A stretch of DNA of 64,000 bases from an uncultured Chloroflexia bacterium (GTDB lineage: Bacteria > Chloroflexota > Limnocylindria > Limnocylindrales > CSP1-4): the NCBI GenBank assembly GCA_963699965.1, contig CAVOVX010000006.1:159315-223314 (forward strand). The letters run 5' to 3'. A program made the translations under genes and the position numbers. Positions 1 to 64,000 of this stretch are shown one piece after another. Positions within the stretch are counted from its first letter, which is position 1. Each line of letters begins with the position of its first letter. The notes under the pieces are model-generated. The model was not told the DNA's origin. It ran no database searches and saw only the letters and a program-made list of their open reading frames with translations.

Positions 1-41
1 GACGCCTGGGCCGCCGGCGTGCCGGAGCTGTCTGGGTAGTC

Positions 42-83
42 CCGTCCGTTCCGTCCGTTCCGTCCGTTCCGTCCGTTCCGTCC
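42..83. repeat. 9-bp tandem repeat CCGTCCGTT, 4 full copies plus a partial copy
   Basis: Direct reading: ccgtccgtt at 42-50, 51-59, 60-68 and 69-77, then ccgtcc at 78-83. It sits just after a possible stop (tag at 37-39) of a gene that runs off the window. Confidence 0.9.
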
Positions 84-443
84 ACGAATATCACCAGCAC
101 TGCTATCAGACGGGCTGCGACGGGCTTCGCCTGGCTCTTGAGCGAATCGAACCGCGCTTGTCGCTCGCTTCAGCAACGGAGCTGATATCCGGGCCGACAG
201 AAGCGTCCGATCGCCGCCGGTCGCTTCTTCGTGAGCGGTCCCTAGCAATAGTGGTGATATCGGCGTCCGCAGGGTGGCCGACATCGACCCAGGCGCGGCT
301 CGCGGCTCGGTGTACAGGGCACCAAGGCACGCGCGGCTCGAGGTCGACGCTCGCGGCGCGGGCGGCGCGCAGCACAAGCGTTCACGCCCTGAGTGACCAG
401 TGGTGCGGCGGCTCGAAGCCGGAGCGTTCAGCCGACGAGACAG

Positions 444-1284
444 TCAGCTGGCGAGGCCGGCGAGGATCTCCGCCAGCTCGGCCGCATCGTGGGCCACGGC
501 CGTCGGGCGGTCATCGGGCGGCAGCGCGTCGAGATGGGCCTGGCTCGACACGCCGGTCAGCATGAGCACGCAGCGGGCGCCGACCGCCCGCGCAGCCGCG
601 AGGTCGGTCACGATCCCGTCACCGATCATCACGGCATCCCGCGGGTCGGCCCCGACCACGTGGCAGGCCTCCTGCAGCAGCAGTGGCTCCGGCTTTCCGA
701 TCGAGATCGGGATGACGCCGGTTGCGACCTCGATAGCGGCCACGATCGCGCCGGCGCCGGGCATCAGGCGGCGCTCGGTCGGATAGACCGCGTCTCAATT
801 CGTCGCGATGAACCTTGCCCCGGCCCGGACCGCGTCGGCGGTCGACCGCCAGCCGGCCGTAGGTGATGTCGGGATCGAGCCCGACGACCACGGCGTCCGG
901 TCGTCCCGCCGCCTCGAACCCGTCGATGCCCTCCTCCGCGACCCGCGCCGCGGCTTCGCCGGCCGCCACGACTTCGAAGCCGCAGTCGGTGAGCTCGCGC
1001 CGGAGTCCGGCGCCGCCGAGGGCCAGCACCAGCCGCGGTCGAAGGTCCTGCTCCGCGAGCCACAGCGCCGTCGCGCGCGGCGAGCTCACCACCCGCTCGA
1101 CGCTGACCGGCGCGCCCATCGCGGCCAGACGGTCGACGTAGTCGGCCCGGTAGTACATCGAGTTGTTCGTGACGTAGACGACGTCGTCACCGGCCGCGGC
1201 GCGGGCAGCCAGGACGGCCGCGACTCCAGGGACCGGGTCCGCACCGCGATAGACGACGCCGTCGAGGTCGACGAGGAGGAGCAT
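444..1284 (-). pseudogene. HAD-superfamily subfamily IIA hydrolase (NagD-like), disrupted by one frameshift and one in-frame TGA
   Basis: The N-terminal part is in ORF 619..1284 (MLLLVDLDGVVYRG...VYVTNNS). The C-terminal part is in ORF 444..764 (MPGAGAIVAAIEVATG...MIGDGIVTDL). My translation of the joining frame reads STADAVRAGARFIATN*DAVYPTERRLMPGAGA, with the TGA at 797..795 falling where this family has ATNRD. Confidence 0.8.
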
Positions 1285-1378
1285 CGGCGCATCGTACCGG
1301 CCATCGACCCGGGGCGACTGGGGGCGTACGATCCGGCCAGCGTCGGCCGGGGGCGGTCGCGAGGGAGGGTCAGCGCGG

Positions 1379-3023
1379 GTGACTGCGGGCTCCGGTGCCG
1401 CCGGAACGAACGGCTTCCTGTTCTGCGACCTGCGCGGCTACACGGCATTCGTCGAAGCCCGTGGCGACCAGGCGGCAGCCGATCTCCTCGCGACGTATCG
1501 CGCCCTCGTCCGGGCGGCGATCGCGACCCATGCCGGGGCGGAGATCAAGACCGAGGGCGACTCGGTCTACGTCGTCTTCCCGGCGGCCTCGGCGGCGGTC
1601 GAGGCGGGACTCGAGATCGTCGCCGCGGCAGCCGAGGCCTCGACCCGCGATGCCCCGATCCGGGTCGGGGTCGGGGTCCATGCCGGCGAGACGGTCGCCA
1701 CGACCGAGGGCCTGGTCGGGGGCGCGGTCAACATCGCCGCCCGGGTCTGCGCCAAGGCCCAGGCCGGCGAGGTCCTCGTCACCGACACCGTCCGGGCCCT
1801 GACGAGAACCTACCTCCCGTACCGCTACACGAGCCTTGGCACCCAGCAGCTCAAGGGGATCGCCGGGGGCATCCCGCTCTACCGGGTCGAGGCCGTGCCG
1901 TCGTCGGGCCGGGCCAGGCTGACCCGCCAGCTCGGAGCCAGACGGGGCCGCGTCATCGTGCTCGCCGGGCTCGTCATCGTCGCCCTCGTCGCAGCGACCG
2001 GCGTCTATGCCCTCAACCGGCCGCCGGACTGTCTGACGCCTCCCGGCCAGCACCAAGGACGTCGTGGCCAAGATCGATCCCGCCCGCAACTGCGTCGTGG
2101 CGGTCTATCCGGTTGGGCAGCGACCGGGGGCGATCGCTGTGTCAGCTGGGCTGGTGTGGATCGCGAACCTAGACGACCGCACGTTGACGTGGATCGACCG
2201 GCAGACGCTCCATTCGGGCGCAACGGCAGCCGGCGGGCTGCCCGTCGGACTCGCGACGGGGCCGGGTTCCGTCATGGCTCTGGACCTCGGCTTCAGACGC
2301 GGCCTCGTAGTGGGAAACGGAGGGTGGGAAACAGTAGTTCCCGACCTCGTTGCACAGATTTCGAACGACAAGAAGCGATGGATTTCGGCCCCGGCAAGGC
2401 TGCCTTCACCGGGTTTGCCGGGCACTGGCGATACAGACCTCTCCGGATATCAAGGCGTTGCATTCGTCGCCGATCACGGCTGGGTTACGGATTCCCTGAC
2501 CGGACGCGTGGTTAGGATCGATCTCGAAGGTCAGGTGGATACGGTCATCCAGGTAGAAGCACCGGTGCCCACGACCGTTACGGGTCACACGCCGACGTAT
2601 GGATCCACCGGGCTTGGCGCCATTGCCGCGGGGCGCGGCGCAGTGTGGGTCGCCAATGAATTGAAGCCCATCGTCTACGACCTGGAGGGCAATGCGGCGA
2701 CGGCACTCTCACTAGGGGGCGCGGCGGGCTCGGTGGCGCTCGATGTCACCGAAGACGCGATCTGGCTGGCTAGGAGCGACGGCCAGCTCACCCGGGTGAA
2801 TCCCGTTTCGAGATCCCCCACGACCTTTGATATCGGTGGCCATGCCACGGCCCTGGCCGTCGATGCGACGACAGTGTGGGCCGCTGACTTGCTGGGGAGC
2901 GCGGTCCGACGGGTCGATGCCGGGAACGGCACCGTCCTTGCCACGCTCAAGGTTGGCGGCCGCCCGGCAGGGGTAGCGATCGCCCCGGACGGCTCGGTCT
3001 GGGTCACGATCCAGGCACCATGA
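1379..3023 (+). pseudogene. Class III adenylate/guanylate cyclase domain - TM helix - beta-propeller ectodomain receptor, copy 1 (frameshifted)
   Basis: Cyclase motifs FLFCDLRGYTAF, KTEGDSVYVVF, GVHAGE and GGAVNIAARV are followed by the TM segment VIVLAGLVIVALVAATGVY. An extra G at about 2038 relative to copy 2 breaks the frame. The ectodomain continues in ORF 2064..3023. The stop overlaps the ATG of copy 2 (ATGA at 3020). Confidence 0.8.
1397..2113 (+). repeat. Tandem-duplication segment A (cyclase domain + TM), near-identical to 3038..3753
   Basis: By-eye base-by-base comparison shows one mismatch near the start (gga/ggc). I saw no differences through about 1965, and only scattered substitutions plus a 1-nt indel after that. 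The offset is 1641 then 1640 nt. Confidence 0.9.
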
Positions 3024-4678
3024 TGCAGAGCTCCGCTGCCGCCGGCACGAACGGCTTCCTGTTCTGCGACCTGCGCGGCTACACGGCATTCGTCGAAGCC
3101 CGTGGCGACCAGGCGGCAGCCGATCTCCTCGCGACGTATCGCGCCCTCGTCCGGGCGGCGATCGCGACCCATGCCGGGGCGGAGATCAAGACCGAGGGCG
3201 ACTCGGTCTACGTCGTCTTCCCGGCGGCCTCGGCGGCGGTCGAGGCGGGACTCGAGATCGTCGCCGCGGCAGCCGAGGCCTCGACCCGCGATGCCCCGAT
3301 CCGGGTCGGGGTCGGGGTCCATGCCGGCGAGACGGTCGCCACGACCGAGGGCCTGGTCGGGGGCGCGGTCAACATCGCCGCCCGGGTCTGCGCCAAGGCC
3401 CAGGCCGGCGAGGTCCTCGTCACCGACACCGTCCGGGCCCTGACGAGAACCTACCTCCCGTACCGCTACACGAGCCTTGGCACCCAGCAGCTCAAGGGGA
3501 TCGCCGGGGGCATCCCGCTCTACCGGGTCGAGGCCGTGCCGTCGTCGGGCCGGGCCAGGCTGACCCGCCAGCTCGGAGCCAGACGGGGCCGCGTCATCGT
3601 GCTCGCCGGGCTCGTCGTCGTCGCCCTCGTCGCGGCGACCGGCGTCTATGCCCTCAACCGGCCGCCGGACTGTCTGACCCTCCCGGCCTCGACCAAGGAT
3701 GTCGTGGCCAAGATCGATCCCGCCCGCAACTGCGTCGTGGCGGTCTATCAGGTTGGATACAGCCCCGGCCCAATGGTCAGTACGGCCGACGCGGTCTGGG
3801 TGGCGAACATCGACGATCAGACCGTATCGCGGATCGACCCTAAGACTGGCGAGGTCCGAACCACATCCGCTCGGGGAACGATCAGCGGCTTCTCAGCTGC
3901 CTCCGACGGAGTCTGGATTCTGGATGGACTCCAGGGACGGCTCACGAAGATCGCGTCGTCGGATGCACGATTGGCGGACACGCTGCTGCTCCCATCAACG
4001 CCTCCCTCGGTGGTCGGAGGCGTGAGCGGCGGAAGCTTGGGCGGGTCGGCCACCCCTCGAGACACGGCCTTCACGTACGGCGACCTCGCAGCTGGCGGTG
4101 GGAAGCTATGGGTCACAAGCAGGATGGAGGGCTCGGTTCTGAAGATCGACCCACGCCGCGAAGACGTTACGAATGCAGGCTACTTTGCGATCGAGCGGCT
4201 CAAGGTGGCGATCCCGCCCGAACCCGAGACGGGCTTCAACGGCGCACTAACCTACGCAGGAACGGGAGTCGGCCTCATCACGTTCGCCGACGGCGCGCTC
4301 TGGATCGCAGACATGAGCGATGCCGCCGTCTGGAGGAGCGAGGTCGGCACCAATCACGTCCAAATCGTCCCGGTCGCGGGCGAGCCCGTCACGACGAACG
4401 CCATCGCCGAGGCGTCGGGCGTGGTCTGGGTGCTGCACGGCGACGGATCGGTAAACATCGCGTCCGCGGTCGGCAGCCAGAGCAAGGTCGTCAATGTCGG
4501 AGCCGATCTCGTTGCCGGCGCGGCGGATTCAACGGGTCTGTGGGCCGCGGACGGAGCCGGAGCACTCCTGCGTATCGATCCGACCGGGGCCGTCCTTTCA
4601 AGACTTGGGCTACCGGGCCGCCCGTCTGGTGTCACGTTTGCTCGAGACGCAATCTGGGTCTCGATCCGGGGCCGTTGA
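3020..4678 (+). CDS. Class III adenylate/guanylate cyclase domain - TM - beta-propeller ectodomain receptor, copy 2 (intact)
   Basis: 552-aa ORF. The N-terminal 215 aa are essentially identical to copy 1. The ectodomain has repeated VWV/LWV/IWV strand motifs (AVWVANIDDQTVSRIDP, GKLWVTS, GALWIAD, GVVWVL, GLWAADG, AIWVSI) typical of YVTN/NHL-like propellers. Confidence 0.85.
   Translation: MMQSSAAAGTNGFLFCDLRGYTAFVEARGDQAAADLLATYRALVRAAIATHAGAEIKTEGDSVYVVFPAASAAVEAGLEIVAAAAEASTRDAPIRVGVGVHAGETVATTEGLVGGAVNIAARVCAKAQAGEVLVTDTVRALTRTYLPYRYTSLGTQQLKGIAGGIPLYRVEAVPSSGRARLTRQLGARRGRVIVLAGLVVVALVAATGVYALNRPPDCLTLPASTKDVVAKIDPARNCVVAVYQVGYSPGPMVSTADAVWVANIDDQTVSRIDPKTGEVRTTSARGTISGFSAASDGVWILDGLQGRLTKIASSDARLADTLLLPSTPPSVVGGVSGGSLGGSATPRDTAFTYGDLAAGGGKLWVTSRMEGSVLKIDPRREDVTNAGYFAIERLKVAIPPEPETGFNGALTYAGTGVGLITFADGALWIADMSDAAVWRSEVGTNHVQIVPVAGEPVTTNAIAEASGVVWVLHGDGSVNIASAVGSQSKVVNVGADLVAGAADSTGLWAADGAGALLRIDPTGAVLSRLGLPGRPSGVTFARDAIWVSIRGR
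3038..3753 (+). repeat. Tandem-duplication segment B, partner of 1397..2113
   Basis: Same comparison as for segment A. Shadow ORFs are also duplicated (for example 1567..1788 and 3208..3429 give the same 73-aa translation). Confidence 0.9.
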
Positions 4679-4707
4679 TGTCTCGCGGGTCTCAGTGACC
4701 CATCGAC

Positions 4708-5313
4708 GTGTCCCGACCGATCCCCTCGTCGGGCACCGAGCGGCTGCTCATCGATGGCTCGAACCTGCTCTACGCCCTGGGCCGGGGCAAGGGTGGGCCG
4801 GCGCCGGCGGCCACGCTCGTCGGTCGGCTCCGGGCGGTGATCCCGGCCGCGATCCGGATCGAGATCGTGTTCGACGGCCCGCCCGATCGGGGCCTGCACG
4901 GGACGCGGATCGCGTCCGGGCTGACGGTCCGCCACAGTGGCCGGTACAGCGCCGACAGCCTGATCGACCGTCTCGTGGCCGATGCTATCGGGACGGGCGG
5001 CACGCCCGACGCCGCCCATGCAGCGGGGACCGCGATCCTGGTGGTGACCAATGACATCGAGCTCGGCCGGTCGGTTCGTCGTCGCGGCGCCCGCACGGCC
5101 GGCGCCTCTTGGCTCACGCGGCGCTTCGACCGCCAGGTCCTGAGCGCACCGGCGATCGGCGTCAAGCGGCCGGCACGGGGCGCGGCGACGACCGGACAGG
5201 CTCAAGGCCAGGGCCACAGCCACAGCTCGGACGACGAGGATCGGCCACGCTGGCAACCCGGCCGCGGCGCCACCAAGAAGACCGGCAACCCGAAGCGCGG
5301 CCGGCCCGGCTGA
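4708..5313 (+). CDS. NYN/YacP-like (PIN-fold) domain protein with basic C-terminal tail
   Basis: LLIDGSNLLYAL...IEIVFDG...ILVVTNDIEL resembles the YacP/NYN layout. The C-terminus is KKTGNPKRGRPG. Assignment is by motif memory only. Confidence 0.5.
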   Translation: MSRPIPSSGTERLLIDGSNLLYALGRGKGGPAPAATLVGRLRAVIPAAIRIEIVFDGPPDRGLHGTRIASGLTVRHSGRYSADSLIDRLVADAIGTGGTPDAAHAAGTAILVVTNDIELGRSVRRRGARTAGASWLTRRFDRQVLSAPAIGVKRPARGAATTGQAQGQGHSHSSDDEDRPRWQPGRGATKKTGNPKRGRPG

Positions 5314-5366
5314 CCCTGCCGCGCCGCCCGCCCCGCCCGCCGTGCCGACCCGGCTAGAATGCCGCC

Positions 5367-5852
5367 GTGAGCATCATCGACCAGCTCAACCAGGCTTGGA
5401 ACCAGATCCTCGACTTCCTGAGCCAGCTGGTGATCCCGGACTGGGGTGCGCTCATCGGGCTCATCCCGTTGGCGCTGCTCGTCCTCCTGCTCGGACCCAT
5501 CCTCAGCCTGATGGCGCTGGGCTGGCTCATCTACATGATCCGCAAGCCGCGCGCGAAGCTGGCGATCGTCGAGGGTCCGTACGCCGCTCCGCTCGACCAG
5601 GCCGGCCAGCCGGTCTTCCCGACCGGCCAGCCGTATTGCGCCCGCGACGGGCTGATCTTCCCGAGCGGGCTCACGATCTGTACGAACTGCCACGAAGAGC
5701 TCGTGGTCACCTGCCCGAAGTGCGGGATCGGCCGCCAGGCACGGGTCCGGACGTGCGCGAACTGCGGGCTCATCCTCCAGATCGACAAGAAGGCCGAGAC
5801 CCGGGCGCTCCAGCCGGCGGGACCGCCGCCGGGTGGTGCCGCGGCCGCATGA
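5367..5852 (+). CDS. Membrane protein with C-terminal zinc-ribbon (CxxC x3)
   Basis: One hydrophobic helical hairpin (LIGLIPLALLVLLLGPILSLMALGWLIY) is followed by CTNC...CPKC...CANC. The stop overlaps the ccsA start (ATGA at 5849). Confidence 0.5.
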   Translation: MSIIDQLNQAWNQILDFLSQLVIPDWGALIGLIPLALLVLLLGPILSLMALGWLIYMIRKPRAKLAIVEGPYAAPLDQAGQPVFPTGQPYCARDGLIFPSGLTICTNCHEELVVTCPKCGIGRQARVRTCANCGLILQIDKKAETRALQPAGPPPGGAAAA

Positions 5853-6794
5853 TGGCGAGCGCGGGCCAGCTCCTGTTCTCGATCGGGGTCATCGTCGTGG
5901 CCCTGGCCTTCGCCGCCCACGTCGGCCATGCCGTCCTGCTGGCCAACGGCCGGCGAGCCCTGCCCCGGGTCGTGGTCCTCCCCGAGCCGGCCTTCGCCGG
6001 CGTCGTCAGCGGCTCGTTCGTCGATCGAACGACGAGCGGGGCCACGACCGTCGGCTCGGCGAGTGGCCAGCCGGCGAGCCCACTGTCGCGCAGCGCGCAC
6101 GTCCTCGGCCTCCTCGCCGTCGTCCTGCTCGGCCTGTCGCTCGTCGCCCGCGCCGTGGCGGTTGGTCGCGGTCCGTGGGGCAACATGTTCGAGTTCACGG
6201 TTGCCTTCGGGTTCACGATCCTGGCCGGCTACCTCGTCCTCGAGCGGCGCTACCCGATCCGCTCGATCGGCTTCCTGCCGTTCGGGGTCGCCCTCACGCT
6301 CCTGCTCTACGCGAGCAGCCTGCCGAGCGACGTGAAGCCGCTCGTCCCCGCCCTCCAGAACGCGCCGCTCCTGACGATCCACGTTGGCATGGCCACGATC
6401 GCCTACGGGATCTTCGCGACGAGCTTCGCGGCCGGCGTCGGCTACCTGGTCCAGGGGACGGCCGACCGGTTCAGCTGGCTGCCCTCGCACAAGGTCCTCG
6501 ACGAGGTGGCCTACCGGGCGGTCATCATCGGCTTCCCGATCTTCGCCACGATGATCATCCTCGGCTCGTGGTGGGCGTCGATCGCCTGGTCGCGCTACTG
6601 GGGCTGGGATCCGAAGGAGACCGCGGCGCTCGTGACCTGGCTCGTCTACGCGGTCTATCTCCACGCCCGGAACCAGAAGTCGTGGGCGGGCCGGCCGGCC
6701 GCGCTGCTTCTCGTCGATCGGGTTCGGGATGGTCCTCGTGACCTACTCGGGCAGCCTCTGGTTCAACGGCCTGCACGCGTACTCGGGGCTGTAG
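5849..6794 (+). pseudogene. ccsA: Cytochrome c biogenesis protein CcsA/ResC (heme export/handling), C-terminal frameshift
   Basis: Contains the W-rich heme-handling motif WASIAWSRYWGWDPKETAAL and multiple TM segments. After GRPAALLLV the conserved end IGFGMVLVTYSGSLWFNGLHAYSGL* is in the +1 frame (6717..6794). The uncorrected frame runs on as a shadow ORF to 7882. Confidence 0.85.
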
Positions 6795-9700
6795 CCGACT
6801 CCTCGGCCTGGCGCTCGTCCGAGCGTGGCAGGGCCGCCCGACTCGGTCGCGGCTTCGATCGCATCGAGCTGAGCAAGATACGCCCGGGCGCCGAGTCGTT
6901 CGTAGGTCTTTCGGGCGGCGGCAGCCGCGGCTTGCGCCTCCGGCCGGTCGATACCGACGAGCGCGGCGAACTCGAGCCGGGTGACGGCGGTCTCGAGCCC
7001 GTCGCCCATGTCGGCCAGTCGCTCGCACGCCGCGCCATAGCCGCTGACGGCCTCCTCGATGCGTCCCTCGAGCGCCGCGATCCCGGCATCGAGCGCATGT
7101 CGCTTCGCCTGGATCATCGGGTTGCTGCTCCCGGTCGCCTCGATCGTCGCCGCCGCACTCCGCGCCCGGTCCACGTCGCCGAGCCGAAGCGCCAGCCTCC
7201 CCGCCGCCGACGCCCGTTCAGCCTCGTCGACACCGCCGTCGCCGGTCAACGCGAGGCGGGCGAGGCGGGCGAGCCCGTCGGCGAACCTCCCGGCCGCGTA
7301 GTCCACCCAGGCCAGGGAGAGCACATGGCCAACGTGCTGCTGAACGTTCGTGATCTGAGCGAGATCGGCCTCGGCCCGGACGACGGCCGCCTCCAGCCCG
7401 GCCTGGTCGCCTTCCGACGCGGCGCGGTCCATGCGGACCCAGCTGAGCTCGAGATCGGTCGTGACCGGCAGGTCGTCGTCGTCGAGCTCCGTGAGCATCC
7501 GGTCGACGACGCCCCAGTCGCCCTGGAAGTGGGAGCTGACGATGATCCCGCCGGCGAACCCGACCATCGCGCCGCGATGGCCGATCCGTTTGGCAAGCTC
7601 GAGGCCTTCGGTGATCAGCTCGATCGAGGCCCGCGGGTCGCGAAATGCGAGAAGCACGATCGCGTTGTTCCGGGCGCGGAGCTCGATCGTCGCGAGACTG
7701 TAGACCCGTGCCAGGCGGACGGCACCGAGCAGGATGACGGTGCCCTCCTCCTCGCGGAAGCTCGAGACGCTCGTGCCCTTGGTGACGAGCGTGTCGAGCG
7801 TGATCGCCGTCTCCCCGAGCCGTTCCGAGATCCCGATCGCCCGGTCGGCCAGCTCGATCGCGCGCGCGATGCTCCCCATTGAGCATGTTGGCCCGGCTCA
7901 GCTGCGACGCGACCGCCGCGATTACCGGATCGGCCTGCGGATCGGCCCCTCGACTCGATCTCGGCGAGGATCGGCGTCAGAAGCTCGATGACCTCGACCG
8001 CCTGCCCTTCGAACAGCATCGCACTCGCCCGGTCGGCCGAGACCCTCGCCGCGCCGAGCCGGTCGCCCGCCGCCCGATGGCCCGCTGCCGCTTCCTCCAG
8101 GAGACGCGAGGCCTCCGGGCCGTGTCCGGCGAACGACGCCGCCTCGGCGGCGCGTTCGCGGAGCTGCGTCTGCTCGACCGGGTCCTCGGTGACCCCGAGC
8201 GCCTGGAGCAGGAACGCGAGCGCCTGGTCGAACGAGCGGAGCTGGCTCGCCCGATCGGCCGCACCGCGGAGCGCGACCCGAGCCTGGGCGGCGAGGGTCT
8301 CGGCCTCGGGCCCGGGGGTCGCGTTGCGATACGCGTCGAGATAGTGGCTGGCCAGGACGCCGGCGATCTCGTCGTCGCCGAGCGTCTCGAAGTACTGGGC
8401 CGCTGCGAGATGGCGAGCCCGGCGCTCGCGCTTCGCCAGCGTCCCGTAGGCGACCTCGCGGATCACCGCCTGCACGAAGAGGTACTGGCCCCGCTCGGGG
8501 GAGCGCGGATCGACCTCGACCCGGAGCAGCTCCCGGTTCACGAGCCCTCCCAGGCGACCGTCGACCTCGGCCTGGTCCATCCGCGAGAGCGTCGCCAGCG
8601 CGTCGGCGGTGAAGCTGAGCCCCAGGATCGAGGCATCCTGGAGCAGCGTCCGGTCCGTCGGGTCGAGCCCGTCGAGACGTGCCGCAACGAGCGCGTGGAG
8701 GGTCTCCGGGACCGACAGCCGGTCGAGCGCGCCGCGCACCGCGTAGACGTCGCCGTCGCGGACGAGGCGTTCGTCGGTCACGAGCATCCGGACGGTTTCG
8801 ACGGCGTACAGGGGGACCCCTTCGGCTCGAGCCAGGATCGCCCGGATCGCCGGCTCGGGCAGGCCCGGGACGAGCCCATTGAGGAGCGCCCGCATCGCAT
8901 CCGCGTCGAGTGGTTCCAGGTGGAGGCTCGTGAAGTTGCGCTGGCCGGCTCCCCAGTCGGGCCTCCGCTCGAGGATCTCCGGCCGGGACAGGGTGATGAC
9001 GAAGATCGGGTGGCTGCGCGACCACTGGAGGAGGTGGCCGATGAACTCGAACAGCCCGCTGTCGGCCCATTGGAGGTCCTCGAACACGAGGACGACCGTG
9101 CCGAGCGCCGAGATGCGCTCGAAGAACGTTCGCCACGCGGCGAACAGCTCCCCGGCGCTGCCTCGATCGCCGCCCGGATCCTCGCCCAACCCGAGCAGGG
9201 CCATGAGCCGGGGCTCGATCCACTGTCGTTCGGTGTCGTCCGGGACGTACTCGGCCAGCGCGGAGCGGAGCTTCTCGAGCGACTCGACCGGGTCATCGGT
9301 CTCGGCGATCCGCGCCCGCGCCCGGATCATCTCGCCGAGCGCCCAGAACGTGACGCCGTCGCCGACCGCCGGGGACCGGCCCTGATGCCAGTAGACCGGC
9401 TCGGTCAGCCCGTCGATGTACTTCTCGAACTCCCAGGCCAGGCGCGACTTGCCGATGCCGGCCGGCCCGACGATCGACACGACCCGGATCCGCGTCTCGC
9501 GCGACGTCGTGTGGAACAGGTCCTTGAGCAGGCGCAGCTCGTCGTCGCGACCGACGAACGGCGGCTCGAGCGCCTCGGACCTGCGGGCCCCGCCCCGGCC
9601 GGCCACGACCCGCAGCGCTCGCCAGGCACTGAGGGCGGCCCGGCCCTTCATCTCGACCTCACCGACCGACTCGAACGCGATCGCCCTCGAGGCCGCCCGG

Positions 9701-10440
9701 TGGGTCGCGTCGCCGACGAGCACCGAGCCAGCCTGGGCGGCCGACTGGAGACGGGACGCGGCGTTGACGAGGTCGCCGGCGACCATCGCCTGGCCGGCAT
9801 TCCCGACGGTAACCGCCGCCTCGCCGGTCAGGATCCCGACCCGCAGGGCCGGTGGCCCGTCGCGGCCCGGGAGCTGCGATACGGCGTCAACGAGCTCGAG
9901 GCCGGCCCGGACCGCCTGCTCGGCGTCGTCCTCGCGGGCGACCGGTGCGCCCCAGACCGCCATGACCGCGTCCCCGATGAACTTCTCGACGGTGCCGCCG
10001 TACCGCCCGATCACCTCGCGGGAGTGCTCGAAGTAGGCATCGAGGAAGGCTCTCGTGTCCTCCGGGTCGCGCGTCTCCGAGGCCGAGGTGAACCCGACGA
10101 GGTCGGCGAAGAGCACGCTCACCAGCCGCAGCTCGGGTGATGCCGCGGCGCCGGCCGTCGATAGCTGGCTCCCGGGCGCTGAGCCGGGAGGCTCGGCGGT
10201 GCCTTCGCCCGGGCCCGGGCCGGGAACGCCGGCGGTCACGGGTACGCCGGCGGCGCCCGCGCTCGTCGGGGTGCCGCATTCCGGGCAGAACCGGGCGCCG
10301 GCCGGGAGGGTCGCGCCGCATTCCGGGCAGGGCGCATCGAGCCGAGCGCCGCATTCCGGGCAGAACCGCTGGCCTGGCTGAACCTCGCTCCCGCAGCTGT
10401 GGCAGCGCATGTGCCCTCTCGGATCGTCGAGTGAGGCCAC
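6743..10440 (-). pseudogene. Double zinc-ribbon - class III cyclase domain - STAND/AAA ATPase - TPR-like repeat protein, two frameshifts near 7870 and 7948
   Basis: The N-terminus is CHSCGSEV..CPECG..CPECG..CPECG. The cyclase motifs are VSVLFADLVGFT, KFIGDAVMAVWG and VGILTGEA. The Walker A motif is VGPAGIGKSRL. The helical-repeat tail continues through LTPILAEIESRG / ADPQADPVIAAVASQLSRANMLNGEH / (M)GSIARAIELADRAIGISERLGE across three frames (ORFs 7615..10440, 7218..7886, 6743..7879). Confidence 0.85.
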
Positions 10441-10465
10441 AGCCTAGCGGAAGGTGACCACCACG

Positions 10466-11503
10466 TCAGCGGGTCAGGGTCACTTTGGTGAGGTTCCGCG
10501 GGACCTCCGGATCGATCCCTCGCGCGCGGGTCAGGTGATAGGCGTAGAGCTGGGCCGGCACGATCGACACGATCGGCCTAAGCCACTCGGGCACGCCCTC
10601 CGGGAGCGACATGGCGCGGGTGCCGACCGCCCGGATCGCCGGCGAGTCGGACAGGACGAGGACGTCAGCGGCGACCTCGCGGCGGAGCCGGCCGAGCAGT
10701 TCGACGAGCCCGGCGGTCGCACGACCCTCCGGCGCGACGGCGAGGACCGGGACGCCCGGCTCGATCAGGGCGACCGGCCCGTGCTGGAAATCGGCGGCCG
10801 AGTATGGGTCGGCGAAGACCTGGGCGAGCTCCTTGAGCTTGAGTGCCCATTCGCGGGCGGTGGCGTACTCGAATCCCCGCCCGAGGACGACGCAGCGATC
10901 GGTCGACGCGAGGTCGGTCGCGATCCGCTCGATCTCGGGCTCCGTCGCGAGCGCCTGCTGGATGACCGTCGGGACCGCCTCGAGCGCGTCGCTGGCGGCC
11001 GCGTCCGATCCGAGGGCGACCGACAGCCGGGCGATCGCGAGCAGTGACGTCGTGTAGGTCTTCGTCGCAGCAATCGCCCGCTCCGGCCCGGCGGCCAGCT
11101 CGATCACGTGTTCGGCCGCCTCCGCGAGCGGCGATCCCGGGTCGTTCGTGATGGCCAGCGTCGGAGCGCCCTGGTCGCGCGCAGCGGCGAGCACCCCGAC
11201 GATGTCCGGCGACGCTCCCGACTGGCTGATCCCGATGACGAGCGACCGGCCGAACCGTGGCACCACCCCGTAGAGCGACAGGATCGACGGCGCGGCGAGC
11301 GCGACCGGCAGGCGATGGACCGTGCCGAGCAGGTACTGGGCGTAGATCGCGGCGTGGTCGGACGACCCGCGGGCGGCGATCACGACCTGGTCGACCGGGT
11401 TGCGGCGAAGACGCTCGACGAGCCCGTCGAGCGCCGGCCGGCTCGACGCGAGCTGCCGCTGGGCGGCGGCCGGCTGCTCAAGGATCTCGTCGCGCAGGCT
11501 CAT
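10466..11503 (-). CDS. SIS-domain sugar-phosphate isomerase/deaminase family protein (GlmS C-terminal half / AgaS / FrlB-like)
   Basis: 345-aa ORF with two SIS modules (VVIAARGSSDHAA, VIGISQSGASPD, CVVLGRGFEYATAREWALKLKE). No glutaminase domain is present. Confidence 0.75.
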   Translation of the reverse strand: MSLRDEILEQPAAAQRQLASSRPALDGLVERLRRNPVDQVVIAARGSSDHAAIYAQYLLGTVHRLPVALAAPSILSLYGVVPRFGRSLVIGISQSGASPDIVGVLAAARDQGAPTLAITNDPGSPLAEAAEHVIELAAGPERAIAATKTYTTSLLAIARLSVALGSDAAASDALEAVPTVIQQALATEPEIERIATDLASTDRCVVLGRGFEYATAREWALKLKELAQVFADPYSAADFQHGPVALIEPGVPVLAVAPEGRATAGLVELLGRLRREVAADVLVLSDSPAIRAVGTRAMSLPEGVPEWLRPIVSIVPAQLYAYHLTRARGIDPEVPRNLTKVTLTR

Positions 11504-11612
11504 CGGCTCCTAGCCTACCCTCGTCCGGGGCCCACAGGCAGACGGCCGGTGCCGAATAGGTGCCGGCACGCCCTCGATCGGAGTGCCTCTCGCTGCCTGC
11601 GGTCCTTCGGCG

Positions 11613-11647
11613 CTGAACTTCTGGGCCGTTTCGGCGCCGAAGTTCAG
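11613..11647. promoter_or_regulatory. Inverted repeat CTGAACTTC-N17-GAAGTTCAG in a divergent spacer
   Basis: The two 9-bp arms are perfect (11613-11621 and 11639-11647). They lie between the divergent SIS gene (-) and uppS (+) and are AT-richer than the surroundings. Confidence 0.3.
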
Positions 11648-11777
11648 GACCGAGGCTTCTCGAGCAGCGATCGGTGCTCGGCTGGCGTCCGGAGTCCCGG
11701 CGCAGCAATCACCGCCCGTCGCGCGTCGAGCCAGCGCGAGTGCGACACTGAGCCGACGTCGACGCACGGAGAACGCA

Positions 11778-12677
11778 GTGACCCGACCGATCGACCCGCC
11801 GAGCAACCCGCCAACCGGCCTGGCCACGGGCCGGACCCGGCCATCGACAGCAGTCGCGGCGCGGGCCCGGCTCGGCCCCCTCTACCGACGGACCCGCGAC
11901 CTGGCCCTCAAGCCGGTCTATGCCTTCTACGTCACGCGGCTCGAGGCCGCGGTGATGGCCCATCCGAGGCCGGCCCACGTCGCGGTGATCATGGACGGCA
12001 ACCGGCGCTGGGCGACCGCCGAGGGATTCGCCGATCCCGGCGTCGGGCATCGGAAGGGCGCCGAGAAGGCGCTCGAGCTCATCGATTGGTGCGCCGACCT
12101 CGGGATCCGCGAGGTCACCCTGTGGGCCCTGTCGCTCGAGAACCTCGAACGGCCCGAGGACGAAGTCGGCAAGATCACCGCGGTCGCCGCCGAGGCCATC
12201 GCGGCCCTGGCCGAGGGTCGGCGCAAGACGAAGCTCCCGATCCACCTCCGGGTCATCGGCCGGCGCGACCTCCTGCCCGACGGGCTCGCCTCCGTCGTCG
12301 AACGCTCAGCCTCCCTGTCCCGCGACGACGGCGCGATGTCGGTCACGGTCGCCCTCGCCTACTCCGGCCGCGACGAGCTGCTCGAGGCGTTCCGAGCCAC
12401 CGTCCGCGACGCCGTCGAGGCGGGCACGCCGCCGGCCGAGCTGGCCGACTCGCTGACCGCCGACGCGCTCGCCGCCCACCTCTACACCCGTGGCTCGAGC
12501 GACCCGGACCTGATCATTCGCACTTCGGGCGAGGTCCGAATGTCCGGCTTCCTGCCCTGGCAGAGCGTGTACGCCGAGTACCACTTCGCCGAGGCCTACT
12601 GGCCCGCCTTCCGCGAGATCGACTTCCTCCGCGCCATCCGCACCTACCAGCAACGCGCCCGCCGCTTCGGGCGGTAG
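11778..12677 (+). CDS. uppS: Isoprenyl transferase / undecaprenyl diphosphate synthase family (cis-prenyltransferase)
   Basis: Motifs HVAVIMDGNRRWA, LWALSLENLERP, RTSGEVRMSGFLPWQ and FLRAIRTYQQRARRFG. I chose the GTG at 11778 because GGAGA lies 5 nt upstream. The ORF is open from 11583. Confidence 0.85.
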   Translation: MTRPIDPPSNPPTGLATGRTRPSTAVAARARLGPLYRRTRDLALKPVYAFYVTRLEAAVMAHPRPAHVAVIMDGNRRWATAEGFADPGVGHRKGAEKALELIDWCADLGIREVTLWALSLENLERPEDEVGKITAVAAEAIAALAEGRRKTKLPIHLRVIGRRDLLPDGLASVVERSASLSRDDGAMSVTVALAYSGRDELLEAFRATVRDAVEAGTPPAELADSLTADALAAHLYTRGSSDPDLIIRTSGEVRMSGFLPWQSVYAEYHFAEAYWPAFREIDFLRAIRTYQQRARRFGR

Positions 12678-12750
12678 CGGCGAAGGCGAAACGCGACCAG
12701 CCCGTCGCTACACTGGGGCCCGGCGATGATCCGTAGTCGAGGGTGGTCGC

Positions 12751-15615
12751 GTGGGGACCGCTGCGGAGCCAGGGGACACCGGGGCGGCACAGGCTGGTGG
12801 TCCTGGCCCGGACCGACCGGCCGACTATCGCACGTTCCTCATCGCGGACATTCGCGGCTACACGAGCTACACCGACGAGCACGGTGACGAGGCCGCCGCG
12901 GCGCTCGCCAACCAGTTCGCAAAGATTGTCCGGGCGACGGTCGAGGCGCGCGACGGGACGCTCGTCGAGCTCCGCGGCGACGAGGCGCTGACCGTCTTCA
13001 CTTCCGCCCGTCAGGCCCTCCGCGCCGCGGTGGAGCTCCAGGCGCGGATCGCCGACGAGCACCTCCCGCGCGGGGTCGGGATCGGCCTCGATGCCGGCGA
13101 GGCCGTCCCCGTCGAGGGCGGCTACCGCGGCACGGCGCTCAACGTCGCTGCGCGGCTGTGCGCCCAGGCCGCCGCCGGCGAGGTCCTCGCGACCGAGACG
13201 GTCATCCACCTGGCCGCCCGGATCGAGGGAATCCACTACCGCGAGCCCCGGTCGATGCGACTGAAGGGGTTTGAGAGCCCATTCCGGGTCGTCGGCGTCC
13301 TGGCCGAAGCTGCCTCGCAGAGCGCTGCGCGGAGCCCGCGGGGACGGGCTGTGGCGGGCCCGCTCGATCGTCGTCCGGCGATCGCCGCGCTCGTTGCGGT
13401 CGCGGTCCTCGTCGTCGGCGGCGCGCTCGTCTTCACCCAGGGCCTCGGTGGCCGCGGGTCGGCCGCGCCGGGGTCGTCGGCGGGAGGTCCGCCGGGCGCC
13501 GGTGGATCCTCGTCGCTCCCGGCCGGGAGCGACGGGGCAAGCCTCGGCCCGATCGGGTCCGGCGCGGTCACCGGTCTCGGCGGCTCGCCGGGGACCTCGC
13601 CCGGATCGTCGCCGGCCATCCCCGCGACGGACGTTCCGATGTACAAGGGCGGCCTCGGCCGAACGAACCAGATGCCCGGACCGGCGATCGAGCGCAGCCC
13701 CGAGGTTCGCTGGCAGCTCCAGACCGGGTCGGACATGGGCGGCGGCCCCGCTGTCGCGGACAACTTCGTGTTCGATGGGAGCATCGACGGGACCCTCCAC
13801 GTCGTCGACCTGGCCACGGGCAAGGAGGTCTGGACCTTCGCCGCCGGGGCGCCGATCCTGACGGTCCCGACCGTCGTGGACGGATCCGTCTACGTGACCA
13901 CCGATGATGGGGTCTTCCACGCAGTCGACCTCGCGACACATGCCGAACGGTGGCGCGTTCCGGGGGTCGCGGTGGGATCGGTCCCGACGGTCGTCGGCGA
14001 CCTCGCCTACGTCGGGATCGGCTCCGGCCGATTCGCGGCCCTGGCGACGACCGACGGCCACGAGGCATGGCACGTCGACGTCGAGGGGACGGCGAACCGC
14101 AACGCGATCGCCGGCAACGTCGCCTACGTCGTCGGCGAGGACAGCGACCGGGTTTACGCCATCGATCTCAGCACGCACGCGATCCGCTGGAGCGCGGCCA
14201 CCGGTGCGGCTAGGCTCCTGACACCGGCAGTCGACGGCGACACGGTCTACGTCACGGTCGTCAATGTCGCGAACAAGGACAGCCGGGTCGTCGCCCTCGA
14301 CGCCGCGACCGGGGAGCAGCGCTGGCGGTTCGTCCCACCCGACCGCGCGAGCCTCGCGAGCCTGGCGGTTGGCGCCAATCGGGTGTACTCGACGTCCGAC
14401 GGCCCGAGCGGCACGACGAATGTCTGGGCCATCGATCGCGGGACCGGCGAGCTCGGCTGGACGGCCATCGTGCCGGGCTCGTTCGGGATCCATCCAGTGC
14501 CGGTCGGCGACGAGGTCGTCGTCGCGTCGAGCAACGGCGCGGTCGAGGCGCTGACGGCGGCGACGGGCAAGGAGGTGTGGCGATTCGTCGGCGCGGACCG
14601 GCCGGTGGGCAGCCCGATCGTCACGGGCGGGCTCCTGATCTCCGCCACCAGCGCGGGGACGTCGCCGGCGGGGATCGTGGCGCTCGGCGCCGGGCAGGAA
14701 TCCCCCGCCACGGTGCCGGCCTCCGCGATCGAGTGGATCGAGGACCTCACGGCGGGCGACGGCAAGCCGACCCTGTATCTGAACGTGATGCTCGACGCCA
14801 AGGGCAACATCTATGGCGCTGACCGGATGAGCGATCGGGTTGTCATCTGGGATCGCCAGGGGCGGCCGACGTCGTGGGGCACGCACGGCTCGAAGCCGGG
14901 CCAGTTCGACTTCAGCGAGGTCACGATCGGCGATCAGAGTCAGAGCGTCGCGATCGCAGGTGACGGGCGGATAGCGGTCGGCGACGGCGGTAACCACCGG
15001 GTCCAGGTCTTCGACGCAAAGCGGCACTTCCTGATGGCGATCGGGCACGAGGGCCAGGACAACGGCGAGTTCATCAACCCATGCTGTGTGGCATTCGACC
15101 CGGCCGGCCGGCTGTACGTGGCCGACCCCGGGCGGGGCGACATCCAGGTCTTCGACAAGAAGGGTCGCTTCGTCCGGACGATCGGCAGCCAGGGCAGCGG
15201 CAACGGCCAGTTCGACCGCCTCGGCGTGCCCTACATCGACCCGGCAACGGGCGACCTGTGGATCCCCGACTTCGCCAATCGCCGGATCCAGGTCATGACT
15301 CGCGAGGGCCAGTTCGTTGCCGCGTTCGGCGATGGCTCGAACGGCACGCAGGCGCTCGACCAGACGAACGGCGTCGTCCTGGACCGGGGCGGCCGGATGT
15401 GGATCGTCGACACCGACAACTTCGTCTACGTCCTCGACCCGGTTGGCCGGCTCATCGCCCGGCTCGGGCCCGAGGTCGTTGCCGGCCACGGCGACATCGC
15501 CCCGTCGTACCTGTGGCTGACCGATGACGGGAAGCTCTACCTTCCCGACACCGACAACGACCGGGTCGCGGTGTTCCAGCTCCACGAACCGCTCTGGCCG
15601 CCCCCGGGAGGCTGA
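12751..15615 (+). CDS. Class III cyclase domain - TM - PQQ-like beta-propeller - NHL-repeat receptor protein
   Basis: 954-aa ORF. Cyclase motifs are FLIADIRGYTSY, LRGDEALTVF and GTALNVAARL. The TM segment is AIAALVAVAVLVVGGALVF, followed by a Pro/Ser/Gly linker. BamB/PQQ-like repeats (GTLHVVDLATGKEVW, VYAIDLSTHAIRW, VVALDAATGEQRW) come next. NHL-like repeats follow (GQFDFSE, VAIAGDGRIAVGDGGNHRVQVFD, GRLYVADPGRGDIQVFD, RIQVM). Confidence 0.85.
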   Translation: MGTAAEPGDTGAAQAGGPGPDRPADYRTFLIADIRGYTSYTDEHGDEAAAALANQFAKIVRATVEARDGTLVELRGDEALTVFTSARQALRAAVELQARIADEHLPRGVGIGLDAGEAVPVEGGYRGTALNVAARLCAQAAAGEVLATETVIHLAARIEGIHYREPRSMRLKGFESPFRVVGVLAEAASQSAARSPRGRAVAGPLDRRPAIAALVAVAVLVVGGALVFTQGLGGRGSAAPGSSAGGPPGAGGSSSLPAGSDGASLGPIGSGAVTGLGGSPGTSPGSSPAIPATDVPMYKGGLGRTNQMPGPAIERSPEVRWQLQTGSDMGGGPAVADNFVFDGSIDGTLHVVDLATGKEVWTFAAGAPILTVPTVVDGSVYVTTDDGVFHAVDLATHAERWRVPGVAVGSVPTVVGDLAYVGIGSGRFAALATTDGHEAWHVDVEGTANRNAIAGNVAYVVGEDSDRVYAIDLSTHAIRWSAATGAARLLTPAVDGDTVYVTVVNVANKDSRVVALDAATGEQRWRFVPPDRASLASLAVGANRVYSTSDGPSGTTNVWAIDRGTGELGWTAIVPGSFGIHPVPVGDEVVVASSNGAVEALTAATGKEVWRFVGADRPVGSPIVTGGLLISATSAGTSPAGIVALGAGQESPATVPASAIEWIEDLTAGDGKPTLYLNVMLDAKGNIYGADRMSDRVVIWDRQGRPTSWGTHGSKPGQFDFSEVTIGDQSQSVAIAGDGRIAVGDGGNHRVQVFDAKRHFLMAIGHEGQDNGEFINPCCVAFDPAGRLYVADPGRGDIQVFDKKGRFVRTIGSQGSGNGQFDRLGVPYIDPATGDLWIPDFANRRIQVMTREGQFVAAFGDGSNGTQALDQTNGVVLDRGGRMWIVDTDNFVYVLDPVGRLIARLGPEVVAGHGDIAPSYLWLTDDGKLYLPDTDNDRVAVFQLHEPLWPPPGG

Positions 15616-15662
15616 GCGCACCCGACGGCGCCAGCGGGTAGTCCGCGAACCGCGCACTCTTC

Positions 15663-15740
15663 GGCCCAGGCTGCGGGGCCCAAGCGGCATCCCCCTCGGC
15701 CCAGGCAGCATATCCTCGGCCCAGGCTCCTTGGCCCAGGC
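15663..15740. repeat. Five dispersed copies of GGCCCAGGC (one is GGCCCAAGC)
   Basis: Copies at 15663, 15677, 15698, 15718 and 15732, mostly preceded by C(T/C)(T/C). They begin 48 nt after the stop of the cyclase-PQQ-NHL gene. Confidence 0.85.
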
Positions 15741-15917
15741 GGCGTCTCCTTCAGCTCGAGTTCTGACAGATGCACACCACGCGAGCGTTCGTCGACCCGA
15801 AGACGCTCCCTGGCCAAAGCTCGAGAGGAAGATCGTCCCGAGTCACGCTCGTCGCGGGATGGATTCCGTTCGGATCGACGCCGGAGGCCCGCAGCGTGTT
15901 GTCGAATGACCGCCTCG

Positions 15918-16038
15918 CGTGCATCTGACAAGGATCGCCGCCGGGGGCACGCATCTCGCACGAAACGCGGCCGGGGGGCGCATCTCGCACGAAGCGCCGC
16001 CGTGGGGCGTGCGTCTGCACATTGCGTCGTCGCCGGTG
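15918..16038. repeat. Degenerate tandem repeat of about 30 bp, 4 units (core GCATCT(C)GCAC ... CGCCGCCGGGGG)
   Basis: Units at 15918-15947, 15948-15978, 15979-16007 and 16008-16038. Unit 1 (GTGCATCTGACA, 15919-15930) is also an 11/12 inverted match to TGACAGATGCAC at 15764-15775. Confidence 0.8.
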
Positions 16039-16161
16039 ATCGCCGCCACCCGATAGGTCCAATACCGCACGCCCGTTCTATACTGACCTGGCCGCGCGGC
16101 TCCTCGGAGACGGGCAGACCCGTCGCAACAGCCTGGCGTCGGGCGACCGCGAGAACCCATC

Positions 16162-16251
16162 GTGTCCACACGTTGTCCACCCCCGTCCCGAGCCTGTCCA
16201 CGCTCCCTGGCGACCTGTCCACGCTCGGAGGCCCAGTCGTCCACATCCACA
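16162..16251 (+). promoter_or_regulatory. Array of six DnaA-box-like 9-mers, all in the same orientation, upstream of nrdJ
   Basis: GTGTCCACA 16162, TTGTCCACC 16173, CTGTCCACG 16194, CTGTCCACG 16215, TCGTCCACA 16237 and ACATCCACA 16243. Start-to-start spacing is 11, 21, 21, 22 and 6 bp. The high-GC actinobacterial DnaA-box consensus as I recall it is TTGTCCACA / YYRTCCACA. Confidence 0.55.
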
Positions 16252-16295
16252 GCATGTAGCGGTGCGTGACTTCACCAGACCACTACATGTTGTGT
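16247..16295 (+). promoter_or_regulatory. Two NrdR-box-like 16-bp palindromes
   Basis: CCACAGCATGTAGCGG (16247-16262) matches the recalled consensus acaCwAtATaTwGtgt at 10/16. CCACTACATGTTGTGT (16280-16295) matches at 13/16. Their starts are 33 bp apart, and the pair abuts the -35 element. Confidence 0.5.
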
Positions 16296-16302
16296 TTTCG
16301 GC

Positions 16303-16331
16303 TTGACGCGCATATTCGCCAGGCGTAGAGT
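16303..16331 (+). promoter_or_regulatory. Sigma70-type promoter TTGACG-N17-TAGAGT for nrdJ
   Basis: The -35 is at 16303-16308 and the -10 at 16326-16331, with an exact 17-nt spacer. It lies about 290 nt upstream of the nrdJ start. Confidence 0.5.
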
Positions 16332-16624
16332 TTGAAGGTCGCTCGGCCACCAGGAACGGCGGCCGGAACGACCGCTCGGATCGCCCGATCGGCGACCCGA
16401 AGGAACGCCGGATCCTCGTCCGGTCAGACAGTCAACGGAGGCAAGGTCGCAGCTACATCGCATCGACCGGCCTCGCCCGCCCGGATCCAACAAACCGGTC
16501 GCGGGCCCGCCGCCCAAGCCCATCGAGCTCGCCGCCGTGGACGGAGAGCCTGATCGCCACCGCCGCCGACCCGCGGCACCAGAGCCCCCGCCAACCGCCC
16601 AGCGATTCGGAGGAGTGAGGAACG

Positions 16625-19600
16625 ATGGCCCGAGCCGCCGTCCACGGAGACCAGGGAGTCCAGGTCATGGCTGAGTCCGGCGCCGCGAATGCGGCAACCA
16701 CCCCAGCAGCCAGGAAGCAGACCCGCGACAAGACCCGTCACCACGGGCCGTACGGGGTCAGCTTCAACGGCCAGAACCCGGACGGCACGCCGGCCCGCGG
16801 TCTCACCTTCGAGCGGCGCTGGACCCGGCCGGGCGTCCACCCCTACGACGAGATCCGCTGGGAGACCCGGACCGCGAGCATCGGCAACGAGTCGGGCAAG
16901 CTCGTCTTCGAGCAGAAGGACGTCGAGGTCCCCGAGTTCTGGAGCCAGCTCGCGACGAACGTCGTCGTCAGCAAGTACTTCCGCGGCCACCTCAACACGC
17001 CCGAGCGCGAGACGAGCGTCCGCCAGCTGATCGACCGGGTCGTCAACACGATCGCGGCCTGGGCCGAGACCCAGCACTACTTCGCGACCGACGAGGATCT
17101 CAGGGCGTTCCAGGCCGAGCTCACCCACCTGCTCGTCCACCAGAAGATGGCGTTCAACTCGCCGGTCTGGTTCAACGTCGGGATCGAGGCCAGGCCACAG
17201 TGCTCGGCCTGCTTCATCAACTCGGTCCAGGACTCGATGAGCTCGATCATGGACCTCGCCAAGACCGAGGCGATGCTGTTCAAGTTCGGCTCGGGCGCGG
17301 GCAGCAACCTGAGCCCGATCCGGTCGAGCCGCGAGAAGATGTCGGGCGGCGGGACCGCGAGCGGCCCGGTCAGCTTCATGAAGGGCTACGACGCCTTCGC
17401 CGGCGTGGTGAAGTCGGGCGGCAAGACCCGCCGCGCGGCCAAGATGGTCATCCTCGACGCGGACCACCCGGACATCCTCGACTTCATCGACTCGAAGAAG
17501 CTCGAGGAGCAGAAGGCCTGGGCCCTGATCGAGATGGGCTACGACCCGAGCTTCACCGGCGAGGCCTACGGCTCGGTGTTCTTCCAGAACGCGAACCACA
17601 GCGTCCGGGTCACCGACGCGTTCATGCAGGCCGTGGTCGACGGCAAGGACTGGACGACCCACGCGGTCGTCGACGGCACGCCGATGGGAACCTACAAGGC
17701 CGCCGACATCTTCCGCCGGATGGCCGACGCCGCCCACCTCTGCGGCGACCCGGGGATCCAGTACGACACGACGATCAACGACTGGCACACGAGCGCGAAC
17801 ACCGACCGGATCTACGCGAGCAACCCGTGCTCCGAGTACATGTTCCTCAACGACACGGCCTGCTTCGCCCCGGAGACCAGGATCAGCACGCCGGACGGCC
17901 TGCGGACCGTCGAGGAGCTCTACCTCGCCCAGCAGCGCGGCGAGAAGATCAACGTCACGACGGACATCCTGAGCGAGACGGACCAGCGCCGGATGGCCGC
18001 CCACCGGGCCGCGCTGATCACTCTCGTCGGCGACCGCAAGGTCTACCGGATGACGCTCCAGGACGGCCGCTCGATCCGGGCGACCGGGGACCACCGCTTC
18101 CTGACCGACAACGGCGACTGGAAGCGGGTCGACCAGCTGACCGCCCAGGTCGATCGGATCCAGGTCCGTGAGTCAGGCAACACGGTCAACTTCAATTCGC
18201 CCGAGGAGGACGTCCGGCGCTGGCAGGTCCTCGGCTGGATGAGCGCCGACGGCGTGTTCAGCGGTGACGTTGCGGCGCTGGCCTTCGGGCCGACCGAGCA
18301 GTCGACCGCCGAGACGCTGACCGAGGAGCTCAACCGGCTGCTCGCCGAGGCGCGCGACCGCGAGGACACCGTCGAGGACCTCGAGCGCGGGCTCCGCGGC
18401 GGCACGGCCACCACCGACGACGGCGCGCTGACCGCGGTCTCGACCGGCCGCCGGGCCAGCGTCTCGGCCCAGTCCGGTGGCACGCTCCGAGTGACCGCCG
18501 AGTCGAGCGCGCTCGTCCGGATGCTCCAGGATCGCTATGGCCTGCGAGCCACCGCGGCGGCTGCCCGCAAGGACGTCCCGACCGAGGTCCACCGGGTCGC
18601 CGACGATCTCAAGGTTGCCTACCTCCAGGGTCTCTTCTCGGCCGACGCCACGATCCGCCTCGCCGGCGGCGGGGCCGGGCCGGAGGTCACCCTCGTGTCG
18701 AACGCGCCGGAGATGGTCCGGAGCGTCCAGCTCCTCCTGTCGGATCTCGGGATCGCCAGCCGGATCGCGCAGCCGAGCCTCGAGCCGTACGGCGCGGCGG
18801 ATGCCGGCGCGGACCTCCAGCTCCATGTCTACGGCGAGGCCGCCCGGCGGTTCCTCGCGCTCGTCGGTGCCCCGCTGTCACCCGACAAGCAGGCCCGCGC
18901 GGACTCGATCCTCGCCCACCCCTACGCGCGCGGGATCGGCAACCCGCGGGCCACGACGGTCGCCTCGATCGTCCCGGATGGCGTCGAGACCGTCTACGAC
19001 GTGACCGAGCCGGTGACCCATTCTCTCGTCGCCGAGGGGCTGATCGCCCACAACTGCAACCTGGCCAGCCTCAACCTGATGAAGTTCGTCGGCGAGGACG
19101 GCGAGTTCGACGTCGAGTCGTATCGCTACGCCGCCCGGCTGACGATCACCGCCCAGGAGATCCTCGTCGACAACGCGTCGTACCCGACCCCGCGGATCGA
19201 GGAGAACAGCCACAAGTTCCGGCCGCTCGGGCTCGGCTACGCCAATCTCGGCGCGCTGCTCATGAGCCGCGGCCTGGCCTACGACTCGCAGGAGGGCCGG
19301 GACTATGCCGCCGCGCTGACCGCGATCATGCATGGCGAGGCCTACCGCCAGAGCTCGGTCATCGCCCGCGACCACGGCGGCCCGTTCAGCGAGTACAAGA
19401 AGAACGAGCAGCCGTTCCTGCGCGTCATCGCGAAGCATCGCGACGCCGCGTATGCCATTCCGAAGGATGGTGTCCCGGCCGACATGCTCGAGGCGTCTCG
19501 CCGCGTCTTCGACGAGGCGCTCGAGCTGGGCCGGGAGCACGGCTACCGGAACGCCCAGGTCACGGTCCTGGCGCCGACCGGCACGATCGCCTTCATGATG

Positions 19601-20959
19601 GATTGCGACACGACCGGAATCGAGCCGGACATCGCGCTCATCAAGTACAAGAAGCTCGTCGGCGAGGGCTTCCTCAAGATCGTCAACCAGACCGTCCCGG
19701 CCGCGCTCAAGATGCTCGGCTACGGCGCCGAGCAGGTCGACGAGATCATCAGCTACGTCAACGAGCGCGAGACGATCGAGGGCGCACCGCACCTCAAGCC
19801 GCAGCACCTGGCGGTGTTCGACTGCGCGTTCAAGCCGGTCAACGGCGAGCGCTCGATCCACTACATGGGCCACGTCCGGATGATGGCGGCCGTCCAGCCG
19901 TTCATCTCGGGCGCGATCAGCAAGACCGTCAACATGCCCGAGGCGGCGACGCCCGAGGAGATCGAGAAGGTCTACCTCGAGGGCTGGAAGCTCGGCCTCA
20001 AGGCGATCGCGATCTATCGCGACGGCTCCAAGCGGAGCCAGCCGCTGAGCACCGGTAAGAAGAACTCTGACGAGGGGGCCGACGCCGGGGTGGTCGCCGA
20101 GCTACGGGCACAGCTCGCGACCGCCCAGGCGGAGGCGAAGAAGCCGCACCGCCGCCGCCTCCCGGCCGAGCGGACCGCGGTCACCCACAAGTTCGACGTC
20201 GCCGGCCACGAGGGCTACATCACCGTCGGGCTCTACCCGGACGGCCAGCCCGGCGAGATCTTCCTCAAGATGGCCAAGGAGGGCTCGACCGTGTCGGGCC
20301 TGATGGACACCGTCGCGACGTCGGTCAGCCTCGCCCTCCAGTACGGCGTGCCGCTGCGCGACCTCGTGAACAAGTTCGCCCATGTCCGGTTCGAGCCATC
20401 GGGCTTCACCGGCAACCAGGAGATCCCGATCGCGAAGTCGATCGTGGACTACGTCTTCCGCTGGCTCGGCAGTCGGTTCCTGCCGGCTGACGAACGGGCG
20501 CAGATCGGCCTGGTCGACCGCGGGGCGGTCGTGGATGCGCCGGCGCCAATCTCCTTCGGCGGCGGTTTCGGCGAGGGATCCTCCCCCTCGCCGACCGCCC
20601 CGAATCTCGAGGAAGGTCCGTCCGCAGTGGACGAGGCCATCGATCCGCCGACCGATCGGCCGACCGCGACCGCCGTCGCCGCCGACCCGGCACCTGCCGT
20701 GTCGACCCCGGCGCCGAAGGCCGAGCTCCCGGTCGTGACGAACGGCCACGCCGAGGGCAGCGCCAACGGCAACGGCAAGGCCAACGGGAACGGCAACGGC
20801 AACGCCCTGAGCGCGATCGCCGCCTCGCTCGGCACGACCAAGGTCGCCTTCACGGTCCAGGAGGACGCCCCGAGCTGCGCCGAATGCGGCTCGATCATGG
20901 TCCGCAACGGCAGCTGCTACAAGTGCCTCAACTGCGGCAGCACGAGCGGCTGCAGCTGA
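16625..20959 (+). CDS. nrdJ: Adenosylcobalamin-dependent (class II) ribonucleotide reductase NrdJ, intein-containing precursor
   Basis: 1444-aa ORF. Motifs are LATNVVVSKYFRG, the thiyl-radical loop SNPCSEYMF, and the C-terminal Cys cluster CAECGSIMVRNGSCYKCLNCG. A GGAGGAGTGAGGAACG Shine-Dalgarno region lies upstream. An alternative start is MAESG at 16667. Confidence 0.95.
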   Translation: MARAAVHGDQGVQVMAESGAANAATTPAARKQTRDKTRHHGPYGVSFNGQNPDGTPARGLTFERRWTRPGVHPYDEIRWETRTASIGNESGKLVFEQKDVEVPEFWSQLATNVVVSKYFRGHLNTPERETSVRQLIDRVVNTIAAWAETQHYFATDEDLRAFQAELTHLLVHQKMAFNSPVWFNVGIEARPQCSACFINSVQDSMSSIMDLAKTEAMLFKFGSGAGSNLSPIRSSREKMSGGGTASGPVSFMKGYDAFAGVVKSGGKTRRAAKMVILDADHPDILDFIDSKKLEEQKAWALIEMGYDPSFTGEAYGSVFFQNANHSVRVTDAFMQAVVDGKDWTTHAVVDGTPMGTYKAADIFRRMADAAHLCGDPGIQYDTTINDWHTSANTDRIYASNPCSEYMFLNDTACFAPETRISTPDGLRTVEELYLAQQRGEKINVTTDILSETDQRRMAAHRAALITLVGDRKVYRMTLQDGRSIRATGDHRFLTDNGDWKRVDQLTAQVDRIQVRESGNTVNFNSPEEDVRRWQVLGWMSADGVFSGDVAALAFGPTEQSTAETLTEELNRLLAEARDREDTVEDLERGLRGGTATTDDGALTAVSTGRRASVSAQSGGTLRVTAESSALVRMLQDRYGLRATAAAARKDVPTEVHRVADDLKVAYLQGLFSADATIRLAGGGAGPEVTLVSNAPEMVRSVQLLLSDLGIASRIAQPSLEPYGAADAGADLQLHVYGEAARRFLALVGAPLSPDKQARADSILAHPYARGIGNPRATTVASIVPDGVETVYDVTEPVTHSLVAEGLIAHNCNLASLNLMKFVGEDGEFDVESYRYAARLTITAQEILVDNASYPTPRIEENSHKFRPLGLGYANLGALLMSRGLAYDSQEGRDYAAALTAIMHGEAYRQSSVIARDHGGPFSEYKKNEQPFLRVIAKHRDAAYAIPKDGVPADMLEASRRVFDEALELGREHGYRNAQVTVLAPTGTIAFMMDCDTTGIEPDIALIKYKKLVGEGFLKIVNQTVPAALKMLGYGAEQVDEIISYVNERETIEGAPHLKPQHLAVFDCAFKPVNGERSIHYMGHVRMMAAVQPFISGAISKTVNMPEAATPEEIEKVYLEGWKLGLKAIAIYRDGSKRSQPLSTGKKNSDEGADAGVVAELRAQLATAQAEAKKPHRRRLPAERTAVTHKFDVAGHEGYITVGLYPDGQPGEIFLKMAKEGSTVSGLMDTVATSVSLALQYGVPLRDLVNKFAHVRFEPSGFTGNQEIPIAKSIVDYVFRWLGSRFLPADERAQIGLVDRGAVVDAPAPISFGGGFGEGSSPSPTAPNLEEGPSAVDEAIDPPTDRPTATAVAADPAPAVSTPAPKAELPVVTNGHAEGSANGNGKANGNGNGNALSAIAASLGTTKVAFTVQEDAPSCAECGSIMVRNGSCYKCLNCGSTSGCS
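17861..19054 (+). mobile_element. Intein (398 aa) with LAGLIDADG homing-endonuclease domain inside nrdJ
   Basis: The extein junctions read ...FLNDTA | CFAPETRISTPDG ... SLVAEGLIAHN | CNLASLNL. Block B is ATGDHRF. The LAGLIDADG-like motifs are LGWMSADGVF and LQGLFSADATI. The terminal HN is followed by a +1 Cys. Confidence 0.9.
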
Positions 20960-20982
20960 GGTCTTCCAACCGGCGAGATTGA

Positions 20983-21006
20983 GGGCTCAGGCTGGTGCCT
21001 GAGCCC
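20983..21006. terminator. Hairpin between convergent nrdJ and NTase-GNAT genes (possible bidirectional terminator)
   Basis: GGGCTCAGG-ctggtg-CCTGAGCCC, a 9-bp perfect stem, lies 24 nt after the nrdJ stop. The T-tracts are weak on both strands. Confidence 0.5.
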
Positions 21007-21033
21007 ATTGGTGGCGACGCCTTCCCGCTCGCC

Positions 21034-21995
21034 TCAGCCGTCGAGGCGGACGATGAACTCCTCGGACTCGGCCCCGCCGTCGGGCGACCAGCGATCCTCG
21101 CCGACGATCCTGAAGCCGCACTTCTCGAGGACCCGGAGCGAGCCGGTGTTGTGCTTCGCGACCCGCGCGTGGAGCGGCCGGGTCGGGTCGATCCCGAGAA
21201 AGATCGCCAGCGCCCGCGTCCCGATGCCGCGGCCCCAGAACTCGCGGCCGAGCCAGTAGCCGACGTCGCGCTCGCCGTCCGCCGTCCAGCTCACGATGCT
21301 GCCGGCCACCTGCCCGTCGACGACGATCGTCCGGTTCGTGATCGCCGGGTCGCTCCGGATCCGGCTCTCGTGGGCGACGAACGTGCCCCATTCGCGAGCC
21401 GGGAACGCCGCCATCTCGTTCGCCTCGGGGTCTCGCTGGTGCTCGAACAGGATCGGCAGGTCCTCGTCGATCGCCTCGCGCAGCTCGACGTCGAGGTCGT
21501 ACGGCGACTGCAGGCGCGTTCCGAGCCGGGCGTTCAGCAGGCGCATGTCGTGGAAGTCGGTCTCGCTCGGGACGTAGCCGTGGGCATGGCAGAGCATCTG
21601 GACGTCGGCGGTCAGGCAGCGAACCTCGCGACCGTCGACCAGGCCGCGGCCCTCGAAGCCGGCCGCCGGGAAGACCCAGTCGGCGCCGACTCCATCCGGT
21701 AGATGCCGTCGCCGGACTCGGCGAACCGGATCGCGTGAATGTCGACCTCGCGGCCGCGCGCGTCGCGCAGGACGAAGTTGATGTCGCGCCCACCCGGGAC
21801 CTCCGCGAACGCGTCGCGGGCCAGGGCTTCGCGGATCTCCGGGCGGTCGTCCTCGCGGACGATCAGGTCGAGGTCGCGGTGCGGTCGGGTCTGCTCGGCG
21901 AGCAGGGCGTCGACGGCCCAGCCCCCGTCGACCCAGGCGTCGATCCCGGCATCGTCCAGCCGATCGAGCACCTCGACGACGTCACTCGCGAGCAC
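21034..21995 (-). pseudogene. ANT(2'')/Lnu-like nucleotidyltransferase fused in frame to a GNAT N-acetyltransferase; one frameshift in the NTase part
   Basis: The NTase N-terminus is in ORF 21612..21995 (AGIDAWVDGGWAVDALL...HRDLDLIV...GDGIYRM). After a 1-nt shift near 21685 the frame reads DWVFPAAGFEGRGLVDGREVRCLTADVQMLCHAHGYVPSETDFHDMRLLNARLG. It then continues without a stop into the GNAT (LDVELREAIDEDLPILFEHQRDPEAN...GYWLGREFWGRGIGTRA...NTGSLRVLEKCGF). Confidence 0.7.
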
Positions 21996-22142
21996 ACGGA
22001 GAGTCTACGGGTCGAGATCGAACGGGCGGGAACCCTAGGACCGACGAGGCGAGCGAGGCCCTGTGCTTCTCGCCGAAGCGCGAGACGTCGTAGCGTTCGC
22101 TGATCAGGATTCGGACGAGGAGCAGCCGGAGAGGGGTGGACC

Positions 22143-22490
22143 ATGGAGACCGTCGCGGTCGTCCTGAGCGTGGCCGACGACATGGTGGACGAGTTCGAGC
22201 AGGGGTTTCGCGAGCACGAGCTGCCGATCTGGCAGGACTTCAACGCCCGGGGGGTGATGCTGACCGCGTCGCTGTCGAAGCTGGACATCTCGTCGAGATC
22301 GGTCGACGGGGCGACGCAGTACCTGATCGTCGTCCTGTTTGCGACCGGCGAGGGCCATCACGAACACGACAACGACTCGCGGTTCGCGGCCTGGAACCAG
22401 AGGGCCGACGTCTATCAGCTCACGGACGGAATGGCCTTCGGCGGCGAGACGATCCTCCGCGTCGGCCCGCCGGCGCCGGCTCCGGGTTGA
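22143..22490 (+). CDS. Hypothetical protein (115 aa)
   Basis: ATG-initiated ORF with non-biased composition, unlike the overlapping Arg/Pro-rich shadow ORFs. I do not recognise a family. Confidence 0.4.
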   Translation: METVAVVLSVADDMVDEFEQGFREHELPIWQDFNARGVMLTASLSKLDISSRSVDGATQYLIVVLFATGEGHHEHDNDSRFAAWNQRADVYQLTDGMAFGGETILRVGPPAPAPG

Positions 22491-22558
22491 CGGAGAAGGC
22501 TCGATCGAGCCGCACAACTGGACACGTCCTGTCGTGATCCCAGGAGAAGATTGGCCCC

Positions 22559-22990
22559 GTGGACACGTTCCCACCTGACGACTTCCTCGCGCCGTTCTCA
22601 CCCGACATCCGGGAGGCCACCGAGACCCTCCGCGCGGTCGTGAAGCGCGCGGTCCCCGACGTGCTCGAGCGCGTACGCCTCGGCTGGAACCTGATCGGCT
22701 ACGACCTGCCGGTCGGCCGGCGGACGGTGTTCTTCGCCTACATCGCGCCGGAGCCGATCCACGTCCATCTCGGATTCGAGTTCGGGACCCTGATGGCCGA
22801 TCCGGATCGGCGTCTCGAGGGCGCGCACCTCAACCTGAAGAAGGTCCGCTACCTGACGTTCCGCCCCGGTGAGGCGATCCCCGAGCCCGCGCTCGTCGAG
22901 CTGACCCTCGAGGCCGCTCGTCTCGGGAGGCTGACCCGCCAGGAGCGTTTGGCCCTTGCCCTCGACCGCGACTGGGCGCCGGGTCGCTGA
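22559..22990 (+). CDS. DUF1801 (YdhG-like) domain protein
   Basis: The layout LRAVVKRAVPDVLERVRLGWNLIGYDL...VFFAYIAPEPIHVHLGFEFG...LKKVRYLTF matches my memory of DUF1801 proteins. Confidence 0.55.
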   Translation: MDTFPPDDFLAPFSPDIREATETLRAVVKRAVPDVLERVRLGWNLIGYDLPVGRRTVFFAYIAPEPIHVHLGFEFGTLMADPDRRLEGAHLNLKKVRYLTFRPGEAIPEPALVELTLEAARLGRLTRQERLALALDRDWAPGR

Positions 22991-23007
22991 CCGAAGGCGA
23001 TCGGACC

Positions 23008-23385
23008 CTACAGGAACCAGAACACGATTGCGACGAGCGGCGGCCCGGCCTGCACCAGACCCGCCCGGACGAACCGGCGGTCGGTGAACATCAGGATCAG
23101 CCCGGCCAGCGCCATGCTGCCGCAGGCGAACAGGATGAGCGCCCGCCCGGCTTCGACGTCGCCGAGGTTGAGGACGAGGACGCCGCCGACCGCGCCGATC
23201 GCCAGGAACAGGTTGTAGAAGCCCTGGTTGAAGAAGATCGGCCGGAGGAGCTCGGCGTCGCGCTGCGACTCGACGAAGAAGCGCCGCCACGTCGTCGGCT
23301 CGGCGAACCGCGCACTCTCGAGGACGAAGATGAAGACGTGGATCGCTGCGGCGAGCAGCGCGGCCGCCTGGGCGACGGGGTTCAT
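23008..23385 (-). CDS. DUF1304 family membrane protein
   Basis: 125 aa with 4 TM segments and the motifs HVFIFVLES...NQGFYNLFLAIG. Confidence 0.75.
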   Translation of the reverse strand: MNPVAQAAALLAAAIHVFIFVLESARFAEPTTWRRFFVESQRDAELLRPIFFNQGFYNLFLAIGAVGGVLVLNLGDVEAGRALILFACGSMALAGLILMFTDRRFVRAGLVQAGPPLVAIVFWFL

Positions 23386-23538
23386 CGAGCCTGCCGACCG
23401 CGTGCCATGGCGGTCATGCTAGCGCCGATGAGTTGGCCCGCGTGGACTCATAGCGGCGCCAACCCCCCGGAACGTATCCTCACCCCACGCGTGGACTAGC
23501 GGTCGTCGACCGGCACCACCACCAATCGGGAGCGCGAC

Positions 23539-24510
23539 GTGCCCCAGTTCGACCTACCGCTCGCCGAGCTTCGCGCCTATTCGCCCGATCTGCCCGAACC
23601 GGCGGATCTCGATCGGTTCTGGTCGACGACCCTGGCCGAGGCCCGCGCTCACGACCTCGGCGCGACGTTCGCCCCGATCGACAACGGCCTGGCCGCGATC
23701 GAGACCTTCGACGTGACCTATGCCGGGTTCGGCGGATCGCCGATCCGCGCCTGGCTCCACCTGCCGGCCGGTCGAGGCGGTCCAATCCCGGCAGTCGTGG
23801 AGTACCTCGGCTACGGCGGCGGCCGAGGCCTCGCCCACGAGCGGATCCTGTGGGCGGCGGCCGGCTACGCCCACTTTGTCATGGATACCCGCGGCCAGGG
23901 CTCGAGCTGGGCGGTCGGTGACACGCCCGACCCCGACTTGACCGGCCAGCCGGCCCAGCCCGGGTTCATGACCCAGGGAATCCTCGACCCGGCGACCTAC
24001 TATTACCGGCGCGTGTACACCGATGCCGTGCGGGCGGTCGAGGCGGTCCGGAGCCACCCGGCCGTCGACCAGACGAGGGTCGCTGTCACCGGTGGGAGCC
24101 AGGGCGGGGGTCTGTCGATCGCCGCGGCAAGCCTCGCCGACGGCCTGATCGCGGCGATGCCCGACGTCCCGTTCCTGAGCGACTTCCCTCGCGCGCTCAC
24201 GCTCAGGGATGAGGATCCGTACGCCGAGATCGGCCGCTACCTCAAGGCCCACCGCGACCACGTCGATCGGGCGCTGGCGACCCTCGCCTACTTCGACGTG
24301 TCGATCCTCGGCCGGCGGGCCAGCGCCCCGGCCCTGTTCTCGGTCGGGCTGATGGACGAGATCTGCCCGCCGTCAACGGTCTACGCGGCGTTCAACCGGT
24401 ACGGCGGTCCGAAGGAGATCCAGGAGTACCAGTTCAACGACCACGAGGGTGGCGAGGGCTTCCACGACGTCGTGAAGTTCCGCTGGCTCCGCGAACGCCT
24501 GCTCGGCTGA
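23539..24510 (+). CDS. Acetyl xylan esterase / cephalosporin-C deacetylase (carbohydrate esterase family 7)
   Basis: 323 aa. Motifs are FWSTTLAEA, the nucleophile elbow VAVTGGSQGGGLS, YFDV, and DEICPPSTVYAAFN...HEGG. Confidence 0.9.
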   Translation: MPQFDLPLAELRAYSPDLPEPADLDRFWSTTLAEARAHDLGATFAPIDNGLAAIETFDVTYAGFGGSPIRAWLHLPAGRGGPIPAVVEYLGYGGGRGLAHERILWAAAGYAHFVMDTRGQGSSWAVGDTPDPDLTGQPAQPGFMTQGILDPATYYYRRVYTDAVRAVEAVRSHPAVDQTRVAVTGGSQGGGLSIAAASLADGLIAAMPDVPFLSDFPRALTLRDEDPYAEIGRYLKAHRDHVDRALATLAYFDVSILGRRASAPALFSVGLMDEICPPSTVYAAFNRYGGPKEIQEYQFNDHEGGEGFHDVVKFRWLRERLLG

Positions 24511-24529
24511 CGGGGCCCCGACCCCAGGG

Positions 24530-25259
24530 TCATGGCTGGCCGCCGCCTGCGGACGCGCGGACGAGCCGCACGGCCTCGGCCACCCCGCCGGTCCAGGGCT
24601 GGCCGTGGCCGGGCAGGACGAGCGTCGCCTCGATGCCCTCGAGCCGGGCGAGCGACGCGACGGCCTGCGCGCGGTCGGCGGTGAACGGGGCGACCTGCGG
24701 CCCGGACGCGCCGGTCGTCACGGCGTAGGTCGCGAGGGCATCCCCGATGAACAGGGCGCTCCGGCTCGGCGACGTGGAGCGCGGCGCTGCCTGGCGTGTG
24801 ACCCGGCACGAGGATCACCTGCGGGGCGCCCGGCACGTCGAGGGTGGCCCCGTCGCCGAACGTCGAGACCTCGACGAGGCGCGGGATCCGGAGCCCGCCC
24901 TTGCGCATCGTGTACCACAGGAACTCGATGAGCGGCCGGATCCGTGTCGGGCCGAGGCCCTTGGCCGGGTTGGGGACCTCGCCGCGGGCGAGGGCGGCGT
25001 CCGCCTCGTGGACGCTGACGGGGACGTTGCGCTCCTTCCGCAGCCGCTCCGCGAAGCCAATGTGGTCGCTGTGGCCGTGGGTCAGCACGAGCGCCTTGAC
25101 GTCGCCCAGCGACCGGCCCATCGCGGCCAGCTCGGCCGGGAGCTCGCCGTAGTAGCCGGGCACGCCGGCGTCGATGATCGTCACCGCGCCGGCCTCCTCG
25201 ACGAGGTAGGCGTTGACGAGCCCCTTACCGAGTCTCCGGATCCCGCTCGCGATCTCCAT
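24530..25259 (-). pseudogene. MBL-fold metallo-hydrolase, frameshifted near 24757
   Basis: The N-terminal frame carries the motifs LVLTHGHSDHIG and VPGHTPGSAALHV. After the shift the frame reads ALFIGDALATYAVTTGASGPQVAPF...LVLPGHGQPW (ORF 24530..24721). Confidence 0.8.
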
Positions 25260-25274
25260 GGCGCTGCCCTCGCT

Positions 25275-25770
25275 TCAGCCGGCGGCCGCCGGCTCACCCT
25301 CCGGTTGGCTGACGTCGACGACCGCCGCGTCCAGCGCGCGGACGAGGTCGGCCGGGGCGAGATGGACGTTGACCCCGCGGAGGCCGCCGCCGATCGCGAC
25401 GGTCGGCCGGTCGGCCACCGAGGCGTCGACGATCACCGGCCAGGCCCGCGACGCTCCGAACGGCGTGATTGCGCCAGCGTTCGTAGCCGGTCGCCTCGCG
25501 AGCCTCGTCCGCGTCGGGTAGCGACAGCCGGCTCACGCCGAGATGCGCGCGGAGCTTCGGCCAGTCGAACCGCCGGCCGCCGGGCACGAGCACGAGCACG
25601 TAGTCATCCTCGCCCCGCCGCACGACGATCGTCCGGAGGAGCGACCCGAGCTCGATCCCCTGGAGCTCCGCGCTTTCCTCGGCGCTCCGTGCCGGCTCCG
25701 TCCGCACGACCCGATACGGGACGTCGATGCCGGCCATCGCCGGGATCGTGTCCTCCTCGGCCTTACGCAT
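25275..25770 (-). pseudogene. YbaK/aminoacyl-tRNA editing (deacylase) domain protein, frameshifted at 25476
   Basis: The sequence runs VLVLVPGGRRFDWPKLRAHLGV...ATGYER, then an extra base (A at 25476 on the + strand). The conserved GAITPFGASRAWPVIVDASVADRPTVAIGGGLRGVNVHL follows, ending with TGA at 25277..25275. An alternative start is at 25737. Confidence 0.75.
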
Positions 25771-25876
25771 CGAGCAAGGGTAGCGCCGGGCGAGCGAGTC
25801 GGGTTGTCGTGCCGGGCCTGGTCCCCGTGCCGATTTGGCGTTCCATTCGGACCCGCCGTCGTGCATCCTGATCGGG

Positions 25877-26374
25877 ATGACCGCCGATGCGCCGTTCCTG
25901 CTCTCGATCGCCGCGCTGAGCGCCAGCCTCGCCGGGCTGGCCGGTCTCGTCGCCGCGCTTCGCCGCGGCGAGGGCCTGTCGACGCACGACCGGTACCGGC
26001 TGCACCAGATCGTCGAGTTCTGCTTCGCGAACATCCTCCTCGCCGTCTCGATGATCCCGCTGACCTCACTGACCGGTGATGTCGAGAGGAGCATCCGGAT
26101 CGGCGGCGCGCTTGCGTTCGTCTACATGATCGTGGCGGCCGCCGTACTGATCCGGCGCGCCCGCCAACTCGACATCCGGATGCAGCGCGACTGGATCCTC
26201 ATCGTCCTGGCCCTCAACATCGGCGCGCTGGTGACCTCGGCCGTGGCGGCCCTCACCGGAAGCGTCGGCGCGTTCCAGGCCTTGCTCGTCATCCTGCTCG
26301 CCCGACCGATGGTCGCCTTCCTGTTCGTCCTGTCGTCGTTCGAGACGGGCGGCGACCGCAGCCCCTCAGGCTGA
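25877..26374 (+). CDS. Hypothetical integral membrane protein (about 5 TM)
   Basis: Hydrophobic segments run throughout. The ORF is open from 25835; I chose the ATG at 25877 (MTADAPFLL). Confidence 0.5.
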   Translation: MTADAPFLLSIAALSASLAGLAGLVAALRRGEGLSTHDRYRLHQIVEFCFANILLAVSMIPLTSLTGDVERSIRIGGALAFVYMIVAAAVLIRRARQLDIRMQRDWILIVLALNIGALVTSAVAALTGSVGAFQALLVILLARPMVAFLFVLSSFETGGDRSPSG

Positions 26375-26388
26375 CGCCCTCGGGGTCG

Positions 26389-27049
26389 GTGGATCCCGGC
26401 GGCGTCGCGGTCATCGACGCGGTGGACAGGCTCGACGAGGCCACGCTGGCGATCGCCGTCGACGAGCTGGCCGCTCGCGATCCCGACCTGGCCGCGATCG
26501 TGGCGCGCTGGGGTCCGCCGCCGCTCTGGGATCGGGCGCCCGGGTTCCCGACCCTCGTCCACATCATCCTCGAGCAGCAGGTCTCGCTCGCTTCGGCGCA
26601 GGCGGCCTTCGATCGGCTGCGCGTCGCGGCGGACCCGCTCACCCCGAACCGGTTCCTTGAGCTGAGCGACGCCGAACTGCTCGCGATCGGGTTCAGCCGC
26701 CAGAAGGCGCGCTACGGCCGTGAGCTCGCGACGGCCGTGATCGACGGGACGCTCGTGCTCGACCGCCTGCCCGGGCTCAACGACGACGCCGTCCACGCCG
26801 CGCTCATCGCCGTACCAGGGATCGGGCCCTGGACGGCGGCGGTCTACCTGCTCATGGTCCTCGGCCGGCCCGACGTCTGGCCGATCGACGACATCGCGCT
26901 GGCCCAGGCGGTCGCCGAGGTCAAGGGCCTCGACCGGCGGCCCGGTCCGCGCGAGATGATCGAGTTTGGGCGAGCCCTGGCGACCCTGGCGTTCGGTCGC
27001 CGCCCGCCTCCTCTGGCACGACTACCTGAGCCGCCGCGGCCGGACCTGA
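26389..27049 (+). pseudogene. DNA-3-methyladenine glycosylase II-like HhH-GPD protein (AlkA C-terminal domain type), frameshifted near 26975
   Basis: Motifs are ILEQQVSLASAQAAF, FSRQKARY, VPGIGPWTAAVYLL and DVWPIDDIAL. The expected end WRPWRSVAARLLWHDYLSRRGRT* is in the +1 frame, with its stop at 27047-27049. Confidence 0.75.
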
Positions 27050-27104
27050 GCTTGCCGTCGCGCCCGCCGGCCGGAACCCGCGCAAGGTCCTGGCTGCGCC
27101 CGGC

Positions 27105-28831
27105 TCAGACCCCGGCGCCGGCCCGCTCCCGGTCCTTGAGGATCTGGCCGGCCGCGAGCTTGCCCGGCGCGCCCATCACGCAGCCGCCGGGGTGGGTGCC
27201 CGACCCGCACTGGTAGTAGCCATCGATCGGGGTCCGGTACTGCGACCAGCCGGGGGCGGGCCGGAAGAAGAACATCTGCGGGGCGAGGAACTCGCCGGCG
27301 AAGATGTTGCCCTCGGACAGCCCGACGGTCCGCTCGATGTCGAGCGGCGTCCGGACCTCGCGCTGGAGGACGAGGTCGCCGAAGCCGGGGAAGAACGACT
27401 CGAGCGTCGCCTGGACCGTGTCGCCGAGGTTGTCCTTCTCGGTGTCCCAGTCGCTCTCGCGGAGGTGGTACGGGGCGTACTGGACGAAGCAGCTCATGAC
27501 CGCCTTGCCGGGCGGCGCCATGTCCGGGTCGACCATCGACTGGACGGCGCAGTCGAGATACGGCCGCTTCGAGTACCAGCCGTACTTCGCGTCGTCGTAG
27601 GCCCGCTCGAGGTATTCCATCGACGGCCCGATGTTGGTGAAGCCGCGGTACTGGTCCGTGCGGTCTCCGAGCGCCGGGTACCTCGGCGGCGCGTCGAGCG
27701 CGAAGTTGACCTTGGCCGACGTGCCCTGGAAGCGGAACCGCTGGATCGTCTCGACGAGATCGGTCGGCAGCTCGCGCGGTTCGACGAGCTCGAGGAACGT
27801 CCGGCGCGGGTCGAGCGCGCTGACGACGACCGGCGCGTGGAACTCGGTCCCGTCGGTCAGGGCGACCCCGGTCGCCTGGCCGTTCTTCGTGATCACGTGG
27901 TCGACCGGCGACTCGAGCCGGATCTCCACCCCGAACGACTGGGCGGCCCGGGCGAGGACCTGGGTGAAGCCGCCATTGCCGCGCTTGTGGAACGACCAGG
28001 CCCCCATCTCGCCGTCGTGCTCGCCGAGGATGTGGTACAGCAGGACGAGCCCCGAGCCCTGCGAGTACGGCCCGACCTTCGTCCCGATGATCGCCGACGA
28101 CGCGAGGTAGCCCTTGAGGATGTCCGACTCGAAGTAGTCGTCGAGGAAGTCGGCCGCCGAGCCGGTCAGCAGGCGGACCGCGTCGTGGAGGACCTTCTTG
28201 TCGAGCTTGCGGAAGCGCGACCCGAGCGCTGCCAGCGCGATGAGCTCCTCGGGGTCGTCGCTGAAGATGTCGGGCGGGACCGTGTCCATCAGCGGCTTCA
28301 TCACCCGGAGGACCTGGTTGACGTCGTGGTTGAACGCGTCGTACGCGTCGGCGTCGTGCTTCGAGTGCCGGGCGATCTCCTTGAGGTTCTCGCCGTGGTC
28401 CTGGCCGAGCAGGAGGTAGTCGCCGTCCTCCTTGGGACAGAACGTGGTCGGCATGAGGATCGGCATGAAGCCGTGCTTGACCAGCTCGAGGTCCTGGACG
28501 ATGTCCGGCCGGAGAAGGCTGAGCGCGTACGAGAACGTCGTGAACCAGAAGCCCGGCCGGAGCTCCTCGGTGATCGCCGCTCCGCCGACAAGGTGGCGCC
28601 GCTCGAGCACGAGCGTCTTCAGCCCGGCCTTGGCGAGGTAGGCGCCGTTCGTCAGCCCGTTGTGCCCGCCACCGATCACGATCGCGTCGTAGCGCCGAGC
28701 CTCGGAACCGCCGGCCCGGATCGGGAGCTCGTCGCTCGGCCGGTCGCGGCGGCTCGGCCGGGCGGCGGGGCGGCGCCGCCCTTCGAACTCGCCGCCCGGC
28801 CCCGCGGGGTGCTCGTCCTGGTCTTCGGCAT
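27105..28831 (-). CDS. Phytoene-desaturase-family FAD/NAD(P)-dependent oxidoreductase (CrtI-like amine-oxidase fold); 5' end unresolved
   Basis: The 524-aa ORF starts inside the Rossmann motif at a GTG within YDAIVIGGGHNG. The same frame is open to about 28826 but has no ATG/GTG. An ATG at 28831..28829 lies 1 nt after the upstream stop but in another frame. This suggests a 1-nt indel near 28825 or a non-canonical start. Confidence 0.8.
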
Positions 28832-28832
28832 G

Positions 28833-30035
28833 TCAGGCGGTCCTTCGCTCGGGGTTGAACAGGGGTGACCGGGTCACGTACGCGTCGAAGTACTCGTAGC
28901 GGTGGTTGACCGCCAGCTCGAGCTTGACCCGCGAACCGGGCGTCAGCCGATCGAGCGGTACCCGGGCCAGCGCGATGTGCCGCTGGAGCATCGGCGAGTA
29001 CATCTGGCTCGTCGCATAGCCGAGCTGGTTGAGCTCGTCGTCGTAGATGTAGTACTCGTCCTGGATCGGGGTGTGGTCCTTCGGCGGGATGAGCCCGGCG
29101 GCATCGTAGATCCGGTCGTAGTCGCGCCAGTCGACGACCAGCCCGGTCAGCTTCCAGCGCGAGGTTCGGTCGGCGATCTCACGCCGGATCGCCTCGTGGC
29201 CGATGAACGCCCGGTCGTCGTTCGCCAGGTCGCGGAACATCCAGCCGAGGCCGAGCTCGATCGGGGTCGTCCGGTCCGCGTCGGTCCAGGCAAACCGGCT
29301 CGAGTGGAAGTCGACGTCGAGCAGGACCAGCCCTGCCTCGATCCGGGCCATGTACAGGGCGGTCATCCCGATCGGGATGATCCCCTGCCCGCGACTGGCC
29401 GCCCAGACCGCGTCGAACACGGTCAGCGCATCGGCGGCCGGGGCCCAGATCTCGAAGCCCAGGTCGCCGGTGAAGCCGGTCCGCGAGACATGGACCGGGA
29501 CGCGGGCGATCGTCGTCGAGGTGAGGCCGAAGTAGGCCAGCGTGGCAACCGTCGGCGCCAGCGAGGCGAGCAGGTCGCGGGAGCGTGGCCCCTGGACGGC
29601 GAGCACCGCCCAGTCCTCGGAGATCTCCTCGATCCCGAGGTCGAGCCGGCCGACGAGCTCCTCGAAGTAGGCCAGGTTCGGCTCGGCCGCCGTCAGCACG
29701 AACTCATCAGGTCCATGGCGGAGGACCACCCCGTCCTCGACGACGAACCCGCGGTCGTCGCACCAGAGCGTGTACTGGGCGTGGCCCGGCTGGCAGGTCC
29801 GGATATCGCGGGCGAGGACCCCGGCCAGGAAGCGCTCCGCGTCGGGGCCGTGGATCCGGTACTTGAACAGCGGCGACGAGTCGAACAGCCCGGCGGCATT
29901 GCGGATGGCGAAGTACTCGAACTTGTCGGACGACTGGTAGCGGGTCGCCGTCAGGTAGCTCGACCAGTGCTCCCACAGGCCCGTCTCGTTGAGCGGCCCG
30001 AGCCGCTCGTGGAAGGGCGTCGTCCGGATCATCAA
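28833..30035 (-). CDS. Aminomethyltransferase (GcvT) family, folate-binding protein
   Basis: 400-aa ORF. Motifs are AIRNAAGLFDSSPLFKYRIHGPDAERFL, VSRTGFTGDLGFEIW, and the C-terminal barrel region SQMYSPMLQRHIALARV. Confidence 0.85.
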   Translation of the reverse strand: MMIRTTPFHERLGPLNETGLWEHWSSYLTATRYQSSDKFEYFAIRNAAGLFDSSPLFKYRIHGPDAERFLAGVLARDIRTCQPGHAQYTLWCDDRGFVVEDGVVLRHGPDEFVLTAAEPNLAYFEELVGRLDLGIEEISEDWAVLAVQGPRSRDLLASLAPTVATLAYFGLTSTTIARVPVHVSRTGFTGDLGFEIWAPAADALTVFDAVWAASRGQGIIPIGMTALYMARIEAGLVLLDVDFHSSRFAWTDADRTTPIELGLGWMFRDLANDDRAFIGHEAIRREIADRTSRWKLTGLVVDWRDYDRIYDAAGLIPPKDHTPIQDEYYIYDDELNQLGYATSQMYSPMLQRHIALARVPLDRLTPGSRVKLELAVNHRYEYFDAYVTRSPLFNPERRTA

Positions 30036-30236
30036 GCAGCCTCTGTGCGGGATTCGGTCGTTCGTCGGACCGCCGGCATCACGAGCGTCACCCGGCTTCC
30101 GGCCCGGCCCACGGTAGGGTGTCGCCCCGACGTTGCGGGCGGCTGTCTAGGCTGGTGGGACAGCCCGGCGTCGGTCGACTGGGCGAAGGCTCGCGGTCCC
30201 GCCGAGCCGTCGGCTCGTTGGTCAGCGAGCCGGCGG

Positions 30237-31419
30237 TCAGGCGGAGCCGGCGGCCTCGCGGGCGGACGCGAAGCTGCGCAGGCCGCGCTCGACCATCTCC
30301 TCCGACGCGGTCAGGCTGATCCGGAACCAGCCCGGCACCTCGACGATGGTCCCGGGCAGGACGAGCGCCCCGTGGCTCGCGAGCAGATCGGCGAAGGCCA
30401 TGTCGTCGGGGATCGGCGAGCGGGCCATCACGTAGAACGTGCCCTCCGGCATCGTCGTCTCGTAGCCCATTGCCCTGAGCGCGGGCACGAGTCGATCGCG
30501 GCGGCGCTCGAGGGCGCCGATGTCGATCGACAGCCGCTCGAGATCCTCGATCGCGTGCTGGAGTAGCGCGTTCGGGAACGCATAGCCGGTCGCCATCTGG
30601 CTCAGCAGAATGGCCGAGCGGAGGGCTTCGCGGTCGGGCATCGTCGGCGGGACCGTGACGTAGCCGATGCGCATCCCGGGAGCGAGCAGGGTCTTGCCGT
30701 ACGAGTAGGTGATGATCGTGTTCGGGTAGACCTCGGCCGGGCTGTGGAAGTCGATGCCGTCGAACACGATCCGGTTGTACGGCTCGTCGCTCACCACGAA
30801 TGATCGGCCGGTCGCGACCTGCGGACCGTCGGGCGAGCATGTCGCCCAACGCCCGCAGCTGCTCGAGCGGGTAGATCCGCCCGGTCGGGTTGTGCGGGGT
30901 GTTCACGAGGACCGCCCGGGTCCGGGGCGTGATCGCGGCCTCGATCGCGGCCACGTCGAGATCGAAGGCCGGGGGCTCGAGCCGGACCCGGACCGGCACG
31001 CCGTCGGCGGCGACGATCAGCAGCTCGTAGAAGAACCACGGCGGCGACGGGAAGATGACCTCGTCGCCGGGCTCGAGGATCGCCCGCATCGTCACGGCGA
31101 GCGCGGCAAATCCGCCGTTCGTCATCGCGACGTCGGCCGGATCCCAGTCGAGGCCCGTTCGCGCGGTCTGGCTGCGGGCGACCGCGGCCTGTGCGTTCGG
31201 CTCGCTCATCTTGTAGGCGAACCAGTCCTTGTCCTGCGGAGCCAGCGCCTTGTGAAGCGCGTCAACGTAGGCCGGCAGGGGCATCTCTTGCGGGTTGCCG
31301 ACCGCGAAATTGGCGATCGACGGATCACCGCCCCACTTGACGAACGAACCCTGGAAGAACGAGAGGAACGGCCCGATCGTCGCCACCAGCCGATCGTTCC
31401 GTCGAAGCGTCGTAGCCAT
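30237..31419 (-). pseudogene. Class I/II pyridoxal-phosphate aminotransferase, frameshifted near 30800
   Basis: The N-terminal frame reads NFAVGNPQ...MTNGGFAALAV...LVNTPHNPTGRIY. After the shift it reads VVSDEPYNRIVFDG...TYSYGKTLLAPGMRIGY...PGWFRISL (ORF 30237..30797). The ATG at 31419 has GGAGG 7 nt upstream. Confidence 0.85.
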
Positions 31420-31512
31420 CACGGGACCTCCTGGCCCGAGGATAGCCGCTCGCGAGTCATGGGATCGGCGCATCATCCGGGCTGACGGCTGAGCGAGGCA
31501 GGGAGGCACGCG

Positions 31513-32406
31513 ATGAGGATCGGCGTCATCGTCCCGCAGGGATGGGTCGGCGAGTACGACGGCTGGGAGCCGCTCGCTGCCTGGGGCCGCACGACCGAGG
31601 TCGCGCTCCAGGCCGAACGACTCGGGTTCGAGTCGATCTGGCTATTCGACCACTTCCACACCGTGCCCCGTCCGACCGACGAGATCACGTTCGAGTCGTT
31701 CACCGCGCTGTCGGCGCTCGCCGCCCTCACCAAGCGGGTTCGGATCGGGCACATCGTGATCTGCACCGCCTTCCGTAACCCCGCCCTGACGGCCAAGATG
31801 ATCTCCACGATGGACGTGATCAGCGGTGGCCGGATGGAGCTCGGGATCGGTGCCGGCTGGAAGCAGGACGAGTGGCTGGCCTATGGCTACGGCTTCCCCG
31901 AGACCGCCGAACGACTCGCCCGGCTCGGCGACGACCTCGAGGTCATCGTCCGGATGCTCGCCGGCGACAAGCACGACCACGCGACGTACGAGGGCCGGTT
32001 CTCGGGCGTCCGCGACGCGATCAACGTTCCGAAGCCGATCCAGCAGCCGCGCGTCCCGATCATGGTCGGCGGCAACGGGCCGAACGTGACCTGGCGGCTG
32101 GCCGCCCGTCATGCGGAGGAGCTCAACCTCGACGGGATGCTGCCGAAGGAGGTCCTCGAGGCGCGACCGGTCATCGACTCGCGCTGCGAGGAGATCGATC
32201 GTGACCCGGCGACCCTGGCCCGCTCGGTCCACATCTGGAGCGAGCTCCTGCCGGCCCCCGGCCAGGCCCGGGTCGATCTCCTGGCCGGCTACCGCGAGGC
32301 CGGGGTCGACCGGGTGATGTCGATCATCCGGAGCTCCGTCACGGACGACGAGGCGCTCGGGTCGCTGGCCCAGGATGCCCGCGCCGCGGGACTCGAGCTG
32401 GCCTGA
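31513..32406 (+). CDS. LLM-class (luciferase-like) F420-dependent oxidoreductase
   Basis: 297 aa. Motifs are FESIWLFDHF, ALSALAALTKRVRIGHIV, GRMELGIGAGW and PIMVGGNGP. Confidence 0.85.
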   Translation: MRIGVIVPQGWVGEYDGWEPLAAWGRTTEVALQAERLGFESIWLFDHFHTVPRPTDEITFESFTALSALAALTKRVRIGHIVICTAFRNPALTAKMISTMDVISGGRMELGIGAGWKQDEWLAYGYGFPETAERLARLGDDLEVIVRMLAGDKHDHATYEGRFSGVRDAINVPKPIQQPRVPIMVGGNGPNVTWRLAARHAEELNLDGMLPKEVLEARPVIDSRCEEIDRDPATLARSVHIWSELLPAPGQARVDLLAGYREAGVDRVMSIIRSSVTDDEALGSLAQDARAAGLELA

Positions 32407-32414
32407 GGCTCGCC

Positions 32415-33266
32415 GTGGCCACGGTCGAGCGACTCGCGACGGTCGACGAGTTCATCGAGGCCGCGGGCGCGTTCCTGGTCGAGCGCGAGGCGGAGCACAA
32501 TCTCATCCTCGGGATCTGCTCGAACCTCATGGCGGGTGTCCGCCCGGCGGAGGACGACTCGATCGAGTTCCTCGTCGTCCGGGTGTCGGGACCGATCGTC
32601 CTCGCGGCGATCCGCACGCCGCCCCACAACCTCGTGTTGTCCGAGGTCGACCGGGGCGACGCCGTACCCGCCCTGGCCGAAGCCCTGGCGGGCGCCAACC
32701 TGCCGGGCGTCCTGGGCCCGACCGACCATGCCGGCTCGTTCGCCCAGCACTGGGGCGCGGAGGCGGGGCGGACGCCGATCCTCGAGATGCGCGAGCGGAT
32801 CTTTCGGCTGTCCGCGGTCCGGCCGCCGGCGCGCCCAGCCGGCGGTCGGCTCAGGGTCGCCGGCCCGGAGGATCGCGGTCTCGTCATCGACTGGTATGCG
32901 GCCTTCCTCCGCGAGGCACTCCCGCCGAGCACCCCGCCGATCAGGCCCGAGCTCATCGACCGGCGGATCGCACTGGGCGGGGTGTTCCTGTGGGACGACC
33001 CGGTACCCGTCTCGCTGACCGTCGTCGGCTCGCGGACGCCCAACGGCGCCCGGGTCGGGCCCGTCTACACGCCGCCCGAGCTGCGCGGCCGTGGCTACGC
33101 CTCCGCCTGCGTCGCGGGCGCCAGCCAGGCCCAGCTGGATGCCGGACGGTCGTTCCTCTTCCTGTTCACCGACCTCGCCAATCCGACCTCGAACCATATC
33201 TACCAGGAGATTGGCTACGAGCCGATCCGCGACATCGACTCCTGGCGATTCGACCGCGACACGTGA
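32415..33266 (+). CDS. GNAT family N-acetyltransferase (C-terminal GNAT, N-terminal helper domain)
   Basis: The C-terminus reads VGPVYTPPELRGRGYASACVAGASQ...LFLFTDLANPTSNHIYQEIGY, which includes the acetyl-CoA P-loop-like R/Q-x-x-G-x-G/A motif. Confidence 0.65.
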   Translation: MATVERLATVDEFIEAAGAFLVEREAEHNLILGICSNLMAGVRPAEDDSIEFLVVRVSGPIVLAAIRTPPHNLVLSEVDRGDAVPALAEALAGANLPGVLGPTDHAGSFAQHWGAEAGRTPILEMRERIFRLSAVRPPARPAGGRLRVAGPEDRGLVIDWYAAFLREALPPSTPPIRPELIDRRIALGGVFLWDDPVPVSLTVVGSRTPNGARVGPVYTPPELRGRGYASACVAGASQAQLDAGRSFLFLFTDLANPTSNHIYQEIGYEPIRDIDSWRFDRDT

Positions 33267-33321
33267 CGCCGACGCGACGTGGGTGGGGCATGATCCGGGA
33301 TCCAACGACCGTGACGGTTCG

Positions 33322-34344
33322 ATGGGGGTGACGCCCATGATCGAGGGGAGGGAAGAAACCATCCGGGTCCCCAAGGCTCCGAACATCCCGGGGCTGCGGT
33401 TCCGCCACTTTCGAGGCGAGGCCGACCTGCCCGGCATCGTCGCGGTCGGGCTCGCTGCCCTGGCCGCCGACGGCCTTGACTACATCCCGACGATCGAAGG
33501 CCTGGCGAACGAGCTCGCGCATCCCGTCAACGAGGATCCGGCGCGCGACCTCATCGTCGGCGAGCACGCCGGGCGGATCGTTGCCTACGCGCGGGCGAGC
33601 TGGGCGATCCGGGACGGCGATTACGCATACGTCACAAGCGGCGAAGTGGACCCGATCATCCGGCGCCGCGGGATCGGCGGGGCCCTCCTCCGTGCTCAGC
33701 AAGATCGACTTCGGGCGATCGCGGCTGGCCACCCGAGCGATGTCGGGCACAGCTTCCAGGCCTGGCTGTTCGACGGCCAGGTCGGAGCAGAGGCCCTGCT
33801 CCGCTCCGACGGCTACGAACCGATCCGCTGGTTCGCCGAGATGGACCGCAGGCTCGACCTGCCGATCCCGGCCCGGGTGCTGCCAGACGGGCTCGAGGTC
33901 CGCCCGGTCACGGCAGCCGACCACCATCGGATCTTCGACGCGGAGGCCGACGCGTTCAAGGACCACTGGGGCCAACGGGAGTGGATCGAAGCCGACTTTG
34001 ACAGGACATTCGGCGACCCCAATCTCGACACGACCCTGTGGCGCGTGGCCTGGGCCGGAGACCAGGTCGCCGGCGTCATCGTCAACAGCGTGTCGGCCGC
34101 CGAGAACGAGGCGCTCGGCATGAACCGTGGCTGGCTCGACCGGATCAGCGTCCGGCGGCCGTGGCGCAAGCGGGGCGTGGCGAGCGCGCTGATCGTCAGC
34201 TCGCTCGAGGCGTTTCGTGAGCGGGGCCTCGACACGGCCGCGCTCGGGGTCGATGCCGACAATCCGACCGGCGCGTTCCGGCTCTACGAGAGCCTCGGGT
34301 TCGCGCCGGTCCGTCACGGTCAGGTCCTGGCCCGGAAGCTGTAG
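33322..34344 (+). CDS. Two-domain GNAT acetyltransferase (MshD/mycothiol-synthase-like architecture)
   Basis: Two GNAT cores are present (VDPIIRRRGIGGALL and VRRPWRKRGVASALI...NPTGAFRLYESLGF). The ORF is open from 33091; I chose the ATG at 33322. Confidence 0.65.
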   Translation: MGVTPMIEGREETIRVPKAPNIPGLRFRHFRGEADLPGIVAVGLAALAADGLDYIPTIEGLANELAHPVNEDPARDLIVGEHAGRIVAYARASWAIRDGDYAYVTSGEVDPIIRRRGIGGALLRAQQDRLRAIAAGHPSDVGHSFQAWLFDGQVGAEALLRSDGYEPIRWFAEMDRRLDLPIPARVLPDGLEVRPVTAADHHRIFDAEADAFKDHWGQREWIEADFDRTFGDPNLDTTLWRVAWAGDQVAGVIVNSVSAAENEALGMNRGWLDRISVRRPWRKRGVASALIVSSLEAFRERGLDTAALGVDADNPTGAFRLYESLGFAPVRHGQVLARKL

Positions 34345-34380
34345 CCCGCCCGCCGGCCGAACCTCGCCTATTCTTGGCTC

Positions 34381-35241
34381 GTGAGCCTCTATCAGCTCGA
34401 CGCGCCGAAGGACCTCGTGGCGCCGACGGTCGTCGCCGCGTTCGACGGCTGGGTCGACAGCGGCACGGCCGCAACAGCCGCGGCCGAACACCTGGCCCTC
34501 GGCGGAGCGGTCGTCGCCACGTTCGACGGCGATCTCCTGTTCGACTACCGGGCCCGCCGGCCCACCCTCGACATCGTCGATGGCCGGCTGGCCGAGCTCA
34601 CCTGGCCCGAGCTGACGATGCGCCATGTCCGGCTCGCCGAGCGCGACATCCTGGTCCTGACCGGGGCCGAGCCGGACTTCCGCTGGCGCGAGTTCGCCGC
34701 GTCGATCGTGGAGATCGTCGGGCGCCTCGGCGTCGCCGAGTGGATCAGCCTGGGGGCCATTCCAGCTGCGGTCCCGCACACCCGGTCAGTTCCGATCATC
34801 GGCACCGAGTCGGCGCCGGGCCTGCTCAAGGCGGACGTCCGACCGGGGCCAGCCGGGATCCTGCGAGTGCCCGCGGCCGCGTTGTCGATCCTCGAGCGAG
34901 CCCTCGCCGACGCCGGCACACCGGCGCTCGGCTACTTCGCCCAGGTCCCCCATTACGTGTCCGGTCCGTACCCGGTGGCCACCCTCGCCCTGCTGCGCTC
35001 GATCGAGCGCCATCTCGGGGTCGATGTCCCGGCGATCGCGCTCCAGGAGGAGGCCCGCCAGCTCCGCTCGCGGCTTGACCTGGCGACGGCGGCCGACGAG
35101 TCGACCCGGGCGTACGTCGCGCGGCTCGAGTCGATGGTCGACGAGGAGCGCCTGCCGGCCGGTGACGAGCTGATCTCCGAGATCGAACGGTTCCTCCGGG
35201 ACCGCGGCGCGCCCGGCGGCCCGGGCACGCTGCCGAACTGA
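34381..35241 (+). CDS. PAC2 (proteasome assembly chaperone 2-like) family protein
   Basis: 286 aa. The pattern VVAAFDGWVDSG...LLFDYRARRP...ILVLTGAEPDFRW...VPHYV is typical of actinobacterial PAC2 proteins. Confidence 0.8.
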   Translation: MSLYQLDAPKDLVAPTVVAAFDGWVDSGTAATAAAEHLALGGAVVATFDGDLLFDYRARRPTLDIVDGRLAELTWPELTMRHVRLAERDILVLTGAEPDFRWREFAASIVEIVGRLGVAEWISLGAIPAAVPHTRSVPIIGTESAPGLLKADVRPGPAGILRVPAAALSILERALADAGTPALGYFAQVPHYVSGPYPVATLALLRSIERHLGVDVPAIALQEEARQLRSRLDLATAADESTRAYVARLESMVDEERLPAGDELISEIERFLRDRGAPGGPGTLPN

Positions 35242-35278
35242 CCGAGCGCATGCGGCCCGGTTGCGACGGGAGGCGGCG

Positions 35279-35869
35279 ATGACCGAGAACCGGTCGTGGC
35301 GAGAGCGCTCCGACTGGATCGCCGGCCTGCTCGAGCGACGGACCGGCGAGGGTGTCGACGCCTGGAGCTCGAAGATCCGGGAGCACCACCCCGCCGACGA
35401 GGCCAGCCTCCGGTCGTGGCTGACCGAGCAGGGCGTGACGGGCTACCCGCAGATGCTCCTGGTGATGGAGACGTTCGGGTACCCGGACTACCTCGTCGCA
35501 GGGGCGGACGAGCTGGTCGACGGGCAGTACGCCGATCGACCGGCGCTCCGGCCGATCCTCGACGCGCTGCTCGGCCTGGCGCCCGGGCTCGGCGAAGTCT
35601 CGATCCAGACTCGCAAGGGCTTCGTGACCCTCGTGTCACCACGGCGGACGTTCGCCTCGATCGAGCCGACGACGAAGACACGAGTCGATCTCGGCCTGCG
35701 GCTCGACGGACAGGCCGCCGTCGGCCGGCTCGAAGTAGCCCGAAGCATGGGCAACAGCTCGGTCACCCACCGGATCGGGCTCACGTCGCCGGACGCGATT
35801 GACGACGAGGTCGTCAGCTGGCTCCAGCGCGCCTACGACGCGAACAGCCGAACACTCGAGACCGGCTGA
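35279..35869 (+). CDS. DUF4287/DUF5655-type protein
   Basis: The ATG at 35279 is preceded by GGAGG. The N-terminal part is SLRSWLTEQGVTGYPQMLLV and the C-terminal part is FVTLVSPRRTFASIEPTTKTRVDLGLRL. Family assignment is from memory. Confidence 0.55.
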   Translation: MTENRSWRERSDWIAGLLERRTGEGVDAWSSKIREHHPADEASLRSWLTEQGVTGYPQMLLVMETFGYPDYLVAGADELVDGQYADRPALRPILDALLGLAPGLGEVSIQTRKGFVTLVSPRRTFASIEPTTKTRVDLGLRLDGQAAVGRLEVARSMGNSSVTHRIGLTSPDAIDDEVVSWLQRAYDANSRTLETG

Positions 35870-35920
35870 CGGGATGCGCCGCTTACCCGAGTCGGCGGGC
35901 AGTGACGCACCCCGATGGCT

Positions 35921-36310
35921 TCAGGCCCTGGCGGCGCGCGACCTGACGATCGAGCGAACGGTCAGGAGCAGGACGATCGCGACGATCTGCATCCCGACGA
36001 TCACCCGGCCCACGTCAAGGGCGGGGACCCAGCGGACCTTGTCGTCTTGGAGGACGTAGACGCCGGCCGGCCTCGCGGCGAGACCGAAGCCAGCGCCGCC
36101 CGGAACGCGCGTTGGCGTCTCGCCGGGAGCGTCACCGGTCACCGGGGCCAGTGTCCCCTCGCGGGCGCCACCGCCCCCACCGCCGGCCCCGCCGATGATC
36201 CTGGCGACCGGGATCACCGTGGTGCCGTTCTTGACGACCGGCTCCCCGAACACCCGTCGAGCGGATAGCGTCTCGTCGGCGCGTTCGACGATCGAATCGA
36301 TGGTCATCAT
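35921..36310 (-). CDS. GerW/YtfJ family sporulation-associated protein
   Basis: The sequence RVFGEPVVKNGTTVIPVARIIGGAGGGGGG...GFGLAARPAGVYVLQDDKVRWVPALD is followed by a C-terminal TM segment. Confidence 0.7.
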   Translation of the reverse strand: MMTIDSIVERADETLSARRVFGEPVVKNGTTVIPVARIIGGAGGGGGGAREGTLAPVTGDAPGETPTRVPGGAGFGLAARPAGVYVLQDDKVRWVPALDVGRVIVGMQIVAIVLLLTVRSIVRSRAARA

Positions 36311-36317
36311 CCTGGGC

Positions 36318-36584
36318 CTACCCTTCCTCCACCCGCTCGACCACGATCGTGCAGTGGGTCGCCAGCGCAGCGATCGCCCCGATCGCGGCCCAGACCGGCA
36401 GCAGCACGGCGCCGATGAGGCCGATCGTCAGGGGGAACTCGGCGAGGACGATGCCGTCCTCGTTCTTGATCGACAGCCGTCGGACGTTCCCCTCGCGGAC
36501 GAGCTCGCGCGCCTTGGCCAGCAGCTCCTCGCCGTTGATCCGGAACTCCTCGATCCGAGGTGGTCGGGTCATCGTCTCAGGCAT
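36318..36584 (-). CDS. DUF4342 domain protein
   Basis: The sequence is EEFRINGEELLAKARELVREGNVRRLSIKNEDGIVLAEFPLTIGLIGAVLLPVWAAIGAIAAL. The ATG at 36584 is preceded by GAGGAGG. Confidence 0.65.
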   Translation of the reverse strand: MPETMTRPPRIEEFRINGEELLAKARELVREGNVRRLSIKNEDGIVLAEFPLTIGLIGAVLLPVWAAIGAIAALATHCTIVVERVEEG

Positions 36585-37075
36585 CGTTCCTCCTCGCCGG
36601 CGAACGCCGGCCAGCACGTGATTTGACGTCTCGCCAGCGTGGCCTCTCGGTCGAGCGCTGACCAGTGCCGAACCGCCCGACCACAGGCCCGGAGGGGTCG
36701 TGCGCCCGTCAGGCGAGGCTGCGCCTGGACATTCTTCGGGAGCTTGGCCAGCACGAGGTCGTGCGACTTCGTGAGGAGGGCGAGGGTCTCATCGAGCGGC
36801 AGGGCATCGGGGCGGAGGAAGCTGATCCAGCCGGCTCGCGCGAGGTAGGCCGCCGGCCGGATGCCGTCGAGCGTCGTGAGCCGCGCGAAGTCGAACGCGT
36901 CGCACTTGAGGCTCGGCGTGTCCGGCGTGGCCGGGTCGAACATCGCGTACATCTTGCCGCCGACCGAAAAGACGAGATCGTTCTCCCACTTGATGTCCTC
37001 GGTCGTGCCGGGCAGCGACCGGCAGTGGTCGACCAGCGGGAAGGCGGATGGGTCGGCCGAGCGGCTCGCGGGCAC
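36569..37075 (-). CDS. MmcQ/YjbR family protein, with a suspicious 43-aa C-terminal extension
   Basis: Motifs are PGTTEDIKWENDLVFSVGGKMYA and AKLPKNVQAQ. Family members normally end just after the KLPK motif. Here the ORF continues and overlaps the DUF4342 gene. Deleting 1 nt near 36715 would give ...QAQLA*. Confidence 0.7.
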   Translation of the reverse strand: MPASRSADPSAFPLVDHCRSLPGTTEDIKWENDLVFSVGGKMYAMFDPATPDTPSLKCDAFDFARLTTLDGIRPAAYLARAGWISFLRPDALPLDETLALLTKSHDLVLAKLPKNVQAQPRLTGARPLRACGRAVRHWSALDREATLARRQITCWPAFAGEEERCLRR

Positions 37076-37084
37076 GGGCCGAGT

Positions 37085-38093
37085 CTAGCCTTGGCTGGTC
37101 AGGTCTTCGAGGAGCCGGGCGATCTCACGGGCATTCGTCGTCCCGTAGTTCGCATAGCAGTTGTTCATCAGGACGTGGGTGTCCCTGGCCTCGCGGGCGG
37201 CCTGCTGGATCCGCGGGACCCACTCGCTCAGCTCCTCGCGCGAGTACAGGTAGCGGAACCGTTCCGCCGGCGTGATCCCCTTGGCCTCCCAGGTGGCCGC
37301 GTTCCGGCCGTGGAAGCGGACGATCGCCAGGTCGGCCGAGGTGACCGCAGTGACCGGCGGGACGCTGCTCTTGAAGCCCTGCGGCTCGTCGACCATGACG
37401 AACGCGATCCCGCGATCAGCCAGGAAGCGGATCGTCCGCTCGGCGTTCTTCTCGTTCAGCCAGGAGCCGTTGCGAAACTCGACCGAGCACTGCCAGCCGT
37501 CGAGGCGCTCGACCGCCTCCTCGATCGCGGCCCGGCTCTCCGACGACGGAAAGACCCAGCGTGGGTACTGGAGGAGGATCGATCCGAGCTGGCCGCGCTC
37601 GACAAGCGGGGTGAGACCCTCGCGGAACATCGCCCAGACGGCATCCTGGAGCTCGGCGGGCAGGTCCTTGGCGTAGATCCGTGGCTTCGCCTTGAGGTCG
37701 TCGGGGAGCTCGTCCCGGATGACCTTCGGCAGCCGCTTCGTCTCCGTGCCCTGCCCGGTCATCAGCGCGTGGGCCTTGATGTCGAACGTGAAGTCGGGCG
37801 GGGTCCGGTCGACCCACAGCTCGGCGGTCCGCGCGGCGGGCAGGGCGTAATACGTCGCGTCGACCTCGACCACCGGGAACGTCTCGGCGTAGTAGTGGAG
37901 CCGCTCCTCGGCGGTGTCGGCTCCGGCTGGATAGAAGACGCCCGCGGCAACCATCGTCGGGTCGGTCCACGAAGCCGTCCCGATCCGGATCGTGCCCCCG
38001 CCTCTGACCTCGATCGGCTCGGCGGCCGCGGTCGCGACGTCGTCAGCGCGCGCGCCGGCCAGGCTCGGGTCCGGGATCGTGATCGACGCTCAT
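37085..38093 (-). CDS. DUF72 (YecE/UPF0759) family protein; 5' end apparently frameshifted
   Basis: The 289-aa ORF 37085..37954 carries the body of the family. The conserved N-terminal TIRIGTASWTD lies in frame upstream of the first ATG, with no ATG/GTG before it. An ATG at 38093 (MSV...) is out of frame by 1 nt near 38084. Confidence 0.8.
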
Positions 38094-38243
38094 GTCGTCA
38101 GGGTAGTCCGAGCCGGGTCGACGGTCGTGTTCAAGGGTCGTGGTCGATGGGGAAGGAGGCATCGGGCAATCTCTCTCGGGTGCTGCGACTCTGAACGATA
38201 TTCATGACGTCTTTCGTCATGTATCGAGGTATCCTCGTGGGCG

Positions 38244-39231
38244 ATGCGTGCCTCCCGGCTGGTGTCGCTGCTGCTGCTCCTCCAGACCCGCGGCCAGCTG
38301 ACGGCCGGCGAGCTCGCCGACGAGCTCGAGGTCTCGGTTCGGACCGTCCATCGGGACGTCGAGGCGCTGAGCGAGGCCGGTGTGCCGATCTACGCCGAGC
38401 GTGGGCCCCACGGTGGGATCCGCCTCGTCGACGGCTACCGGACGCGGCTGACCGGCATGACGCCCGACGAGGCGGAGGCCCTGTTCCTGTCCGGGCTGCC
38501 CGGGCCGGCCGCCGAGCTCGGGCTCGGGACGGTCGTGACCGCCGCGCGGCTCAAGGTCCTGGCGGCGCTGCCGCCCGAGCTGCGGACGCGTGCCTCCCGC
38601 CTGGTCGAGCGGTTCCATCTCGATGCGAGCGGCTGGTTCCAGGCCGGCGAGGCCGTGCCCCACCTCGGCGTCCTGTCCGAGGCGGTCTGGGAGACGCAGC
38701 GCGTCGAGATCGACTACGAACGCGGCGATCGGACGGTCGTCCGAACGATCTCCCCGCTCGGGCTCGTCCTGAAGGCCGGCGTGTGGTACGTCGTCGCGCT
38801 GGCCGACGACTCGCCCGCGGACGTACCGGGTCGGCCGGGTCACGGGAGCGCGGCCGCTCGTCGAGCGGTTCGAGCGGCCGGAGGGGTTCGACCTGGCGGC
38901 GTTCTGGGCCGAGTCGAGCGCTGCCTACGAGCGTGACGCACCCAGGATCGAGGTCACCGTCCGGGTTCCGGAAGACCGGATCTGGTGGCTCCGGCGGGCC
39001 GTCGGAGGGGCAGCGGTGGAAGCGGCCGTCAGGCTGCCCGACGACGACCCCGAGGGTTGGCTGCGGCTCCGGCTTCGGCTCGACTGGCCGGAGGAGGTGC
39101 CGGTCCAGCTCCTGTCGGCCGGGCCCGATGTCGAGGTCCTCGAACCGCCCGAGGTCCGCCAGCTGATGATCGAGGTCAGCCGGGCGGTCGCCGCCCGTTA
39201 CGAGCCGCCGGGCAGGGCCACGCCCGACTAG
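38244..39231 (+). pseudogene. YafY-family transcriptional regulator (HTH - WYL - WCX), frameshifted near 38816
   Basis: The HTH is LTAGELADELEVSVRTVHRDVEAL. The WYL region is GVWYVVALADDSP, then a shift, then RTYRVGRVTGARPLVERFERPEGFDLAAFW. The C-terminal part is in ORF 39016..39231. Confidence 0.85.
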
Positions 39232-39419
39232 GTGCTGCGTCGCTCGGTGGGCATAAGCCGAAGCGCACCCGCGAGAGTCGCCGGCCGCGTCGGGTGTCCC
39301 GGGACGAACGCGCCGTCACGATCCTTCTGGGCGACGCGGACGGCGTAGACGCGGAGATTCCGGGCGATCTCACGCTCGCGATCTTCGTGAATGAGACGGG
39401 CCAGCTCCAGGTCGTGCAT
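39228..39419 (-). CDS. Small hypothetical protein (63 aa)
   Basis: An ATG with GGAGG about 10 nt upstream. The helical charged N-terminus is [21 protein letters not shown]. It lies downstream of, and on the same strand as, the kinase-like gene. No family recognised. Confidence 0.3.
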
Positions 39420-39547
39420 GAGGACGGAACCTCCGGTTTGGACGATCGTGTCCAGCGCTCGGTCGATGTCCGAACCCTACCGGAGGAACCTGCCAGGAAC
39501 TGTCATGTTCTGGCGAGTTCCGAGCCTCCCGTCCGCCCGTCGCGGCC

Positions 39548-40093
39548 TCAGCCGCGGACGCGCTCCGCGATCGCCCGGGCGGCCCGGCCAAGCCGTTCCG
39601 GCGAGTCGGCCGCATCGACGTCGACCACGAAGTCGGCAAGACGCTCGAGCGTCGGCCCGCGGAGCTCCGTCTGGGTTCGGAACATCGTCTCGGGATCCGA
39701 GCCCAACAGGGGTCGATGCGTCCCGCGCTCGAACCGCCGGACGAGCGTCGCCACCGATGCCCGGAGCAGGACGACGAGCACGTCGGGTTCCTCGAGTGCG
39801 GCCACCGAGCGCGGGTTGTCGACGACGCTCGCAGCGGCGGTGATCACACTTCGATCGGGTGACCGGAGCCCGGCTCGCAGGTGGGCAGCTTCGAGCTGGT
39901 GGAGCCGCGTCGTCCCGTGGCTGGCGCTGATCTCGCGCGCCGTCGCCCCGATCGTCGTCGCGAGCGCATCGTCACTGTCGTCGAACGGCCAGCCAAGGCG
40001 GGTCGCCAACGCCCGGCCGACGGTGGTCTTGCCCGAGCCCATCAGCCCCATCACGACGACGTGCCGGATCGGCGATTGCGATCGCACGTCCAC
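39548..40093 (-). CDS. Shikimate kinase-like P-loop kinase
   Basis: The Walker A motif is [16 protein letters not shown], and FDDSD is a substrate-binding-like motif. The protein is about 180 aa from the GTG at 40093 or 40087. Confidence 0.6.
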
Positions 40094-40107
40094 GATCGTA
40101 CGCCTCG

Positions 40108-40131
40108 CGATACGGTTATCACGATACGGTT
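40108..40131. promoter_or_regulatory. Direct repeat CGATACGGTT-ATCA-CGATACGGTT in a divergent spacer
   Basis: Two perfect 10-mers at 40108-40117 and 40122-40131, between the kinase-like gene (-) and the ypfJ-like gene (+). Confidence 0.3.
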
Positions 40132-40220
40132 GTGAGAAGACCGGTCGGCCGACCACCGCCATCGAAGCGGCCGTCGGGCGGAACCTGACCCGGGGTACCC
40201 TCGGCGGAGGAGGGCAGTCG

Positions 40221-41108
40221 ATGACGTTCAAACCCGGAGCCTCACTCGACCCATCCCAGGTCGAGGACGTTCGGGGCAGCCGGGTCGGAGGTCGCGGGGT
40301 CGCGCTGGGCGGCGGCGGTGGCGCGATTGGCCTGATCCTCGTCATCGCCTACGTCCTGCTCGGCGGCTCCCCGAGCGATCTCGGCGCGTTGTCGGGGCAG
40401 GTCATCGGCGACGAGGGCGGCGTCGGCCCGGCCGGCACGACGCTCTACACGGAGTGCCAGACCGGCGCCGACGCGAACGCCCGCGAGGACTGCCGGATCC
40501 TCGGCTACATCAACAGCATCCAGGCCTACTGGACCACCGACTTCAGCCAGACCGGCCACCGCTACGTACCGGCCCCGACCCGCTTCTTCACCGATCAGAT
40601 CTCGACCGGCTGCGGGTTCGCCAGCGCGGCCTCCGGCCCGTTCTACTGCCCGCGGGACGCGAGGGTCTACATCGATCTCGGCTTCTTCAACGACCTGCGG
40701 ACGCGTTTCGGAGCCAAGGGCGGCCCGTTGGCCGAGGCGTACGTCCTCGCCCACGAGTACGGACATCACGTCCAGGACCTGGCCGGCTCGCTGGCCGGCG
40801 GGTCGGGCGGGACCGGCGAGACGAGCCGGTCGGTCCGGACCGAGCTCCAGGCCGACTGCTTCGCGGGGGTCTGGGCAAGTCATGCCGCCGAGACGGGCTA
40901 CCTCGAGCCGGTCACCGAGAGCCAGGTCGCGGATGCCCTCGATGCCGCCGCGGCGGTGGGCGACGATCGAATCCAGGAGAAGACTCAAGGCAGCGTCGAC
41001 CCGGACTCGTGGACTCACGGCTCGGCCACCCAGCGCCAGAAGTGGTTCCTGACCGGCTACCGGACCGGCGATCCGGACGACTGCGACACGTTCAGCGGAA
41101 CGCCCTGA
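40221..41108 (+). CDS. Neutral zinc metallopeptidase, YpfJ family
   Basis: A GGAGGAGGG Shine-Dalgarno precedes the start. The protein has an N-terminal TM segment, the motifs [16 protein letters not shown] and HExxH in [17 protein letters not shown], and a C-terminal [13 protein letters not shown]. Confidence 0.85.
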
Positions 41109-41155
41109 CCGACCGGGTCCGGAATTCCCCGAACCGGCTCGGCTACGCTCTCCGC

Positions 41156-41965
41156 ATGGCGACGGTCGTCGACGCCCCCGCGCTGGCCCTGCGGACGGTC
41201 CGCGCGACTCGCTACGTCACGCCCCTCCGCGAAGGCGGCTCGCTCCCCGGCCTGCTCGAGGCGGACGATGACGGGCTGTACGTCGTCAAGTTCCACGCCG
41301 CGGGCCAGGGACCCAAGGCGCTCATCGCCGAGCTCGTGGCTGGCGAGGTCGGTCGGGCGATTGGACTGACCGTTCCCGAGATCGTCCTCGTCGAGCTCGA
41401 TGCGGCCCTCGGCAAGGCCGAGCCCGACCCGGAGATCCAGGACCTGCTCGTCCGGAGTGTGGGCCTCGACATCGGGATCGACTTCCTGCCCGGTGCGCTG
41501 CCGTTCGATCCGGCGGCCGGGAGGCGGCCGGGCGCCGAGGCACCCGAGCCCAGCCTGGCCGCCGACATCGTCTGGTTCGACGCGTTCATCACGAACGTCG
41601 ACCGAACCGCCAGGAACGTCAACCTCCTCGTCTGGCACCGACGGCTGTGGCTCATCGATCACGGAGCGGCGCTGTACATCCATCACACGTGGCGCGACCC
41701 GGCCGCCCATGCCGTCCGGCCGTTCGAGCGGATCGTCGATCACGTCCTCCTGCCGTACGCCGGCTCGATCGTCGACGCCGACGACCGGCTCGCGCCGCGG
41801 GTCACCACCGGTCTCCTCGAATCGGTCGTCGCTGCGATCCCGGACGTCTGGCTGGGCGACGGGGCCGCCAACCAGCGACGGGCCTACGTCGACTACCTCA
41901 CCCGCCGCCTGGCGGCGCCCCGCGCGTTCGTCGAGGAGGCGGAGCGTGCCCGTGTCGCGCGCTAG
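41156..41965 (+). CDS. HipA-like serine/threonine kinase-fold protein (partner of DUF3037)
   Basis: 270 aa. The catalytic-loop-like motif is FITNVDRTARNVNLLV and the Mg-binding-like motif is LIDHGAAL. The N-terminal part is GGSLPGLLEADDDGLYVVKF. Family assignment is from memory. Confidence 0.6.
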   Translation: MATVVDAPALALRTVRATRYVTPLREGGSLPGLLEADDDGLYVVKFHAAGQGPKALIAELVAGEVGRAIGLTVPEIVLVELDAALGKAEPDPEIQDLLVRSVGLDIGIDFLPGALPFDPAAGRRPGAEAPEPSLAADIVWFDAFITNVDRTARNVNLLVWHRRLWLIDHGAALYIHHTWRDPAAHAVRPFERIVDHVLLPYAGSIVDADDRLAPRVTTGLLESVVAAIPDVWLGDGAANQRRAYVDYLTRRLAAPRAFVEEAERARVAR

Positions 41966-42344
41966 CCCGTTCGAATACGCGATCGTCCGGGTCGTCCCGC
42001 GGGTCGAGCGGGGCGAGATGTTCAACGCCGGGATCGTCCTCCACTCGCGGCCGCGGCGGTTCCTCGAGGCCCGGGTGGAGCTCGATCGGGCCGTCCTGGC
42101 GTCGCTCGCCCCCGGCTGTGATCCGACCGAGGTCCTCGACCACCTCGAGGCGATCCCGCGGATCGCGGCCGGCGACCCGGCGGCCGGCCCGATCGCCCGG
42201 CTCAGTCGGCCGGAGCGCTTCCATTGGCTGGTGGCGCCGAGCAGCACGATCGTCCAGCCGTCGGCCGTGCACACCGGGCTGACCGACGATCCGTTGGCGA
42301 CCCTGGATCACCTCTTCGCCACGCTCGTCCGGGGCCGGAGCTGA
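41946..42344 (+). CDS. DUF3037 domain protein
   Basis: The hallmark N-terminus is FEYAIVRVVPRVERGEMFNAGIVLH. A GTG start at 41946 or 41952 overlaps the stop of the kinase-like gene (41963-41965). Confidence 0.75.
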   Translation: MPVSRASPFEYAIVRVVPRVERGEMFNAGIVLHSRPRRFLEARVELDRAVLASLAPGCDPTEVLDHLEAIPRIAAGDPAAGPIARLSRPERFHWLVAPSSTIVQPSAVHTGLTDDPLATLDHLFATLVRGRS

Positions 42345-42360
42345 CGCCGGGCCCCGAAGG

Positions 42361-42738
42361 CTAGGCGGCCAGGGCCGGCAGGGTCACCTCGATGAGCGGG
42401 CTGGCGGCGACCATCGTGTCGACGTCGGTCCGGTTCCAGGCGCGGGCGACCTGCTCGAGGATCGCGCGTCGCTCGACCGGATCGGTGATCTCACGGGCAG
42501 TTGCCGGCAGGTCGGCGGTCACGGCACCCTTGAGATGCACCGTGAAGTCCGGGTGCGCCTCGAGGTTGGCCAGCCAGCTCCGCCGTCGACGCGGGTTGGG
42601 CATCCCGGAGATGTAGATCCGGCCGCCGAAGTTGAAGAACACGATCTCGATCCGGCGGGGCAGGCCGGTCTTCCGCCCGGTGGTCGTGATGTCGATCGTG
42701 TGGCCGCGGGCGAGGGCGCGGCGGATAGGCTCGTCCAT
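42361..42738 (-). CDS. Deazaflavin (F420H2)-dependent nitroreductase/DDN family protein
   Basis: Motifs are ITTTGRKTGLPRRIEIVFF and SWLANLEAHPDFTVHL. The ATG is at 42738. Confidence 0.7.
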   Translation of the reverse strand: MDEPIRRALARGHTIDITTTGRKTGLPRRIEIVFFNFGGRIYISGMPNPRRRRSWLANLEAHPDFTVHLKGAVTADLPATAREITDPVERRAILEQVARAWNRTDVDTMVAASPLIEVTLPALAA

Positions 42739-42810
42739 GGTGCTGCTCCGCAAGATCAATAGTTGCGTCTGCAATTATCCTACACCGATCCGCCGGGTAG
42801 GCCGGGATCG

Positions 42811-43770
42811 TCAGCCGCCCGCGACGGGCACGATCAGGACGAACTTGCCGTCCTTGCCCGGATAGCGGCCGGTCGGGCGTCGCCAGGGCAGGTAGTCCTC
42901 GGGCATCCGTCCGACCGGGACGAGCGAGTCGGGCGGACGCGACTTGCCCCAGATGTTGCTGATCCGCGGATACCAGACGTCCTCGATCCAGAGATGGGTC
43001 ACCTTGAAGTCCGGGCCCAGGGCCGGGTCGGCGGTCGAGCGGAAGCCCGACAGCACCCAGTTGTGGGCGCCCCGCCAGACGAGCAGCGCGACCGGCCGGC
43101 CGGTCATCCGCAGCGCGGTCGCGGCCGCCTTGAACGCGGCACTCCGGGTCGGGGCGGCGATGACCCGATACCGGCCATACCCGAGCGACTCGAGGGTCCT
43201 CGCCATCCCCTCGGGTTCAGAGCCCTTGTCGGGGGCCGGTCCGAGCTTGCGGGCGATCGAGTGGAGGAGCTTCTGGGTCGCCTGGGTCCGGTCGGCGCCC
43301 GGCGACATGATGTTGATCATGGTCTGGAGGGCCGCCGGCGCGCACCAGATCGGCCGCTTCTCGCTCGTGAAGTCGCCGTCGCGGTAGATGTCCATCTTGA
43401 ACGGGCCCGCCTGGGGCGGCGGGACTAGCGCCGGGACTGGGCTGGTGGTGGCGGTCTGGGTCGGGGTCGGTTTCGGCGACGGAGCCGGGCTCGCCGAGAG
43501 GCCGGATGGCGAGGCGGGAGCCGGGCTCGGCTCGACCGGCCCAGGGGAAGCCGGACTGGTTGCGAGCACGGACGGCGATGGGCTGGCCGGCCCGATCGAG
43601 CCGACGGATTGGGCACCGGGCGATGTCGAGCCGGGGCCTGGCGGTCCACCGCCGAGCGCCAGGGCGGAGCCGGCGATGACGACGATCGCGACGACGAGCG
43701 CCCCGATGAGCAACGGCCGGCGGTGGTCCATGAGCCGGCCCATCGTGGGACCCGACCGAGGAGCGGTCAA
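42811..43770 (-). CDS. Membrane-anchored secreted protein with Pro/Ser-rich linker and putative papain-like (C39-like) cysteine peptidase domain
   Basis: The TM segment LLIGALVVAIVVIAGSALAL is followed by a PS-rich linker. A Cys motif (RPIWCAPAALQTMINIM) and a later His (WRGAHNWVLSGF) are present. The peptidase assignment is tentative. Confidence 0.45.
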   Translation of the reverse strand: MTAPRSGPTMGRLMDHRRPLLIGALVVAIVVIAGSALALGGGPPGPGSTSPGAQSVGSIGPASPSPSVLATSPASPGPVEPSPAPASPSGLSASPAPSPKPTPTQTATTSPVPALVPPPQAGPFKMDIYRDGDFTSEKRPIWCAPAALQTMINIMSPGADRTQATQKLLHSIARKLGPAPDKGSEPEGMARTLESLGYGRYRVIAAPTRSAAFKAAATALRMTGRPVALLVWRGAHNWVLSGFRSTADPALGPDFKVTHLWIEDVWYPRISNIWGKSRPPDSLVPVGRMPEDYLPWRRPTGRYPGKDGKFVLIVPVAGG

Positions 43771-43801
43771 CCGGGCTGGTGCCGGAGGTCACCGACGGGC
43801 A

Positions 43802-44104
43802 TCAGCCGTCGCGCCCGCGCATGAGCGATACCCGGAACGGTCGAAGCTCGCCGCGGGCGTAGCCGCCGGCCAGCACCGGATCGTCGTCCATGATCCGCCG
43901 CGCCGCGGCCTCGTCCGGCGCCTCGAAGATCGTGATTCCGGTGTTCGTCGGGCCGAGGGTCGGACCAACCAGGATGATCGTGCCCTCGGCGAGCAGGCGC
44001 TCGAACCGTTCGAAGTGGACCGACCAGACCGCCAGCTCCTCATCGGTCATCGTCGCCGCGAAGTCCTCGCGCAGCGGATGGATGAAGTAGATCCACTCGG
44101 CCAT
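43802..44104 (-). CDS. YciI family protein
   Basis: 100 aa, with HFERFERLLAEGTIILVGP...DDPVLAGG. Confidence 0.8.
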   Translation of the reverse strand: MAEWIYFIHPLREDFAATMTDEELAVWSVHFERFERLLAEGTIILVGPTLGPTNTGITIFEAPDEAAARRIMDDDPVLAGGYARGELRPFRVSLMRGRDG

Positions 44105-44116
44105 CGACGCGCGAGC

Positions 44117-44692
44117 TCAGCCGCCCCCGGCCTTGAGCGATGCCTTGTAGGCGCGCTTGCCCTCCTGGTAGCGGGCGAGCGACTCGGCAGAGTCGACACC
44201 CCCGAGGGTCGGATGGGTCGGACGGACATCTTCCCAGCCGGGCGGCTGGACGCCGAGCCGAAGCCCGATGATCTCGATCAGGGATTTCGCCTTCATCTCC
44301 CCGAACCCGGGCAGGCCGAGCAGCCGCCGCTCGAGGTCCTTGCCGTCGCGCGCCTCGGTCCAGACCCGGGCGGCATCGTCGCCATAGTCCCTCGCGATCG
44401 CGGCGCACAGGGCCCGGACCTTCTTGGCCATGGAGCTCGGGAAGCGATGGAGCGCCGGCGGCTGCCGGAAGACCGCGTCGAGGGCCTCCGGATCCGTCGC
44501 CGCGATCGACGCCGCGTCGAGCGTCCCGATCCGGCGCTTGAGCTCGAGCGGCCCGCTGAAGGCCTTCTGGACGGTGACCTGCTGGTCGAGCGCGAACCCG
44601 ATCAGGAGCGCGAGCGGTTCGCTCACCAGGAGTCGGTCGGCCTCGTCGTCGCCGGTGAAGTAGAGGCGGTCGGGGAGGGTCGTGGTGGCCAT
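44117..44692 (-). CDS. HhH-GPD-type base excision DNA repair protein
   Basis: Motifs are PLALLIGFALDQQVTVQKAFSGP, FPSSMAKKV and LPGFGEMKAKS. The ATG at 44692 lies within the longer shadow-extended ORF 44117..45988. Confidence 0.75.
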   Translation of the reverse strand: MATTTLPDRLYFTGDDEADRLLVSEPLALLIGFALDQQVTVQKAFSGPLELKRRIGTLDAASIAATDPEALDAVFRQPPALHRFPSSMAKKVRALCAAIARDYGDDAARVWTEARDGKDLERRLLGLPGFGEMKAKSLIEIIGLRLGVQPPGWEDVRPTHPTLGGVDSAESLARYQEGKRAYKASLKAGGG

Positions 44693-44743
44693 TGGGGGCT
44701 CCTCTGCGTCGCCGCATGGTACTGCCTCGGGCATACTCGCCCG

Positions 44744-45496
44744 ATGGACGAGACGATCGACTGGCTCGGTCACGCCACCGTCCGGATCGAGCTCGATGGG
44801 ATCCGGATCCTGACCGATCCGGCGATCCGCCAGCGGATCGGCCCGCTCGACCGAAAGGTCGCCCCGATCCCCCACCGCGAGGTGGAGGCGATCGACGTCG
44901 TCCTGATCAGTCATCTCCACCAGGACCACCTCGACCTGCCCTCGCTGCGCCGGCTGGGCGACCCTCGGCTGATCGTCCCGGCCGGCTCCGGCTCGATCTT
45001 CCGGGCCGCCGGCCATCGTGACGTCGACGAGCACGTCCCGGGCGACCGGACGAGCCACGGCTCGCTGACGATCGAGATGATCCGGGCCGAGCACAGCGGC
45101 TTCCGACCGCCGTTCGGACCGACCGCGCCGGCACTCGGCTTCGTGATCTCGACCGGCCGGCGCCGGATCTACTTCGCTGGCGACACCGCGATCTATCCGG
45201 GGATGGCCGACATCCCCGACCTCGACATCGCTTTCGTCCCGGTCTGGGGCTGGGGACCGAACCTGCGCGGCGGCCACATGGACCCGCGGATGGCGGCCGA
45301 GGCCGTGGCCCTCCTCCAGCCGCGGGTCGCCGTGCCGATCCATTGGGGAACGTTCTGGCCGAAGGGCCTGGGGCTCGTTCGCCCCGACCGGCTGCTGCTG
45401 CCCGGGTCCGAGTTCCGGACCGCGGCAGCGGAGATCGCGCCGAACGTCCGCACGGCGATCCTGGCGCCCGGCGAGCGGTTGTCGCGGTCCCGCTGA
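44744..45496 (+). CDS. MBL-fold metallo-hydrolase (UPF0173/UlaG-related type)
   Basis: Motifs are VVLISHLHQDHLD, YFAGDTA and VPIHWGTF. The ATG at 44744 lies within a longer ORF. Confidence 0.8.
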   Translation: MDETIDWLGHATVRIELDGIRILTDPAIRQRIGPLDRKVAPIPHREVEAIDVVLISHLHQDHLDLPSLRRLGDPRLIVPAGSGSIFRAAGHRDVDEHVPGDRTSHGSLTIEMIRAEHSGFRPPFGPTAPALGFVISTGRRRIYFAGDTAIYPGMADIPDLDIAFVPVWGWGPNLRGGHMDPRMAAEAVALLQPRVAVPIHWGTFWPKGLGLVRPDRLLLPGSEFRTAAAEIAPNVRTAILAPGERLSRSR

Positions 45497-45696
45497 CCGT
45501 CGGCCGGGCCCGACCGCCACCAGCCGCAGCGGACCGCCGCCGACTCGACCGGACCCACCCCCGGCCGGTGCCCCGACGCACCGGAAAGGTCCCGGCAGCA
45601 CCCCTGAACCCTCGCCGGACGGGGATGGCCGGCATATCCTCGCGCCCCATCGACCGCGATTGGCCTCGTGACCGATGGATCCCTTGGGGGGATCTG

Positions 45697-45728
45697 AGAG
45701 CGCCGGAGTCTCACCGCTCCGGCGCTCT
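45697..45728 (+). terminator. Strong GC hairpin (12-bp perfect stem) in the spacer before the helicase gene
   Basis: AGAGCGCCGGAG-tctcaccg-CTCCGGCGCTCT is followed by tcgattcc (a weak U-tract). It lies about 200 nt after the MBL gene stop. Confidence 0.4.
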
Positions 45729-45770
45729 TCGATTCCGCCGCCGGGCGCCGACGACGACCCGGCCGTGGAC

Positions 45771-45799
45771 TTGTCCGGCGGCTCAACACGGCGTAGCAT
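45771..45799 (+). promoter_or_regulatory. Sigma70-type promoter candidate TTGTCC-N17-TAGCAT
   Basis: The spacer is exactly 17 nt. A transcript from here would have a leader of about 460 nt before the helicase start. Confidence 0.4.
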
Positions 45800-46264
45800 T
45801 TGGGCTACGAGAGGTCCGCGGACGACCGATCGACGGCCCGCCCCAACGGACCCGGCGAAGGCTCGCGACCAGATGCGCATCGACCGCAGCAGACCGGGAC
45901 GAACCGGCCGGAGCGACGACCCGCGAACGAGCGGGGCCACGCTGCCGATGACGGCGGATCCATCGCGCGGAGCCACGAACCTCGCCACGATCCCCTACTC
46001 GGGGAACATCAGCACGGATACTCGGGCGGGCTTCTGAGACGCGTCCGGGCAAGGGGTCCGCGGCGCGGAATTGCAGACAGAACAGCGGAGACCCGAGCTC
46101 GTCCGAGCGTGGGTCTCGTGACGTTCCGGGCCGATCGGCTATGCTCCGCTCCGAAACGACGCGCACGGTCCGTTGACCGGACACGCGGGGCGACACAGCC
46201 CGATCCGCGTCGGCAATCACGATCCGCCCGCACGGCTCCGGCCCAACGGGCGCCAGGAGCCTGC

Positions 46265-47533
46265 TTGACCTTCGACCATCTCGGCCTGTCGGCCGACATC
46301 CTTCGTGCCGTTGCGGACGAGGGCTACACCGAACCAACCCCGATCCAGGACAAGGCCGTCCCGTTCGTCCTCGCCGGCCGCGACGTGCTGGCCGCCGCCC
46401 AGACCGGGACCGGCAAGACGGCTGCCTTTACCTGGCCGATCCTCGAGCGGCTGAAGGACCAGGCGAACTCGAGCTTCTCGCCCGCGCGTCACCCGGTCCG
46501 CGCCCTGATGATCACGCCGACCCGCGAACTGGCGATGCAGATCGCCGACAGCGTGGCGGCCTACGGCCGGCACGTCCCGCTGCGCAGCGCGGTCGTCTAC
46601 GGCGGCGTTCCGATCGAGCCACAGATCAAGGAGCTGCGGGCCGGCGTCGAGATCCTCGTCGCCACCCCTGGCCGCCTGATGGATCACGTCGGGCAGCGCA
46701 CGGTCAACCTGTCGCAGGTCGAGATCCTGGTCCTCGACGAGGCGGATCGGATGCTCGACATGGGGTTCATCCCGGACATCCGCAAGATCGTCGCCCTCCT
46801 GCCGGAGCGACGCCAGAACCTGCTCTTCAGCGCGACGTTCTCGGACGAGATCCGGCGCCTGTCCAAGGAGTTCCTGCACGACCCGGCGACCGTCGAGGTG
46901 GCCGCCCGGAACACCGCCGCTGAGGGCGTCGAGCAGGTCCTCTACCCGGTCGACCGCGACCGCAAGGAGGATCTGCTCATCCACCTCATCCGGCGCGACA
47001 AGATGGAGCAGGTCCTCGTGTTCACCCGGACCAAGCTCGCCGCCAGCCGGCTCGCCTCGTACCTCGATCGGCGCGGGGTCAACGCCGTCGCGATCCACTC
47101 GGATCGCAGCCAGCCAGAGCGCACCCGGGCCCTCGAGGACTTCAAGCGCGGCGAGGTGACCTGCCTCGTGGCGACGGACGTGGCGTCGCGCGGGCTGGAC
47201 ATCGAGGAGCTGCCGTACGTGGTGAACTTCGAGCTTCCGTTCGAGGCGCTCGACTATCTCCACCGGATCGGGCGGACCGGCCGGGCCGGATCGAAGGGGA
47301 TCGCGATCTCGCTCGTGTGCATGGACGAGGTCGAGCTGCTGCGTGCCGTCCAGCGGCTGCTCAAGAAGGCGATCCCGTTCCGGGTCGTCGAGGGGTTCGA
47401 GCCGGACAAGACGATCCCGTCACGACCGATCCGCGGGTTCGGCCGTGACGGTGGATCTGGCCCCGACGGGCGGACCCACCACGCCCATCACAAGCCGATC
47501 CGGACCAGGCCCGCGGGCCGCCGGGCGAGCTAA
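46265..47533 (+). CDS. rhlE: DEAD-box ATP-dependent RNA helicase (RhlE-like)
   Basis: Q motif region GYTEPTPIQ, AQTGTGKT, PTRELA, VLDEADRMLDMGF, SAT and HRIGRTGRAG. The start is a TTG at 46265 with GGAG 5 nt upstream. The C-terminal tail is basic. Confidence 0.9.
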   Translation: MTFDHLGLSADILRAVADEGYTEPTPIQDKAVPFVLAGRDVLAAAQTGTGKTAAFTWPILERLKDQANSSFSPARHPVRALMITPTRELAMQIADSVAAYGRHVPLRSAVVYGGVPIEPQIKELRAGVEILVATPGRLMDHVGQRTVNLSQVEILVLDEADRMLDMGFIPDIRKIVALLPERRQNLLFSATFSDEIRRLSKEFLHDPATVEVAARNTAAEGVEQVLYPVDRDRKEDLLIHLIRRDKMEQVLVFTRTKLAASRLASYLDRRGVNAVAIHSDRSQPERTRALEDFKRGEVTCLVATDVASRGLDIEELPYVVNFELPFEALDYLHRIGRTGRAGSKGIAISLVCMDEVELLRAVQRLLKKAIPFRVVEGFEPDKTIPSRPIRGFGRDGGSGPDGRTHHAHHKPIRTRPAGRRAS

Positions 47534-47566
47534 GGCAGTCGGCTAAACCCTGCGCTGGCCGCGAAG

Positions 47567-48986
47567 CTAGGGCGCCGCGGCCGTCGAGGTCGGCGCCGGG
47601 CCCGAAGGCGACGGCGAGGCATCGGCGAGCGGCTTCGGCAGGGCGATCGACACGAGCTTGGCGGTCAGCGGGCGGAGGTCGACCCCGTTCTGATTGGTCA
47701 GGACGGCGATGGCCAGCCCGGACTTGGGCAGGTAGCGCAGCTCGCCGCGAGCTCCGATGAACCGGCCGCTGTGACCGTACGCCCGCCGACCGTCGACGAC
47801 GGTCACCTGGACGCCGAGTCCGTACGGCACGTACGGACGGTAGGCGGCGGTCTGCTTCGTGTCGCCGACGGCCAGGCTGAGCGTCTCCGGGCGCAGGACC
47901 TTGCCGCCGTAGAGGGCCCTGGCCCAGGCCGCCAGGTCCGACGAGGTCGCGGCGACGTCGCCCGCCGACCCGGCCGCCGTCACGACCGAGGTGAACGGCA
48001 CGATCGCCCCGCGCGCATCGGCGAGGTCGATCGGCTTGGCCGACGGCCCCGCCCGGTTGTAGTAGTAGCCGTGCGCGAGCGGGCCACGTGGCTGCTCGGC
48101 GCCCTGGATGTAGGCGTGCTCGAGGCGGAGTGGATCGACCAGGCGATCCCGGACGAGCTCGGCGAAGGGCGCGCCGCCGACCTGCTCGGCCACGAGCCCG
48201 AGCAGCAGGTAGTTCGTGTTCGAGTAGTGCCACGATCGGCCGGGCGTGCCGACTGCCTTGCCGACGTAGGCCAGGGCCCGATCGGCCGTCCAGGTGGCGC
48301 CACGATCGGCCATCGAGGGCCTTGTCGACCCCCTGGCCGAAGAAGAAGTCGGCCAGCCCGCTCGTGTGGTCGAGCAGCATCCGGACGGTGACGGCGGTCG
48401 GGATCGGCCGGGGCGGCTTCCCAAGGCGCACGTTCGGCAGGATCGTGGCGACCTTCGTGTCGAGGCCGAGCTTGCCGTCGTCGACCAGACCGAGGATCAG
48501 CGCCGCGGTGAACGTCTTCGACATGCTCGCGATCGCAAAGGTCGTGTCGGCGGTGACCGCCCGACCCGCCTTGACGTCGGCGTAGCCGGTCGTGCCGGTC
48601 CAGCTCCGGCCGTCCGGCCAGCTGATCGAGACGCTCGACCCGGGCAGCCGGTTCACCCGCGCGAAGCGGTCCAGGCTCCGCTGGAGTCGGGCGGCAACGT
48701 CAGGGCTGATCTCGGTGCCGGCCGGCAGGCCGGGGGTCGGCGTCGGCGTCGGCGTGGGGCCGGGAGTCGAGGAGGGCGTCGGTTGCCCAGGGGTCGGGGT
48801 CGGTCCCGATCCGCCGAGGTCGCCGTTCCCTGCCGTGGCGGCCGCCACGCCCGACGCCGGGACGGTCGCGGTCGGGCCGGTCGAGCCCGCCGGGGAGCCT
48901 GATCCCGGGACGCCGCTCACGACGAACAGCCCGGCGGCCACGACCGCGGCAAGGAGGAGCGGTCCGACCAGATTCCGACGGGACAT
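47567..48986 (-). pseudogene. Serine hydrolase of the beta-lactamase/D-Ala-D-Ala carboxypeptidase (class C-like) family, secreted; frameshifted near 48314
   Basis: A signal/TM segment and a Pro/Thr linker come first. The SxxK motif is in AIASMSKTFTAA, followed by LLDHTSGL. After a shift at VDKAL the frame reads MADRGATWTADRALAYV...YSNTNYLLLG...GHSGRFIG (ORF 47567..48424). Confidence 0.8.
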
Positions 48987-49013
48987 CGGGCACGACTATA
49001 CGGCGCGACCCGG

Positions 49014-49787
49014 GTGTGCGCCGTCGGAGACGGTCCGCTCCTCGTGACGGCCGGGGGTCCGGCTAGACTTAGCCCCGGCGCGACGGCCCACTGCCGCGGC
49101 GGTCAAGGGAAGGAGGGGCGAGTAGTCGACACGAAGAAGCTCCTCGCCGAACTGCTTGGCACGTTCGCGTTCTTCCTGATCGGGTTCACGGCGATCCTGT
49201 CGACCCACGCCTTCCCCGGCGGCCCCGATCTCGTGATCATCGGCTTCGGGTTCGGGCTCGGTCTGTTCGTCGGGATCCAGGCGTTCGGGGCGATCTCGGG
49301 TGGCCACTACAACCCGGCGGTGACGGTCGCCGCCGTCCTCGACGGACGGCTCGACTGGGTCACGGGGGTGGGGTACGTGGTGTCGCAGTTGATCGGCGGG
49401 ATCGGAGCGGCGGCATTCGTCCTGACGATGTCGAGCCAGGCAGCGGTCGCCGACACGGAGACGCTCCCGGGCAAGGGCATCAACGACATCCAGGCGGTGA
49501 TCATCGAGGCCGTGTTCACGGCGATCTTCCTCGTGGTGATCCTGACCGTCACCAGGAAGGCCCCGAGCCAGGCCGCCTTCGCGATCGGACTGACCCTCCT
49601 CGTGATCCATTTCGCGATCGTTCCGTTCACCGGCTCGTCGCTGAACCCGGCCCGGTCGATCGCCTCGGCGGTCATCGGCCAGAAGGACCTTGGCCAGCTC
49701 TGGATCTACATCGTCGGCCCGATCGTCGGCGGCGCCCTCGGCTGGGCGGCCTACCGCTTCGTGAACGGGGACGCGGACGCTGTCTGA
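49014..49787 (+). CDS. aqpZ: Aquaporin/MIP-family channel; start codon uncertain
   Basis: Two NPA boxes (HYNPAVT, SLNPARS) and 6 TM segments. The family N-terminus KKLLAELLGTFAFF begins at about 49131. See the finding on the Shine-Dalgarno without a canonical start. Confidence 0.85.
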   Translation: MCAVGDGPLLVTAGGPARLSPGATAHCRGGQGKEGRVVDTKKLLAELLGTFAFFLIGFTAILSTHAFPGGPDLVIIGFGFGLGLFVGIQAFGAISGGHYNPAVTVAAVLDGRLDWVTGVGYVVSQLIGGIGAAAFVLTMSSQAAVADTETLPGKGINDIQAVIIEAVFTAIFLVVILTVTRKAPSQAAFAIGLTLLVIHFAIVPFTGSSLNPARSIASAVIGQKDLGQLWIYIVGPIVGGALGWAAYRFVNGDADAV

Positions 49788-49851
49788 CAACGGTCGTCCC
49801 CCCGGCCAGCGCGCTCCGAGCGGTCCGGAGCTCCTGCGCTCGGTCGGCCTG

Positions 49852-51060
49852 ATGGCCGACGGGCCGGCGACGTTCGGGACCCCGGTCCGCTCGAACAAGC
49901 CCGGTGTCTACGTCGTGGAGCTGGCCGCGCCACTCGCGGCGGCTCCAGTCGACTTCAACGTGGTCGGGCGCTGGCTGGAGCGGGTCCCGACCCTGACGCT
50001 CGACGGCGTCCGGCCGACCGGTCGTGACCTGTCCGCCCGCCTTCATGCCTTCTGGCTGCCGGACCAGACCGTGCTGTACGTCGGCATGTCGAACGCCTCG
50101 ATCGGCAGTCGGGTCGGAGCGTTCGTCCGGACCCCGCTCGGCGATCGCAAGCCATACGCCGGCGGGTACTGGCTCAAGACGCTGACCGACCTCGACCGGC
50201 TCCGCGTCTGGTGGGCCGAGACCGATGCCGCCGAGGAGTACGAGGACGCCCTGCTCGACGCCTTCGCCGCGGCGGTCCCGGCCGAAGTGGCGGCCACGCT
50301 CCACGACCCAACGATCGTGCTGCCGTTCGCCAACCTCCAGCGGGCCGATCGGGTCCGGAAGCAGCACGGGCTGGCCGGTGCCCTGCTCGCGGACGAGGCG
50401 GCCGAACCGGTCACGGATGCCGAGCGACGGGCGGCCGCGGCCAAGGCCAGGACCGGGGGAACGACGAGCGGCGTCCTCCGCTCGCGGACAGCGCTCAAGA
50501 CCGGCCCGCCCCGGACGTCTTCGCCTCGAGCGCCGGCCACGTCCTCGGCCGGTCGCGCAGCGCGGGCGGCGGGGCCGACCACGGGGAGCAAGGCGCAGCG
50601 ACCGCCGACGCGGCTGTCGGCATCGGGTCAGGCCGCCCTCCAGGCCGAGCTCCACGAGCTGATCACCGTGGCCCGACCGGCGATCGTCGCCCGGATCGCG
50701 GCGGCCCGCGAGCTCGGCGACCTCAAGGAGAACTCGGACTACCACGAGGCTCGCCGGGAGCAGTCGTTCGCCGAGGGCCGGATCCAGGCGATCGAGGATC
50801 TCCTCCGCCACGTCGAGATCATCGACGAGGGCGCCTCCGACGGGCGGGCGCGACTCGGCTCGACGGTCGTGGTCGAGGGACCGCACGGCGACGAGGAGAC
50901 GTTCACCCTCGTCGGCTCGAGCGAGGCCAACCCGGCTGCCGGTCGGATCTCGGCGGGCTCGCCGATCGGCGCGGCGCTCCTCGACGGAGCGGTCGGCGAC
51001 GAAGTGGAGGCGATCATCCCGTCCGGGCGGATGCGGTTCAAGATCCTCGCCGTTCGCTGA
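49852..51060 (+). CDS. GreA-family transcript-cleavage factor with about 250-aa N-terminal extension (unknown domain plus basic linker)
   Basis: The C-terminal 150 aa (50608..51060) read LQAELHELI...ELGDLKENSDYHEARREQSFAEGRIQAIEDLL...ISAGSPIGAALLDGAVGDEVE, a GreA coiled-coil plus globular domain. I do not recognise the N-terminal domain (KPGVYVVEL...VLYVGMSNASIGSRVGAF). Confidence 0.8.
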   Translation: MADGPATFGTPVRSNKPGVYVVELAAPLAAAPVDFNVVGRWLERVPTLTLDGVRPTGRDLSARLHAFWLPDQTVLYVGMSNASIGSRVGAFVRTPLGDRKPYAGGYWLKTLTDLDRLRVWWAETDAAEEYEDALLDAFAAAVPAEVAATLHDPTIVLPFANLQRADRVRKQHGLAGALLADEAAEPVTDAERRAAAAKARTGGTTSGVLRSRTALKTGPPRTSSPRAPATSSAGRAARAAGPTTGSKAQRPPTRLSASGQAALQAELHELITVARPAIVARIAAARELGDLKENSDYHEARREQSFAEGRIQAIEDLLRHVEIIDEGASDGRARLGSTVVVEGPHGDEETFTLVGSSEANPAAGRISAGSPIGAALLDGAVGDEVEAIIPSGRMRFKILAVR

Positions 51061-51090
51061 GAATTCCCGCGGTCGCGGATCGGCGACCAG

Positions 51091-51466
51091 GTGGCTCGGC
51101 GAGGAGCGGTCATCTTGAGCGTGCTCGCCGCGTCGCTGATCGTCGCGGGCTGCTCGTCGTCTCCCCCGGCCAGCGCAGGCGTCGATCGACCCGAGCGTGG
51201 TCAGGCTGGTGGCCTCGGGCGCGCAGTTCATCACAAAGGACGCTTCGGCCCCGGCCAACAAGCCCTTCCAGATCGCGTTCGAGAGCCAGACCTCCGAGGG
51301 GCACGACCTGGCGATCGCCCTGCCGAACGCCGATCCGATCTTCCGCTCGGAGGTCTTCCCCGGCCCGACGACGAAGACATTCGCGATTGAGCCACTGGCC
51401 GCCGGCTCGTACATCTATCGCTGCGACGTCCATCCCGGGATGCAGGGGATCCTGACGGTCAAGTAG
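51091..51466 (+). pseudogene. Cupredoxin (plastocyanin/azurin-like) lipoprotein, frameshifted near 51185
   Basis: A lipobox signal LSVLAASLIVAGCSSS is in ORF 51091... After the shift comes the cupredoxin body with type-1 Cu ligands (EGHDLAI ... YRCDVHPGMQG) in ORF 51197..51466. Confidence 0.7.
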
Positions 51467-51478
51467 GCCAGCCCCGGG

Positions 51479-52282
51479 TCAGCTCGGCGCGGCCAGGTCT
51501 CGTCGCGGGAAGACGGTCAGGGAGACGGCGAGTCCGACCAGGAACACGCCGATCGGAACGAGCCAATCGCCGGCCGTCATCGTCCCGTTGAGCGCGCCCT
51601 TTGGGTCGAGATAGTGGAACAGCGAGTACGGCTGGAGTCCGCGGGCATCGACCCATAGCGAGCCGATGATCTCGAGGAAGTACGAGACCAGCACAAAGCC
51701 CAGGCTCAACGCCAGGGCCGGACTGAGTCGGTCGAACGAGACCGAGGCGGCCAGGGCGACCGAGCCGAATGCCGCGAAGACCAGCAACCCGTTCAGCCAC
51801 ATCAGCCCGAGACGTTCGGGCCGGAGCTCGGCCAGCGCGCCGCTGAGCGTCGATCCGATCAGCGTGCCAAGAACCTGGGCGGCCATCGCGATCGCCACGA
51901 ACACGATCGTGGCGACGAGCAGGGTCAGGTAGAGCCGGCGGCGCGACAACGGCCGGGCGAGCAGGACCTCGAGCGTGCCTCGCTGACGCTCGCCGGCCAC
52001 CGAGGCGACCGCGAACCCGAGCGCGAAGACGAGAGCGAGGGCGACAGCGATCGGATGGATGAACCCGAGGGCGATGGTCCCGGGCAGGGTGAACAGGTCG
52101 CCGCCCCCGAATTGGACGAACTGCTCCGGGATCGCACCGGTCCCGAGGAGGACCTGGATCTGCTCCTTGAACGCCTCGTAGATGACCGGCATCAGGGAGC
52201 CCCAGATCGTCAATGCAATCGCCACCGCGAGCAGCTTGATGCGCTGGGCGCGCCACGTGCGAAGGAACAGCTGCCAGCTCAC
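51479..52282 (-). CDS. ABC-2 type transporter permease
   Basis: 267 aa with 6 TM segments. It is translationally coupled to the upstream ATPase (overlap at 52279-52282). Confidence 0.75.
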   Translation of the reverse strand: MSWQLFLRTWRAQRIKLLAVAIALTIWGSLMPVIYEAFKEQIQVLLGTGAIPEQFVQFGGGDLFTLPGTIALGFIHPIAVALALVFALGFAVASVAGERQRGTLEVLLARPLSRRRLYLTLLVATIVFVAIAMAAQVLGTLIGSTLSGALAELRPERLGLMWLNGLLVFAAFGSVALAASVSFDRLSPALALSLGFVLVSYFLEIIGSLWVDARGLQPYSLFHYLDPKGALNGTMTAGDWLVPIGVFLVGLAVSLTVFPRRDLAAPS

Positions 52283-53196
52283 GCCGAGCCCTCGTAGAAC
52301 TCCAGGAAGGCCTCCTCGAGGTGGGCGGGCTCGATCGTCAGGTCGACCACCGGCGCACCGGCGATCGCGATCAGGAACGGCCCGACGTCCCCCTCGAGCT
52401 GGCAGGTCAGGAGGCCGTCGTGGGACGAGATCCCGCTGACCCCCGGCACCCGGGTCAGATCCGGCAGCAGGCCATTAACGCGGAGCTCGACTCGGCGCTT
52501 GCGCCGGGCGAGGAGCGCGCTCACGTCCTCGAGCGCGACGAGCCGGCCGGACCGGATGATCGCAACCCGGTCGCAGACCCGCTCAACCTCGGACAGGACA
52601 TGCGAGCTGAAGAAGATCGTCCGGCCGGCCGCGCGAAGGTCGTCGAGGACCTCGTAGAACGCCCGCTGCATGAGCGGGTCGAGGCCCTCGGTCGGCTCGT
52701 CGAGGATGGCCAGCTCGGGGTCGTGCTGGAGAGCCTGGATGATCCCGATCTTCTGGCGCATCCCGCGCGAGTAGTCGCGGACCGGACGGTGGAGCGTCTG
52801 CTCCGAGAGCTCGAGCCGGTCGAGCAGCTCGGCCCGACGGATCGGTGGCCGGCCGTACAGCCGGCCGAGGTAGTCGAGCAGGTCGAGCCCGGTCATCCCG
52901 TCGTACAGGGCGATCCCGCCGGGTAGGTAGCCGACCCGACCGCGGATCTCGACGGAGGCCGCCTGGCTGTCGAGCCCGAGCACCTCGGCCCTGCCCGAGC
53001 TGGGATGGAGAAGGCCGAGGAGCAGCCGGATCATCGTGCTCTTGCCTGCCCCGTTGGGGCCGAGAAACCCGAAGATCTCGCCTACGTTCACCTGGATCGA
53101 CAGGTCGGTCAGCGCGACGACCTCCGAGCCTGCGCGGGGCCCGAGGCGCGGGTGACCGTAGTGCTTGGACAGGCTCTCGGTCCGGAGTGCGTCCAC
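52279..53196 (-). CDS. ABC transporter ATP-binding protein
   Basis: Walker A GPNGAGKST, signature YSRGMRQK, and Walker B LAILDEPTEGLD. Confidence 0.9.
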   Translation of the reverse strand: MDALRTESLSKHYGHPRLGPRAGSEVVALTDLSIQVNVGEIFGFLGPNGAGKSTMIRLLLGLLHPSSGRAEVLGLDSQAASVEIRGRVGYLPGGIALYDGMTGLDLLDYLGRLYGRPPIRRAELLDRLELSEQTLHRPVRDYSRGMRQKIGIIQALQHDPELAILDEPTEGLDPLMQRAFYEVLDDLRAAGRTIFFSSHVLSEVERVCDRVAIIRSGRLVALEDVSALLARRKRRVELRVNGLLPDLTRVPGVSGISSHDGLLTCQLEGDVGPFLIAIAGAPVVDLTIEPAHLEEAFLEFYEGSA

Positions 53197-53395
53197 GGCC
53201 GACAGGCTACACCGGCCCCCGAGCAGGCCGCAGCGGCAGCGGGACGCTCGAGGACCCCAAGGACGGCGCAGGCACGACGGTCAACCGGTCGCACGGTCAT
53301 GGGCCGTTCGGGTCGGTCGGGTCTGGTCCCGTCGGGTGGTTTCCAAGGGGCCCCGGGATGGCCCATGGTGCTAGCCTTCCCGCAGGAGAAGCGCC

Positions 53396-54785
53396 TTGTC
53401 CGTGCCCGACCAGGGACCCCTCCATCCGCGCGTCCGCGCAACCCGGCCCGGTGTCCGCGCGAGCCGGCGGCGACGAGTTGGCGGGCGGGGTGGCCGGACC
53501 CGGCTGGTGCTGCTCGCGGCGATCGGCCTGGTCGTCGGGGCCCTGTCACTCGCACCGACGGTCGGTGCCGCCGCGCCAGTGTCCGTCGCGCCCGACGCGA
53601 CCCCATCGGAGCCGATCATGTTCTACGGCCGCGGCTACGGCCACGGGGTCGGGATGTCGCAGTACGGGGCGCGCGGTCGGGCGCTGGCCGGCCAGGACGC
53701 GGCGACGATCCTCGCTCATTACTACCAGGGGACGACGCTCGGTGCGACCGACCCGAACCGCCCGGTCCGGATCCTCGTCCTCCAGTCGTTCAAGCCGTCC
53801 GCCGCCAGGCCGCTCAGGCTCTACGGCCGCGGCGGCTCGTGGACGATCGACAGGATCGCGACCACGTTTCCCCGCGACGCGCAGCTCCGGGTGACGAAGG
53901 CGGGTGCCGGGTTCCGCCTCGTCGTGCGTTCGAAATCGGGCGGCCTGCTCCTCGATCATCGCTCGTCGGGCCTCGTGCGCGTTCGCGCCGGGACCGCGGC
54001 CGGTGCCCGGATCCAGGTCTGGTCGAAGCCCGGGAGCTTCGACCGCTATCGCGGCGTGATCCGCCTGCGCTCGACGAAGTCCGGGGTCGACGCGATCAAC
54101 GAGACCCAGCTCGACCTCTACCTGCGGGGAGTCGTCCCGGTCGAGATGCCGTCGTCCTGGCCGGTCGAGGCGCTCCGCGCCCAGGCGATCGCCGCCCGGA
54201 GCTACGCCGGACACCGACTCCATCCGAAGACCGGCCAGTGGGACCTGTACGACGACGGCCGGACCCAGGTGTACCGCGGCTCGCTCGCCGAGAAGGCGGC
54301 CACGAACGCCGCGATTGCCGACACCGCCGGGCAGGTCGTCCGGAGCGGGACGAGGATCGCCAACACGCTCTTCCATTCGACTGGCGGCGGAGCCACCGAG
54401 GACAACGAGAACGTGTTCACTTCCGCTGACCGGCAAGATCGTCGCCGGGCCCGTGTCGTACCTCCGTGGCTCGGCCGACCGCGCCGAGGACGGCACGCCG
54501 TATGACGCCGGCGCCCCACGCGCGTCGTGGCAGACCGCCGCCTATACGCTCGACCAGCTGTCGGCCGTGTTCGGCGCCGACCCGCGGACGAACGTCGGGC
54601 CGATCGACGCGCTCGACCTGTCGAAGGTCGGGGTCTCCGGCCGGCTGATCAGCGTGACCCTCCACGGCAGCCTCGGCACGAAGACCGTCTCAGGGGCCGT
54701 GTTCCGCTCGGTGTTCAACGCCGAGACGCCGGCGACCGACCCGTTCATGTGGAGCACCCTCGTCTCGACGGCGCCGATCCCCTGA
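53396..54785 (+). pseudogene. SpoIID/LytB domain protein (secreted), frameshifted near 54428
   Basis: Motifs are GRGYGHGVGMSQYGA, YLRGVVPVEMP, EALRAQAIAARSYA and LFHSTGGGATEDNENVF. After the shift the frame reads TGKIVAGPVSYLRGSAD... (ORF 54315..54785). The start is a TTG at 53396 with AGGAGA upstream. Confidence 0.85.
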
Positions 54786-54828
54786 CGGGACCGGCGCCCG
54801 TACCGGCTAATTGAGCCGGACATGAAAG

Positions 54829-54858
54829 ACGGCGGCTCCGCGTTGGCAGAGCCGCCGT
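54829..54858 (-). terminator. Rho-independent terminator candidate for the repeat-protein gene
   Basis: ACGGCGGCTC-N10-GAGCCGCCGT forms a 10-bp stem. On the minus strand it is followed by CTTTCAT. It lies 20 nt after the stop at 54878. Confidence 0.55.
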
Positions 54859-54877
54859 GAGGGAGGGTAGCCGGCGA

Positions 54878-55358
54878 TCAGTCGTCGCTGCCGTGGCCAC
54901 CGTGGTCGTTGCCGCCCTTGTCGTCGGCGCCGTGGCCGCTCGTGGAGCTGCCACCGTTGTCGTCGGCGCGATGGCTGGTCTTGGAGCTGCCGCCGTTGTC
55001 GCGTCGGCGCTCAGCGGTCACTGCGTGGCGCCGCCCTTGTCGTCGCCGGGCTCAGCAGTCGCGCCGGCGCCCTTGTCGTCACCGGGCTCGAGCTCGCCCC
55101 GACCGCCCTTGTCATCACCGGGCTCAGCCGTCGCGCTCGCGCCGTTGTCGTTTCCGGGCTCGGCGGTCGCGCTGGCGCCGTTGTCGTCGCCCGGCTCGGT
55201 CGTCGGGCGGGCCGCCCGGTCGTCGACCGACTGGAGCTCACGCGCGAGCGTGATCGTGTCCGGGGCCTGGGCCCAACCGCGGGTCCGGCAAGGCTGTTGC
55301 CGACGGCGACGGCCAATGCGGCCACTGCGACGACGAGGCTGATGCGGATCTTGTTCAT
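54878..55358 (-). pseudogene. Small secreted acidic protein made of about 12-aa EPGDD(N/K)G-type repeats; two frame breaks
   Basis: The ATG at 55358 has GGAGA 5-6 nt upstream. The signal peptide is MNKIRISLVVAVAALAVAVGNSLA. In a second frame the sequence reads AQAPDTITLARELQSVDDRAARPTTEPGDDNGASATAEPGNDNGASATAEPGDDKGGRGELEPGDDKGAGATAEPGDDKGGATQ. In a third frame it reads VTAERRRDNGGSSKTSHRADDNGGSSTSGHGADDKGGNDHGGHGSDD*. Confidence 0.6.
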
Positions 55359-55485
55359 GGCGTTCTCCCTGGGTCGACTGGTCTGGCGATTTGGTTCGCT
55401 GAGACGAGGTTGCGGCCGTCCACAGGCGTCCACAACGGACCACGGGGCTGAAACCTTTCAGACCTTGGTCTGACTCGTACGAGGT

Positions 55486-56884
55486 GTGACCACCGACACC
55501 GCGACGCTCGGCACGCTGATCGACGTCCAGCCAACGACCCGCGTCGGACACATGTCCCTTGCCCGGCGCTTCCTGCTGGCCAACCTGCTCGTGGTCGTCG
55601 TCGCCAGCCTCGCGGTCGGAGCGTGGGTCGGCTCCGAGCTGGAGAAGGGCGTGCTCGACCGGACCGCGTCGATCACGGCCCTCTACATCGAGAGCTTCGT
55701 CGAGCCGCAGGTCGAGATCATGTCGACGAACGGAGCGCTGACGGCCGCCAATGTCGACGCGCTCGACCACCTCCTGTCGGACACCCAGCTCGGCGAGCGG
55801 ATCGTGTCGTTCCGCGTCTGGACGCCCGGTGGCGTGATCGCCTACTCGCCGAACCGCGAGCTGATCGGGCGACAGTTCGAGCCCGGAGGGCGGCCTCGCA
55901 CACGCCCTGGCCGGGGCCGTCGCGACCGACATCAGTGACCTGAGCGGGCCCGAGAACACCTACGAGCGCCAGCGTTGGCCGAGGTTGGTCGAGACGTACG
56001 TGCCGGTTCGCGAACGCGGCGGTCCGCGGATCATCGGCGTCACCGAGTTCTACCAGCTCCCGGACGAGATCGACGCCGAGGTCGCGTCGGCACGCCTGGG
56101 ATCCTGGACGGTCCTCGCCCTCGCTGCCCTGGTCTCCTACCTCCTCCTGGCCGGGATCGTGAAGGGCGGCAGTGACATGATCGAGCGGCAGCAACAGGCT
56201 CTCCGCCGACGCGTCGCCGAGCTGTCCAGCCTCCTCGAGCAGAATGCCGGCCTCCACGACCGTCTCCGCCGCTCGGCTGAGCGAACCACCGCGCTCAACG
56301 AAAGCGGCTTGCGCCGGATCGGCAGCGACCTCCACGACGGACCAGCCCAGACGATGGCGCTCGCCCTGCTCCGACTCGACGAGCTCGATGCTGCGGGCGG
56401 CGTGTCAGAGGCCATCGGGAGTGCCCTCGACGACCTTCGCTCGATCGCCGCCGGGCTCCGCTCGCCGGCGTTCGACGACCTGTCGCTCGCTGACGTTGCC
56501 GAGCGAGCGATCCGCGAGCATGAGCGACGAACGGGCAAGTCCATCTCGTCGACCGTCGCGAGCCCGCTGCCCGTGGTCCCGGTCGTCACGAAGATCGCGA
56601 CCTATCGTGTGCTCCAGGAAGCGCTCTCGAACGCGACCCGGCACGCCGCCGGAGCGGAGGTCGAAGTCGTGATCGCGGCAACGCCGCGCGACGTCCGGCT
56701 CGAAGTCCGCGATCGTGGGCCGGGCTTCGACTCGGGCACGATCCGGTCTCACGCGCTCGGTGTCGCCGGAATGCGCGAGCGCGCCGAGCTCCTCGGCGGT
56801 TCCTTCGAAATCGCGCGTCGAACTGATGGCCCGGGCACGGTCGTCCGACTCGCCCTGCCCGTGAATGTTGGAGTCCAGGAATGA
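55486..56884 (+). pseudogene. Sensor histidine kinase (HisKA_3/NarX-DesK type) with periplasmic sensor domain, frameshifted near 55888
   Basis: The sequence runs through TM1 and a sensor domain, then shifts at IGRQFEP and reads EGGLAHALAGAVATDISDLSGPENTYE. TM2 follows, then the H-box RRIGSDLHDGPAQ and the ATPase motifs LSNATRHA, DRGPGF and GVAGMRERAELLGG. Confidence 0.85.
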
Positions 56885-57531
56885 CCGAAGCACTGAGCGT
56901 CGTCGTCGCGGACGACCACCCGCTTTATCGCGCCGGCGTCGTCAGCACGCTGAAGTCGGCCGGGCTCGACGTCGTTGGTGAGGCGTCGATCGCCCGGGAA
57001 GCCATTCGTCTTGTCCGGGATCACCAACCCGATCTCGCATTGTTCGACGTGACGATGCCCGGTGGCGGCATCGCAGCGGCAGCCGAGGCTCATCTTGCGA
57101 GTCCGGCCACCCTCGTCGTAATGCTCACCGTCTCGGAGGACGAGGATGACTTGGTCGCCGCGATTGACGCGGGCGCGTCAGGTTACGTCCTCAAGGGAGT
57201 CGCGGGTCGTGAGCTCGTGGCGATCCTCCGTCGTGTCGCGCGCGGTGAGCGCTATGTGAGCTCGACCCTGGCCTGGGCAGCGCTAAACCGCCACGAGCCG
57301 CCCGCGACCGACCCGCTGGCCGAGCTGACCGACCGCGAGCGGGCGGTCCTTGACCTGGTCACGGAGGGGCTCAGCAACGCTGAGGTCGGGCAGCGCCTCA
57401 GCCTGGCCGAGAAGACCGTGAAGCACTACATGACCTCCGTCCTGTCCAAGCTGGGGGTGCGCAGCCGGGTGGAGGCCGCCTTGATCGGCTACCAGGCTGG
57501 ACTCGGCCGCCATGGGGCAAGCCCCGTCTAG
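56881..57531 (+). CDS. NarL/LuxR-family response regulator
   Basis: The receiver domain has VVVADDHPLYR and the phospho-acceptor region DLALFDVTMPG. The C-terminal HTH is LTDRERAVLDLVTEGLSNAEVGQRLSLAEKTVKHYMTSVLSKLG. The ATGA overlaps the kinase stop. Confidence 0.9.
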   Translation: MTEALSVVVADDHPLYRAGVVSTLKSAGLDVVGEASIAREAIRLVRDHQPDLALFDVTMPGGGIAAAAEAHLASPATLVVMLTVSEDEDDLVAAIDAGASGYVLKGVAGRELVAILRRVARGERYVSSTLAWAALNRHEPPATDPLAELTDRERAVLDLVTEGLSNAEVGQRLSLAEKTVKHYMTSVLSKLGVRSRVEAALIGYQAGLGRHGASPV

Positions 57532-57534
57532 GGA

Positions 57535-58161
57535 TCAACCGCGGTAGCGGAAGCAGCCCGGCAGGTGGTCGTCGACCAGTCCCACGCTCTGCATGAACGC
57601 GTAGACGATCGTCGAGCCGACGAACCCGAAGCCGCGTCGGCGCAGGTCGGCCGACAGGGCATCGGAGACCGGCGTCCGGGCCGGGATCTCACCGTGGGTC
57701 GTGTGGACCGGAAGCGGAACCGGTGGCCCGGGCACCAGCCCGGCGAGATACGCCGCGAATGAGCCGCGTTCCCGGGCAACGTCGATGACGCGGGCCGCGT
57801 TGGCGATCGTGGCATCGACCTTCTGGCGGTTCCGGACGATCCCCGGGTCGGCGAGGAGCCGCTCGCGGTCCGGGGGACCGAACGCGGCCACGACCGCCGG
57901 GTCGAAGCCGCGGAACGCGGCCCAGAACGCTTCGCGCTTACGCAGGATCGTCGACCACGACAGGCCCGCCTGGAAGCTCTCGAGGGCGAGCCGCTCGAAG
58001 AGCTCGGTGTCGTCGGCGACCGGGACGGCCCACTCCTCGTCGTGGTAGACGACCATCAACGGGTCGGGTCGCGGTCCGTCGGCACCCGCCCAGGCGCACC
58101 GGGCGAGACCTGGGTCATAGGCGGGACGGGCCACCTCCGGCGAGGTCGCAGCTCGATCCAT
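57535..58161 (-). CDS. tag: DNA-3-methyladenine glycosylase I
   Basis: Motifs are YHDEEWAVP, LFERLALESFQAGLSWSTILRKREAF and FVGSTIVYAFMQSVGLVDDH. Confidence 0.9.
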   Translation of the reverse strand: MDRAATSPEVARPAYDPGLARCAWAGADGPRPDPLMVVYHDEEWAVPVADDTELFERLALESFQAGLSWSTILRKREAFWAAFRGFDPAVVAAFGPPDRERLLADPGIVRNRQKVDATIANAARVIDVARERGSFAAYLAGLVPGPPVPLPVHTTHGEIPARTPVSDALSADLRRRGFGFVGSTIVYAFMQSVGLVDDHLPGCFRYRG

Positions 58162-58196
58162 CGCCGGAGGATAGCCCGGCCCGTCCGAGGGCGGAT

Positions 58197-58955
58197 TCAG
58201 CCGCCGAGCGACAGCGGCTCGCCGGTCTCGAGCAGGGTCTTGAGCCCGGACAGGATCACCGACATCCCGCCCTGGAAGCTCCGGAACGTCGCCGTCTCGC
58301 CGTCGAAGTCGTCGCTCGTCACGACGAGCCGGCAGGTCTCACCCATCGGGGTGATCTCCCAGGTCATCCGATGCGGCCGGTCGGCCTTCGTCTCCTCGTC
58401 CCACACGGCATGGAACGTCGTGACGAGGCGGTTCGGCCGATCGACCTCGAGGACCGTGCCTTCGGCGGCCGGCGAGCCATCCGGGTAGGCGTAGGTCAGT
58501 GGCGCGCCCGGCTCCCAGGTCGAGCTGACGATCGTGCCGTAGTAATAACGAGCGGTGTCGGCCCCATCGGTGATCGCCCGCCACAGGCGGTCGGGCGTCG
58601 TCCGGATGTAGACCTCGTAGACGTGCGTCGGTCGGGTCGCGATCATGTCTGCCTCCAGGTCTCTCTTCATGGCGCTCAGGGCGGACGCCCAGGGCGCGCT
58701 GAACTTGCTCACCCACCGGTCGGCGATGAGCTGGATCGGAACGGGGTTGAGGTAGTGGAGCTTCTCCCGGCCGACCTTCCTCGTGGCGATCAGCCCGGCG
58801 GCCTCGAGAATCCGCAGGTGCTTCATCGCCCCAAAGCGGGTCATGTCCAACCCGCCGGCCAGCTCCCCCACCGTCTGACCGTCGCGAGCGAACAGCCGGT
58901 CGAGCAGCAGGCGGCGGGTCGGATCGGCCAGCGCCCGGAACACCTCGTCGTCCAT
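58197..58955 (-). CDS. ArsR-family HTH regulator fused to SRPBCC (AHSA1-like) domain
   Basis: The HTH region is FRALADPTRRLLLDRL...TVGELAGGLDMTRFGAMKHLRILEAAGL. The C-terminal SRPBCC part is VYIRTTPDRLWRAITD...FHAVWD. The ATG at 58955 is preferred; the ORF is open to a GTG at 58985. Confidence 0.8.
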   Translation of the reverse strand: MDDEVFRALADPTRRLLLDRLFARDGQTVGELAGGLDMTRFGAMKHLRILEAAGLIATRKVGREKLHYLNPVPIQLIADRWVSKFSAPWASALSAMKRDLEADMIATRPTHVYEVYIRTTPDRLWRAITDGADTARYYYGTIVSSTWEPGAPLTYAYPDGSPAAEGTVLEVDRPNRLVTTFHAVWDEETKADRPHRMTWEITPMGETCRLVVTSDDFDGETATFRSFQGGMSVILSGLKTLLETGEPLSLGG

Positions 58956-58964
58956 GCCGCCGAC

Positions 58965-58992
58965 AATATGTGACCAAATGGTCACTTGTCAA
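58965..58992 (-). promoter_or_regulatory. Promoter TTGACA-N16-CATATT with a 7-2-7 palindromic operator (GTGACCA-AA-TGGTCAC, 58970-58985) spanning the spacer and the first base of the -10 element
   Basis: On the minus strand the -35 is at 58992..58987 and the -10 at 58970..58965. The predicted transcription start lies within a few nt of the ATG at 58955, so the mRNA would be near-leaderless. Confidence 0.45.
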
Positions 58993-59298
58993 GTGGTGGG
59001 CCCGGGCGCGGGTCAAGGCACCGAAGCAACGGCCCAGCGGACCGTGTCACCTGATCGTTCGGCGACGAGTCGCCGGAAGCCGTTTCTCGACACGTGACAT
59101 TCAGAACGAGCGTTGGTCGACGTCTCGGCCGGATTCGGCGGCGGATCCTTGTCAGAGGCTCCTGAAACGGTCCGGTGTCAAGGAAACGCGATGCGGGCGC
59201 TGACGTGCGACCGCCTGACGTGCACCTGACAAGAAATCGCCCGTCTGCAGGCCGACTGCCAACGTCTGAGCCAGAGCCGACGAACTCGGGCTGACCCT

Positions 59299-59736
59299 CT
59301 ACTGGACGCAGAACTCGTTCCCCTCGGGGTCGTTCATCCGGACCCAGTACTCGCCGCGCTGGTCCATCGCGCCACGCTCGTCTGTCGCACCCAGCCCCTT
59401 GAGTCGGGCGACCTCGGCGTCTACCCGTTTGCGTCGCTCCTCGACCGGGACTGCGTGCCCGCCGCCGGCGTTCAGGTCGAGGTGCATCCGGTTCTTGGCG
59501 ACCTTCGACTCGGGCACCTTCTGGAGGAAGACCCGCGGACCGCTGCCGTCGGGATCCTCGAGCGCTCGGGCGTCATTCCAGTGATCCTCGGGGATGCCCT
59601 GGGCTCGGGCCCAGTCGTCCCAGCTCGCGAACTCGGGTGGCGGCGTCGGGATCTCGTAGTGGAGCGCCTCGGCCCAGAACGCCGCGAGGCGTGCCGGATC
59701 TGCACAGTCGATCACCACCTGGACCTTCGTTCCCAT
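59299..59736 (-). CDS. VOC (glyoxalase/bleomycin-resistance/dioxygenase) family protein
   Basis: 145 aa, with VVIDCADPARLAAFWAEAL...RMHLDL...DPEGNEFCV. Confidence 0.85.
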   Translation of the reverse strand: MGTKVQVVIDCADPARLAAFWAEALHYEIPTPPPEFASWDDWARAQGIPEDHWNDARALEDPDGSGPRVFLQKVPESKVAKNRMHLDLNAGGGHAVPVEERRKRVDAEVARLKGLGATDERGAMDQRGEYWVRMNDPEGNEFCVQ

Positions 59737-59783
59737 CCGTCCCTCCGTCGCTCACGAGATGCTCGTCGAGTCTGGGCCCGATA

Positions 59784-59802
59784 GCTGACACGCATTGTCA
59801 GC
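59784..59802. promoter_or_regulatory. Perfect inverted repeat GCTGACA-CGCAT-TGTCAGC upstream of the VOC gene
   Basis: The 7-bp arms are at 59784-59790 and 59796-59802, 48 nt upstream of the VOC start codon, in a divergent spacer. Confidence 0.35.
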
Positions 59803-59870
59803 ATTCGGCGGATTCGGCAACCCGGAGTCGGCTACCCTGCCCGGCGACCCGCTGGCGCCGCTGTGCCAAG

Positions 59871-60101
59871 ATGACGGGCGGAGGTACGACCAGCATGGCA
59901 CTCGGAAGCGCACCCAACCCGGGGATGGTCGGCGATGACGCCCAGCGGGCGATCGAGGACAACCCGCTCCATGCGGATGACGGGGTCTCGGAGGAGCGCG
60001 TCGGAATCGCCGTCGACGACCTCGACGAGGACGAGCAGGCCGCCGGCGATGCGGTGGCGCGTCCGCGATCCTGGCTGGACCGCCTGCTCGGACGGGGCTG
60101 A
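59871..60101 (+). CDS. Small acidic hypothetical protein (76 aa)
   Basis: An ATG ORF with acidic, non-shadow-like composition (DDAQRAIEDNPLHADDGVSEERVGIAVDDLDEDEQ). No Shine-Dalgarno or family recognised. Confidence 0.25.
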   Translation: MTGGGTTSMALGSAPNPGMVGDDAQRAIEDNPLHADDGVSEERVGIAVDDLDEDEQAAGDAVARPRSWLDRLLGRG

Positions 60102-60110
60102 CCGGCGCGT

Positions 60111-62981
60111 CTACCGGATCCGCATCGTCCGTGAGGTCAGGTTGCGGCCGCCGGCACGGTCGGTGGCGGTCACGCTGAGGGTCAGCTTCCCGGAGCGGCC
60201 GCCCGGCTTGAGCTGCCAGGTGGCTCGCCAGGTCGTCGGCCCGATCTTCTTCAGTTTCACGGAGTAGGCGGCCAGGCCGGGCTGGCGGACGGTCAGCTTC
60301 GGCTTCGTCCTCCTCTTCAGCCCCTCGCTCGTGACGACGGTGAGGGTCAGCTTCCGGCCCCGCCTGGCGCTCGTGACCGAGGTCGTCAGGTCGAACGCCG
60401 CCGCGCGAACCGACGCCTGGTGGGTCTCGCCTACGCCGCCGATCGTGGCCGCGACGAGGATCCGGTAGGTCCCCTGCGGGACGAACCCACCGGCGTCGTT
60501 CCGGCCGTCCCAGGCGATCGCGACCGGCCCGGCGGGGTACGACCCGGCGACCGTCCGGACCGTCGCGCCGGCGCCGTTCACGATCGTCAGCACGACGTTG
60601 GCAGGGCGCTTCAGCGTGAACGTCGCCTGGGTCCGCGGCGTGAGCGCGTCACGGTCCTGTGGGTAGAACCGGGCCGGTGAAGGCGCGAGCCCGACGAACG
60701 ACCCGAACACCCTGACCGCGGCCGTCCGGCTCGGTCCGGCATTCCGGGCGCGATCGAGTGGCGTCAGGGTCAGCGTGTAGTCGCCGTCGGCGACATACGC
60801 ACCGGCATCGTTCCGGCCGTCCCAGGCGATCGAGCCGGGACCGGCCACGCCGACCGGGAACGTCGCGGTCCGCACCGCGGGCCCGCCCCCGGCCGGACTG
60901 ACATCGAGCCGGACCGCGCCGCTCTCGCTGAGGGCGTGGGTCAGGGCGACACTGTCGGCCAATCCGTCGCCGTTCGGCGAGAACTGGCCGGTCGACGGGA
61001 CGACCGAACCCGGCGCCCCGAGGGTCGGCGCGGTCCGATCGATCGTGAACGCGACCGTCCGGGTCGGCTCGCGCCGTCCGGTCACGTCGGTCGAGCGGAA
61101 GGCGACCTGGTGGAGCCCCGCCGCCGACACCACGATCGGTCCGCCGTACGGCCCGAGCGGGGCACCGTCGAGGGCGATCTCGGTCGAGGCGACCCCGCTC
61201 TGGGCGTCGGTTGCCTGGAGGCCGACGGTCACGTCGTCGCGGAAGAAGCCCGGCTCGCCGACCGGACCGGTCAGCTGGGCCGTGGTCAGCGGCGCGGTCA
61301 GGTCGACCTTGACCTCGACCGACCGGGTCCGCTCGACGTTCCCGGCCACGTCGACCGACCAGTAGTCGAGCTCGTGGTCGCCCGAGTGAGCGATCGAGAG
61401 CGGAGCGTTGTAGCGGGTCTTCTTGCCGCCGTCGAGGCTGTAGTACGTCGCCCGGAGACCACTGAACGCGTCCTTGCCGGTCAGCGTGACCTTCGCCGCG
61501 GTCGTGTACCAGCCGCTCGGATCGAGCGTCCCCGAGACCGCCGACGTCGTCGCCGGGTCGGTCGCATCGAGGTCGAACGCGCCGCCCTTCGTGAACGCGG
61601 TGGGGTTGTTGCCCCACGGCTCGGTCCCGGCGTACGACCAGCTGTAGTGGCCGTCCGGGATGAGCGTGCCGCCGCCATCGCGAACGTCCCAGTCGAACGT
61701 CGACCAGGCGTCGGTCGCGCTGAGCGTCTTGATCGTGTCGCCGGCCGAGTTGCGGATCGTGATCGTGCCGTCGAGCGGCTCGGACGCCCGGACGATCACC
61801 CGGAACGTGTCGAAGACGTAGTCGCCGTTCGGACCGATGAGCGTGCCGGGCGGATCGTAGTTGTAGAGGGTCGCCGGGGTGCTGTCCGCCGGGTGGAGGA
61901 GATCGGCCCGAACGTAGCCCTCGCCGCCGGCGAGCGGCCGGACCTGGACGACCCGCGAGCCGTCGGGCAGCGGCGCCGCCTCGGCCAGGACCCGCAATCG
62001 GCTGTCGATCGCGAGGGGCCCGACCGGCGTCGTCAGGCCCGGGTCGGCGAAGAGGTCGGCAGCGCCAGCCACGGTAGCGGCGCCGGGCACGACGAGCGCG
62101 GCCGGGGTGACATCGGTCGCCGGATAGGCCGTCCTCGTGACGAGCTTGGCGGTGAGGCCCGGGTCGTAGACGATCGAGTGGTAATACGGGCCCTTGGCGA
62201 CGTTGGTCGGGTCCATCACGATCCTGGCGCCGGTCGTCCGGAACGCATCCCAGGCGATGTCGTTGCCGTGGTAGGTCGGCACGCCGTGGAACAGCTTGCT
62301 CATCGACGTGCTGGCGGTGAACAGGCGGCTCATGTACGGGGTGTTCGCGTCGTAGGCGTCGGCGATGACCGTCCGGGCCCCGGCCGCGAAGAAGCCCGCT
62401 CCGTAGTTGTCGACCCGCTGCTTCTTGTCGGCCAGGGTGCCGGTCGGCAGGCCGGGCTCCGTGTTGCCCGAGGCGTAGCACAGGTGGAACAGCAGGACGA
62501 CGGCGTTCGGGGCGAACCGGATCTCTGAAGCGACCTGGGCCTCGCCGTAGTAGACGTGCGCGGAACCGTTCGCTCCGCTTGGCGGATCGAGCCCGAGGCC
62601 GTTCTGGCTGAACGGCCAGAGCGCGTCGCGGTACTTCGACGGCCAGCCGTTGCCGTGCCCCAGGTACACGAAGATCGACGCCCCCTGGGCGGCCTTCTTG
62701 ACGGCCGGCCAGGTGGCATTCGGCGTCTTGATCAGGACGACGTTCTTGGTGTACTTCCGGGCGACCTTGGCCAGCGCGTCCGCGTCGGCCTTGTAGTGGC
62801 GGTTGGAGCTGCCGACCGGACCGCTGACGATCACCACCTTCGGGTTGACCGGGGAGGCGGCGGCCGCAGCCGGCGCGAGGGTGGCTCCGAGCGGCAGGAC
62901 GGCACCGACGGCCAGGAGGACCGCACCAAGAGAGCGGATGAGCACGGCCGGGATCCGCCGGCGCGCGGTCGACTCGTTCAC
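60111..62981 (-). CDS. Large secreted multidomain protein: N-terminal His/Cys (gingipain/caspase-like) module, three FlgD-Ig-like domains and two OmpL47/chitobiase-C-type Ig-like domains
   Basis: The GTG at 62981 opens VNESTARRRIPAVLIRSLGAVLLAVGAVL, a signal that may be Tat-like. The His/Cys motifs are IFVYLGHGNGW and VVLLFHLCYASGN. FlgD-Ig signatures are FSPNGDGLADS...WDGRNDAGAYVADGDYTL and WDGRNDAGGFVPQGTYRI. The Ig-like domain signature is GWYTTAAKVTLTGKDAFSGLRATYYSLDGG...DYWSVDVAGNVE. Confidence 0.8.
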   Translation of the reverse strand: MNESTARRRIPAVLIRSLGAVLLAVGAVLPLGATLAPAAAAASPVNPKVVIVSGPVGSSNRHYKADADALAKVARKYTKNVVLIKTPNATWPAVKKAAQGASIFVYLGHGNGWPSKYRDALWPFSQNGLGLDPPSGANGSAHVYYGEAQVASEIRFAPNAVVLLFHLCYASGNTEPGLPTGTLADKKQRVDNYGAGFFAAGARTVIADAYDANTPYMSRLFTASTSMSKLFHGVPTYHGNDIAWDAFRTTGARIVMDPTNVAKGPYYHSIVYDPGLTAKLVTRTAYPATDVTPAALVVPGAATVAGAADLFADPGLTTPVGPLAIDSRLRVLAEAAPLPDGSRVVQVRPLAGGEGYVRADLLHPADSTPATLYNYDPPGTLIGPNGDYVFDTFRVIVRASEPLDGTITIRNSAGDTIKTLSATDAWSTFDWDVRDGGGTLIPDGHYSWSYAGTEPWGNNPTAFTKGGAFDLDATDPATTSAVSGTLDPSGWYTTAAKVTLTGKDAFSGLRATYYSLDGGKKTRYNAPLSIAHSGDHELDYWSVDVAGNVERTRSVEVKVDLTAPLTTAQLTGPVGEPGFFRDDVTVGLQATDAQSGVASTEIALDGAPLGPYGGPIVVSAAGLHQVAFRSTDVTGRREPTRTVAFTIDRTAPTLGAPGSVVPSTGQFSPNGDGLADSVALTHALSESGAVRLDVSPAGGGPAVRTATFPVGVAGPGSIAWDGRNDAGAYVADGDYTLTLTPLDRARNAGPSRTAAVRVFGSFVGLAPSPARFYPQDRDALTPRTQATFTLKRPANVVLTIVNGAGATVRTVAGSYPAGPVAIAWDGRNDAGGFVPQGTYRILVAATIGGVGETHQASVRAAAFDLTTSVTSARRGRKLTLTVVTSEGLKRRTKPKLTVRQPGLAAYSVKLKKIGPTTWRATWQLKPGGRSGKLTLSVTATDRAGGRNLTSRTMRIR

Positions 62982-63094
62982 AGGCGACGACCTTCCCACA
63001 CTCCAGCGCTCCGCACCATGGGGTATACGGACCAGACCGACCCCGGACGAAGGCGTGAGCGGAGCACGTGGCCGGTTGGGCTGGCCTGTCGGGC

Positions 63095-63967
63095 TCAGAG
63101 CTCCCGGCGCCGGAACGACAGGATCGTCAGGCCGAGGATCCCGACGACCCACAACAGGCACCAGCCGAGGTAGGCGGCGGCAGGGCCGGTCGCGGCGAAG
63201 AACGGGTTGGCCTGGAGGATCTCGGGCGACCGGTTGGAGCTGATCGCGGCGATCACCGCCGGTGGCTCGAGAGCGAAGATCGTCGCGCGCCACAGTCCGT
63301 CCGACGGGAACATGAACCGGGCGATCGAGCCGACCGTCCCGAGCGAGTCGACGCCAAGCGCGGCGCCCACGCCCCCGAGGACGCCGATCCCCCAGGCCAG
63401 GCCGAACAGGACCACGGCGACCGCACCGCTGGCGATCGCCGGCAGGCGGCTGCTAAGGAGCAGGGTCACGGTCAGCACGACGAGTCCCTGGGCGGCGAGC
63501 CCGGCGGCGGCGGCGAGCGGATCAGGCGGACCGTAGCCGGAGGCGAGCTTCATCGCTCCGATCTCGAGCAGGGCGGCGACCACGCCGTAGGTCGCGACGA
63601 CGATCCCCAGCCCGATCCAGCGACCGACTACGAAGGTCCCCCGTCCGAGCGGCCGCGCCAGCATGGCCAGGAGCACGCCCGACTCGACATCGGCCGCGAT
63701 CGCCGGGGCCGACAGGAACGCGGCGGTCGCCGCGAGGATGAAGCTGAACATGAACGCGCACAGGATGAGGATCTGGCTGACCCCCAGCTGGAGCCGAAGC
63801 TCGCCGGTGCCCCGCTCGCGAGCCTGGCTGACGAGGTACTCGAAGCCCAGCCCGGTGAGCACCACGATGACCACGGTCAGCGCCACCAGGGCCCACAGGG
63901 TTCGCCGCCGGAGCGCCTCCAGGAGGGTCAGCCGGACGATCGTCGGGACGAGCCGGAGACCGCTCAC
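63095..63967 (-). CDS. ABC-2 type transporter permease
   Basis: 290 aa with 6 TM segments. The GTG start overlaps the stop of an upstream minus-strand gene (GTGA at 63964-63967). Confidence 0.7.
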   Translation of the reverse strand: MSGLRLVPTIVRLTLLEALRRRTLWALVALTVVIVVLTGLGFEYLVSQARERGTGELRLQLGVSQILILCAFMFSFILAATAAFLSAPAIAADVESGVLLAMLARPLGRGTFVVGRWIGLGIVVATYGVVAALLEIGAMKLASGYGPPDPLAAAAGLAAQGLVVLTVTLLLSSRLPAIASGAVAVVLFGLAWGIGVLGGVGAALGVDSLGTVGSIARFMFPSDGLWRATIFALEPPAVIAAISSNRSPEILQANPFFAATGPAAAYLGWCLLWVVGILGLTILSFRRREL

Positions 63968-64000
63968 GTCGATCCAGCGGCGGGCTCGGCGACGATGCCG
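63964..64000 (-). CDS. 3' end of an upstream gene (probably the cognate ABC ATPase), truncated by the window edge
   Basis: Only 12 codons are visible (...GIVAEPAAGST*). The call rests on the GTGA start/stop overlap with the permease. Confidence 0.3.
   Translation of the reverse strand, partial: GIVAEPAAGST

Follow-up and report, generated by a model that had tools for sequence, protein, structure and literature searches.

Massive pseudogenisation is characteristic of reductive genomes, for example those of Mycobacterium leprae and of recently host-restricted symbionts. In real decay the essential genes are spared, frameshifts are accompanied by nonsense codons and deletions, constraint is relaxed, and lesions are common to close lineages. 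Methylation-induced base-calling errors of Nanopore sequencing arise at Dam/Dcm-like motifs and are mainly substitutions. The consensus errors of Nanopore data are usually described as homopolymer-associated (PMC9262707), and an excess of insertions is the profile quoted for raw PacBio CLR reads (bioRxiv 10.1101/2021.08.23.457338). After frameshift correction, Nanopore metagenome-assembled genomes (MAGs) that had been about 85% complete reached about 94-95% (PMC8103633).

In the 64,000-nucleotide stretch of DNA analysed here (hereafter the window), an initial annotation had listed about 20 single-base frame disruptions in otherwise conserved genes. From the comparison of sequences, we put at about 0.93 the probability that these disruptions arose as consensus errors when a metagenome was assembled from noisy long reads, and that the genes concerned are not decaying.

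Source genome and detection of frame breaks

The window belongs to a MAG of 15 contigs, 3.56 Mb and 71% GC from an uncultured soil lineage of Chloroflexota/Chloroflexia, which is a species representative in the genome set used. Its completeness was estimated at only 70% despite the high contiguity. The genus includes many closely related soil MAGs. Two relatives bear MFD (Microflora Danica) MAG names, and the MFD MAGs were obtained from Nanopore-only data by Flye assembly and one round of Medaka polishing (PMC12313526).

Frame switches were detected with a codon-usage Viterbi model trained on the window's genome, taking same-strand switches far from the stop of the old frame. For frameshift-aware tblastn, the queries were unbroken ORFs of as many as 8 genomes of the same genus (75-97% identical). 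For the pairwise count of lesions between the window's genome (G000) and its closest relative (G017), 406 kb were aligned by blastn with affine gap costs and clustering, which replaced lenient blastn gap costs and megablast, both of which gave hundreds of compensating gap pairs. A 2.5-kb segment is missing from G017. No family above threshold was found by Rfam scan of the window.

Single-base lesions in the window

The breaks are present in the deposited sequence, and Viterbi, tblastn and DNA alignments placed them about 0-30 nt from where they had initially been located, apart from the FAD oxidoreductase break and one merely plausible break in a repeat protein (both below). Compared with 1-8 same-genus genomes with intact frames, the window carried one extra base at 17 sites and one base fewer at 3. 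At every testable site the ORF was uninterrupted in these relatives, and the window differed by exactly one base more or fewer. One nonsense codon was found against about 21 single-base indels.

That nonsense codon, the in-frame TGA at 795-797 in a HAD-type hydrolase gene (444-1284, minus strand), exists as claimed; the relatives carry CGC (Arg), and of the 4 adjacent bases 3 are not those of the closest relative. About 50 nt away, a 1-nt insertion was mapped at 842-846 (844, minus strand), where GGT[C/G]ACC has become GGTCGACC; tblastn set the break at 836-844 with 8 relatives intact, and Viterbi switches fell at 792 and 841. On the plus strand, cyclase copy 1 has a 1-nt insertion at 2036-2038 (2037; TGA-GCC to TGACGCC; Viterbi 2038, tblastn 2040 with one supporting genome). 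Near its 3' end, a ccsA/resC-like cytochrome c assembly gene of the same strand has another at 6714-6717 (6715; GTCG-TCGG to GTCGATCGG; Viterbi 6706, tblastn 6681-6715 with 7 relatives). The ccsA frame is that of ORF 5847-6706, and Pfam search of ORF 5833-6741, which is not in this frame, gave no match.

On the minus strand, DNA alignment placed two 1-nt insertions in the cyclase-AAA_16 (STAND) gene, one in the C-terminal part at 7867-7870 (7869; Viterbi 7879, tblastn 7797-7876, 2 genomes) and one at 7943-7946 (7945; Viterbi 7948, tblastn 7943-7951, 2 genomes). It likewise placed a 1-nt deletion in the NTase-GNAT gene at 21689-21693 (21691; Viterbi 21689, tblastn 21687-21693, 2 genomes), an inserted T in a metallo-beta-lactamase-fold hydrolase gene at 24764-24768 (24766; Viterbi 24757, tblastn 24763-24771, 5 genomes), where the match to PF00753 breaks off at position 139 of the 196 in the model, and an inserted A in a YbaK-like gene at 25474-25478 (25476; Viterbi 25482, tblastn 25469-25477, 4 genomes). 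The AlkA-like gene (plus strand) has a 1-nt insertion by its 3' end, placed by DNA alignment at 26960-26970 (about 26965; tblastn 26939-26976, 6 relatives). The FAD oxidoreductase gene (minus strand) is indeed broken, by a 1-nt deletion (GGG to GG) at 28715-28720 (28717; tblastn 28700-28784, 2 genomes). The site lies about 110 nt into the gene and about 100 nt from the previously proposed 28825; an ATG at about 28829-28831 is conserved.

Four more minus-strand genes each have a 1-nt insertion placed by DNA alignment, the first three being a class I/II aminotransferase gene at 30797-30802 (about 30800; Viterbi 30829, tblastn 30797-30802, 7 genomes), an MmcQ-like gene by its 3' end at 36718-36722 (extra base at 36721), where a break had been thought possible, and a serine hydrolase gene at 48312-48316 (48314; Viterbi 48311, tblastn 48300-48337, 4 genomes). 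In the fourth, a DUF72 gene, five relatives indicated a change of GG to GGG at 38065-38070 (38068), about 25 nt into the gene; the break had been correctly recognised and misplaced to 38083-38086. On the plus strand, insertions of 1 nt were found by DNA alignment in the gene for a YafY-type regulator at 38811-38818 (about 38815; Viterbi 38820, tblastn 38807-38818, 7 genomes), with the WYL domain cut at 52 of 70 and WCX in the next frame, and in a SpoIID-domain gene at 54425-54430 (54428; Viterbi 54418, tblastn 54424-54432, 5 relatives). A small plus-strand gene absent from the first list has a 1-nt insertion at 59885-59890 (about 59887).

The remaining breaks separate parts of one protein. A +1 shift at 51170-51190 (plus strand) lies between a lipoprotein signal peptide and a cupredoxin domain, which form one ORF in relatives G005 and G011 and stand in adjacent frames in the window. 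Another at 55829-55890 (plus strand; Viterbi 55881, tblastn over the same interval with one genome) divides a sensor histidine kinase gene into its N-terminal sensor part and its HATPase_c part. Of the two breaks proposed for the secreted EPGDDKG-repeat protein (minus strand), the -1 shift at 55270-55285, between signal peptide and repeats, was confirmed (Viterbi 55284, tblastn 55272 with one genome; a single ORF in G016), and the other, at 55015-55025, is plausible from an alignment of low complexity.

As had been claimed, the downstream frame stays conserved past the breaks. Protein identity to the relatives upstream and downstream of the breaks was, for example, 83 and 87%, 96 and 97%, and 74 and 79%, and Pfam domains divide cleanly between the two frames (PF00155 of the aminotransferase into 3-173 and 179-360, PF00144 of the serine hydrolase into 13-117 and 135-315).

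Genome-wide load and explanation of the breaks

All 15 contigs are affected: the Viterbi model detected about 1,817 frame breaks in the genome (5.1 per 10 kb), and alignment to the closest relative gave about 0.9 breaks per kb. The same detector gave roughly 0-1 candidates per 10 kb on short-read-like relatives; among relatives, lower completeness goes loosely with higher lesion density. Within the 406 kb, one-base gaps outnumbered three-base gaps 14:1 (1,309 versus 91). Frame-breaking lesions private to the window's genome numbered 369 (82% insertions), and 85 others, likewise insertion-biased and at other positions, were private to G017. Single-copy rpoB has two breaks and runs through three frames, whose matches follow one another along the model (4-154, 156-1122 and 1120-1238), and single-copy rpoC also has two breaks in three frames. 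The gyrA and secA genes are intact and lie on the contig of lowest lesion density, where about one lesion would be expected. A fragment of secA is duplicated at a contig end.

Insertions made up 72-82% of lesions. The inserted bases (G 40, C 35, T 14 and A 11%) mirror the genome composition, and 77% are non-homopolymeric, differing from both neighbours; the claim that several breaks sit in G/C runs thus holds for a minority only. Lesion density varied from 0 to 46 per 10 kb (dispersion index 13) and was patchy at the 10-50 kb scale. It rose with the frequency of mismatches nearby (rho 0.49, p 0.001) and did not correlate with GC. Mismatch in lesion regions was 6.5-7%, against 5.6% overall; this was a regional rise only, with no tight mismatch clusters beside the lesions.

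Under the preferred explanation, thin read support would have let the consensus keep spurious single bases, mostly insertions with some deletions, together with some wrong bases. Each spurious base would shift the frame of an otherwise intact gene, and the protein would then run on, conserved, in the neighbouring frame to its normal stop. For the window's genome we infer low coverage and, from the relatives alone, the platform; the reads would be expected not to support the extra bases. Counted against consensus error are the insertion-dominated, non-homopolymeric profile, which is unlike the homopolymer deletions classically left in a Nanopore consensus, the intact gyrA and secA, and the double lesion of the HAD hydrolase, which could be a true pseudogene.

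The initial annotation had left open extremely recent pseudogenisation, in which the indels would be real mutations in the DNA of an organism under reductive decay. The lesions do exist in the deposited sequence and lie in slightly more divergent regions, and a single gene, that of the HAD hydrolase, carries a pair of independent lesions separated by 50 nt, one of them a nonsense codon. As a general explanation decay is nevertheless unsupported and very improbable: essential genes are not spared, as indicated by rpoB and rpoC; about 0.9 breaks per kb would leave most genes dead; no break is common to any relative in tblastn or alignments; and the closest assembly has private lesions with the same insertion bias. 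The persisting conservation, the swings of density, and the near lack of nonsense codons and the lack of larger deletions, both correctly noted before, argue in the same direction. The earlier preference for consensus indel errors over old pseudogenes was thus borne out by lesions that are assembly-private, genome-wide including rpoB and rpoC, mostly of one base, and patchy, with conservation kept. It is just as improbable that a minority of lesions is real, the HAD hydrolase being the best candidate, or that the population tolerates widespread +1 insertions by recoding. The latter form is contradicted by the assembly-private lesions, the lack of a motif, the patchiness at 10 kb and the breaks in rpoB and rpoC.

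Still less probable is a mixed-strain consensus, a sub-type of assembly artefact in which indels would be chimeric calls where co-assembled strains differ. The numerous related MAGs of the genus, the patchy lesion density following local mismatch, and the duplicated secA fragment are all consistent with it, and the present data do not separate it from simple low coverage; strain mixing alone, however, yields no single extra bases inside conserved codons.

As little credence is due to systematic base-calling error linked to methylation or to a motif at C-G-AT(C/G) or GATC-like sites, which would also be an artefact, of a context-specific kind. This context had been pointed out initially, with the caution that it might be chance. 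CGAT[CG] or its complement did occur within 7 nt on either side of 7 of the 16 exactly mapped window lesions, compared with a background of 15%, but this test is circular because the motif was picked from those very sites. Larger samples refute the suggestion. For the 311 lesions that were mapped exactly on the rest of the contig, the frequency of CGAT[CG] was 16.7% against a background of 16.3% (z 0.2), that of GATC 15.4% against 15.3%, and that of CGATCG 4.8% against 3.3% (z 1.5); across the genome, the ratio for CGAT[CG] around 1,757 Viterbi breaks was 0.95. Only a weak excess of CGCGCG/GCGC-type k-mers (1.4-2.5-fold) was detected around breaks, with no position-specific base signal around insertions and no methylation-type motif genome-wide. 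Programmed ribosomal frameshifting, transcriptional slippage and recoding were rejected, as the sites have no common motif and the relatives read these proteins in one frame.

Consequences and comparison with known systems

The frame breaks almost certainly represent no new biology. As a probable assembly artefact they therefore matter mainly as an annotation warning. Errors that break the frame would occur about once every 1-2 kb in the window's genome, with local densities of up to about 4-5 per kb. Frameshift-aware tools are therefore needed to interpret its gene calls, its number of pseudogenes, its completeness of 70% and any 'split gene', 'truncated domain' or 'novel short ORF' reported from it. 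The same caution applies, to a lesser degree, to long-read sister MAGs. The error profile, with about 80% insertions, non-homopolymeric, of genome-like composition, patchy and free of a methylation motif, departs from textbook homopolymer deletion and could interest those who polish high-GC Nanopore MAGs.

Compared with decay of the M. leprae type, the window's genome is alike in having many interrupted genes that are intact in relatives. It is unlike it in that rpoB and rpoC are broken, the lesions are almost exclusively of one base and private, and conservation is intact. Like methylation-linked errors at Dam/Dcm motifs, its breaks would be a systematic artefact of Nanopore data, and a few window lesions adjoin GATC or CGATCG, but its lesions are indels and no motif is enriched. 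It also differs from the usual Nanopore consensus errors in its share of insertions (72-82%) and in that 77% of the inserted bases are not homopolymer extensions. The closest likeness is to the indel errors of long-read-only assemblies, the target of proovframe, of MEGAN-LR/DIAMOND frameshift correction and of the IDEEL test. Such errors inflate gene and pseudogene counts and lower marker completeness, more severely at low coverage, and they split conserved genes into adjacent frames, as observed here.

Frame breaks in the window

The initial annotation had listed about 20 positions at which a conserved gene appeared to leave its reading frame. A codon-usage model was trained on 1,053 long high-GC3 ORFs of the genome and decoded as a 7-state Viterbi detector in which homology was not used. 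Same-strand switches were detected at nearly all of the listed positions, and within the window the old frame remained open for 56-949 nt beyond each switch, as compared with at most 19 nt at ordinary gene junctions. Uninterrupted ORFs were also taken from the syntenic region in each of eight genomes of the same genus and used as tblastn queries against the window. At 16 sites one protein carried on in the adjacent frame with contiguous protein coordinates, each site being supported by 1-8 genomes. Nucleotide alignments showed one extra base in the window at 844, 2037, 6715, 7869, 7945, 24766, 25476, ~26965, ~30800, 36721, 38068, ~38815, 48314 and 54428, and one missing base at 21691 and 28717. 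The lesions proposed for the FAD oxidoreductase and DUF72 genes were present, but had to be relocated to ~28717, downstream of a start codon kept in all relatives, and to ~38068, respectively. One further break, at ~59887, was added to the list.

Pfam models split between frames provided evidence independent of the relatives. PF00155 was divided in the aminotransferase (3-173 and 179-360 of 361) and PF00144 in the beta-lactamase-type gene (13-117 and 135-315 of 329); PF00753 was cut at 139 of 196 and WYL at 52 of 70, with WCX following in the next frame. The proposed cupredoxin break was borne out by the placement of the lipoprotein signal peptide and the PF13473 domain in successive frames; in two same-genus genomes (G005 and G011) both belong to a single ORF. 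Another such genome, G016, backed the histidine kinase break and carried as one ORF the EPGDDKG-repeat protein, of which signal and repeats lie in separate frames in the window; the second break claimed for this gene, at ~55020, is plausible at most. The TGA reported at 795-797 was also found; it is CGC in the relatives, and three of four adjacent window bases differ from those of the closest relative. A small number of the lesions may be genuine, the first candidate being the HAD hydrolase, which is hit twice.

The genes for NrdJ, a 954-aa propeller protein and a 956-aa secreted protein were intact in the window. By our own arithmetic, a lesion-free gap of 13.7 kb has p ~0.3 given ~21 events in 64 kb, so these long intact genes call for no special explanation. 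The nrdJ gene (16625-20959, plus strand), encoding a class II, B12-dependent ribonucleotide reductase, contains inside its barrel domain an in-frame intein ~400 aa long that bears a homing-endonuclease domain of the LAGLIDADG type (PF14890 and PF14528, residues ~460-810); exactly this segment is missing from several same-genus and same-order genomes (query 1239-2430 unmatched). The adenylate/guanylate cyclase gene with an AAA_16 (STAND) domain at 7951-10131 (minus strand) belongs to a large paralogous family, the 2-kb core of which recurs at many separate loci per genome with 68-72% DNA identity in every relative searched. Codon usage gave no coding signal over two stretches of 0.8-1.0 kb: 15593-16621, upstream of nrdJ, which also gave no Rfam match, and 45474-46267, which spans the 5' third of a long ORF (45800-47533) and includes a 1-nt gap at 45869 relative to the closest relative, G017.

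Comparison with the closest relative and genome-wide load

A 465-kb part of a G017 contig was compared with C6, the contig carrying the window at 159315-223314, and was found to be colinear with it at 92-96% identity. Affine-gap alignment over 405.7 kb gave 22,412 mismatches, 870 single-base gaps with the extra base in the genome under study, 439 with the extra base in G017, and 91 three-base gaps. Such a gap-length spectrum in mostly coding DNA cannot be a product of evolution under selection. Gaps were clustered and then scored by which genome loses coding frame, yielding 369 lesions private to the genome under study (0.9 per kb; 287 net +1 and 82 net -1) and 85 private to G017, again mainly extra bases. 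The two sets lie at different positions, indicating that each assembly has its own lesions. On G017 contig C10, private single-base frame breaks were located opposite window positions 25579, 32551/32585, 33458, 42788 and 48868, where the window genes are intact; they include one compensating pair 34 nt apart. G017 lacks a segment of ~2.5 kb (2144-4703) that holds two ORFs (2064-3023 and 3020-4678); the flanks of this segment lie only ~0.8 kb apart there.

The Viterbi detector found 1,817 candidate breaks in the whole genome (5.1 per 10 kb) and every contig was affected, as compared with ~0-1 per 10 kb in short-read-like relatives and 0.6-0.9 in cleaner long-read ones. The window, at ~0.3 breaks per kb, lies under the C6 average of ~0.9 per kb. 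The sole copy of rpoB was spread over three frames, contiguous in model coordinates (4-154, 156-1122 and 1120-1238), and the sole copy of rpoC was likewise spread over three; the two genes lie at 17.5-25.4 kb of contig C5. Both gyrA and secA were intact on C3, the contig with the lowest break density; ~1 break was expected there, and their intactness is therefore compatible with random placement. Besides the complete gene on C3, a second secA fragment (model positions 729-787) was noted at the extreme end of the small contig C15 (24-200); this contig end may be duplicated or a haplotig.

Origin and profile of the breaks

We conclude, with a probability of roughly 0.93, that the frame breaks are assembly indel errors and no real biological feature. 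At low depth, spurious bases would be kept in the assembler or polisher consensus, each shifting the frame of the deposited sequence, and the affected genes would be intact in the organism itself. Protein conservation after the breaks equalled that before them (upstream/downstream, for example, 83/87, 96/97 and 74/79%), as expected of errors; extremely recent mutations would fit equal conservation too. Such mutations, however, cannot explain the overall pattern: broken rpoB and rpoC are beyond their reach, and they leave unaccounted for the density of ~1 break per kb, the patchiness and the private set of each assembly. Lesion counts ranged from 0 to 46 per 10 kb (index of dispersion 13) and were correlated with the rate of local mismatches to G017 (rho 0.49, p 0.001), with neither GC nor the lesions of G017 itself showing correlation; mismatches beside lesions rose merely regionally, with no tight clustering. 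This patchiness fits contig stretches of thin read support under the assembly-error reading. Hot zones of C6 at ~50-100 kb and ~300-350 kb carry ~2-2.4 private breaks per kb, with up to 4.7 per kb in individual bins of 10 kb, and the cleanest zones are tenfold lower.

The genome comprises 3.56 Mb in 15 contigs at 71% GC, with an estimated completeness of 70% and contamination of 1.1%. Completeness was likewise low (61-89%) in several genomes of the genus that consist of very few contigs, and 92% in one of 210 contigs. Indel artefacts of this kind and their effect on completeness are described in earlier reports (PMC8103633; bioRxiv 10.1101/2021.08.23.457338; PMC9262707). Two relatives are MAGs of 'uncultured Chloroflexia bacterium isolate MFD...' (MFD, Microflora Danica), and we infer the sequencing platform of the present genome from its relatives.

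The error profile was based on 311 exactly mapped private single-base lesions. Inserted bases followed genome composition (G 40%, C 35%, T 14%, A 11%), and 77% were unlike both neighbours, where 57% would be expected per base, indicating that they are not homopolymer slips. The bases around these lesions showed no preference at any particular position. A CGAT(C/G) context had been suspected, and indeed occurs in 7 of the 16 window lesions, the same sites that prompted the motif; the excess failed to replicate among the 311 lesions (16.7%, against 16.3% of control positions) or genome-wide (ratio 0.95 at 1,757 Viterbi breaks), and GATC was likewise not enriched at the 311 lesions (15.4% against 15.3%). 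Mild enrichment, 1.4-2.5x, was limited to CGCGCG/GCGC-like strings. As compared with Nanopore consensus errors as usually described, the insertion excess and the non-homopolymer nature of the lesions are atypical, and they form the single mildly unexpected aspect.

Follow-up and report, generated by a model that had tools for sequence, protein, structure and literature searches.

Mycobacterium tuberculosis PknD (Rv0931c) is a Ser/Thr kinase of receptor type whose extracellular part is an NHL beta-propeller, and receptor-type cyclases with the order sensor, transmembrane (TM) segment, cyclase are represented by trypanosomal GRESAG4, the animal membrane guanylyl cyclases and the mycobacterial proteins Rv1625c and Rv1318c-1320c. 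Among bacterial paralogues, tufA/tufB exemplify partial gene conversion and concerted evolution. Polymorphic toxin systems (Rhs/CdiA-CT) exchange C-terminal cassettes (Zhang et al. 2012, PMC3482391).

Here we describe two adjacent genes, copy 1 (c1, 1379-3023) and copy 2 (c2, 3020-4678), in a 64,000-nucleotide stretch of DNA from an uncultured Chloroflexia bacterium (the window, whose numbering is used throughout), each encoding a class III cyclase joined through one TM helix to an extracellular beta-propeller of seven blades; a literature search found no paper on cyclase-TM-propeller receptors. Taking all its parts together, we regard the following account as likely: c1 and c2 are a pair of receptor cyclases with old ectodomain types, their cyclase/TM halves underwent recent conversion, the tandem formed by the joining of a second allele, and a single extra G in c1 is an error.

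Layout and predicted structure of the pair

Both genes are on the forward strand. The cytoplasmic half of c1 (1379-2037) begins with a GTG start and, from the open reading frame list, a Pfam match and alignment to c2, comprises the cyclase (~1412-1873), an Arg-rich juxtamembrane stretch, the TM helix (~1952-2014) and the start of a Cys-loop (NRPPDC); its ectodomain frame, which we call the c1 type, occupies 2040-3023 (GC3 0.73). c2 is intact and encodes 552 residues, with the cyclase at residues 12-165, the TM helix at 192-212 (nt 3593-3655) and a YVTN-like propeller, the c2 type, at ~228-550. The ATGA stop/start overlap described in the earlier note is placed at 3020-3023, within the junction CCATGATGCAG (3015-3034) and inside the 9-nt motif RTGAYGCAG. 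A scan across 1100-5500 for sigma-70 promoters and intrinsic terminators found none. c1 and c2 are probably a real pair of receptor-type class III nucleotidyl cyclase genes, co-oriented and probably co-translated.

The N-terminal half is predicted to be a class III nucleotidyl cyclase on the combined evidence of profile, fold and catalytic residues. It matches PF00211 at 52.2 bits in c1 and 49.3 bits in c2 (curated Pfam cutoff 21.9); residues 11-172 take a cyclase fold in the AF2 model at pLDDT ~90 (80 for the whole model), and Foldseek aligns this domain to Ma1120 and Rv1900c with TM-scores of 0.93 and 0.92, respectively. The same two proteins are the best match of the N-terminal domain in sequence and fold (E 6e-20), and GRESAG4 is among the matches to the cyclase half. 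Alignment to Ma1120 shows the catalytic residues (D, D, K, N and R) to be present: the metal-Asp motifs FCDLRG and EGDSV align to FTDIEE and QGDGF, and AVNIAAR is the canonical VNxAxR carrying the transition-state Asn and Arg. Conservation across 21 relatives reaches at least 90% for D17 and D61, and R122 does not vary. The Lys of the adenine-specifying pair is present (IKTEGD), and the Asp position aligns to a Gly preceded by Glu.

The TM helix at residues 192-212 is also that of the AlphaFold model, in which 28 strands form the seven blades over residues 228-550, mostly at pLDDT above 90. Foldseek matches this propeller to the YVTN propeller 1l0q (E 7e-13) and to the Pizza6 and Tako8 propeller designs, the Pizza proteins being derived from the PknD propeller. 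Pfam propeller matches stayed under their curated cutoffs (DUF6923, 24.6 versus 27; SGL, 22.1-24.8 versus 26.3; Vgb_lyase, 18.3 versus 50). Database relatives do carry these Pfam marks, and in the database relatives P0012, P0018, P0019 and P0022 the same propeller family is joined to Ser/Thr kinases. The predicted receptor would run from an N-terminal cytoplasmic cyclase of the Ma1120/Rv1900c kind through a linker rich in Arg, the single TM helix and a short Cys-loop to a C-terminal extracellular propeller, whose presumed role is to bind a ligand and to regulate the cyclase, an obligate dimer.

In global alignment the first ~9 codons of c1 and c2 are diverged, and a single mismatch (1406/3047) directly precedes a tract of 569 nt at 100% identity (1407-1975 in c1, 3048-3616 in c2), in agreement with the ~570 bp without differences after one early mismatch that had been seen by eye. 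The chance of such a difference-free run at 5% divergence is, by our own arithmetic, ~0.95^569 or ~2e-13, and the identical tract is therefore not a product of chance. A junction zone follows (1976-2109 versus 3617-3749), which covers the end of the TM helix, the Cys-loop and the DVVAKIDPARNCVVAVY motif and is ~95% identical, with 7 differences in 134 nt (A/G at 1976, A/G at 1993, an indel at 2038, AGC/TCG at ~2049-2051 and C/T at 2060). The alignment thus bears out the earlier note's account of a ~716-bp common segment. Past 2110/3750 nucleotide identity is only 0.3-0.6 (60-nt windows) and amino acid identity beyond 2109/3749 is 28-30%, a collapse at the ectodomain start, as had been described, and not a uniform decay along the genes. 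GC3 is 0.91 in the N-terminal half and 0.73-0.75 in the ectodomain.

The extra base at 2038 and the assembly

At 2038 the assembly does carry the additional G that the earlier note had remarked on: c1 reads GAC(G)CCTCCC, where the sequence is GACCC, lacking this base, in c2, in the relatives G017 and G005 and in the metagenome contig L054. Without this base the c1 translation continues with the same LTLPASTKDVVAKIDPARNC as c2; with it the frame runs to 2515, yielding 378 residues that end in a nonsense tail of ~158, and the product of 1379 to ~2090 proposed earlier is therefore wrong.

A consensus error is the likelier source of the G, since the assembly is rich in indels and the ectodomain frame downstream is fully open: it holds 0 stops in 327 codons, against ~8 expected by chance (P ~3e-4) and 5-11 in each of the other five frames. 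Uncompensated frameshifting indels specific to the window number at least 17 (6 in G017), at least 13 of the 17 being 1-nt insertions of the class to which the G belongs, and genes of G005 are split 7 times in the window and 0 times in G017. The genome is a metagenome-assembled genome (MAG), 70% 'complete' in only 15 contigs. The description of c1 as a broken copy is accordingly not upheld: the indel is present in the assembly, but the frame behind it is free of stops, unlike that of a decaying frameshift pseudogene. With the G most likely an assembly error, both c1 and c2 are probably intact genes.

The opposite view, that the G is real and c1 either a very recent pseudogene or a membrane-anchored cyclase with a nonsense tail, uncoupled from its sensor and leaving c2 as the working receptor, we consider unlikely. 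The base does appear in the assembled sequence and does not lengthen a homopolymer, and broken members of the family do occur (the syntenic G005 gene lies in 3 frame pieces, the G014 and G010 copies are fragmentary, and at another place in the present genome there is a pseudogene of the family carrying TGA stops), but the error process alone would give ~1 such 1-nt insertion per 3.3 kb, and two more single-base insertions fall within 3 kb to either side. One, at 844, is specific to the window and splits a divergently transcribed upstream gene for a HAD-family hydrolase (444-1284, reverse strand); the other, at 4733, lies in a downstream NYN/YacP-like gene (4695-5313, forward strand, true start probably GTG 4695) and is an insertion relative to G017, absent also from L055 and L056, with its polarity against G005 not settled. 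The open ectodomain frame speaks against a real G as well, and the differences flanking 2038 are synonymous. Programmed frameshifting, considered separately, was rejected: the site has no slippery sequence, in-frame stop or Shine-Dalgarno-like stimulator, which also counts against a real G, and it occurs in no relative. When metagenome contigs were scanned for exact patterns of the c1 frameshift site, both including and lacking the additional G, nothing was found. At ~1 frameshift error per 3 kb this MAG carries a more general warning, namely that any 'pseudogene' called in it, c1 included, needs read support.

The same indel errors raise a second and still less probable alternative, in which two strain alleles, one of c1 type and one of c2 type, were wrongly concatenated, or the N-terminal halves were homogenised by cross-talk during consensus building or polishing. 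Such alleles do occur as alternative occupants of the same locus in other organisms. However, the c1/c2 junction is unique and shares only the 9-nt motif, on which an overlap or k-mer assembler is unable to join, and the upstream intergenic region, which would have come along with a second allele, is not repeated there. Long reads readily bridge a 0.7 kb repeat whose copies are separated by 1.6 kb, the contig extends over 701 kb, and repeat pairs of 300 nt or more number just 11 in the genome. The leftover indel errors themselves speak against short-read polishing, the usual cause of homogenisation. An exact-pattern scan of metagenome contigs returned no second copy of the c1/c2 junction.

Origin of the mosaic and the variable locus

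Calculated separately for the two halves, dS between c1 and c2 is 0.017 in the inner half and ~1.45 (saturated) in the outer half. Trees of the halves are incongruent: the N-half tree unites c1 and c2 with G017, and in the C-half tree c2 falls on a long branch in a 100/100 clade with P0002, P0003 and P0004, with c1 beside P0122 and P0123. Judged from these sequences, the two ectodomains represent old, distinct lineages in different deep clades. Synonymous states in the junction zone also differ by lineage (AGC/GAC in c1, as in G017; TCG in c2, as in G005 and L054), implying separate ancestry of c1 and c2. Over the tract at 1407-1975, identity to c1 is 92.7% for G017, 86% for G005 and 82% for L054.

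Control comparisons give an even divergence along the gene. c2 and its orthologue P0002/L054, 83% identical in the ectodomain at the amino acid level, have nucleotide identities of 82% in the N-terminal half, 78% in the ectodomain and 84% in the downstream gene, with an omega of 0.12 in both halves; for G000_C4par versus G010_C4 amino acid identity is 86% (N) and 79% (C), and dS is 0.455 and 0.456.

The locus is bordered on the left by the hydrolase gene and on the right by the NYN/YacP-like gene, and its copy number was compared across relatives. It is empty in 11 of the 16 genomes compared within the genus, two genes are present only in the present genome, and elsewhere it holds a single gene of differing ectodomain type: c1-type in G005, L055 and L056, c2-type in L054, L057 and L058, with a fragmentary c2-type gene in G014, and another type in G017 (~93% nucleotide identity to the present genome). 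The c1 ectodomain is closest to the single genes at this same locus (52-58% amino acid identity to G005, 51% to L055, 47% to L056). Scars of displaced modules are visible at the G014 locus.

The contrast in dS, the placement in deep clades, the single occurrence of each type at the locus elsewhere and the even divergence of the c2 orthologue together argue that the mosaic reflects gene conversion and not fast ectodomain evolution. Gene conversion is supported, at the level of sequence, by a sharply bounded tract with a break in dS and by flanks with separate histories: a recent non-reciprocal recombination would have overwritten at least 569 bp of the cyclase/TM half in one gene with the sequence of the other, either of the two being the possible donor. 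Of the two origins that the earlier note had allowed, domain-limited conversion of the cyclase/TM half stands on dS, junction zone and tree incongruence. The other, in which the whole gene was recently duplicated in tandem and the ectodomain then diversified very fast where it stood, is scarcely credible: family ectodomains do generally diverge more than N-terminal halves (43-58% identity at ~80% flank amino acid identity) and have the lower GC3, but the saturation of their synonymous sites at an N-half dS of 0.017 effectively refutes it, the 5' ends of c1 and c2 are themselves diverged, and the deep clades, single occupancy elsewhere and the low, even omega against L054 all count against it. 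A diversity-generating retroelement was rejected on the pattern of differences, which cover the whole ectodomain (~70% of residues, synonymous sites saturated) and are not adenine-targeted short-repeat variation.

The motif at the c1/c2 junction, RTGAYGCAG, recurs in relatives where c2-type genes and the downstream gene begin, and the probable origin of the tandem is the attachment of a second allele to the end of the first through these 9 nt of microhomology. Capture of the first three c2 codons from the downstream gene was considered as well and is weakened by c2-type genes elsewhere starting with the same GTGACGCAG, which is kept as shared microhomology only.

In this uncultured soil lineage a single site thus cycles through several states, being unoccupied, filled by one gene (of at least three sensor types unrelated to each other) or filled by a tandem pair, a pattern that points to strong and changing selection on what the cyclases sense. 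As a tentative extension, one that we hold possible and would not yet lean on, the locus may be a polymorphic-receptor site, at which ancient and mutually unalignable propeller types are swapped, stacked and lost between close soil Chloroflexota, the cyclase/TM half and the flanking genes serving as recombination arms; conversion would keep the stacked halves identical, so that c1/c2 heterodimers could integrate two different ligands from outside the cell. That identical catalytic and TM halves may allow heterodimers with mixed sensors is a testable idea.

Comparison with described systems

The predicted cyclase shares with Ma1120 (M. avium; PDB 4wp9) and Rv1900c/LipJ (M. tuberculosis; PDB 1ybt) its fold and the conserved metal Asp pair, Lys and Asn/Arg, and differs from them in the Gly, with Glu before it, at the substrate Asp position; neither of the two mycobacterial proteins has a TM helix or a propeller. 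In overall plan c1 and c2 resemble PknD, the catalytic domain being N-terminal and cytoplasmic in both, the propeller sensor C-terminal and extracellular, and the two linked by a single TM helix, but the output of PknD is a kinase and its propeller a 6-bladed NHL type, whereas c1 and c2 would have a cyclase output and a 7-bladed propeller of YVTN/Vgb-lyase-like type. With the receptor-type cyclases they would share a sensor, extracellular or in the membrane, that is coupled to a class III cyclase dimer, and Rv1318c/1319c/1320c are likewise tandem paralogues; in c1 and c2, however, the order is reversed, with the cyclase N-terminal and the sensor C-terminal, and there is no HAMP or kinase-homology linker.

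For the exchange of modules, the likeness to Rhs/CdiA-CT is one of mechanism only: conservation of the N-terminal part, a sharp motif at the junction, deeply divergent C-terminal modules that succeed each other at a locus, and displaced-module scars such as those at the G014 locus. c1 and c2 are not toxins and have no immunity gene, each tandem unit is complete with its own catalytic half, and we claim no membership in those systems. For the conversion itself, tufA/tufB offer a parallel, in which a stretch of identity with sharp limits is shared by paralogues that have older and separate histories on either side of it. The tract in c1 and c2 differs in being one module of a two-module receptor, with the unconverted module too diverged (~50% nucleotide identity) to take part; the process is a known one, and the pair would add to it a clean natural case, with controls, of gene conversion limited to one module of a two-module bacterial receptor.

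Mosaic structure of the tandem receptor pair

The source MAG, a 3.56 Mb assembly in 15 contigs with an estimated completeness of 70%, carries in the window, C6:159315-223314, two co-oriented genes for cyclase-transmembrane-propeller receptors: copy 1 (1379-3023, an interrupted reading frame) and copy 2 (3020-4678, encoding 552 aa), the stop of the first overlapping the start of the second as ATGA. Global alignment bears out the mosaic described in the earlier note: 1407-1975 is identical to 3048-3616 over 569 nt, 7 differences occur in the following 134 nt (1976-2109 and 3617-3749), and beyond 2110/3750 nucleotide identity drops steeply to 0.3-0.6 per 60-nt window, with amino acid identity of 28-30%. 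The first ~9 codons are also diverged. Estimated separately for the two halves (Nei-Gojobori), as had been proposed, dS is low (0.017; dN 0.009, about 99% amino acid identity) across the 239 codons of the cytoplasmic cyclase and TM half (N-half), whereas in the ectodomain half (C-half) it is saturated at about 1.45, with dN 0.79 and 30% amino acid identity.

Two control pairs diverge concordantly, showing that the ectodomain is not intrinsically hyper-fast. A paralogue on contig C4 and its orthologue in the related genome G010 share 86% amino acid identity in the N-half and 79% in the C-half, with dS of 0.455 and 0.456 and dN/dS of 0.22 and 0.28, respectively. Copy 2 and its orthologue on L054, a JGI metagenome contig, are evenly diverged (nucleotide identity: N-half 82%, ectodomain 78%, next gene 84%), with omega of 0.12 in both N-half and ectodomain. 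The L054 orthologue contains an in-frame TAG (positions 46-48, cyclase half, HAGA*IKTEGD); this is an error, or else the gene is a pseudogene in that population.

Trees of the two halves are incongruent: the N-halves of copies 1 and 2 fall together, beside that of relative G017, while in the C-half tree copy 2 lies on a long branch within a 100/100 clade containing database proteins P0002, P0003 and P0004, and copy 1 groups with P0122 and P0123. Directly 3' of the identical tract, copy 1 has Ser-AGC and GAC as in G017, and copy 2 has Ser-TCG as in relative G005 and L054, showing that the copies have separate ancestry in this zone. A young tract with older, separately inherited sequence on both sides is the signature that non-reciprocal copying would leave, and the dS contrast, the controls, the tree incongruence and the diverged flanks together point to such copying. 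The earlier note had proposed gene conversion or duplication combined with ectodomain diversification; conversion stands, and rapid ectodomain divergence is contradicted by the controls. The pair is probably a genuine, well-bounded gene-conversion mosaic at a variable locus. Because a similar mosaic recurs in two unlinked paralogues of relative G014 (N-half 91%, C-half 36%), it is a property of the receptor family that its N-half is homogenised or reshuffled.

The halves also differ in composition. The N-halves have a GC3 of 0.91 and both ectodomains (2110-3020, 3750-4675) one of 0.73-0.75, which lies in the lowest 1-3% among long ORFs of this genome (genome mean 0.85); other family members range from 0.76 to 0.84, and the L054 ectodomain shows the same drop (0.735). 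Candidate explanations are that the ectodomain cassettes are of foreign origin, or that a segment without a recombination partner no longer undergoes GC-biased conversion.

The additional G and the assembly error background

Copy 1 carries one additional G at 2038 (GAC[G]CCTCCC), without which it encodes LTLPASTKDVVAKIDPARNC, the same as copy 2. The earlier note took the resulting cyclase frame to end at ~2090; the shifted frame in fact extends to 2515. The base is present in the assembly, but a true break in copy 1 is improbable. Counting only polarisable, uncompensated frameshifting indels between the window and G017, with G005 as outgroup, at least 17 are window-specific and 6 are G017-specific. 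Thirteen of those 17 are 1-nt insertions, including those at 844 and at 2037/8; further window-specific frameshifting indels lie at 6715, 7869, 7945, 21688, 24766, 25476, 30801, 31509, 33269-33275, 33458, 38069, 38813 and 45869. In the window, frame changes interrupt G005 genes 7 times, against 0 times in G017. The resulting error rate, about one per 3 kb, explains the low completeness despite so few contigs, and about one such error is expected over the two copies. Moreover, the ectodomain frame downstream of 2038 runs for 327 codons with no stop, against 5-11 stops in the remaining five frames, with a chance of about 3e-4 for a stop-free frame of this length, and the neighbouring differences between copies are synonymous. 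The 'broken' copy is therefore probably an assembly error.

Single-base insertions also occur in both flanking genes. The HAD-family hydrolase gene on the left (minus strand) is split within 780-850 by the insertion at 844, a base that G017 and G005 lack. In the NYN/YacP-like gene on the right, an extra G at 4733 relative to G017 distorts the gene start; it is not polarisable with G005 and is lacking in L055 and L056, two contigs with the same locus. Without it the gene probably begins with GTG at 4695 and matches its relatives in reading MTHRRVPTDPLVGTERLLIDG; the 4708 start in the gene listing is a product of the frame shift. A further family member in this genome, outside the window (G000:C6:446777-447668), has TGA stops in its cyclase and propeller parts and is likely a pseudogene or the product of additional assembly errors. 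In this MAG, every gene that looks like a pseudogene or a fusion has to be backed by reads.

The locus in relatives and the origin of the tandem

Comparison of orthologous loci, another proposal of that note, reveals that copy number varies between an empty site, one gene and two, with two found in this genome only among the genomes and contigs compared. G017, 92-96% identical in nucleotide sequence to most of the window, has a single gene between the HAD and NYN-like genes. Its N-half shares 96% amino acid identity with both copies (dS 0.22) and its ectodomain merely 36% with copy 1 and 30% with copy 2, nucleotide homology being lost exactly at the AVY junction and returning just past the stop codon. 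The locus holds a single gene of copy 1 type in G005 (52-58% aa, in three frame pieces), L055 (51%) and L056 (47%, both flanks visible), a gene of copy 2 type in L054 (83%), L057 and L058 (43%, both flanks visible) and, fragmentary, G014, and a degenerate remnant in G010; in 11 other genomes of the genus the HAD gene directly adjoins the NYN-like gene. Since these states are so varied and occupied genomes are scattered on a tree of the two flanking proteins (G014 and the empty G018 are sisters, support 100/99), the receptor has been repeatedly gained, lost and changed at this site. The fragmentary G014 gene, P0005 (L041, G014:C1:498000-504500), carries a scar in which part of a first propeller blade (~33 residues), a near-exact match to P0006, is directly followed by a second ..VAVYEVG.. 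junction and an ectodomain of copy 2 type; it looks like a collapsed tandem pair.

Genes of copy 1 type in G005, L055 and L056 end in ...CCATGA, overlapping the downstream gene start, which is ATGAC(G/C)CAG.. in G005 and L056 and ATGAGCCGA.. in L055. The copy 2-type gene P0003 starts with GTGACGCAG, the junction in the window reads CCATGATGCAG, and a 9-nt motif, RTGAYGCAG, is common to both joined sequences. We tentatively infer that the tandem could have formed by a microhomology join at this motif on one side and, on the other, pairing of homologous sequence within the downstream gene, which would have placed an incoming allele of copy 2 type directly behind the resident copy 1.

That the tandem arrangement or the N-half identity is an assembly artefact is very unlikely: the junction has just 9 nt in common with either partner and lacks the upstream intergenic DNA expected from a second allele, so that no assembler could have fused two strain alleles there; the repeat spans 0.7 kb, with copies 1.6 kb apart, in a 701 kb contig; repeats of at least 300 nt with 95% identity or more form only 11 pairs in the genome; and the remaining indel errors speak against short-read polishing, the usual source of artificial homogenisation. 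Also among those 11 pairs are tandem repeats at two loci outside the window (G000:C7:531157-532390 and G000:C6:637424-639301), 500-600 nt long and 97-98% identical, one of them three-copy.

Predicted receptor architecture and function

A class III cyclase domain occupies aa 12-165 (Pfam score 49-52 bits, cutoff 21.9); for the C-terminal half, the Pfam matches to SGL, DUF6923 and Vgb_lyase are all sub-threshold. The closest solved structures by sequence are Ma1120 (M. avium) and Rv1900c (M. tuberculosis). Both metal-binding Asp, the Lys, and the Asn and Arg of VNxAxR are conserved, and the adenine-specifying Asp position is Gly, with Glu just before it. An AlphaFold2 model of copy 2 (alignment of 21 relatives, mean pLDDT 80) places a cyclase fold in residues 11-172, a helix in residues 192-212 and seven blades from 28 strands in residues 228-550. 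RARLTRQLGARRGR precedes the helix, fitting the positive-inside rule and hence an N-in/C-out topology. Foldseek matched the model to Ma1120 (TM-score 0.93), the YVTN propeller 1l0q and Pizza/Tako propellers.

The predicted function is most likely that of a ligand-gated cyclase, in which an extracellular ligand bound by the propeller would determine how the obligate cyclase dimer is arranged, acting through the single TM helix and a short Arg-rich linker. As the catalytic and TM halves are identical and the copies are probably co-translated, putative heterodimers of copies 1 and 2 carrying two different sensors are plausible. The receptor family is present in databases and unstudied; relatives are annotated in their sources as 'class 3 adenylate cyclase/streptogramin lyase'. 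Genomes of the genus contain about 15-37 cyclase-homology-domain matches each, many in proteins of 900-1100 aa, and several N-halves cluster within a few kb (G005:C7:629-634k, G017:C7:25k). Partners of the propeller family in the protein database include cyclases, Ser/Thr kinases, SARP regulators and solute-binding domains. The topology of copies 1 and 2 is shared with PknD-type receptor kinases, from which they differ in the output domain, here a cyclase.

Follow-up and report, generated by a model that had tools for sequence, protein, structure and literature searches.

Upstream of nrdJ, the gene for a class II ribonucleotide reductase (RNR), five DnaA-box-like 9-mers lie on one strand, with a LexA-type palindrome on their upstream side and two NrdR boxes toward the gene, and this arrangement recurs as a lattice of co-oriented, helically phased sites before nrdJ in related Chloroflexota. 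Judged from its conservation, the array has the clear character of a phylogenetic footprint left by a protein-binding lattice. Its conservation in an uncultured class of soil Chloroflexota makes it almost certain that the array is a genuine control element, one that would link the supply of DNA precursors to replication. We consider it reasonably likely that DnaA binds this lattice and so modulates the nrdJ promoter, which is under NrdR control. The features of the region are listed below by their positions in the window, which is the whole 64-kb stretch of DNA that was analysed.

12751-15615, + strand: gene for a PQQ/NHL beta-propeller protein, the upstream neighbour of nrdJ
16061-16084 (core 16067-16078), no strand assigned: LexA-type palindrome (GAAC-N4-GTTC), AATACC GCACGCCCGTTC TATACT
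16162-16170, + strand: box 1, GTGTCCACA, upstream member of the distal double box
16173-16181, + strand: box 2, TTGTCCACC, 2 bp past box 1 (double box)
16194-16202, + strand: box 3, CTGTCCACG, 21 bp from box 2
16215-16223, + strand: box 4, CTGTCCACG, 21 bp from box 3
16237-16245, + strand: box 5, TCGTCCACA, 22 bp from box 4, abutting NrdR box 1
16243-16251, + strand: ACATCCACA, counted as a sixth box in the first-pass annotation, with its CCACA inside NrdR box 1
16247-16262, no strand assigned: NrdR box 1, CCACAGCATGTAGCGG, inverted repeat of NrdR box 2
16280-16295, no strand assigned: NrdR box 2, CCACTACATGTTGTGT, ending 7 bp before the -35 hexamer
16303-16331, + strand: nrdJ promoter, -35 TTGACG, 17-nt spacer, -10 TAGAGT
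16332-16624, + strand: nrdJ leader of about 285 nt, with the conserved blocks GGTCGCTCGG (around 16338) and GGAGG-N5-TCGCAGCTAC (16437-16456)
16625-20959, + strand: nrdJ, class II (B12-dependent) RNR, 1444 amino acids

The NrdJ protein is interrupted by a LAGLIDADG intein at approximately residues 462-810, and its Pfam domains comprise Ribonuc_red_lgC (2.8e-133), Ribonuc_red_2_N, TSCPD, LAGLIDADG_3 and Intein_splicing. These domains, together with the conserved NrdR boxes, bore out an earlier assignment of the gene to the class II RNRs with an NrdR-controlled promoter. The intergenic region that separates nrdJ from the beta-propeller gene is about 1 kb long. A six-frame scan of the window revealed no DnaA, NrdR or ATP-cone sequence motifs, and the 36 open reading frames of the window that were scanned with Pfam were metabolic or unrelated, with no dnaA, dnaN, rep or par among them. 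A look-up of the exact NrdJ sequence returned no record. When one genome was taken per species, the closest nrdJ loci were all from Chloroflexota, with amino acid identities of up to 91%, and their bins included Candidatus Limnocylindrales, Limnocylindrus and Aquidulcis. Because these closest loci all come from Chloroflexota of the class Limnocylindria, the host is, by this placement, a high-GC soil member of that class and not an actinobacterium. No conserved regulator gene was found beside nrdJ, the upstream genes varying from locus to locus, and an XRE-HTH/nuclease-like gene was present near nrdJ in only 7 of 34 loci.

The elements that flank the array are themselves conserved. Two 16-bp palindromic boxes lie 33 bp apart upstream of the RNR gene, as in an NrdR operator, and they form a mutual inverted repeat with arms of 16 nt that are 88% complementary and 15 nt apart; the two boxes were kept in all loci, NrdR box 1 in every locus of the Limnocylindria type. 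The nrdJ promoter was the sole sigma-70-like site in 15600-16700, where shuffled sequences gave an expectation of 0.0, and of the related Chloroflexota loci L001-L033, 33 in number, 31 had TTGACn-17/18-TAnnnT in this position. From NrdR box 2 through a T-rich linker to the -35 and -10 elements, 31 related loci agreed at nearly every base. Upstream, the module is bordered by the LexA-type palindrome, which in the window has one mismatch (GCAC) to GAAC-N4-GTTC. The same motif, GAACN4GTTC, is the LexA operator of Gram-positive bacteria such as B. subtilis (PMC4234289). A GnAC-N4-GTTC element with ATA/TAT flanks was found in 28 loci, 166-222 bp upstream of NrdR box 2, the palindrome lying only 126-131 bp from that box in two short modules, L026 and L030. 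No enrichment of LexA-type operators was observed across the 64-kb window as a whole. The palindrome is a putative LexA operator.

The five boxes of the array fit YYGTCCACR, and CCTGTCCACGCTC is present twice, 21 bp apart, as a direct repeat around boxes 3 and 4. The first-pass annotation had counted six co-oriented DnaA-box-like 9-mers within 90 bp. All six are indeed present on the + strand, with start-to-start steps of 11, 21, 21, 22 and 6 bp, but the sixth overlaps box 5 by 3 nt and its CCACA constitutes the left half of NrdR box 1, which is kept in all related loci, whichever way the array is oriented. Because this CCACA belongs to the conserved NrdR box 1, the sixth 9-mer is better read as an NrdR box 1 half-site, and the array proper consists of five boxes. 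The remaining geometric claims held: from the starts 16162, 16173, 16194, 16215 and 16237, the spacing was measured as exactly the 11, 21, 21 and 22 bp that had been reported, the last 9-mer (16243-16251) does run into the first NrdR-like box (16247-16262), and the gap to the -35 element, given as about 55 bp, amounts to 57 bp between the end of box 5 and the hexamer at 16303.

Such a cluster is not a common occurrence in this DNA. The heptamer TGTCCAC was found 6 times in the 64-kb window, against 5.75 from shuffles, and four of the six lie inside 60 bp of the array. Among the 38 GTCCAC hexamers on both strands of the window, 5 sit in the array within 80 nt of one strand, and the Poisson probability of at least five in 80 nt of one strand was 6e-11 per position, or about 8e-6 window-wide. 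With a relaxed box pattern, the array was the only spot in 64 kb with at least three co-oriented boxes per 100 bp. A check of the density of GTCCAC-containing 9-mers elsewhere, which the earlier reading had proposed, revealed no comparable cluster in the rest of the window.

Conservation before nrdJ in relatives, a further check that had been proposed, came out, like the first, in favor of the earlier reading: the lattice was found in 26 loci, made up of the window and 25 Limnocylindria-type Chloroflexota relatives. Each of these loci carries three to nine TCCAC-core boxes in the stretch that runs from the LexA-type palindrome to NrdR box 1, the loci being interrelated, so that such counts do not represent independent events. 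The boxes are co-oriented within every one of the 26 loci, with none on the opposite strand. Of 108 spacings between neighbouring boxes, 22 were 11/12 bp, 68 were 21/22 bp, six were 32/33 bp and five were 42-44 bp, so that 101 of the 108 are multiples of approximately 10.7 bp; three of the seven off-lattice spacings represent a 6-bp step onto the NrdR half-site. The box centres were phase-locked to NrdR box 2, with a resultant R of 0.63-0.73 at periods of 10.6-10.8 bp and about 0.3 at 10.0 bp. These spacings and this phase-locking agree with the previous suggestion that the boxes occupy the same face of the helix. No weak boxes were found midway between neighbours 21/22 bp apart.

The register is kept to the base pair. 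Core columns at -115, -104, -83, -62 and -40 relative to NrdR box 2 are common, in ungapped comparison, to the window, L002, L003 and L032, and the core of box 1 lies at -115 in the window, as it does in L002, L003, L004 and L032. At -40, (A/T)TCGTCCACA is kept in the window, L001, L003, L006 and L032. The spacers between the boxes have diverged, while the boxes hold register. The array points toward nrdJ in 12 loci (the "+" class) and away from it in 14 (the "-" class), and each class has its own fixed register, with the last box touching NrdR box 1 in the "+" class and standing 7-18 bp off in the "-" class. The two classes are interleaved on the NrdJ tree; therefore, the orientation of the array must have changed more than once. 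This pattern indicates that co-orientation and helical phase are under selection and that the direction relative to the promoter is free of it. The element accompanied nrdJ in every case, even where the neighbouring genes differed. A streamlined freshwater clade (L025 and L027-L029) has the NrdR boxes and promoter only, with no array, and nrdJ loci of other phyla (Acidobacteriota, Gemmatimonadota and others; L034-L080) showed no array, only scattered single boxes.

The sequence of the boxes points toward DnaA. As 9-mers, the array boxes match the DnaA box of the TTATNCACA family, whose high-GC form is TTGTCCACA. A logo built from 137 boxes had T or C at each of the first two positions, with C as often as T; position 3 was G in 61% and A in 23%, and position 9 was G, A or C and almost never T, with A in only 34% of the boxes. 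The resulting YYGTCCAC(G/A/C) equals the high-GC DnaA box YYRTCCACA except for the relaxed position 9; the TCCAC core was fixed by the search, so that its invariance in the logo is partly circular, a restriction from which the analysis of lattice positions is exempt. The only common core variant on the lattice was TGCAC in the full TTGTGCACN context, with 8 of 10 same-strand cases lying on the lattice, and it falls on position 5, the N of the E. coli consensus TTATNCACA. The array variants thus display the free position 5 of a DnaA box together with T4 and C6-A7-C8; T4 was replaced by C in 9 cases on the lattice and is therefore not absolute. Boxes with TGCAC or CGCAC are used at E. coli nrdA, polA and purH (PMC11317965). 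Against TT(A/G)TNCACA, the boxes of the window match at 7-8 of 9 positions, and 133 boxes from the 26 arrays were distributed as 9/9 in four, 8/9 in 38, 7/9 in 53, 6/9 in 36 and 5/9 in two. With matches of 6-8 out of 9, most boxes would individually be weak sites.

The arrangement of the distal boxes is likewise familiar from DnaA-regulated genes. For stable binding, E. coli DnaA needs box pairs, as ChIP-seq and mutagenesis have documented at nrdA and nrdD among other sites, and the gap that it requires at nrdA, purH and oriC is 2-3 bp (PMC11317965). A co-oriented pair of this kind, with a gap of 2 bp, lies at 16162-16181 in the window, and a distal double box with a 2-bp gap was present in nearly all "+" arrays and in several "-" arrays, the 22 spacings of 11/12 bp falling mostly at the distal ends. 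In "-" arrays, the boxes farthest from the promoter score 7.6/9 against the consensus and those beside the NrdR boxes 6.1/9, a gradient that resembles a strong anchor followed by weak sites. The E. coli RNR genes nrdAB and nrdDG are under DnaA control (PMC11317965), and Caulobacter nrdB is a direct DnaA target (PMC3193534). A spacing of two helical turns is compatible with DnaA by analogy with a metagenomic dnaA-dnaN origin (L133), in which three TTGTCCACA boxes lie 22 and 21 bp apart and which also has an AT-rich stretch and further boxes. This locus came from a metagenome scan for TGTCCAC-N13-15-TGTCCAC-N13-15-TGTCCAC that returned at least 120 loci; nearly all of the matches listed were whole-unit tandem repeats or TGTCCAC microsatellites, L133 alone among them was informative, and no Limnocylindria nrdJ locus was among the matches listed. 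Because the DnaA box is conserved nearly universally across bacteria, the DnaA of this lineage is taken to use the array box.

In the mechanism that we propose, the module would be read from 5' to 3' as a LexA-type palindrome, a double box, three single boxes, two NrdR boxes and the -35/-10 elements, in which the single boxes follow one another at intervals of two helical turns, all on the same side of the DNA. DnaA, probably as DnaA-ATP, would nucleate on the distal double box or on the best box and then fill the weaker boxes toward the promoter, until the last protomer adjoins NrdR box 1. A contiguous filament of AAA+ domains of the E. coli type is unlikely, because the boxes are 21/22 bp apart with no box between them. 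Filling of the array by DnaA would alter either the occupancy of NrdR or the geometry of the DNA upstream of the promoter, with the outcome that dNTP synthesis would track the initiation potential of the cell; NrdR would sense the dATP/ATP pool, and the LexA-type site would probably add an input from DNA damage. Relative to the predicted start, the array extends from approximately -95 to -175 and the NrdR boxes from -43 to -91. Because the array is distal and the NrdR boxes lie in between, the most economical target would be the NrdR complex or the upstream DNA path and not RNA polymerase directly. The effect of DnaA might be activation through displacement of NrdR, or co-repression; E. coli DnaA reportedly does both, relieving and reinforcing nrd repression according to the level of DnaA-ATP (Olliver et al., in 2010). 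At about 95-175 bp upstream of the predicted start, the array is far away for a classical activator.

Several other readings of the array have to be weighed against a DnaA lattice. Another factor, possibly lineage-specific, might read the GTCCAC direct repeats, in which case an OmpR/PhoB-type or unknown protein would be the ligand and the likeness to DnaA boxes would be coincidental, a reading that we regard as possible yet rather unlikely. Only about 8 nt are specified, with no bias to A at position 9, and direct repeats with an 11-bp period are typical of OmpR/PhoB-family operators. The Pho boxes CTGTCAT of E. coli and GTTCACC of Streptomyces resemble CTGTCCAC at several positions, which favors such a factor, as does a spacing of 21/22 bp with no intermediate sites, which is unlike the E. 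coli DnaA arrays. The array is also confined to one clade and is lost together with the LexA-type site in the streamlined relatives, as would be expected of a dispensable accessory regulator. However, response-regulator dimers need adjacent 11-nt units, whereas about two-thirds of the spacings here are 21/22 bp, and of the tandem 11-nt units in adjacent pairs that make up OmpR/PhoB operators, only the distal pair provides an example. The core variant that is tolerated lies exactly at the N position of the DnaA box, and no regulator gene is conserved beside nrdJ. To our knowledge, no protein other than DnaA has a consensus equal to this 9-mer, and a connection between DnaA and RNR genes is documented, which further argues against a different factor. 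The boxes might alternatively be extra NrdR half-sites, by which a higher NrdR oligomer would extend upstream, and some features do point that way: CCAC/GTGG, the outer quarter of the NrdR box, is common to both kinds of boxes, box 5 abuts NrdR box 1, and the array is in helical phase with the NrdR boxes. Yet an NrdR box is a palindrome recognized by a dimer, whereas the sites of the array are co-oriented and non-palindromic; ahead of the CCAC in the NrdR boxes, there is no conservation of the T4, G3 and YY that the array boxes conserve, and NrdR-type boxes with no array are kept both in the streamlined relatives and in the other phyla sampled, all of which makes this extension very improbable.

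DnaA might also bind the array mainly for titration or recharging, as at datA or DARS, with no role in the regulation of nrdJ. Five boxes in about 85 bp correspond in size to a cluster such as datA. The uvrB gene of E. coli is under LexA control, and the core of DARS contains an inverted box. DARS1 sits in the control region of uvrB (PMC11317965), and here, too, a LexA-type site is adjacent. A reservoir, however, would have no need to stay in register, exact to the base pair, with the promoter and its NrdR boxes, as the array was observed to do in every locus, and the boxes of the array are all co-oriented, in contrast to the inverted box of the DARS core. A single cluster of five mostly weak boxes would, moreover, titrate little, and we consider a main role of this kind improbable. 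The suggestion that the array is part of an origin was made in the first-pass annotation and is rejected here as scarcely credible, whether the boxes are taken as oriC boxes or as plasmid iterons. Repeats that are co-oriented and phased at 21-22 bp are a typical feature of iterons, and clusters of DnaA boxes define oriC, but there is no AT-rich unwinding element, the lowest GC content of any 40 bp in 15616-16624 being 0.45 at NrdR box 2/-35. The absence of a DnaA motif in six frames and of dnaA, dnaN, rep or par among the 36 open reading frames scanned argues in the same direction, as does the linkage of the element to nrdJ, which is kept regardless of flanking genes, and only 8-9 nt per 21-nt unit are conserved, unlike in iterons. 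One mark by which an oriC is recognized is an AT-rich DNA unwinding element that lies some two turns away from a box of the R1 type (10.1101/2025.08.05.668638). As an oriC candidate, the array was set aside with neither an unwinding element nor dnaA/dnaN linkage in the window, and as a plasmid iteron with neither conservation of the whole unit nor an adjacent rep gene.

The DnaA-binding lattice, as we favor it, is most closely paralleled by E. coli nrdAB (and nrdDG), where DnaA-type 9-mers likewise lie upstream of an NrdR-controlled RNR promoter and form double boxes 2-3 bp apart (TTATCCACAaagTTATGCACT in E. coli, GTGTCCACAcgTTGTCCACC in the window). In contrast to nrdAB, the pair in the window is extended by three single boxes (up to seven elsewhere) at two-turn spacing, and the Limnocylindria array lies further upstream (approximately -95 to -175), serves a class II RNR in a Chloroflexota host and is predicted to be bound. 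The low-affinity arrays of E. coli oriC, with their R1/R4 anchors and tau, I and C sites, are co-oriented and helically phased with a better site at one end, as in the "-" class, but they have 2-bp gaps, an 11-bp period and an unwinding function, whereas the nrdJ array has mostly 21/22-bp spacings with nothing in between, no DNA unwinding element and a promoter context. We know of no phased multi-box DnaA lattice in Caulobacter crescentus, for which single or few boxes have been described, in contrast to the nrdJ lattice. The DnaA regulon of this bacterium nevertheless provides a parallel, since the initiator doubles there as a transcription factor for nucleotide synthesis with nrdB as a direct target (PMC3193534). 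Several boxes away from the origin are also found in datA/DARS and in the DnaA-box clusters of Bacillus and Streptomyces. Those clusters act on the availability of DnaA and are not known to be locked to a promoter, whereas the nrdJ array is in base-pair register with the NrdR boxes and the -35 element. Plasmid iterons (17-22 bp, spaced 21-22 bp) are likewise direct, co-oriented repeats two turns apart, but they conserve the whole unit beside a rep gene, whereas the nrdJ array conserves about 9 nt per unit and has no rep gene.

DnaA control of RNR is already established as a general idea, and it has been documented in a few Proteobacteria, via one box pair. New here are the lattice of single boxes at two-turn spacing beyond a double box, the inversion of the array as a block between clades, its placement between LexA-type and NrdR operators, and the target and host, namely a class II RNR in an uncultured class of Chloroflexota. 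Literature searches turned up no account of DnaA, nrd or SOS regulation for Limnocylindria. Tentatively, and as a possibility that we hold to be less than likely, the module might represent a new mode of control by the initiator, in which single DnaA boxes (or sites of an unknown factor) two turns apart on one face tolerate inversion as a block and act on the NrdR complex instead of RNA polymerase, and which would form, together with the LexA-type operator, a three-input switch (initiation potential, dNTP pool and DNA damage) for the class II RNR throughout a soil class that is uncultured and abundant worldwide. If DnaA binds, the link between dNTP supply and initiation would be both ancient and widely distributed, and the array would serve as a natural test case for how DnaA cooperates two turns apart and for why orientation matters within the array and not relative to the promoter. 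The array offers a testable model of how DnaA molecules cooperate at a distance, and also a practical model of the DnaA box with which origins and DnaA regulons can be predicted for organisms that resist cultivation.

Two further observations concern the transcribed region and the palindrome. A search of the region and the leader against Rfam gave nothing at gathering thresholds and only chance-level matches at E <= 10, and RNAalifold on 16 leaders returned no consensus pairs. [quoted passage not shown]

Box clusters at two-turn spacing were examined on contigs recovered by a scan of metagenomes for the phased-box pattern. On one of them (L133, contig ERZ795056.199), positions 2780-3090 form a textbook origin between dnaA and dnaN. 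Directly behind dnaA, three TTGTCCACA boxes are set at intervals of 22 and 21 bp. Additional boxes, TTATCCACTTATCCAC among them, lie ahead of dnaN together with TAC repeats and an AT-rich segment. This contig provides a real instance of DnaA boxes at two-turn spacing. On another contig (L136, GC 0.71), CACAAATCGGG repeats precede five intergenic (C/T)(T/C)GTCCACC boxes with 21-24 bp spacing (2880-2990). Neither nrdJ nor dnaA is present on this 6.5-kb contig, and its boxes may constitute a further target or, alternatively, an origin-like element. Among the related Chloroflexota nrdJ loci, the biggest array was found in L012 (2227-2330), which comprises nine boxes, including five spaced 11-12 bp apart. 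Besides its main array, locus L011 carries a separate second run, in which three CGATCCACC boxes follow one another at 22 bp (2136-2188). This run is embedded in a longer tandem repeat and lies about 350 bp farther upstream than the main array.

The features of the window that bear on the surroundings of nrdJ and on the array core are as follows:
15764-16021, tandem copies of the unit CGCCGCCGGGGGGCGCATCTCGCACGAAA, period about 29-30 bp (2.5 copies by TRF)
16061-16084 (core 16067-16078), LexA/Cheo-box-type palindrome, GnAC-N4-GTTC with ATA/TAT flanks, at the upstream border of the array
16332-16624, long nrdJ leader with conserved blocks at about 16338-16346 and 16437-16456
18008-19054, LAGLIDADG-type intein within NrdJ (about aa 462-810)
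55415-55443, small direct repeat of the array core, CCGTCCACAggCGTCCACAaCGGACCACg, with a 10 bp period, the second such repeat in the window

[quoted passage not shown] This candidate LexA-type site suggests an SOS input to nrdJ. The tandem copies farther upstream contain the motifs GTGCATCTGACA, CGCATCTCGCAC, and GTGCGTCTGCAC, with an inverted copy at 15764-15799, and the equivalent place in L002 holds GTGCACCTGTCA three times. The window itself opens with a short tandem repeat (36-85), in which CCGTCCGTT occurs in about five copies and which terminates in CCGTCCAC. In seven of 34 loci (L009, L010, L013, L019, L021, L026, and L033), a gene of about 250 aa, mostly divergent from nrdJ, recurs about 0.7-1.7 kb upstream of it, and its predicted product would combine an N-terminal XRE-type HTH with a PD-(D/E)xK-like motif (D...ELK).

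The first conserved block of the leader, GGTCGCTCG, lies at the predicted transcript start, and the second, GGAGG-N5-8-TCGCAGCTAC, was found in 18 loci at a fixed distance of +106 to +111, shifted to +129 to +134 in L013 and L014. Because neither an Rfam family nor a consensus fold was found for the leader, it may serve as a processing site or represent a leader element of an undescribed kind. Within the coding region, tblastn with the N-terminal 460 aa of NrdJ gave matches that ended at residue 413 in most related loci, and the sequence beyond this residue therefore varies among relatives.

The repeat at 55415-55443 is flanked by a minus-strand low-complexity gene (start at about 55358) and a 150-aa ORF (55486-55938) with no Pfam match, and could be an additional site for the factor that binds the nrdJ array.

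Follow-up and report, generated by a model that had tools for sequence, protein, structure and literature searches.

A short-form HipA_2-DUF3037 gene pair of soil Chloroflexota as a candidate kinase toxin with its neutraliser

What a small HipA-like kinase and a DUF3037 protein, encoded by two overlapping genes, may be doing together is the question raised by a locus of an uncultured Chloroflexia bacterium, which was studied within a stretch of 64,000 nucleotides (the window, meaning the whole stretch of DNA analysed). An earlier note, made from the sequence alone, had likened the arrangement to HipBA-type toxin-antitoxin or other kinase-based stress and defence modules, and had regarded it as an uncharacterised system formed by two families with no assigned function. 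The analogy turned out to be apt, but the second part of the proposal does not stand, since relatives of the pair were shown in 2025-26 to work as toxin/neutraliser anti-phage systems in E. coli and the pair type has been recorded as PDC-M66, in retron-Sda1 and as DS-6/HipAD. Judged by its two sequences, the locus is a minimal short form of this HipA_2-DUF3037 family (PDC-M66, DS-6, HipAD), and the reading favoured here, with a probability of roughly 0.6, is that of a kinase toxin restrained by its DUF3037 partner.

Both open reading frames were found where the earlier note had placed them, and the overlap of 14-20 nt was borne out (Table 1). The kinase gene runs from an ATG at 41156 to a TAG at 41963-41965 and encodes 269 aa, and the DUF3037 gene runs from a GTG at 41946 to a TGA at 42342-42344 and encodes 132 aa. 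Were translation of the latter to begin at the GTG at 41952 instead, the overlap would shrink to 14 nt; since a GAGGAGG motif lies 6 nt before the GTG at 41946, the 20-nt version is favoured. Among 24 related loci from several families, nearly all show the same combination of GAGGAGG, a 6-nt spacer and GTG or ATG; the two genes overlap by exactly 20 nt in 17 of the 24 and by 11-23 nt in all the others but one. From Chloroflexota to Bacteroides this junction is kept, the overlap in Bacteroides finegoldii being 23 nt. Because the DUF3037 gene begins 20 nt before the end of the kinase gene and has an embedded GGAGG ahead of it, both proteins should be co-produced, and this conserved junction implies the translational coupling that had been proposed for the two genes. 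A scan for promoters and terminators found none, and at such GC content the scan is uninformative.

Table 1. Positions in the window of the two genes and of their predicted functional elements
Feature	Position	Strand	Basis
HipA_2-type (CtkA/HipA-like) Ser/Thr kinase gene, presumed toxin/effector	41156..41965	+	ORF, translation, Pfam, PADLOC, AlphaFold2
DUF3037 gene, presumed neutraliser/partner of the kinase	41946..42344	+	ORF, Pfam, PADLOC, AlphaFold2
Lys45 codon (VVKF), predicted ATP-binding	41288..41290	+	Invariant; aligns with the YVLK Lys of phage HipA
Catalytic loop NVDRTARNVNLL (Asp149, Asn154), residues 147-158	41594..41629	+	Alignments
IDHGAAL, residues 167-173, Asp168 predicted Mg-binding	41654..41674	+	Alignments
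Shine-Dalgarno GAGGAGG of the DUF3037 gene, inside the kinase C-terminal EEAERAR codons	41933..41939	+	Sequence reading
20-nt overlap of kinase 3' end and DUF3037 5' end	41946..41965	+	Sequence and 24 related loci

The assignment of the first protein as a HipA-like kinase was upheld by profile searches, in which it matched the Pfam family HipA_2 (PF20613; E 6e-18) and, at 65.4 bits, lay far above the cut-off of 27. This was its sole Pfam match, with HipA_C (PF07804), HipA_N and Couple_hipA giving none at E <= 1, and NCBIfam holds no model for either the kinase or the DUF3037 protein. The PADLOC model PDC-M66A was matched with 81 bits (E 1.8e-23), above the 53 bits reached by the validated HipA of Escherichia phage PhiR5_1 with the same model. 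The motifs NVDRTARNVNLL and IDHGAAL are present in the kinase as described. An alignment of 43 kinase homologues showed K45, D149, N154 and D168 to be invariant, as are R150, N156, I167, H169 and G170; given the invariance of the first four, the kinase looks active, with its predicted catalytic residues all intact, and Lys45 would bind ATP to judge from the kinase fold. An AlphaFold2 model of the protein (pLDDT 85) found its best solved match in CtkA of H. pylori (TM 0.57-0.60, E 2.5e-5), followed by VPS34, PI4KII-alpha and Fam20, and E. coli HipA was absent from the top 50 structural matches. A sequence profile of the kinase searched against the PDB gave no match, hence neither HipA nor HipT, and the link to CtkA and the PI3/4-kinases comes from the comparison of folds alone.

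The second protein is a single-domain one and matches the full profile (1-118) of Pfam PF11236 with 133 bits (cut-off 22.6, E 6e-39), in agreement with its naming as DUF3037. Its match to PADLOC PDC-M66B (E 5.6e-8) covers 4-129 of the 281 profile positions. AlphaFold2 predicts with high confidence (pLDDT 96) an alpha/beta domain that had no match among solved structures (best E 0.27, TM 0.2), and its profile against PDB sequences returned noise only. In view of these results, the idea that DUF3037 could be an antitoxin resembling HipS or the N-subdomain of HipA was rejected. In a library of viral structures, the model matched three unnamed proteins of 192-287 aa (TM 0.56-0.60), which we take to be HipD-like. 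The residues conserved in the short form are R15, P18, R22, E24, N27, G29, R91, F92, W94, S100, Q104, H109 and G111, the polar ones among them (R15, R22, E24, N27, R91, S100, Q104 and H109) being near-invariant. Mean conservation of DUF3037 was 66% vs 64% for the kinase, with DUF3037 the more conserved of the two in 52 of 74 loci; a labile antitoxin would not usually be conserved so tightly. The family is large, with at least 7,969 clusters of relatives at 90% identity within the length range searched and 1,593 at 50% identity when no length limit was set. These relatives are overwhelmingly of ~130 aa, most top matches having 125-140 aa, and the few long matches that were checked are fusions to unrelated PNPOx, Fic and NMO domains, with the exception of one kinase-DUF3037 fusion.

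That the two families are frequent neighbours had been advanced in the earlier note, and the co-occurrence check now run shows that they are obligate neighbours. The genome of the window carries a single copy of each. Among 61 related genomes, the identical 20 hold both families, and in all 20 the genes are adjacent and co-oriented with the kinase upstream. In a sample of 301 genomes of the phylum, DUF3037 was found in 65 (22%), about 60 of which have the kinase directly upstream, the exceptions being contig ends or decayed copies. A species-level genome collection contained DUF3037 relatives in at least 597 species genomes, and an intact kinase lies directly upstream in 74 of the best 80 of these loci. 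The kinase is frameshifted in 5 of the 80, which had been chosen for an intact DUF3037, and these frameshifts were not counted as evidence because many of the genomes are MAGs where indel errors are suspected. The window itself shows frame breaks of the suspected assembly-indel type.

The pair lies among metabolic and housekeeping genes. The kinase gene follows a Zn-peptidase gene (PF04228) after a gap of 47 nt, the gene of an F420H2-dependent reductase lies convergent 16 nt downstream of DUF3037, and the other neighbours encode DUF72, an HTH-WYL-WCX regulator and a shikimate-kinase-like protein, and further YciI, HhH-GPD, an MBL hydrolase and a DEAD-box helicase. In this regard, the earlier note was right that no HTH antitoxin is present, the gene immediately upstream being the Zn-peptidase and the nearest HTH belonging to the separate HTH-WYL-WCX regulator ~2 kb upstream of the pair. 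No specific defence genes were found among the neighbours, where PADLOC gives generic WYL and helicase matches only, and GC around the pair is flat at 0.69-0.73. A defence island or a mobile element such as a prophage or plasmid was rejected on the grounds of the metabolic and housekeeping neighbours, the generic character of the PADLOC matches and the flat GC. A three-gene module including the ypfJ-like Zn-peptidase or the HTH-WYL-WCX regulator was likewise discarded: these genes accompany the pair in its own genus and in some of the sister genera, but the link is missing in Bacteroides and in further families of Chloroflexota, and is therefore regarded as local synteny.

Across the genus the backbone around the pair is kept, and the pair diverges about as its neighbours do, with identities among congeners of 73-83% for the kinase, 76-87% for DUF3037 and 77-80% for the Zn-peptidase (leaving aside G017, whose genome is near-identical, and G014, where the pair is decayed). 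Congeners carry a variable insert of 2-3 kb between the DUF3037 and reductase genes, which was considered as a possible defence system and set aside, its products being zinc-ribbon, DUF4097-like and small SHOCT-like proteins (named by eye). In a tree of the concatenated pair from 82 loci, the Actinomycetota (Thermoleophilia-type) copies, 29 in number, all group as a single clade nested among Chloroflexota of the Limnocylindrales type, and the phylum labels change 3 times on this tree vs ~23 times in shuffles. Such a pattern points to a history that was mainly vertical, with one old transfer between phyla and sporadic loss. In this lineage of soil Chloroflexota, which is of Limnocylindrales type to judge from the names of near-identical matches, the pair is an old chromosomal resident, mostly inherited vertically and occasionally deleted or decayed.

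In one congener (G001) the Zn-peptidase and reductase genes lie ~100 bp apart, and the spacer still encodes the last ~20 DUF3037 codons up to the stop (GLTGDPEATLEHLFRTLVQGRR), a remnant which indicates that a deletion of ~1.1 kb took the kinase and most of its partner at once. Both genes are frameshifted and unusually diverged in G014 (62% identity for the kinase, 71% for DUF3037), and both are broken in G300. In three clear cases the kinase decays first while DUF3037 survives: it has suffered an in-frame deletion of residues ~36-154 next to an intact DUF3037 (G266), is almost gone where DUF3037 is retained (G172), or is split beside an intact DUF3037 (G296). This order of decay fits a toxin and its neutraliser, and no intact short-form kinase without DUF3037 was seen in the genomes examined.

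Experimental knowledge of the family comes from long-form relatives. The operon of retron-Sda1 (PLoS Biol 2025, PMC12548924) contains a HipA-like/DUF3037 pair, and its authors noted both the strong association of DUF3037 with HipA and the PADLOC label PDC-M66. Defence against phage Bas51 by this operon needed the kinase, with the retron parts being dispensable, and deletion of its DUF3037 gene was toxic (PMC12548924). The DefensePredictor paper (Science 2026, PMC13092281) describes the validation of E. coli DS-6 as an anti-phage system made of a HipA-family kinase, DS-6A, and a protein with DUF3037 and DUF1829 domains, DS-6B. In that study, mutation of a predicted catalytic residue of DS-6A abolished defence, AlphaFold3 predicted an A-B complex with a weaker contact of B to DNA, and DS-6 is identified with the HipAD system described by Brenes & Laub 2025 (PMC13092281). 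A literature search found no experimental test of any short-form (DUF3037-only) pair.

A tblastn search of phage records located a long-form pair in the cI-kil interval of Escherichia phage PhiR5_1 (PV340545.1), annotated as a 'HipA toxin' of 249 aa and a 'HipD antitoxin' of 275 aa. With this HipA the window kinase shares 27% identity (E 1e-15), and the Lys, DRT...N and IDH motifs align, its catalytic loop with NADRT...NVNIL of the phage protein and IDHGAAL with LIDHN. The window DUF3037 protein aligns with residues 2-125 of HipD, the N-terminal domain, at 20% identity (E 9e-5). HipD consists of a DUF3037 domain plus ~150 more residues and matches PDC-M66B end to end (6-271). Thus, HipAD/DS-6 and the window pair have in common a HipA_2 kinase of ~250-270 aa with these three motifs, and a gene order in which the kinase comes first and is overlapped at its end by a partner starting with DUF3037. 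Unlike HipD, the 132-aa window partner lacks the C-terminal domain of ~150 aa, and it has no counterpart of the DUF1829 domain that in DS-6B occupies this place and has a predicted DNA contact; any role of such a domain in DNA binding or autoregulation cannot therefore apply here. The ERFxWLxAPRST..Q..H motif of the short form is not retained in HipD, and only an N-terminal hairpin motif, RxxP....E..N.G, is common to both. Moreover, HipAD, a system of E. coli prophages, occupies the cI-kil moron slot of a lambdoid prophage, whereas the site of the window pair is chromosomal and syntenic.

Comparable likenesses and differences appear with the other named relatives. The two window proteins match the A and B models of PDC-M66, and their genes are adjacent and co-oriented, but the B model has 281 positions against the 4-129 spanned by the window protein, and PDC-M66 is a candidate set by genomic context and not by mechanism. 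The retron-Sda1 pair has the identical two domains and provides stand-alone defence there; in contrast to the window pair, it adjoins a retron RT and ncRNA, and the C-terminal region of its DUF3037 protein resembles the DNA-binding proteins of type III-A1 retrons. The long form is represented within this phylum too, by a pair in G211 whose partner has 269 aa. Short-form pairs were found elsewhere in Bacteroides, Parabacteroides, Streptomyces, Nonomuraea and Chondrinema, with kinase identities of 45-54%; NCBI annotates such pairs, for instance those of B. finegoldii, Streptomyces and Nonomuraea, as 'HipA family kinase' and 'DUF3037 domain-containing protein'. The pair of B. finegoldii (WP_004305885/WP_004305884), which belongs to another phylum, closely resembles that of the window in size (260 and 127 aa) and in its 23-nt overlap, shows 48% and 37% identity to the two window proteins, and sits among glycoside-hydrolase genes, so that its context too is a non-defence one.

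By analogy with the tested long-form relatives, the DUF3037 protein would bind the kinase and hold it inactive, and phage infection or another stress may break this hold, upon which the kinase would phosphorylate an essential target, maybe a component of translation as with HipA-family toxins. Arrest of growth would follow and the phage infection would be aborted. This toxin/neutraliser model is suggested by the family matches, the active-looking kinase, the obligate and coupled pairing, the experiments on relatives and the pattern of decay. That the pair serves anti-phage defence in this particular host is a more tentative proposal, which we place at slightly under even odds. The non-mobile site, the single copy, the synteny, the neighbour-like divergence and the phylum-tracking tree were counted against the toxin/defence model, and the simple picture of a labile antitoxin is disfavoured by the conservation of the partner, by its novel rigid fold with invariant polar residues and by the lack of the domain that is predicted to contact DNA in DS-6B. 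Rather than a toxin, the pair could represent, in soil Chloroflexota and Thermoleophilia, a long-resident regulatory kinase switch, of a housekeeping or stress-signalling kind, controlling dormancy or growth rate without phage, in which DUF3037 acts as a structured regulatory subunit, as a sensor of a small molecule, or as substrate or activator of the kinase. Single copy, kept synteny, flat GC, the absence of mobile or defence neighbours and mostly vertical descent all agree with such a role, as do a kinase identity of 45-54% across three phyla, a DUF3037 conserved as much as the kinase or more, and the near-invariant polar set on a confident fold without solved homologue. We nevertheless judge it rather unlikely, because the pair is dispensable, being present in 22% of the genomes of the phylum, lost by deletion from G001 and decayed in both G014 and G300, because the kinase is lost first while DUF3037 persists, because long-form homologues are toxic without their partner and defend against phage, and because PADLOC lists the pair type as the phage-defence candidate PDC-M66. 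A more specific conjecture, somewhat less probable still, builds on the confident fold without solved homologue, the near-invariant polar residues and the tight conservation of the short-form DUF3037. This protein would then be a ligand-sensing or catalytic subunit, or an obligate substrate or activator of the kinase, and the minimal pair would be an ancient switch of growth or dormancy, handed down vertically in soil Chloroflexota and Thermoleophilia, that gave rise to the mobile anti-phage HipAD systems of the long form.

A selfish addiction module of toxin-antitoxin type, bringing no benefit to the host, having no part in phage defence or physiology and killing the cell upon loss of the partner, would account for the TA-like architecture and coupling, for a DUF3037 that outlasts the kinase in decayed loci and for the toxicity of the DUF3037 deletion in the retron-Sda1 relative. 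It is considered improbable: both proteins have been under strong purifying selection over phylum-scale time and the catalytic site is intact in 43 of 43 homologues, and since decay would be the likely fate of a purely selfish element on a chromosome, such long selection counts against this reading, as do the lack of plasmid or mobile-element association at the locus and the fact that relatives do defend against phage. As for a canonical HipBA or HipBST persistence module, membership is refuted and the reading retains almost no credit. The kinase superfamily is indeed common to the window kinase, CtkA and HipBA/HipBST, and the NCBI product name 'HipA family kinase' occurs on homologues, these being the sole points in favour, but HipA_C, HipA_N and Couple_hipA are not matched at E <= 1, the PDB profile search finds neither HipA nor HipT, and HipA falls outside the top 50 folds. 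HipA has ~440 aa and the window kinase is ~170 residues shorter. Furthermore, the kinase gene comes first, with the partner downstream and not upstream, no HTH HipB gene exists at the locus, where the upstream gene encodes a Zn-peptidase, and DUF3037 has neither a HipS-like nor any solved fold. What the window pair probably does have in common with HipBA/HipBST is the working logic of a kinase toxin and a protein neutraliser.

The pair is therefore an additional short-form instance of the known HipA_2-DUF3037 family and not a discovery. Its interest lies in that the pair type is very common, and the tested form is the rarer long form only. If the short form acts alike, many 'hypothetical' genes of soil bacteria could be annotated as kinase-toxin modules, and the DUF3037 domain by itself would suffice to restrain the kinase. 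If it differs, this kinase family would have a second use outside immunity, and the short form would point to a small protein fold without solved structure.

One congener of this bacterium does not carry the kinase-DUF3037 pair (G001, locus L044, 9751-9850, corresponding to 41109-42360 of the window), and in it the last ~20 codons of the DUF3037 gene remain directly after the stop codon of the Zn-peptidase gene. This remnant is a deletion scar, which shows that the ancestor had the module and that both genes went together. A partial decay is found in another of the compared genomes (G266, locus L048, 2110-2941), where the kinase is reduced to an in-frame remnant of 141 aa by a deletion of residues ~36-154, so that neither the catalytic loop nor the Lys that binds ATP is left. 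The remnant still overlaps an intact DUF3037 gene of 142 aa, whose product gave the top DUF3037 score of the phylum sample.

The conserved C-terminal peptide of the kinase, FVEEAERAR, is dual-coded: the DUF3037 gene takes both its GGAGG and its start codon from the codons of this peptide (41920-41965 of the window). Such dual coding may account for the strong conservation of this tail.

Immediately downstream of the pair, five congener loci (L030, L031, L036, L038 and L039) carry a cassette of 2-3 kb between the DUF3037 and F420H2-reductase genes, which the window lacks. A similar cassette occupies the site of the pair in G010, a genome from which the pair is missing.

Features of the window and proteins of the congener cassette
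Feature	Coordinates	Strand	Remark
HTH_11-WYL-WCX (YafY-like) regulator	38244-39231	+	broken across two frames
HTH+WYL part	38244..38936	+	
WCX part	39016..39231	+	
Shikimate-kinase-like ORF	39548-40345	-	
Beta-lactamase-family serine hydrolase	47361-48986	-	two overlapping frames (541-aa and 285-aa ORFs)
Cassette protein, zinc-ribbon, MPHDVISxCPVCS...			named by eye
Cassette protein, DUF4097-like, ~350 aa			named by eye
Cassette protein, SHOCT-like, small			named by eye

Elsewhere in the window, the two parts of the regulator are offset by 772 nt, which is not a multiple of 3; in the congener G012 the same parts lie 753 nt apart and in frame. The split gene is either a pseudogene or the product of an assembly indel. 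The coding sequence of the serine hydrolase apparently runs across two frames in what resembles another frame break, which suggests that the assembly carries indel errors. As for the shikimate-kinase-like ORF, a Pro/Ser/Arg-rich N-terminal extension of ~95 aa precedes its P-loop, and its true start probably lies more downstream.

Beyond the phylum, all Actinomycetota copies of the pair (L085-L145, from Solirubrobacterales, Gaiellaceae and other Thermoleophilia-type MAGs) form one clade nested within the Limnocylindrales-type copies of Chloroflexota, which speaks for one ancient transfer of the pair across the phylum boundary, between two soil lineages.
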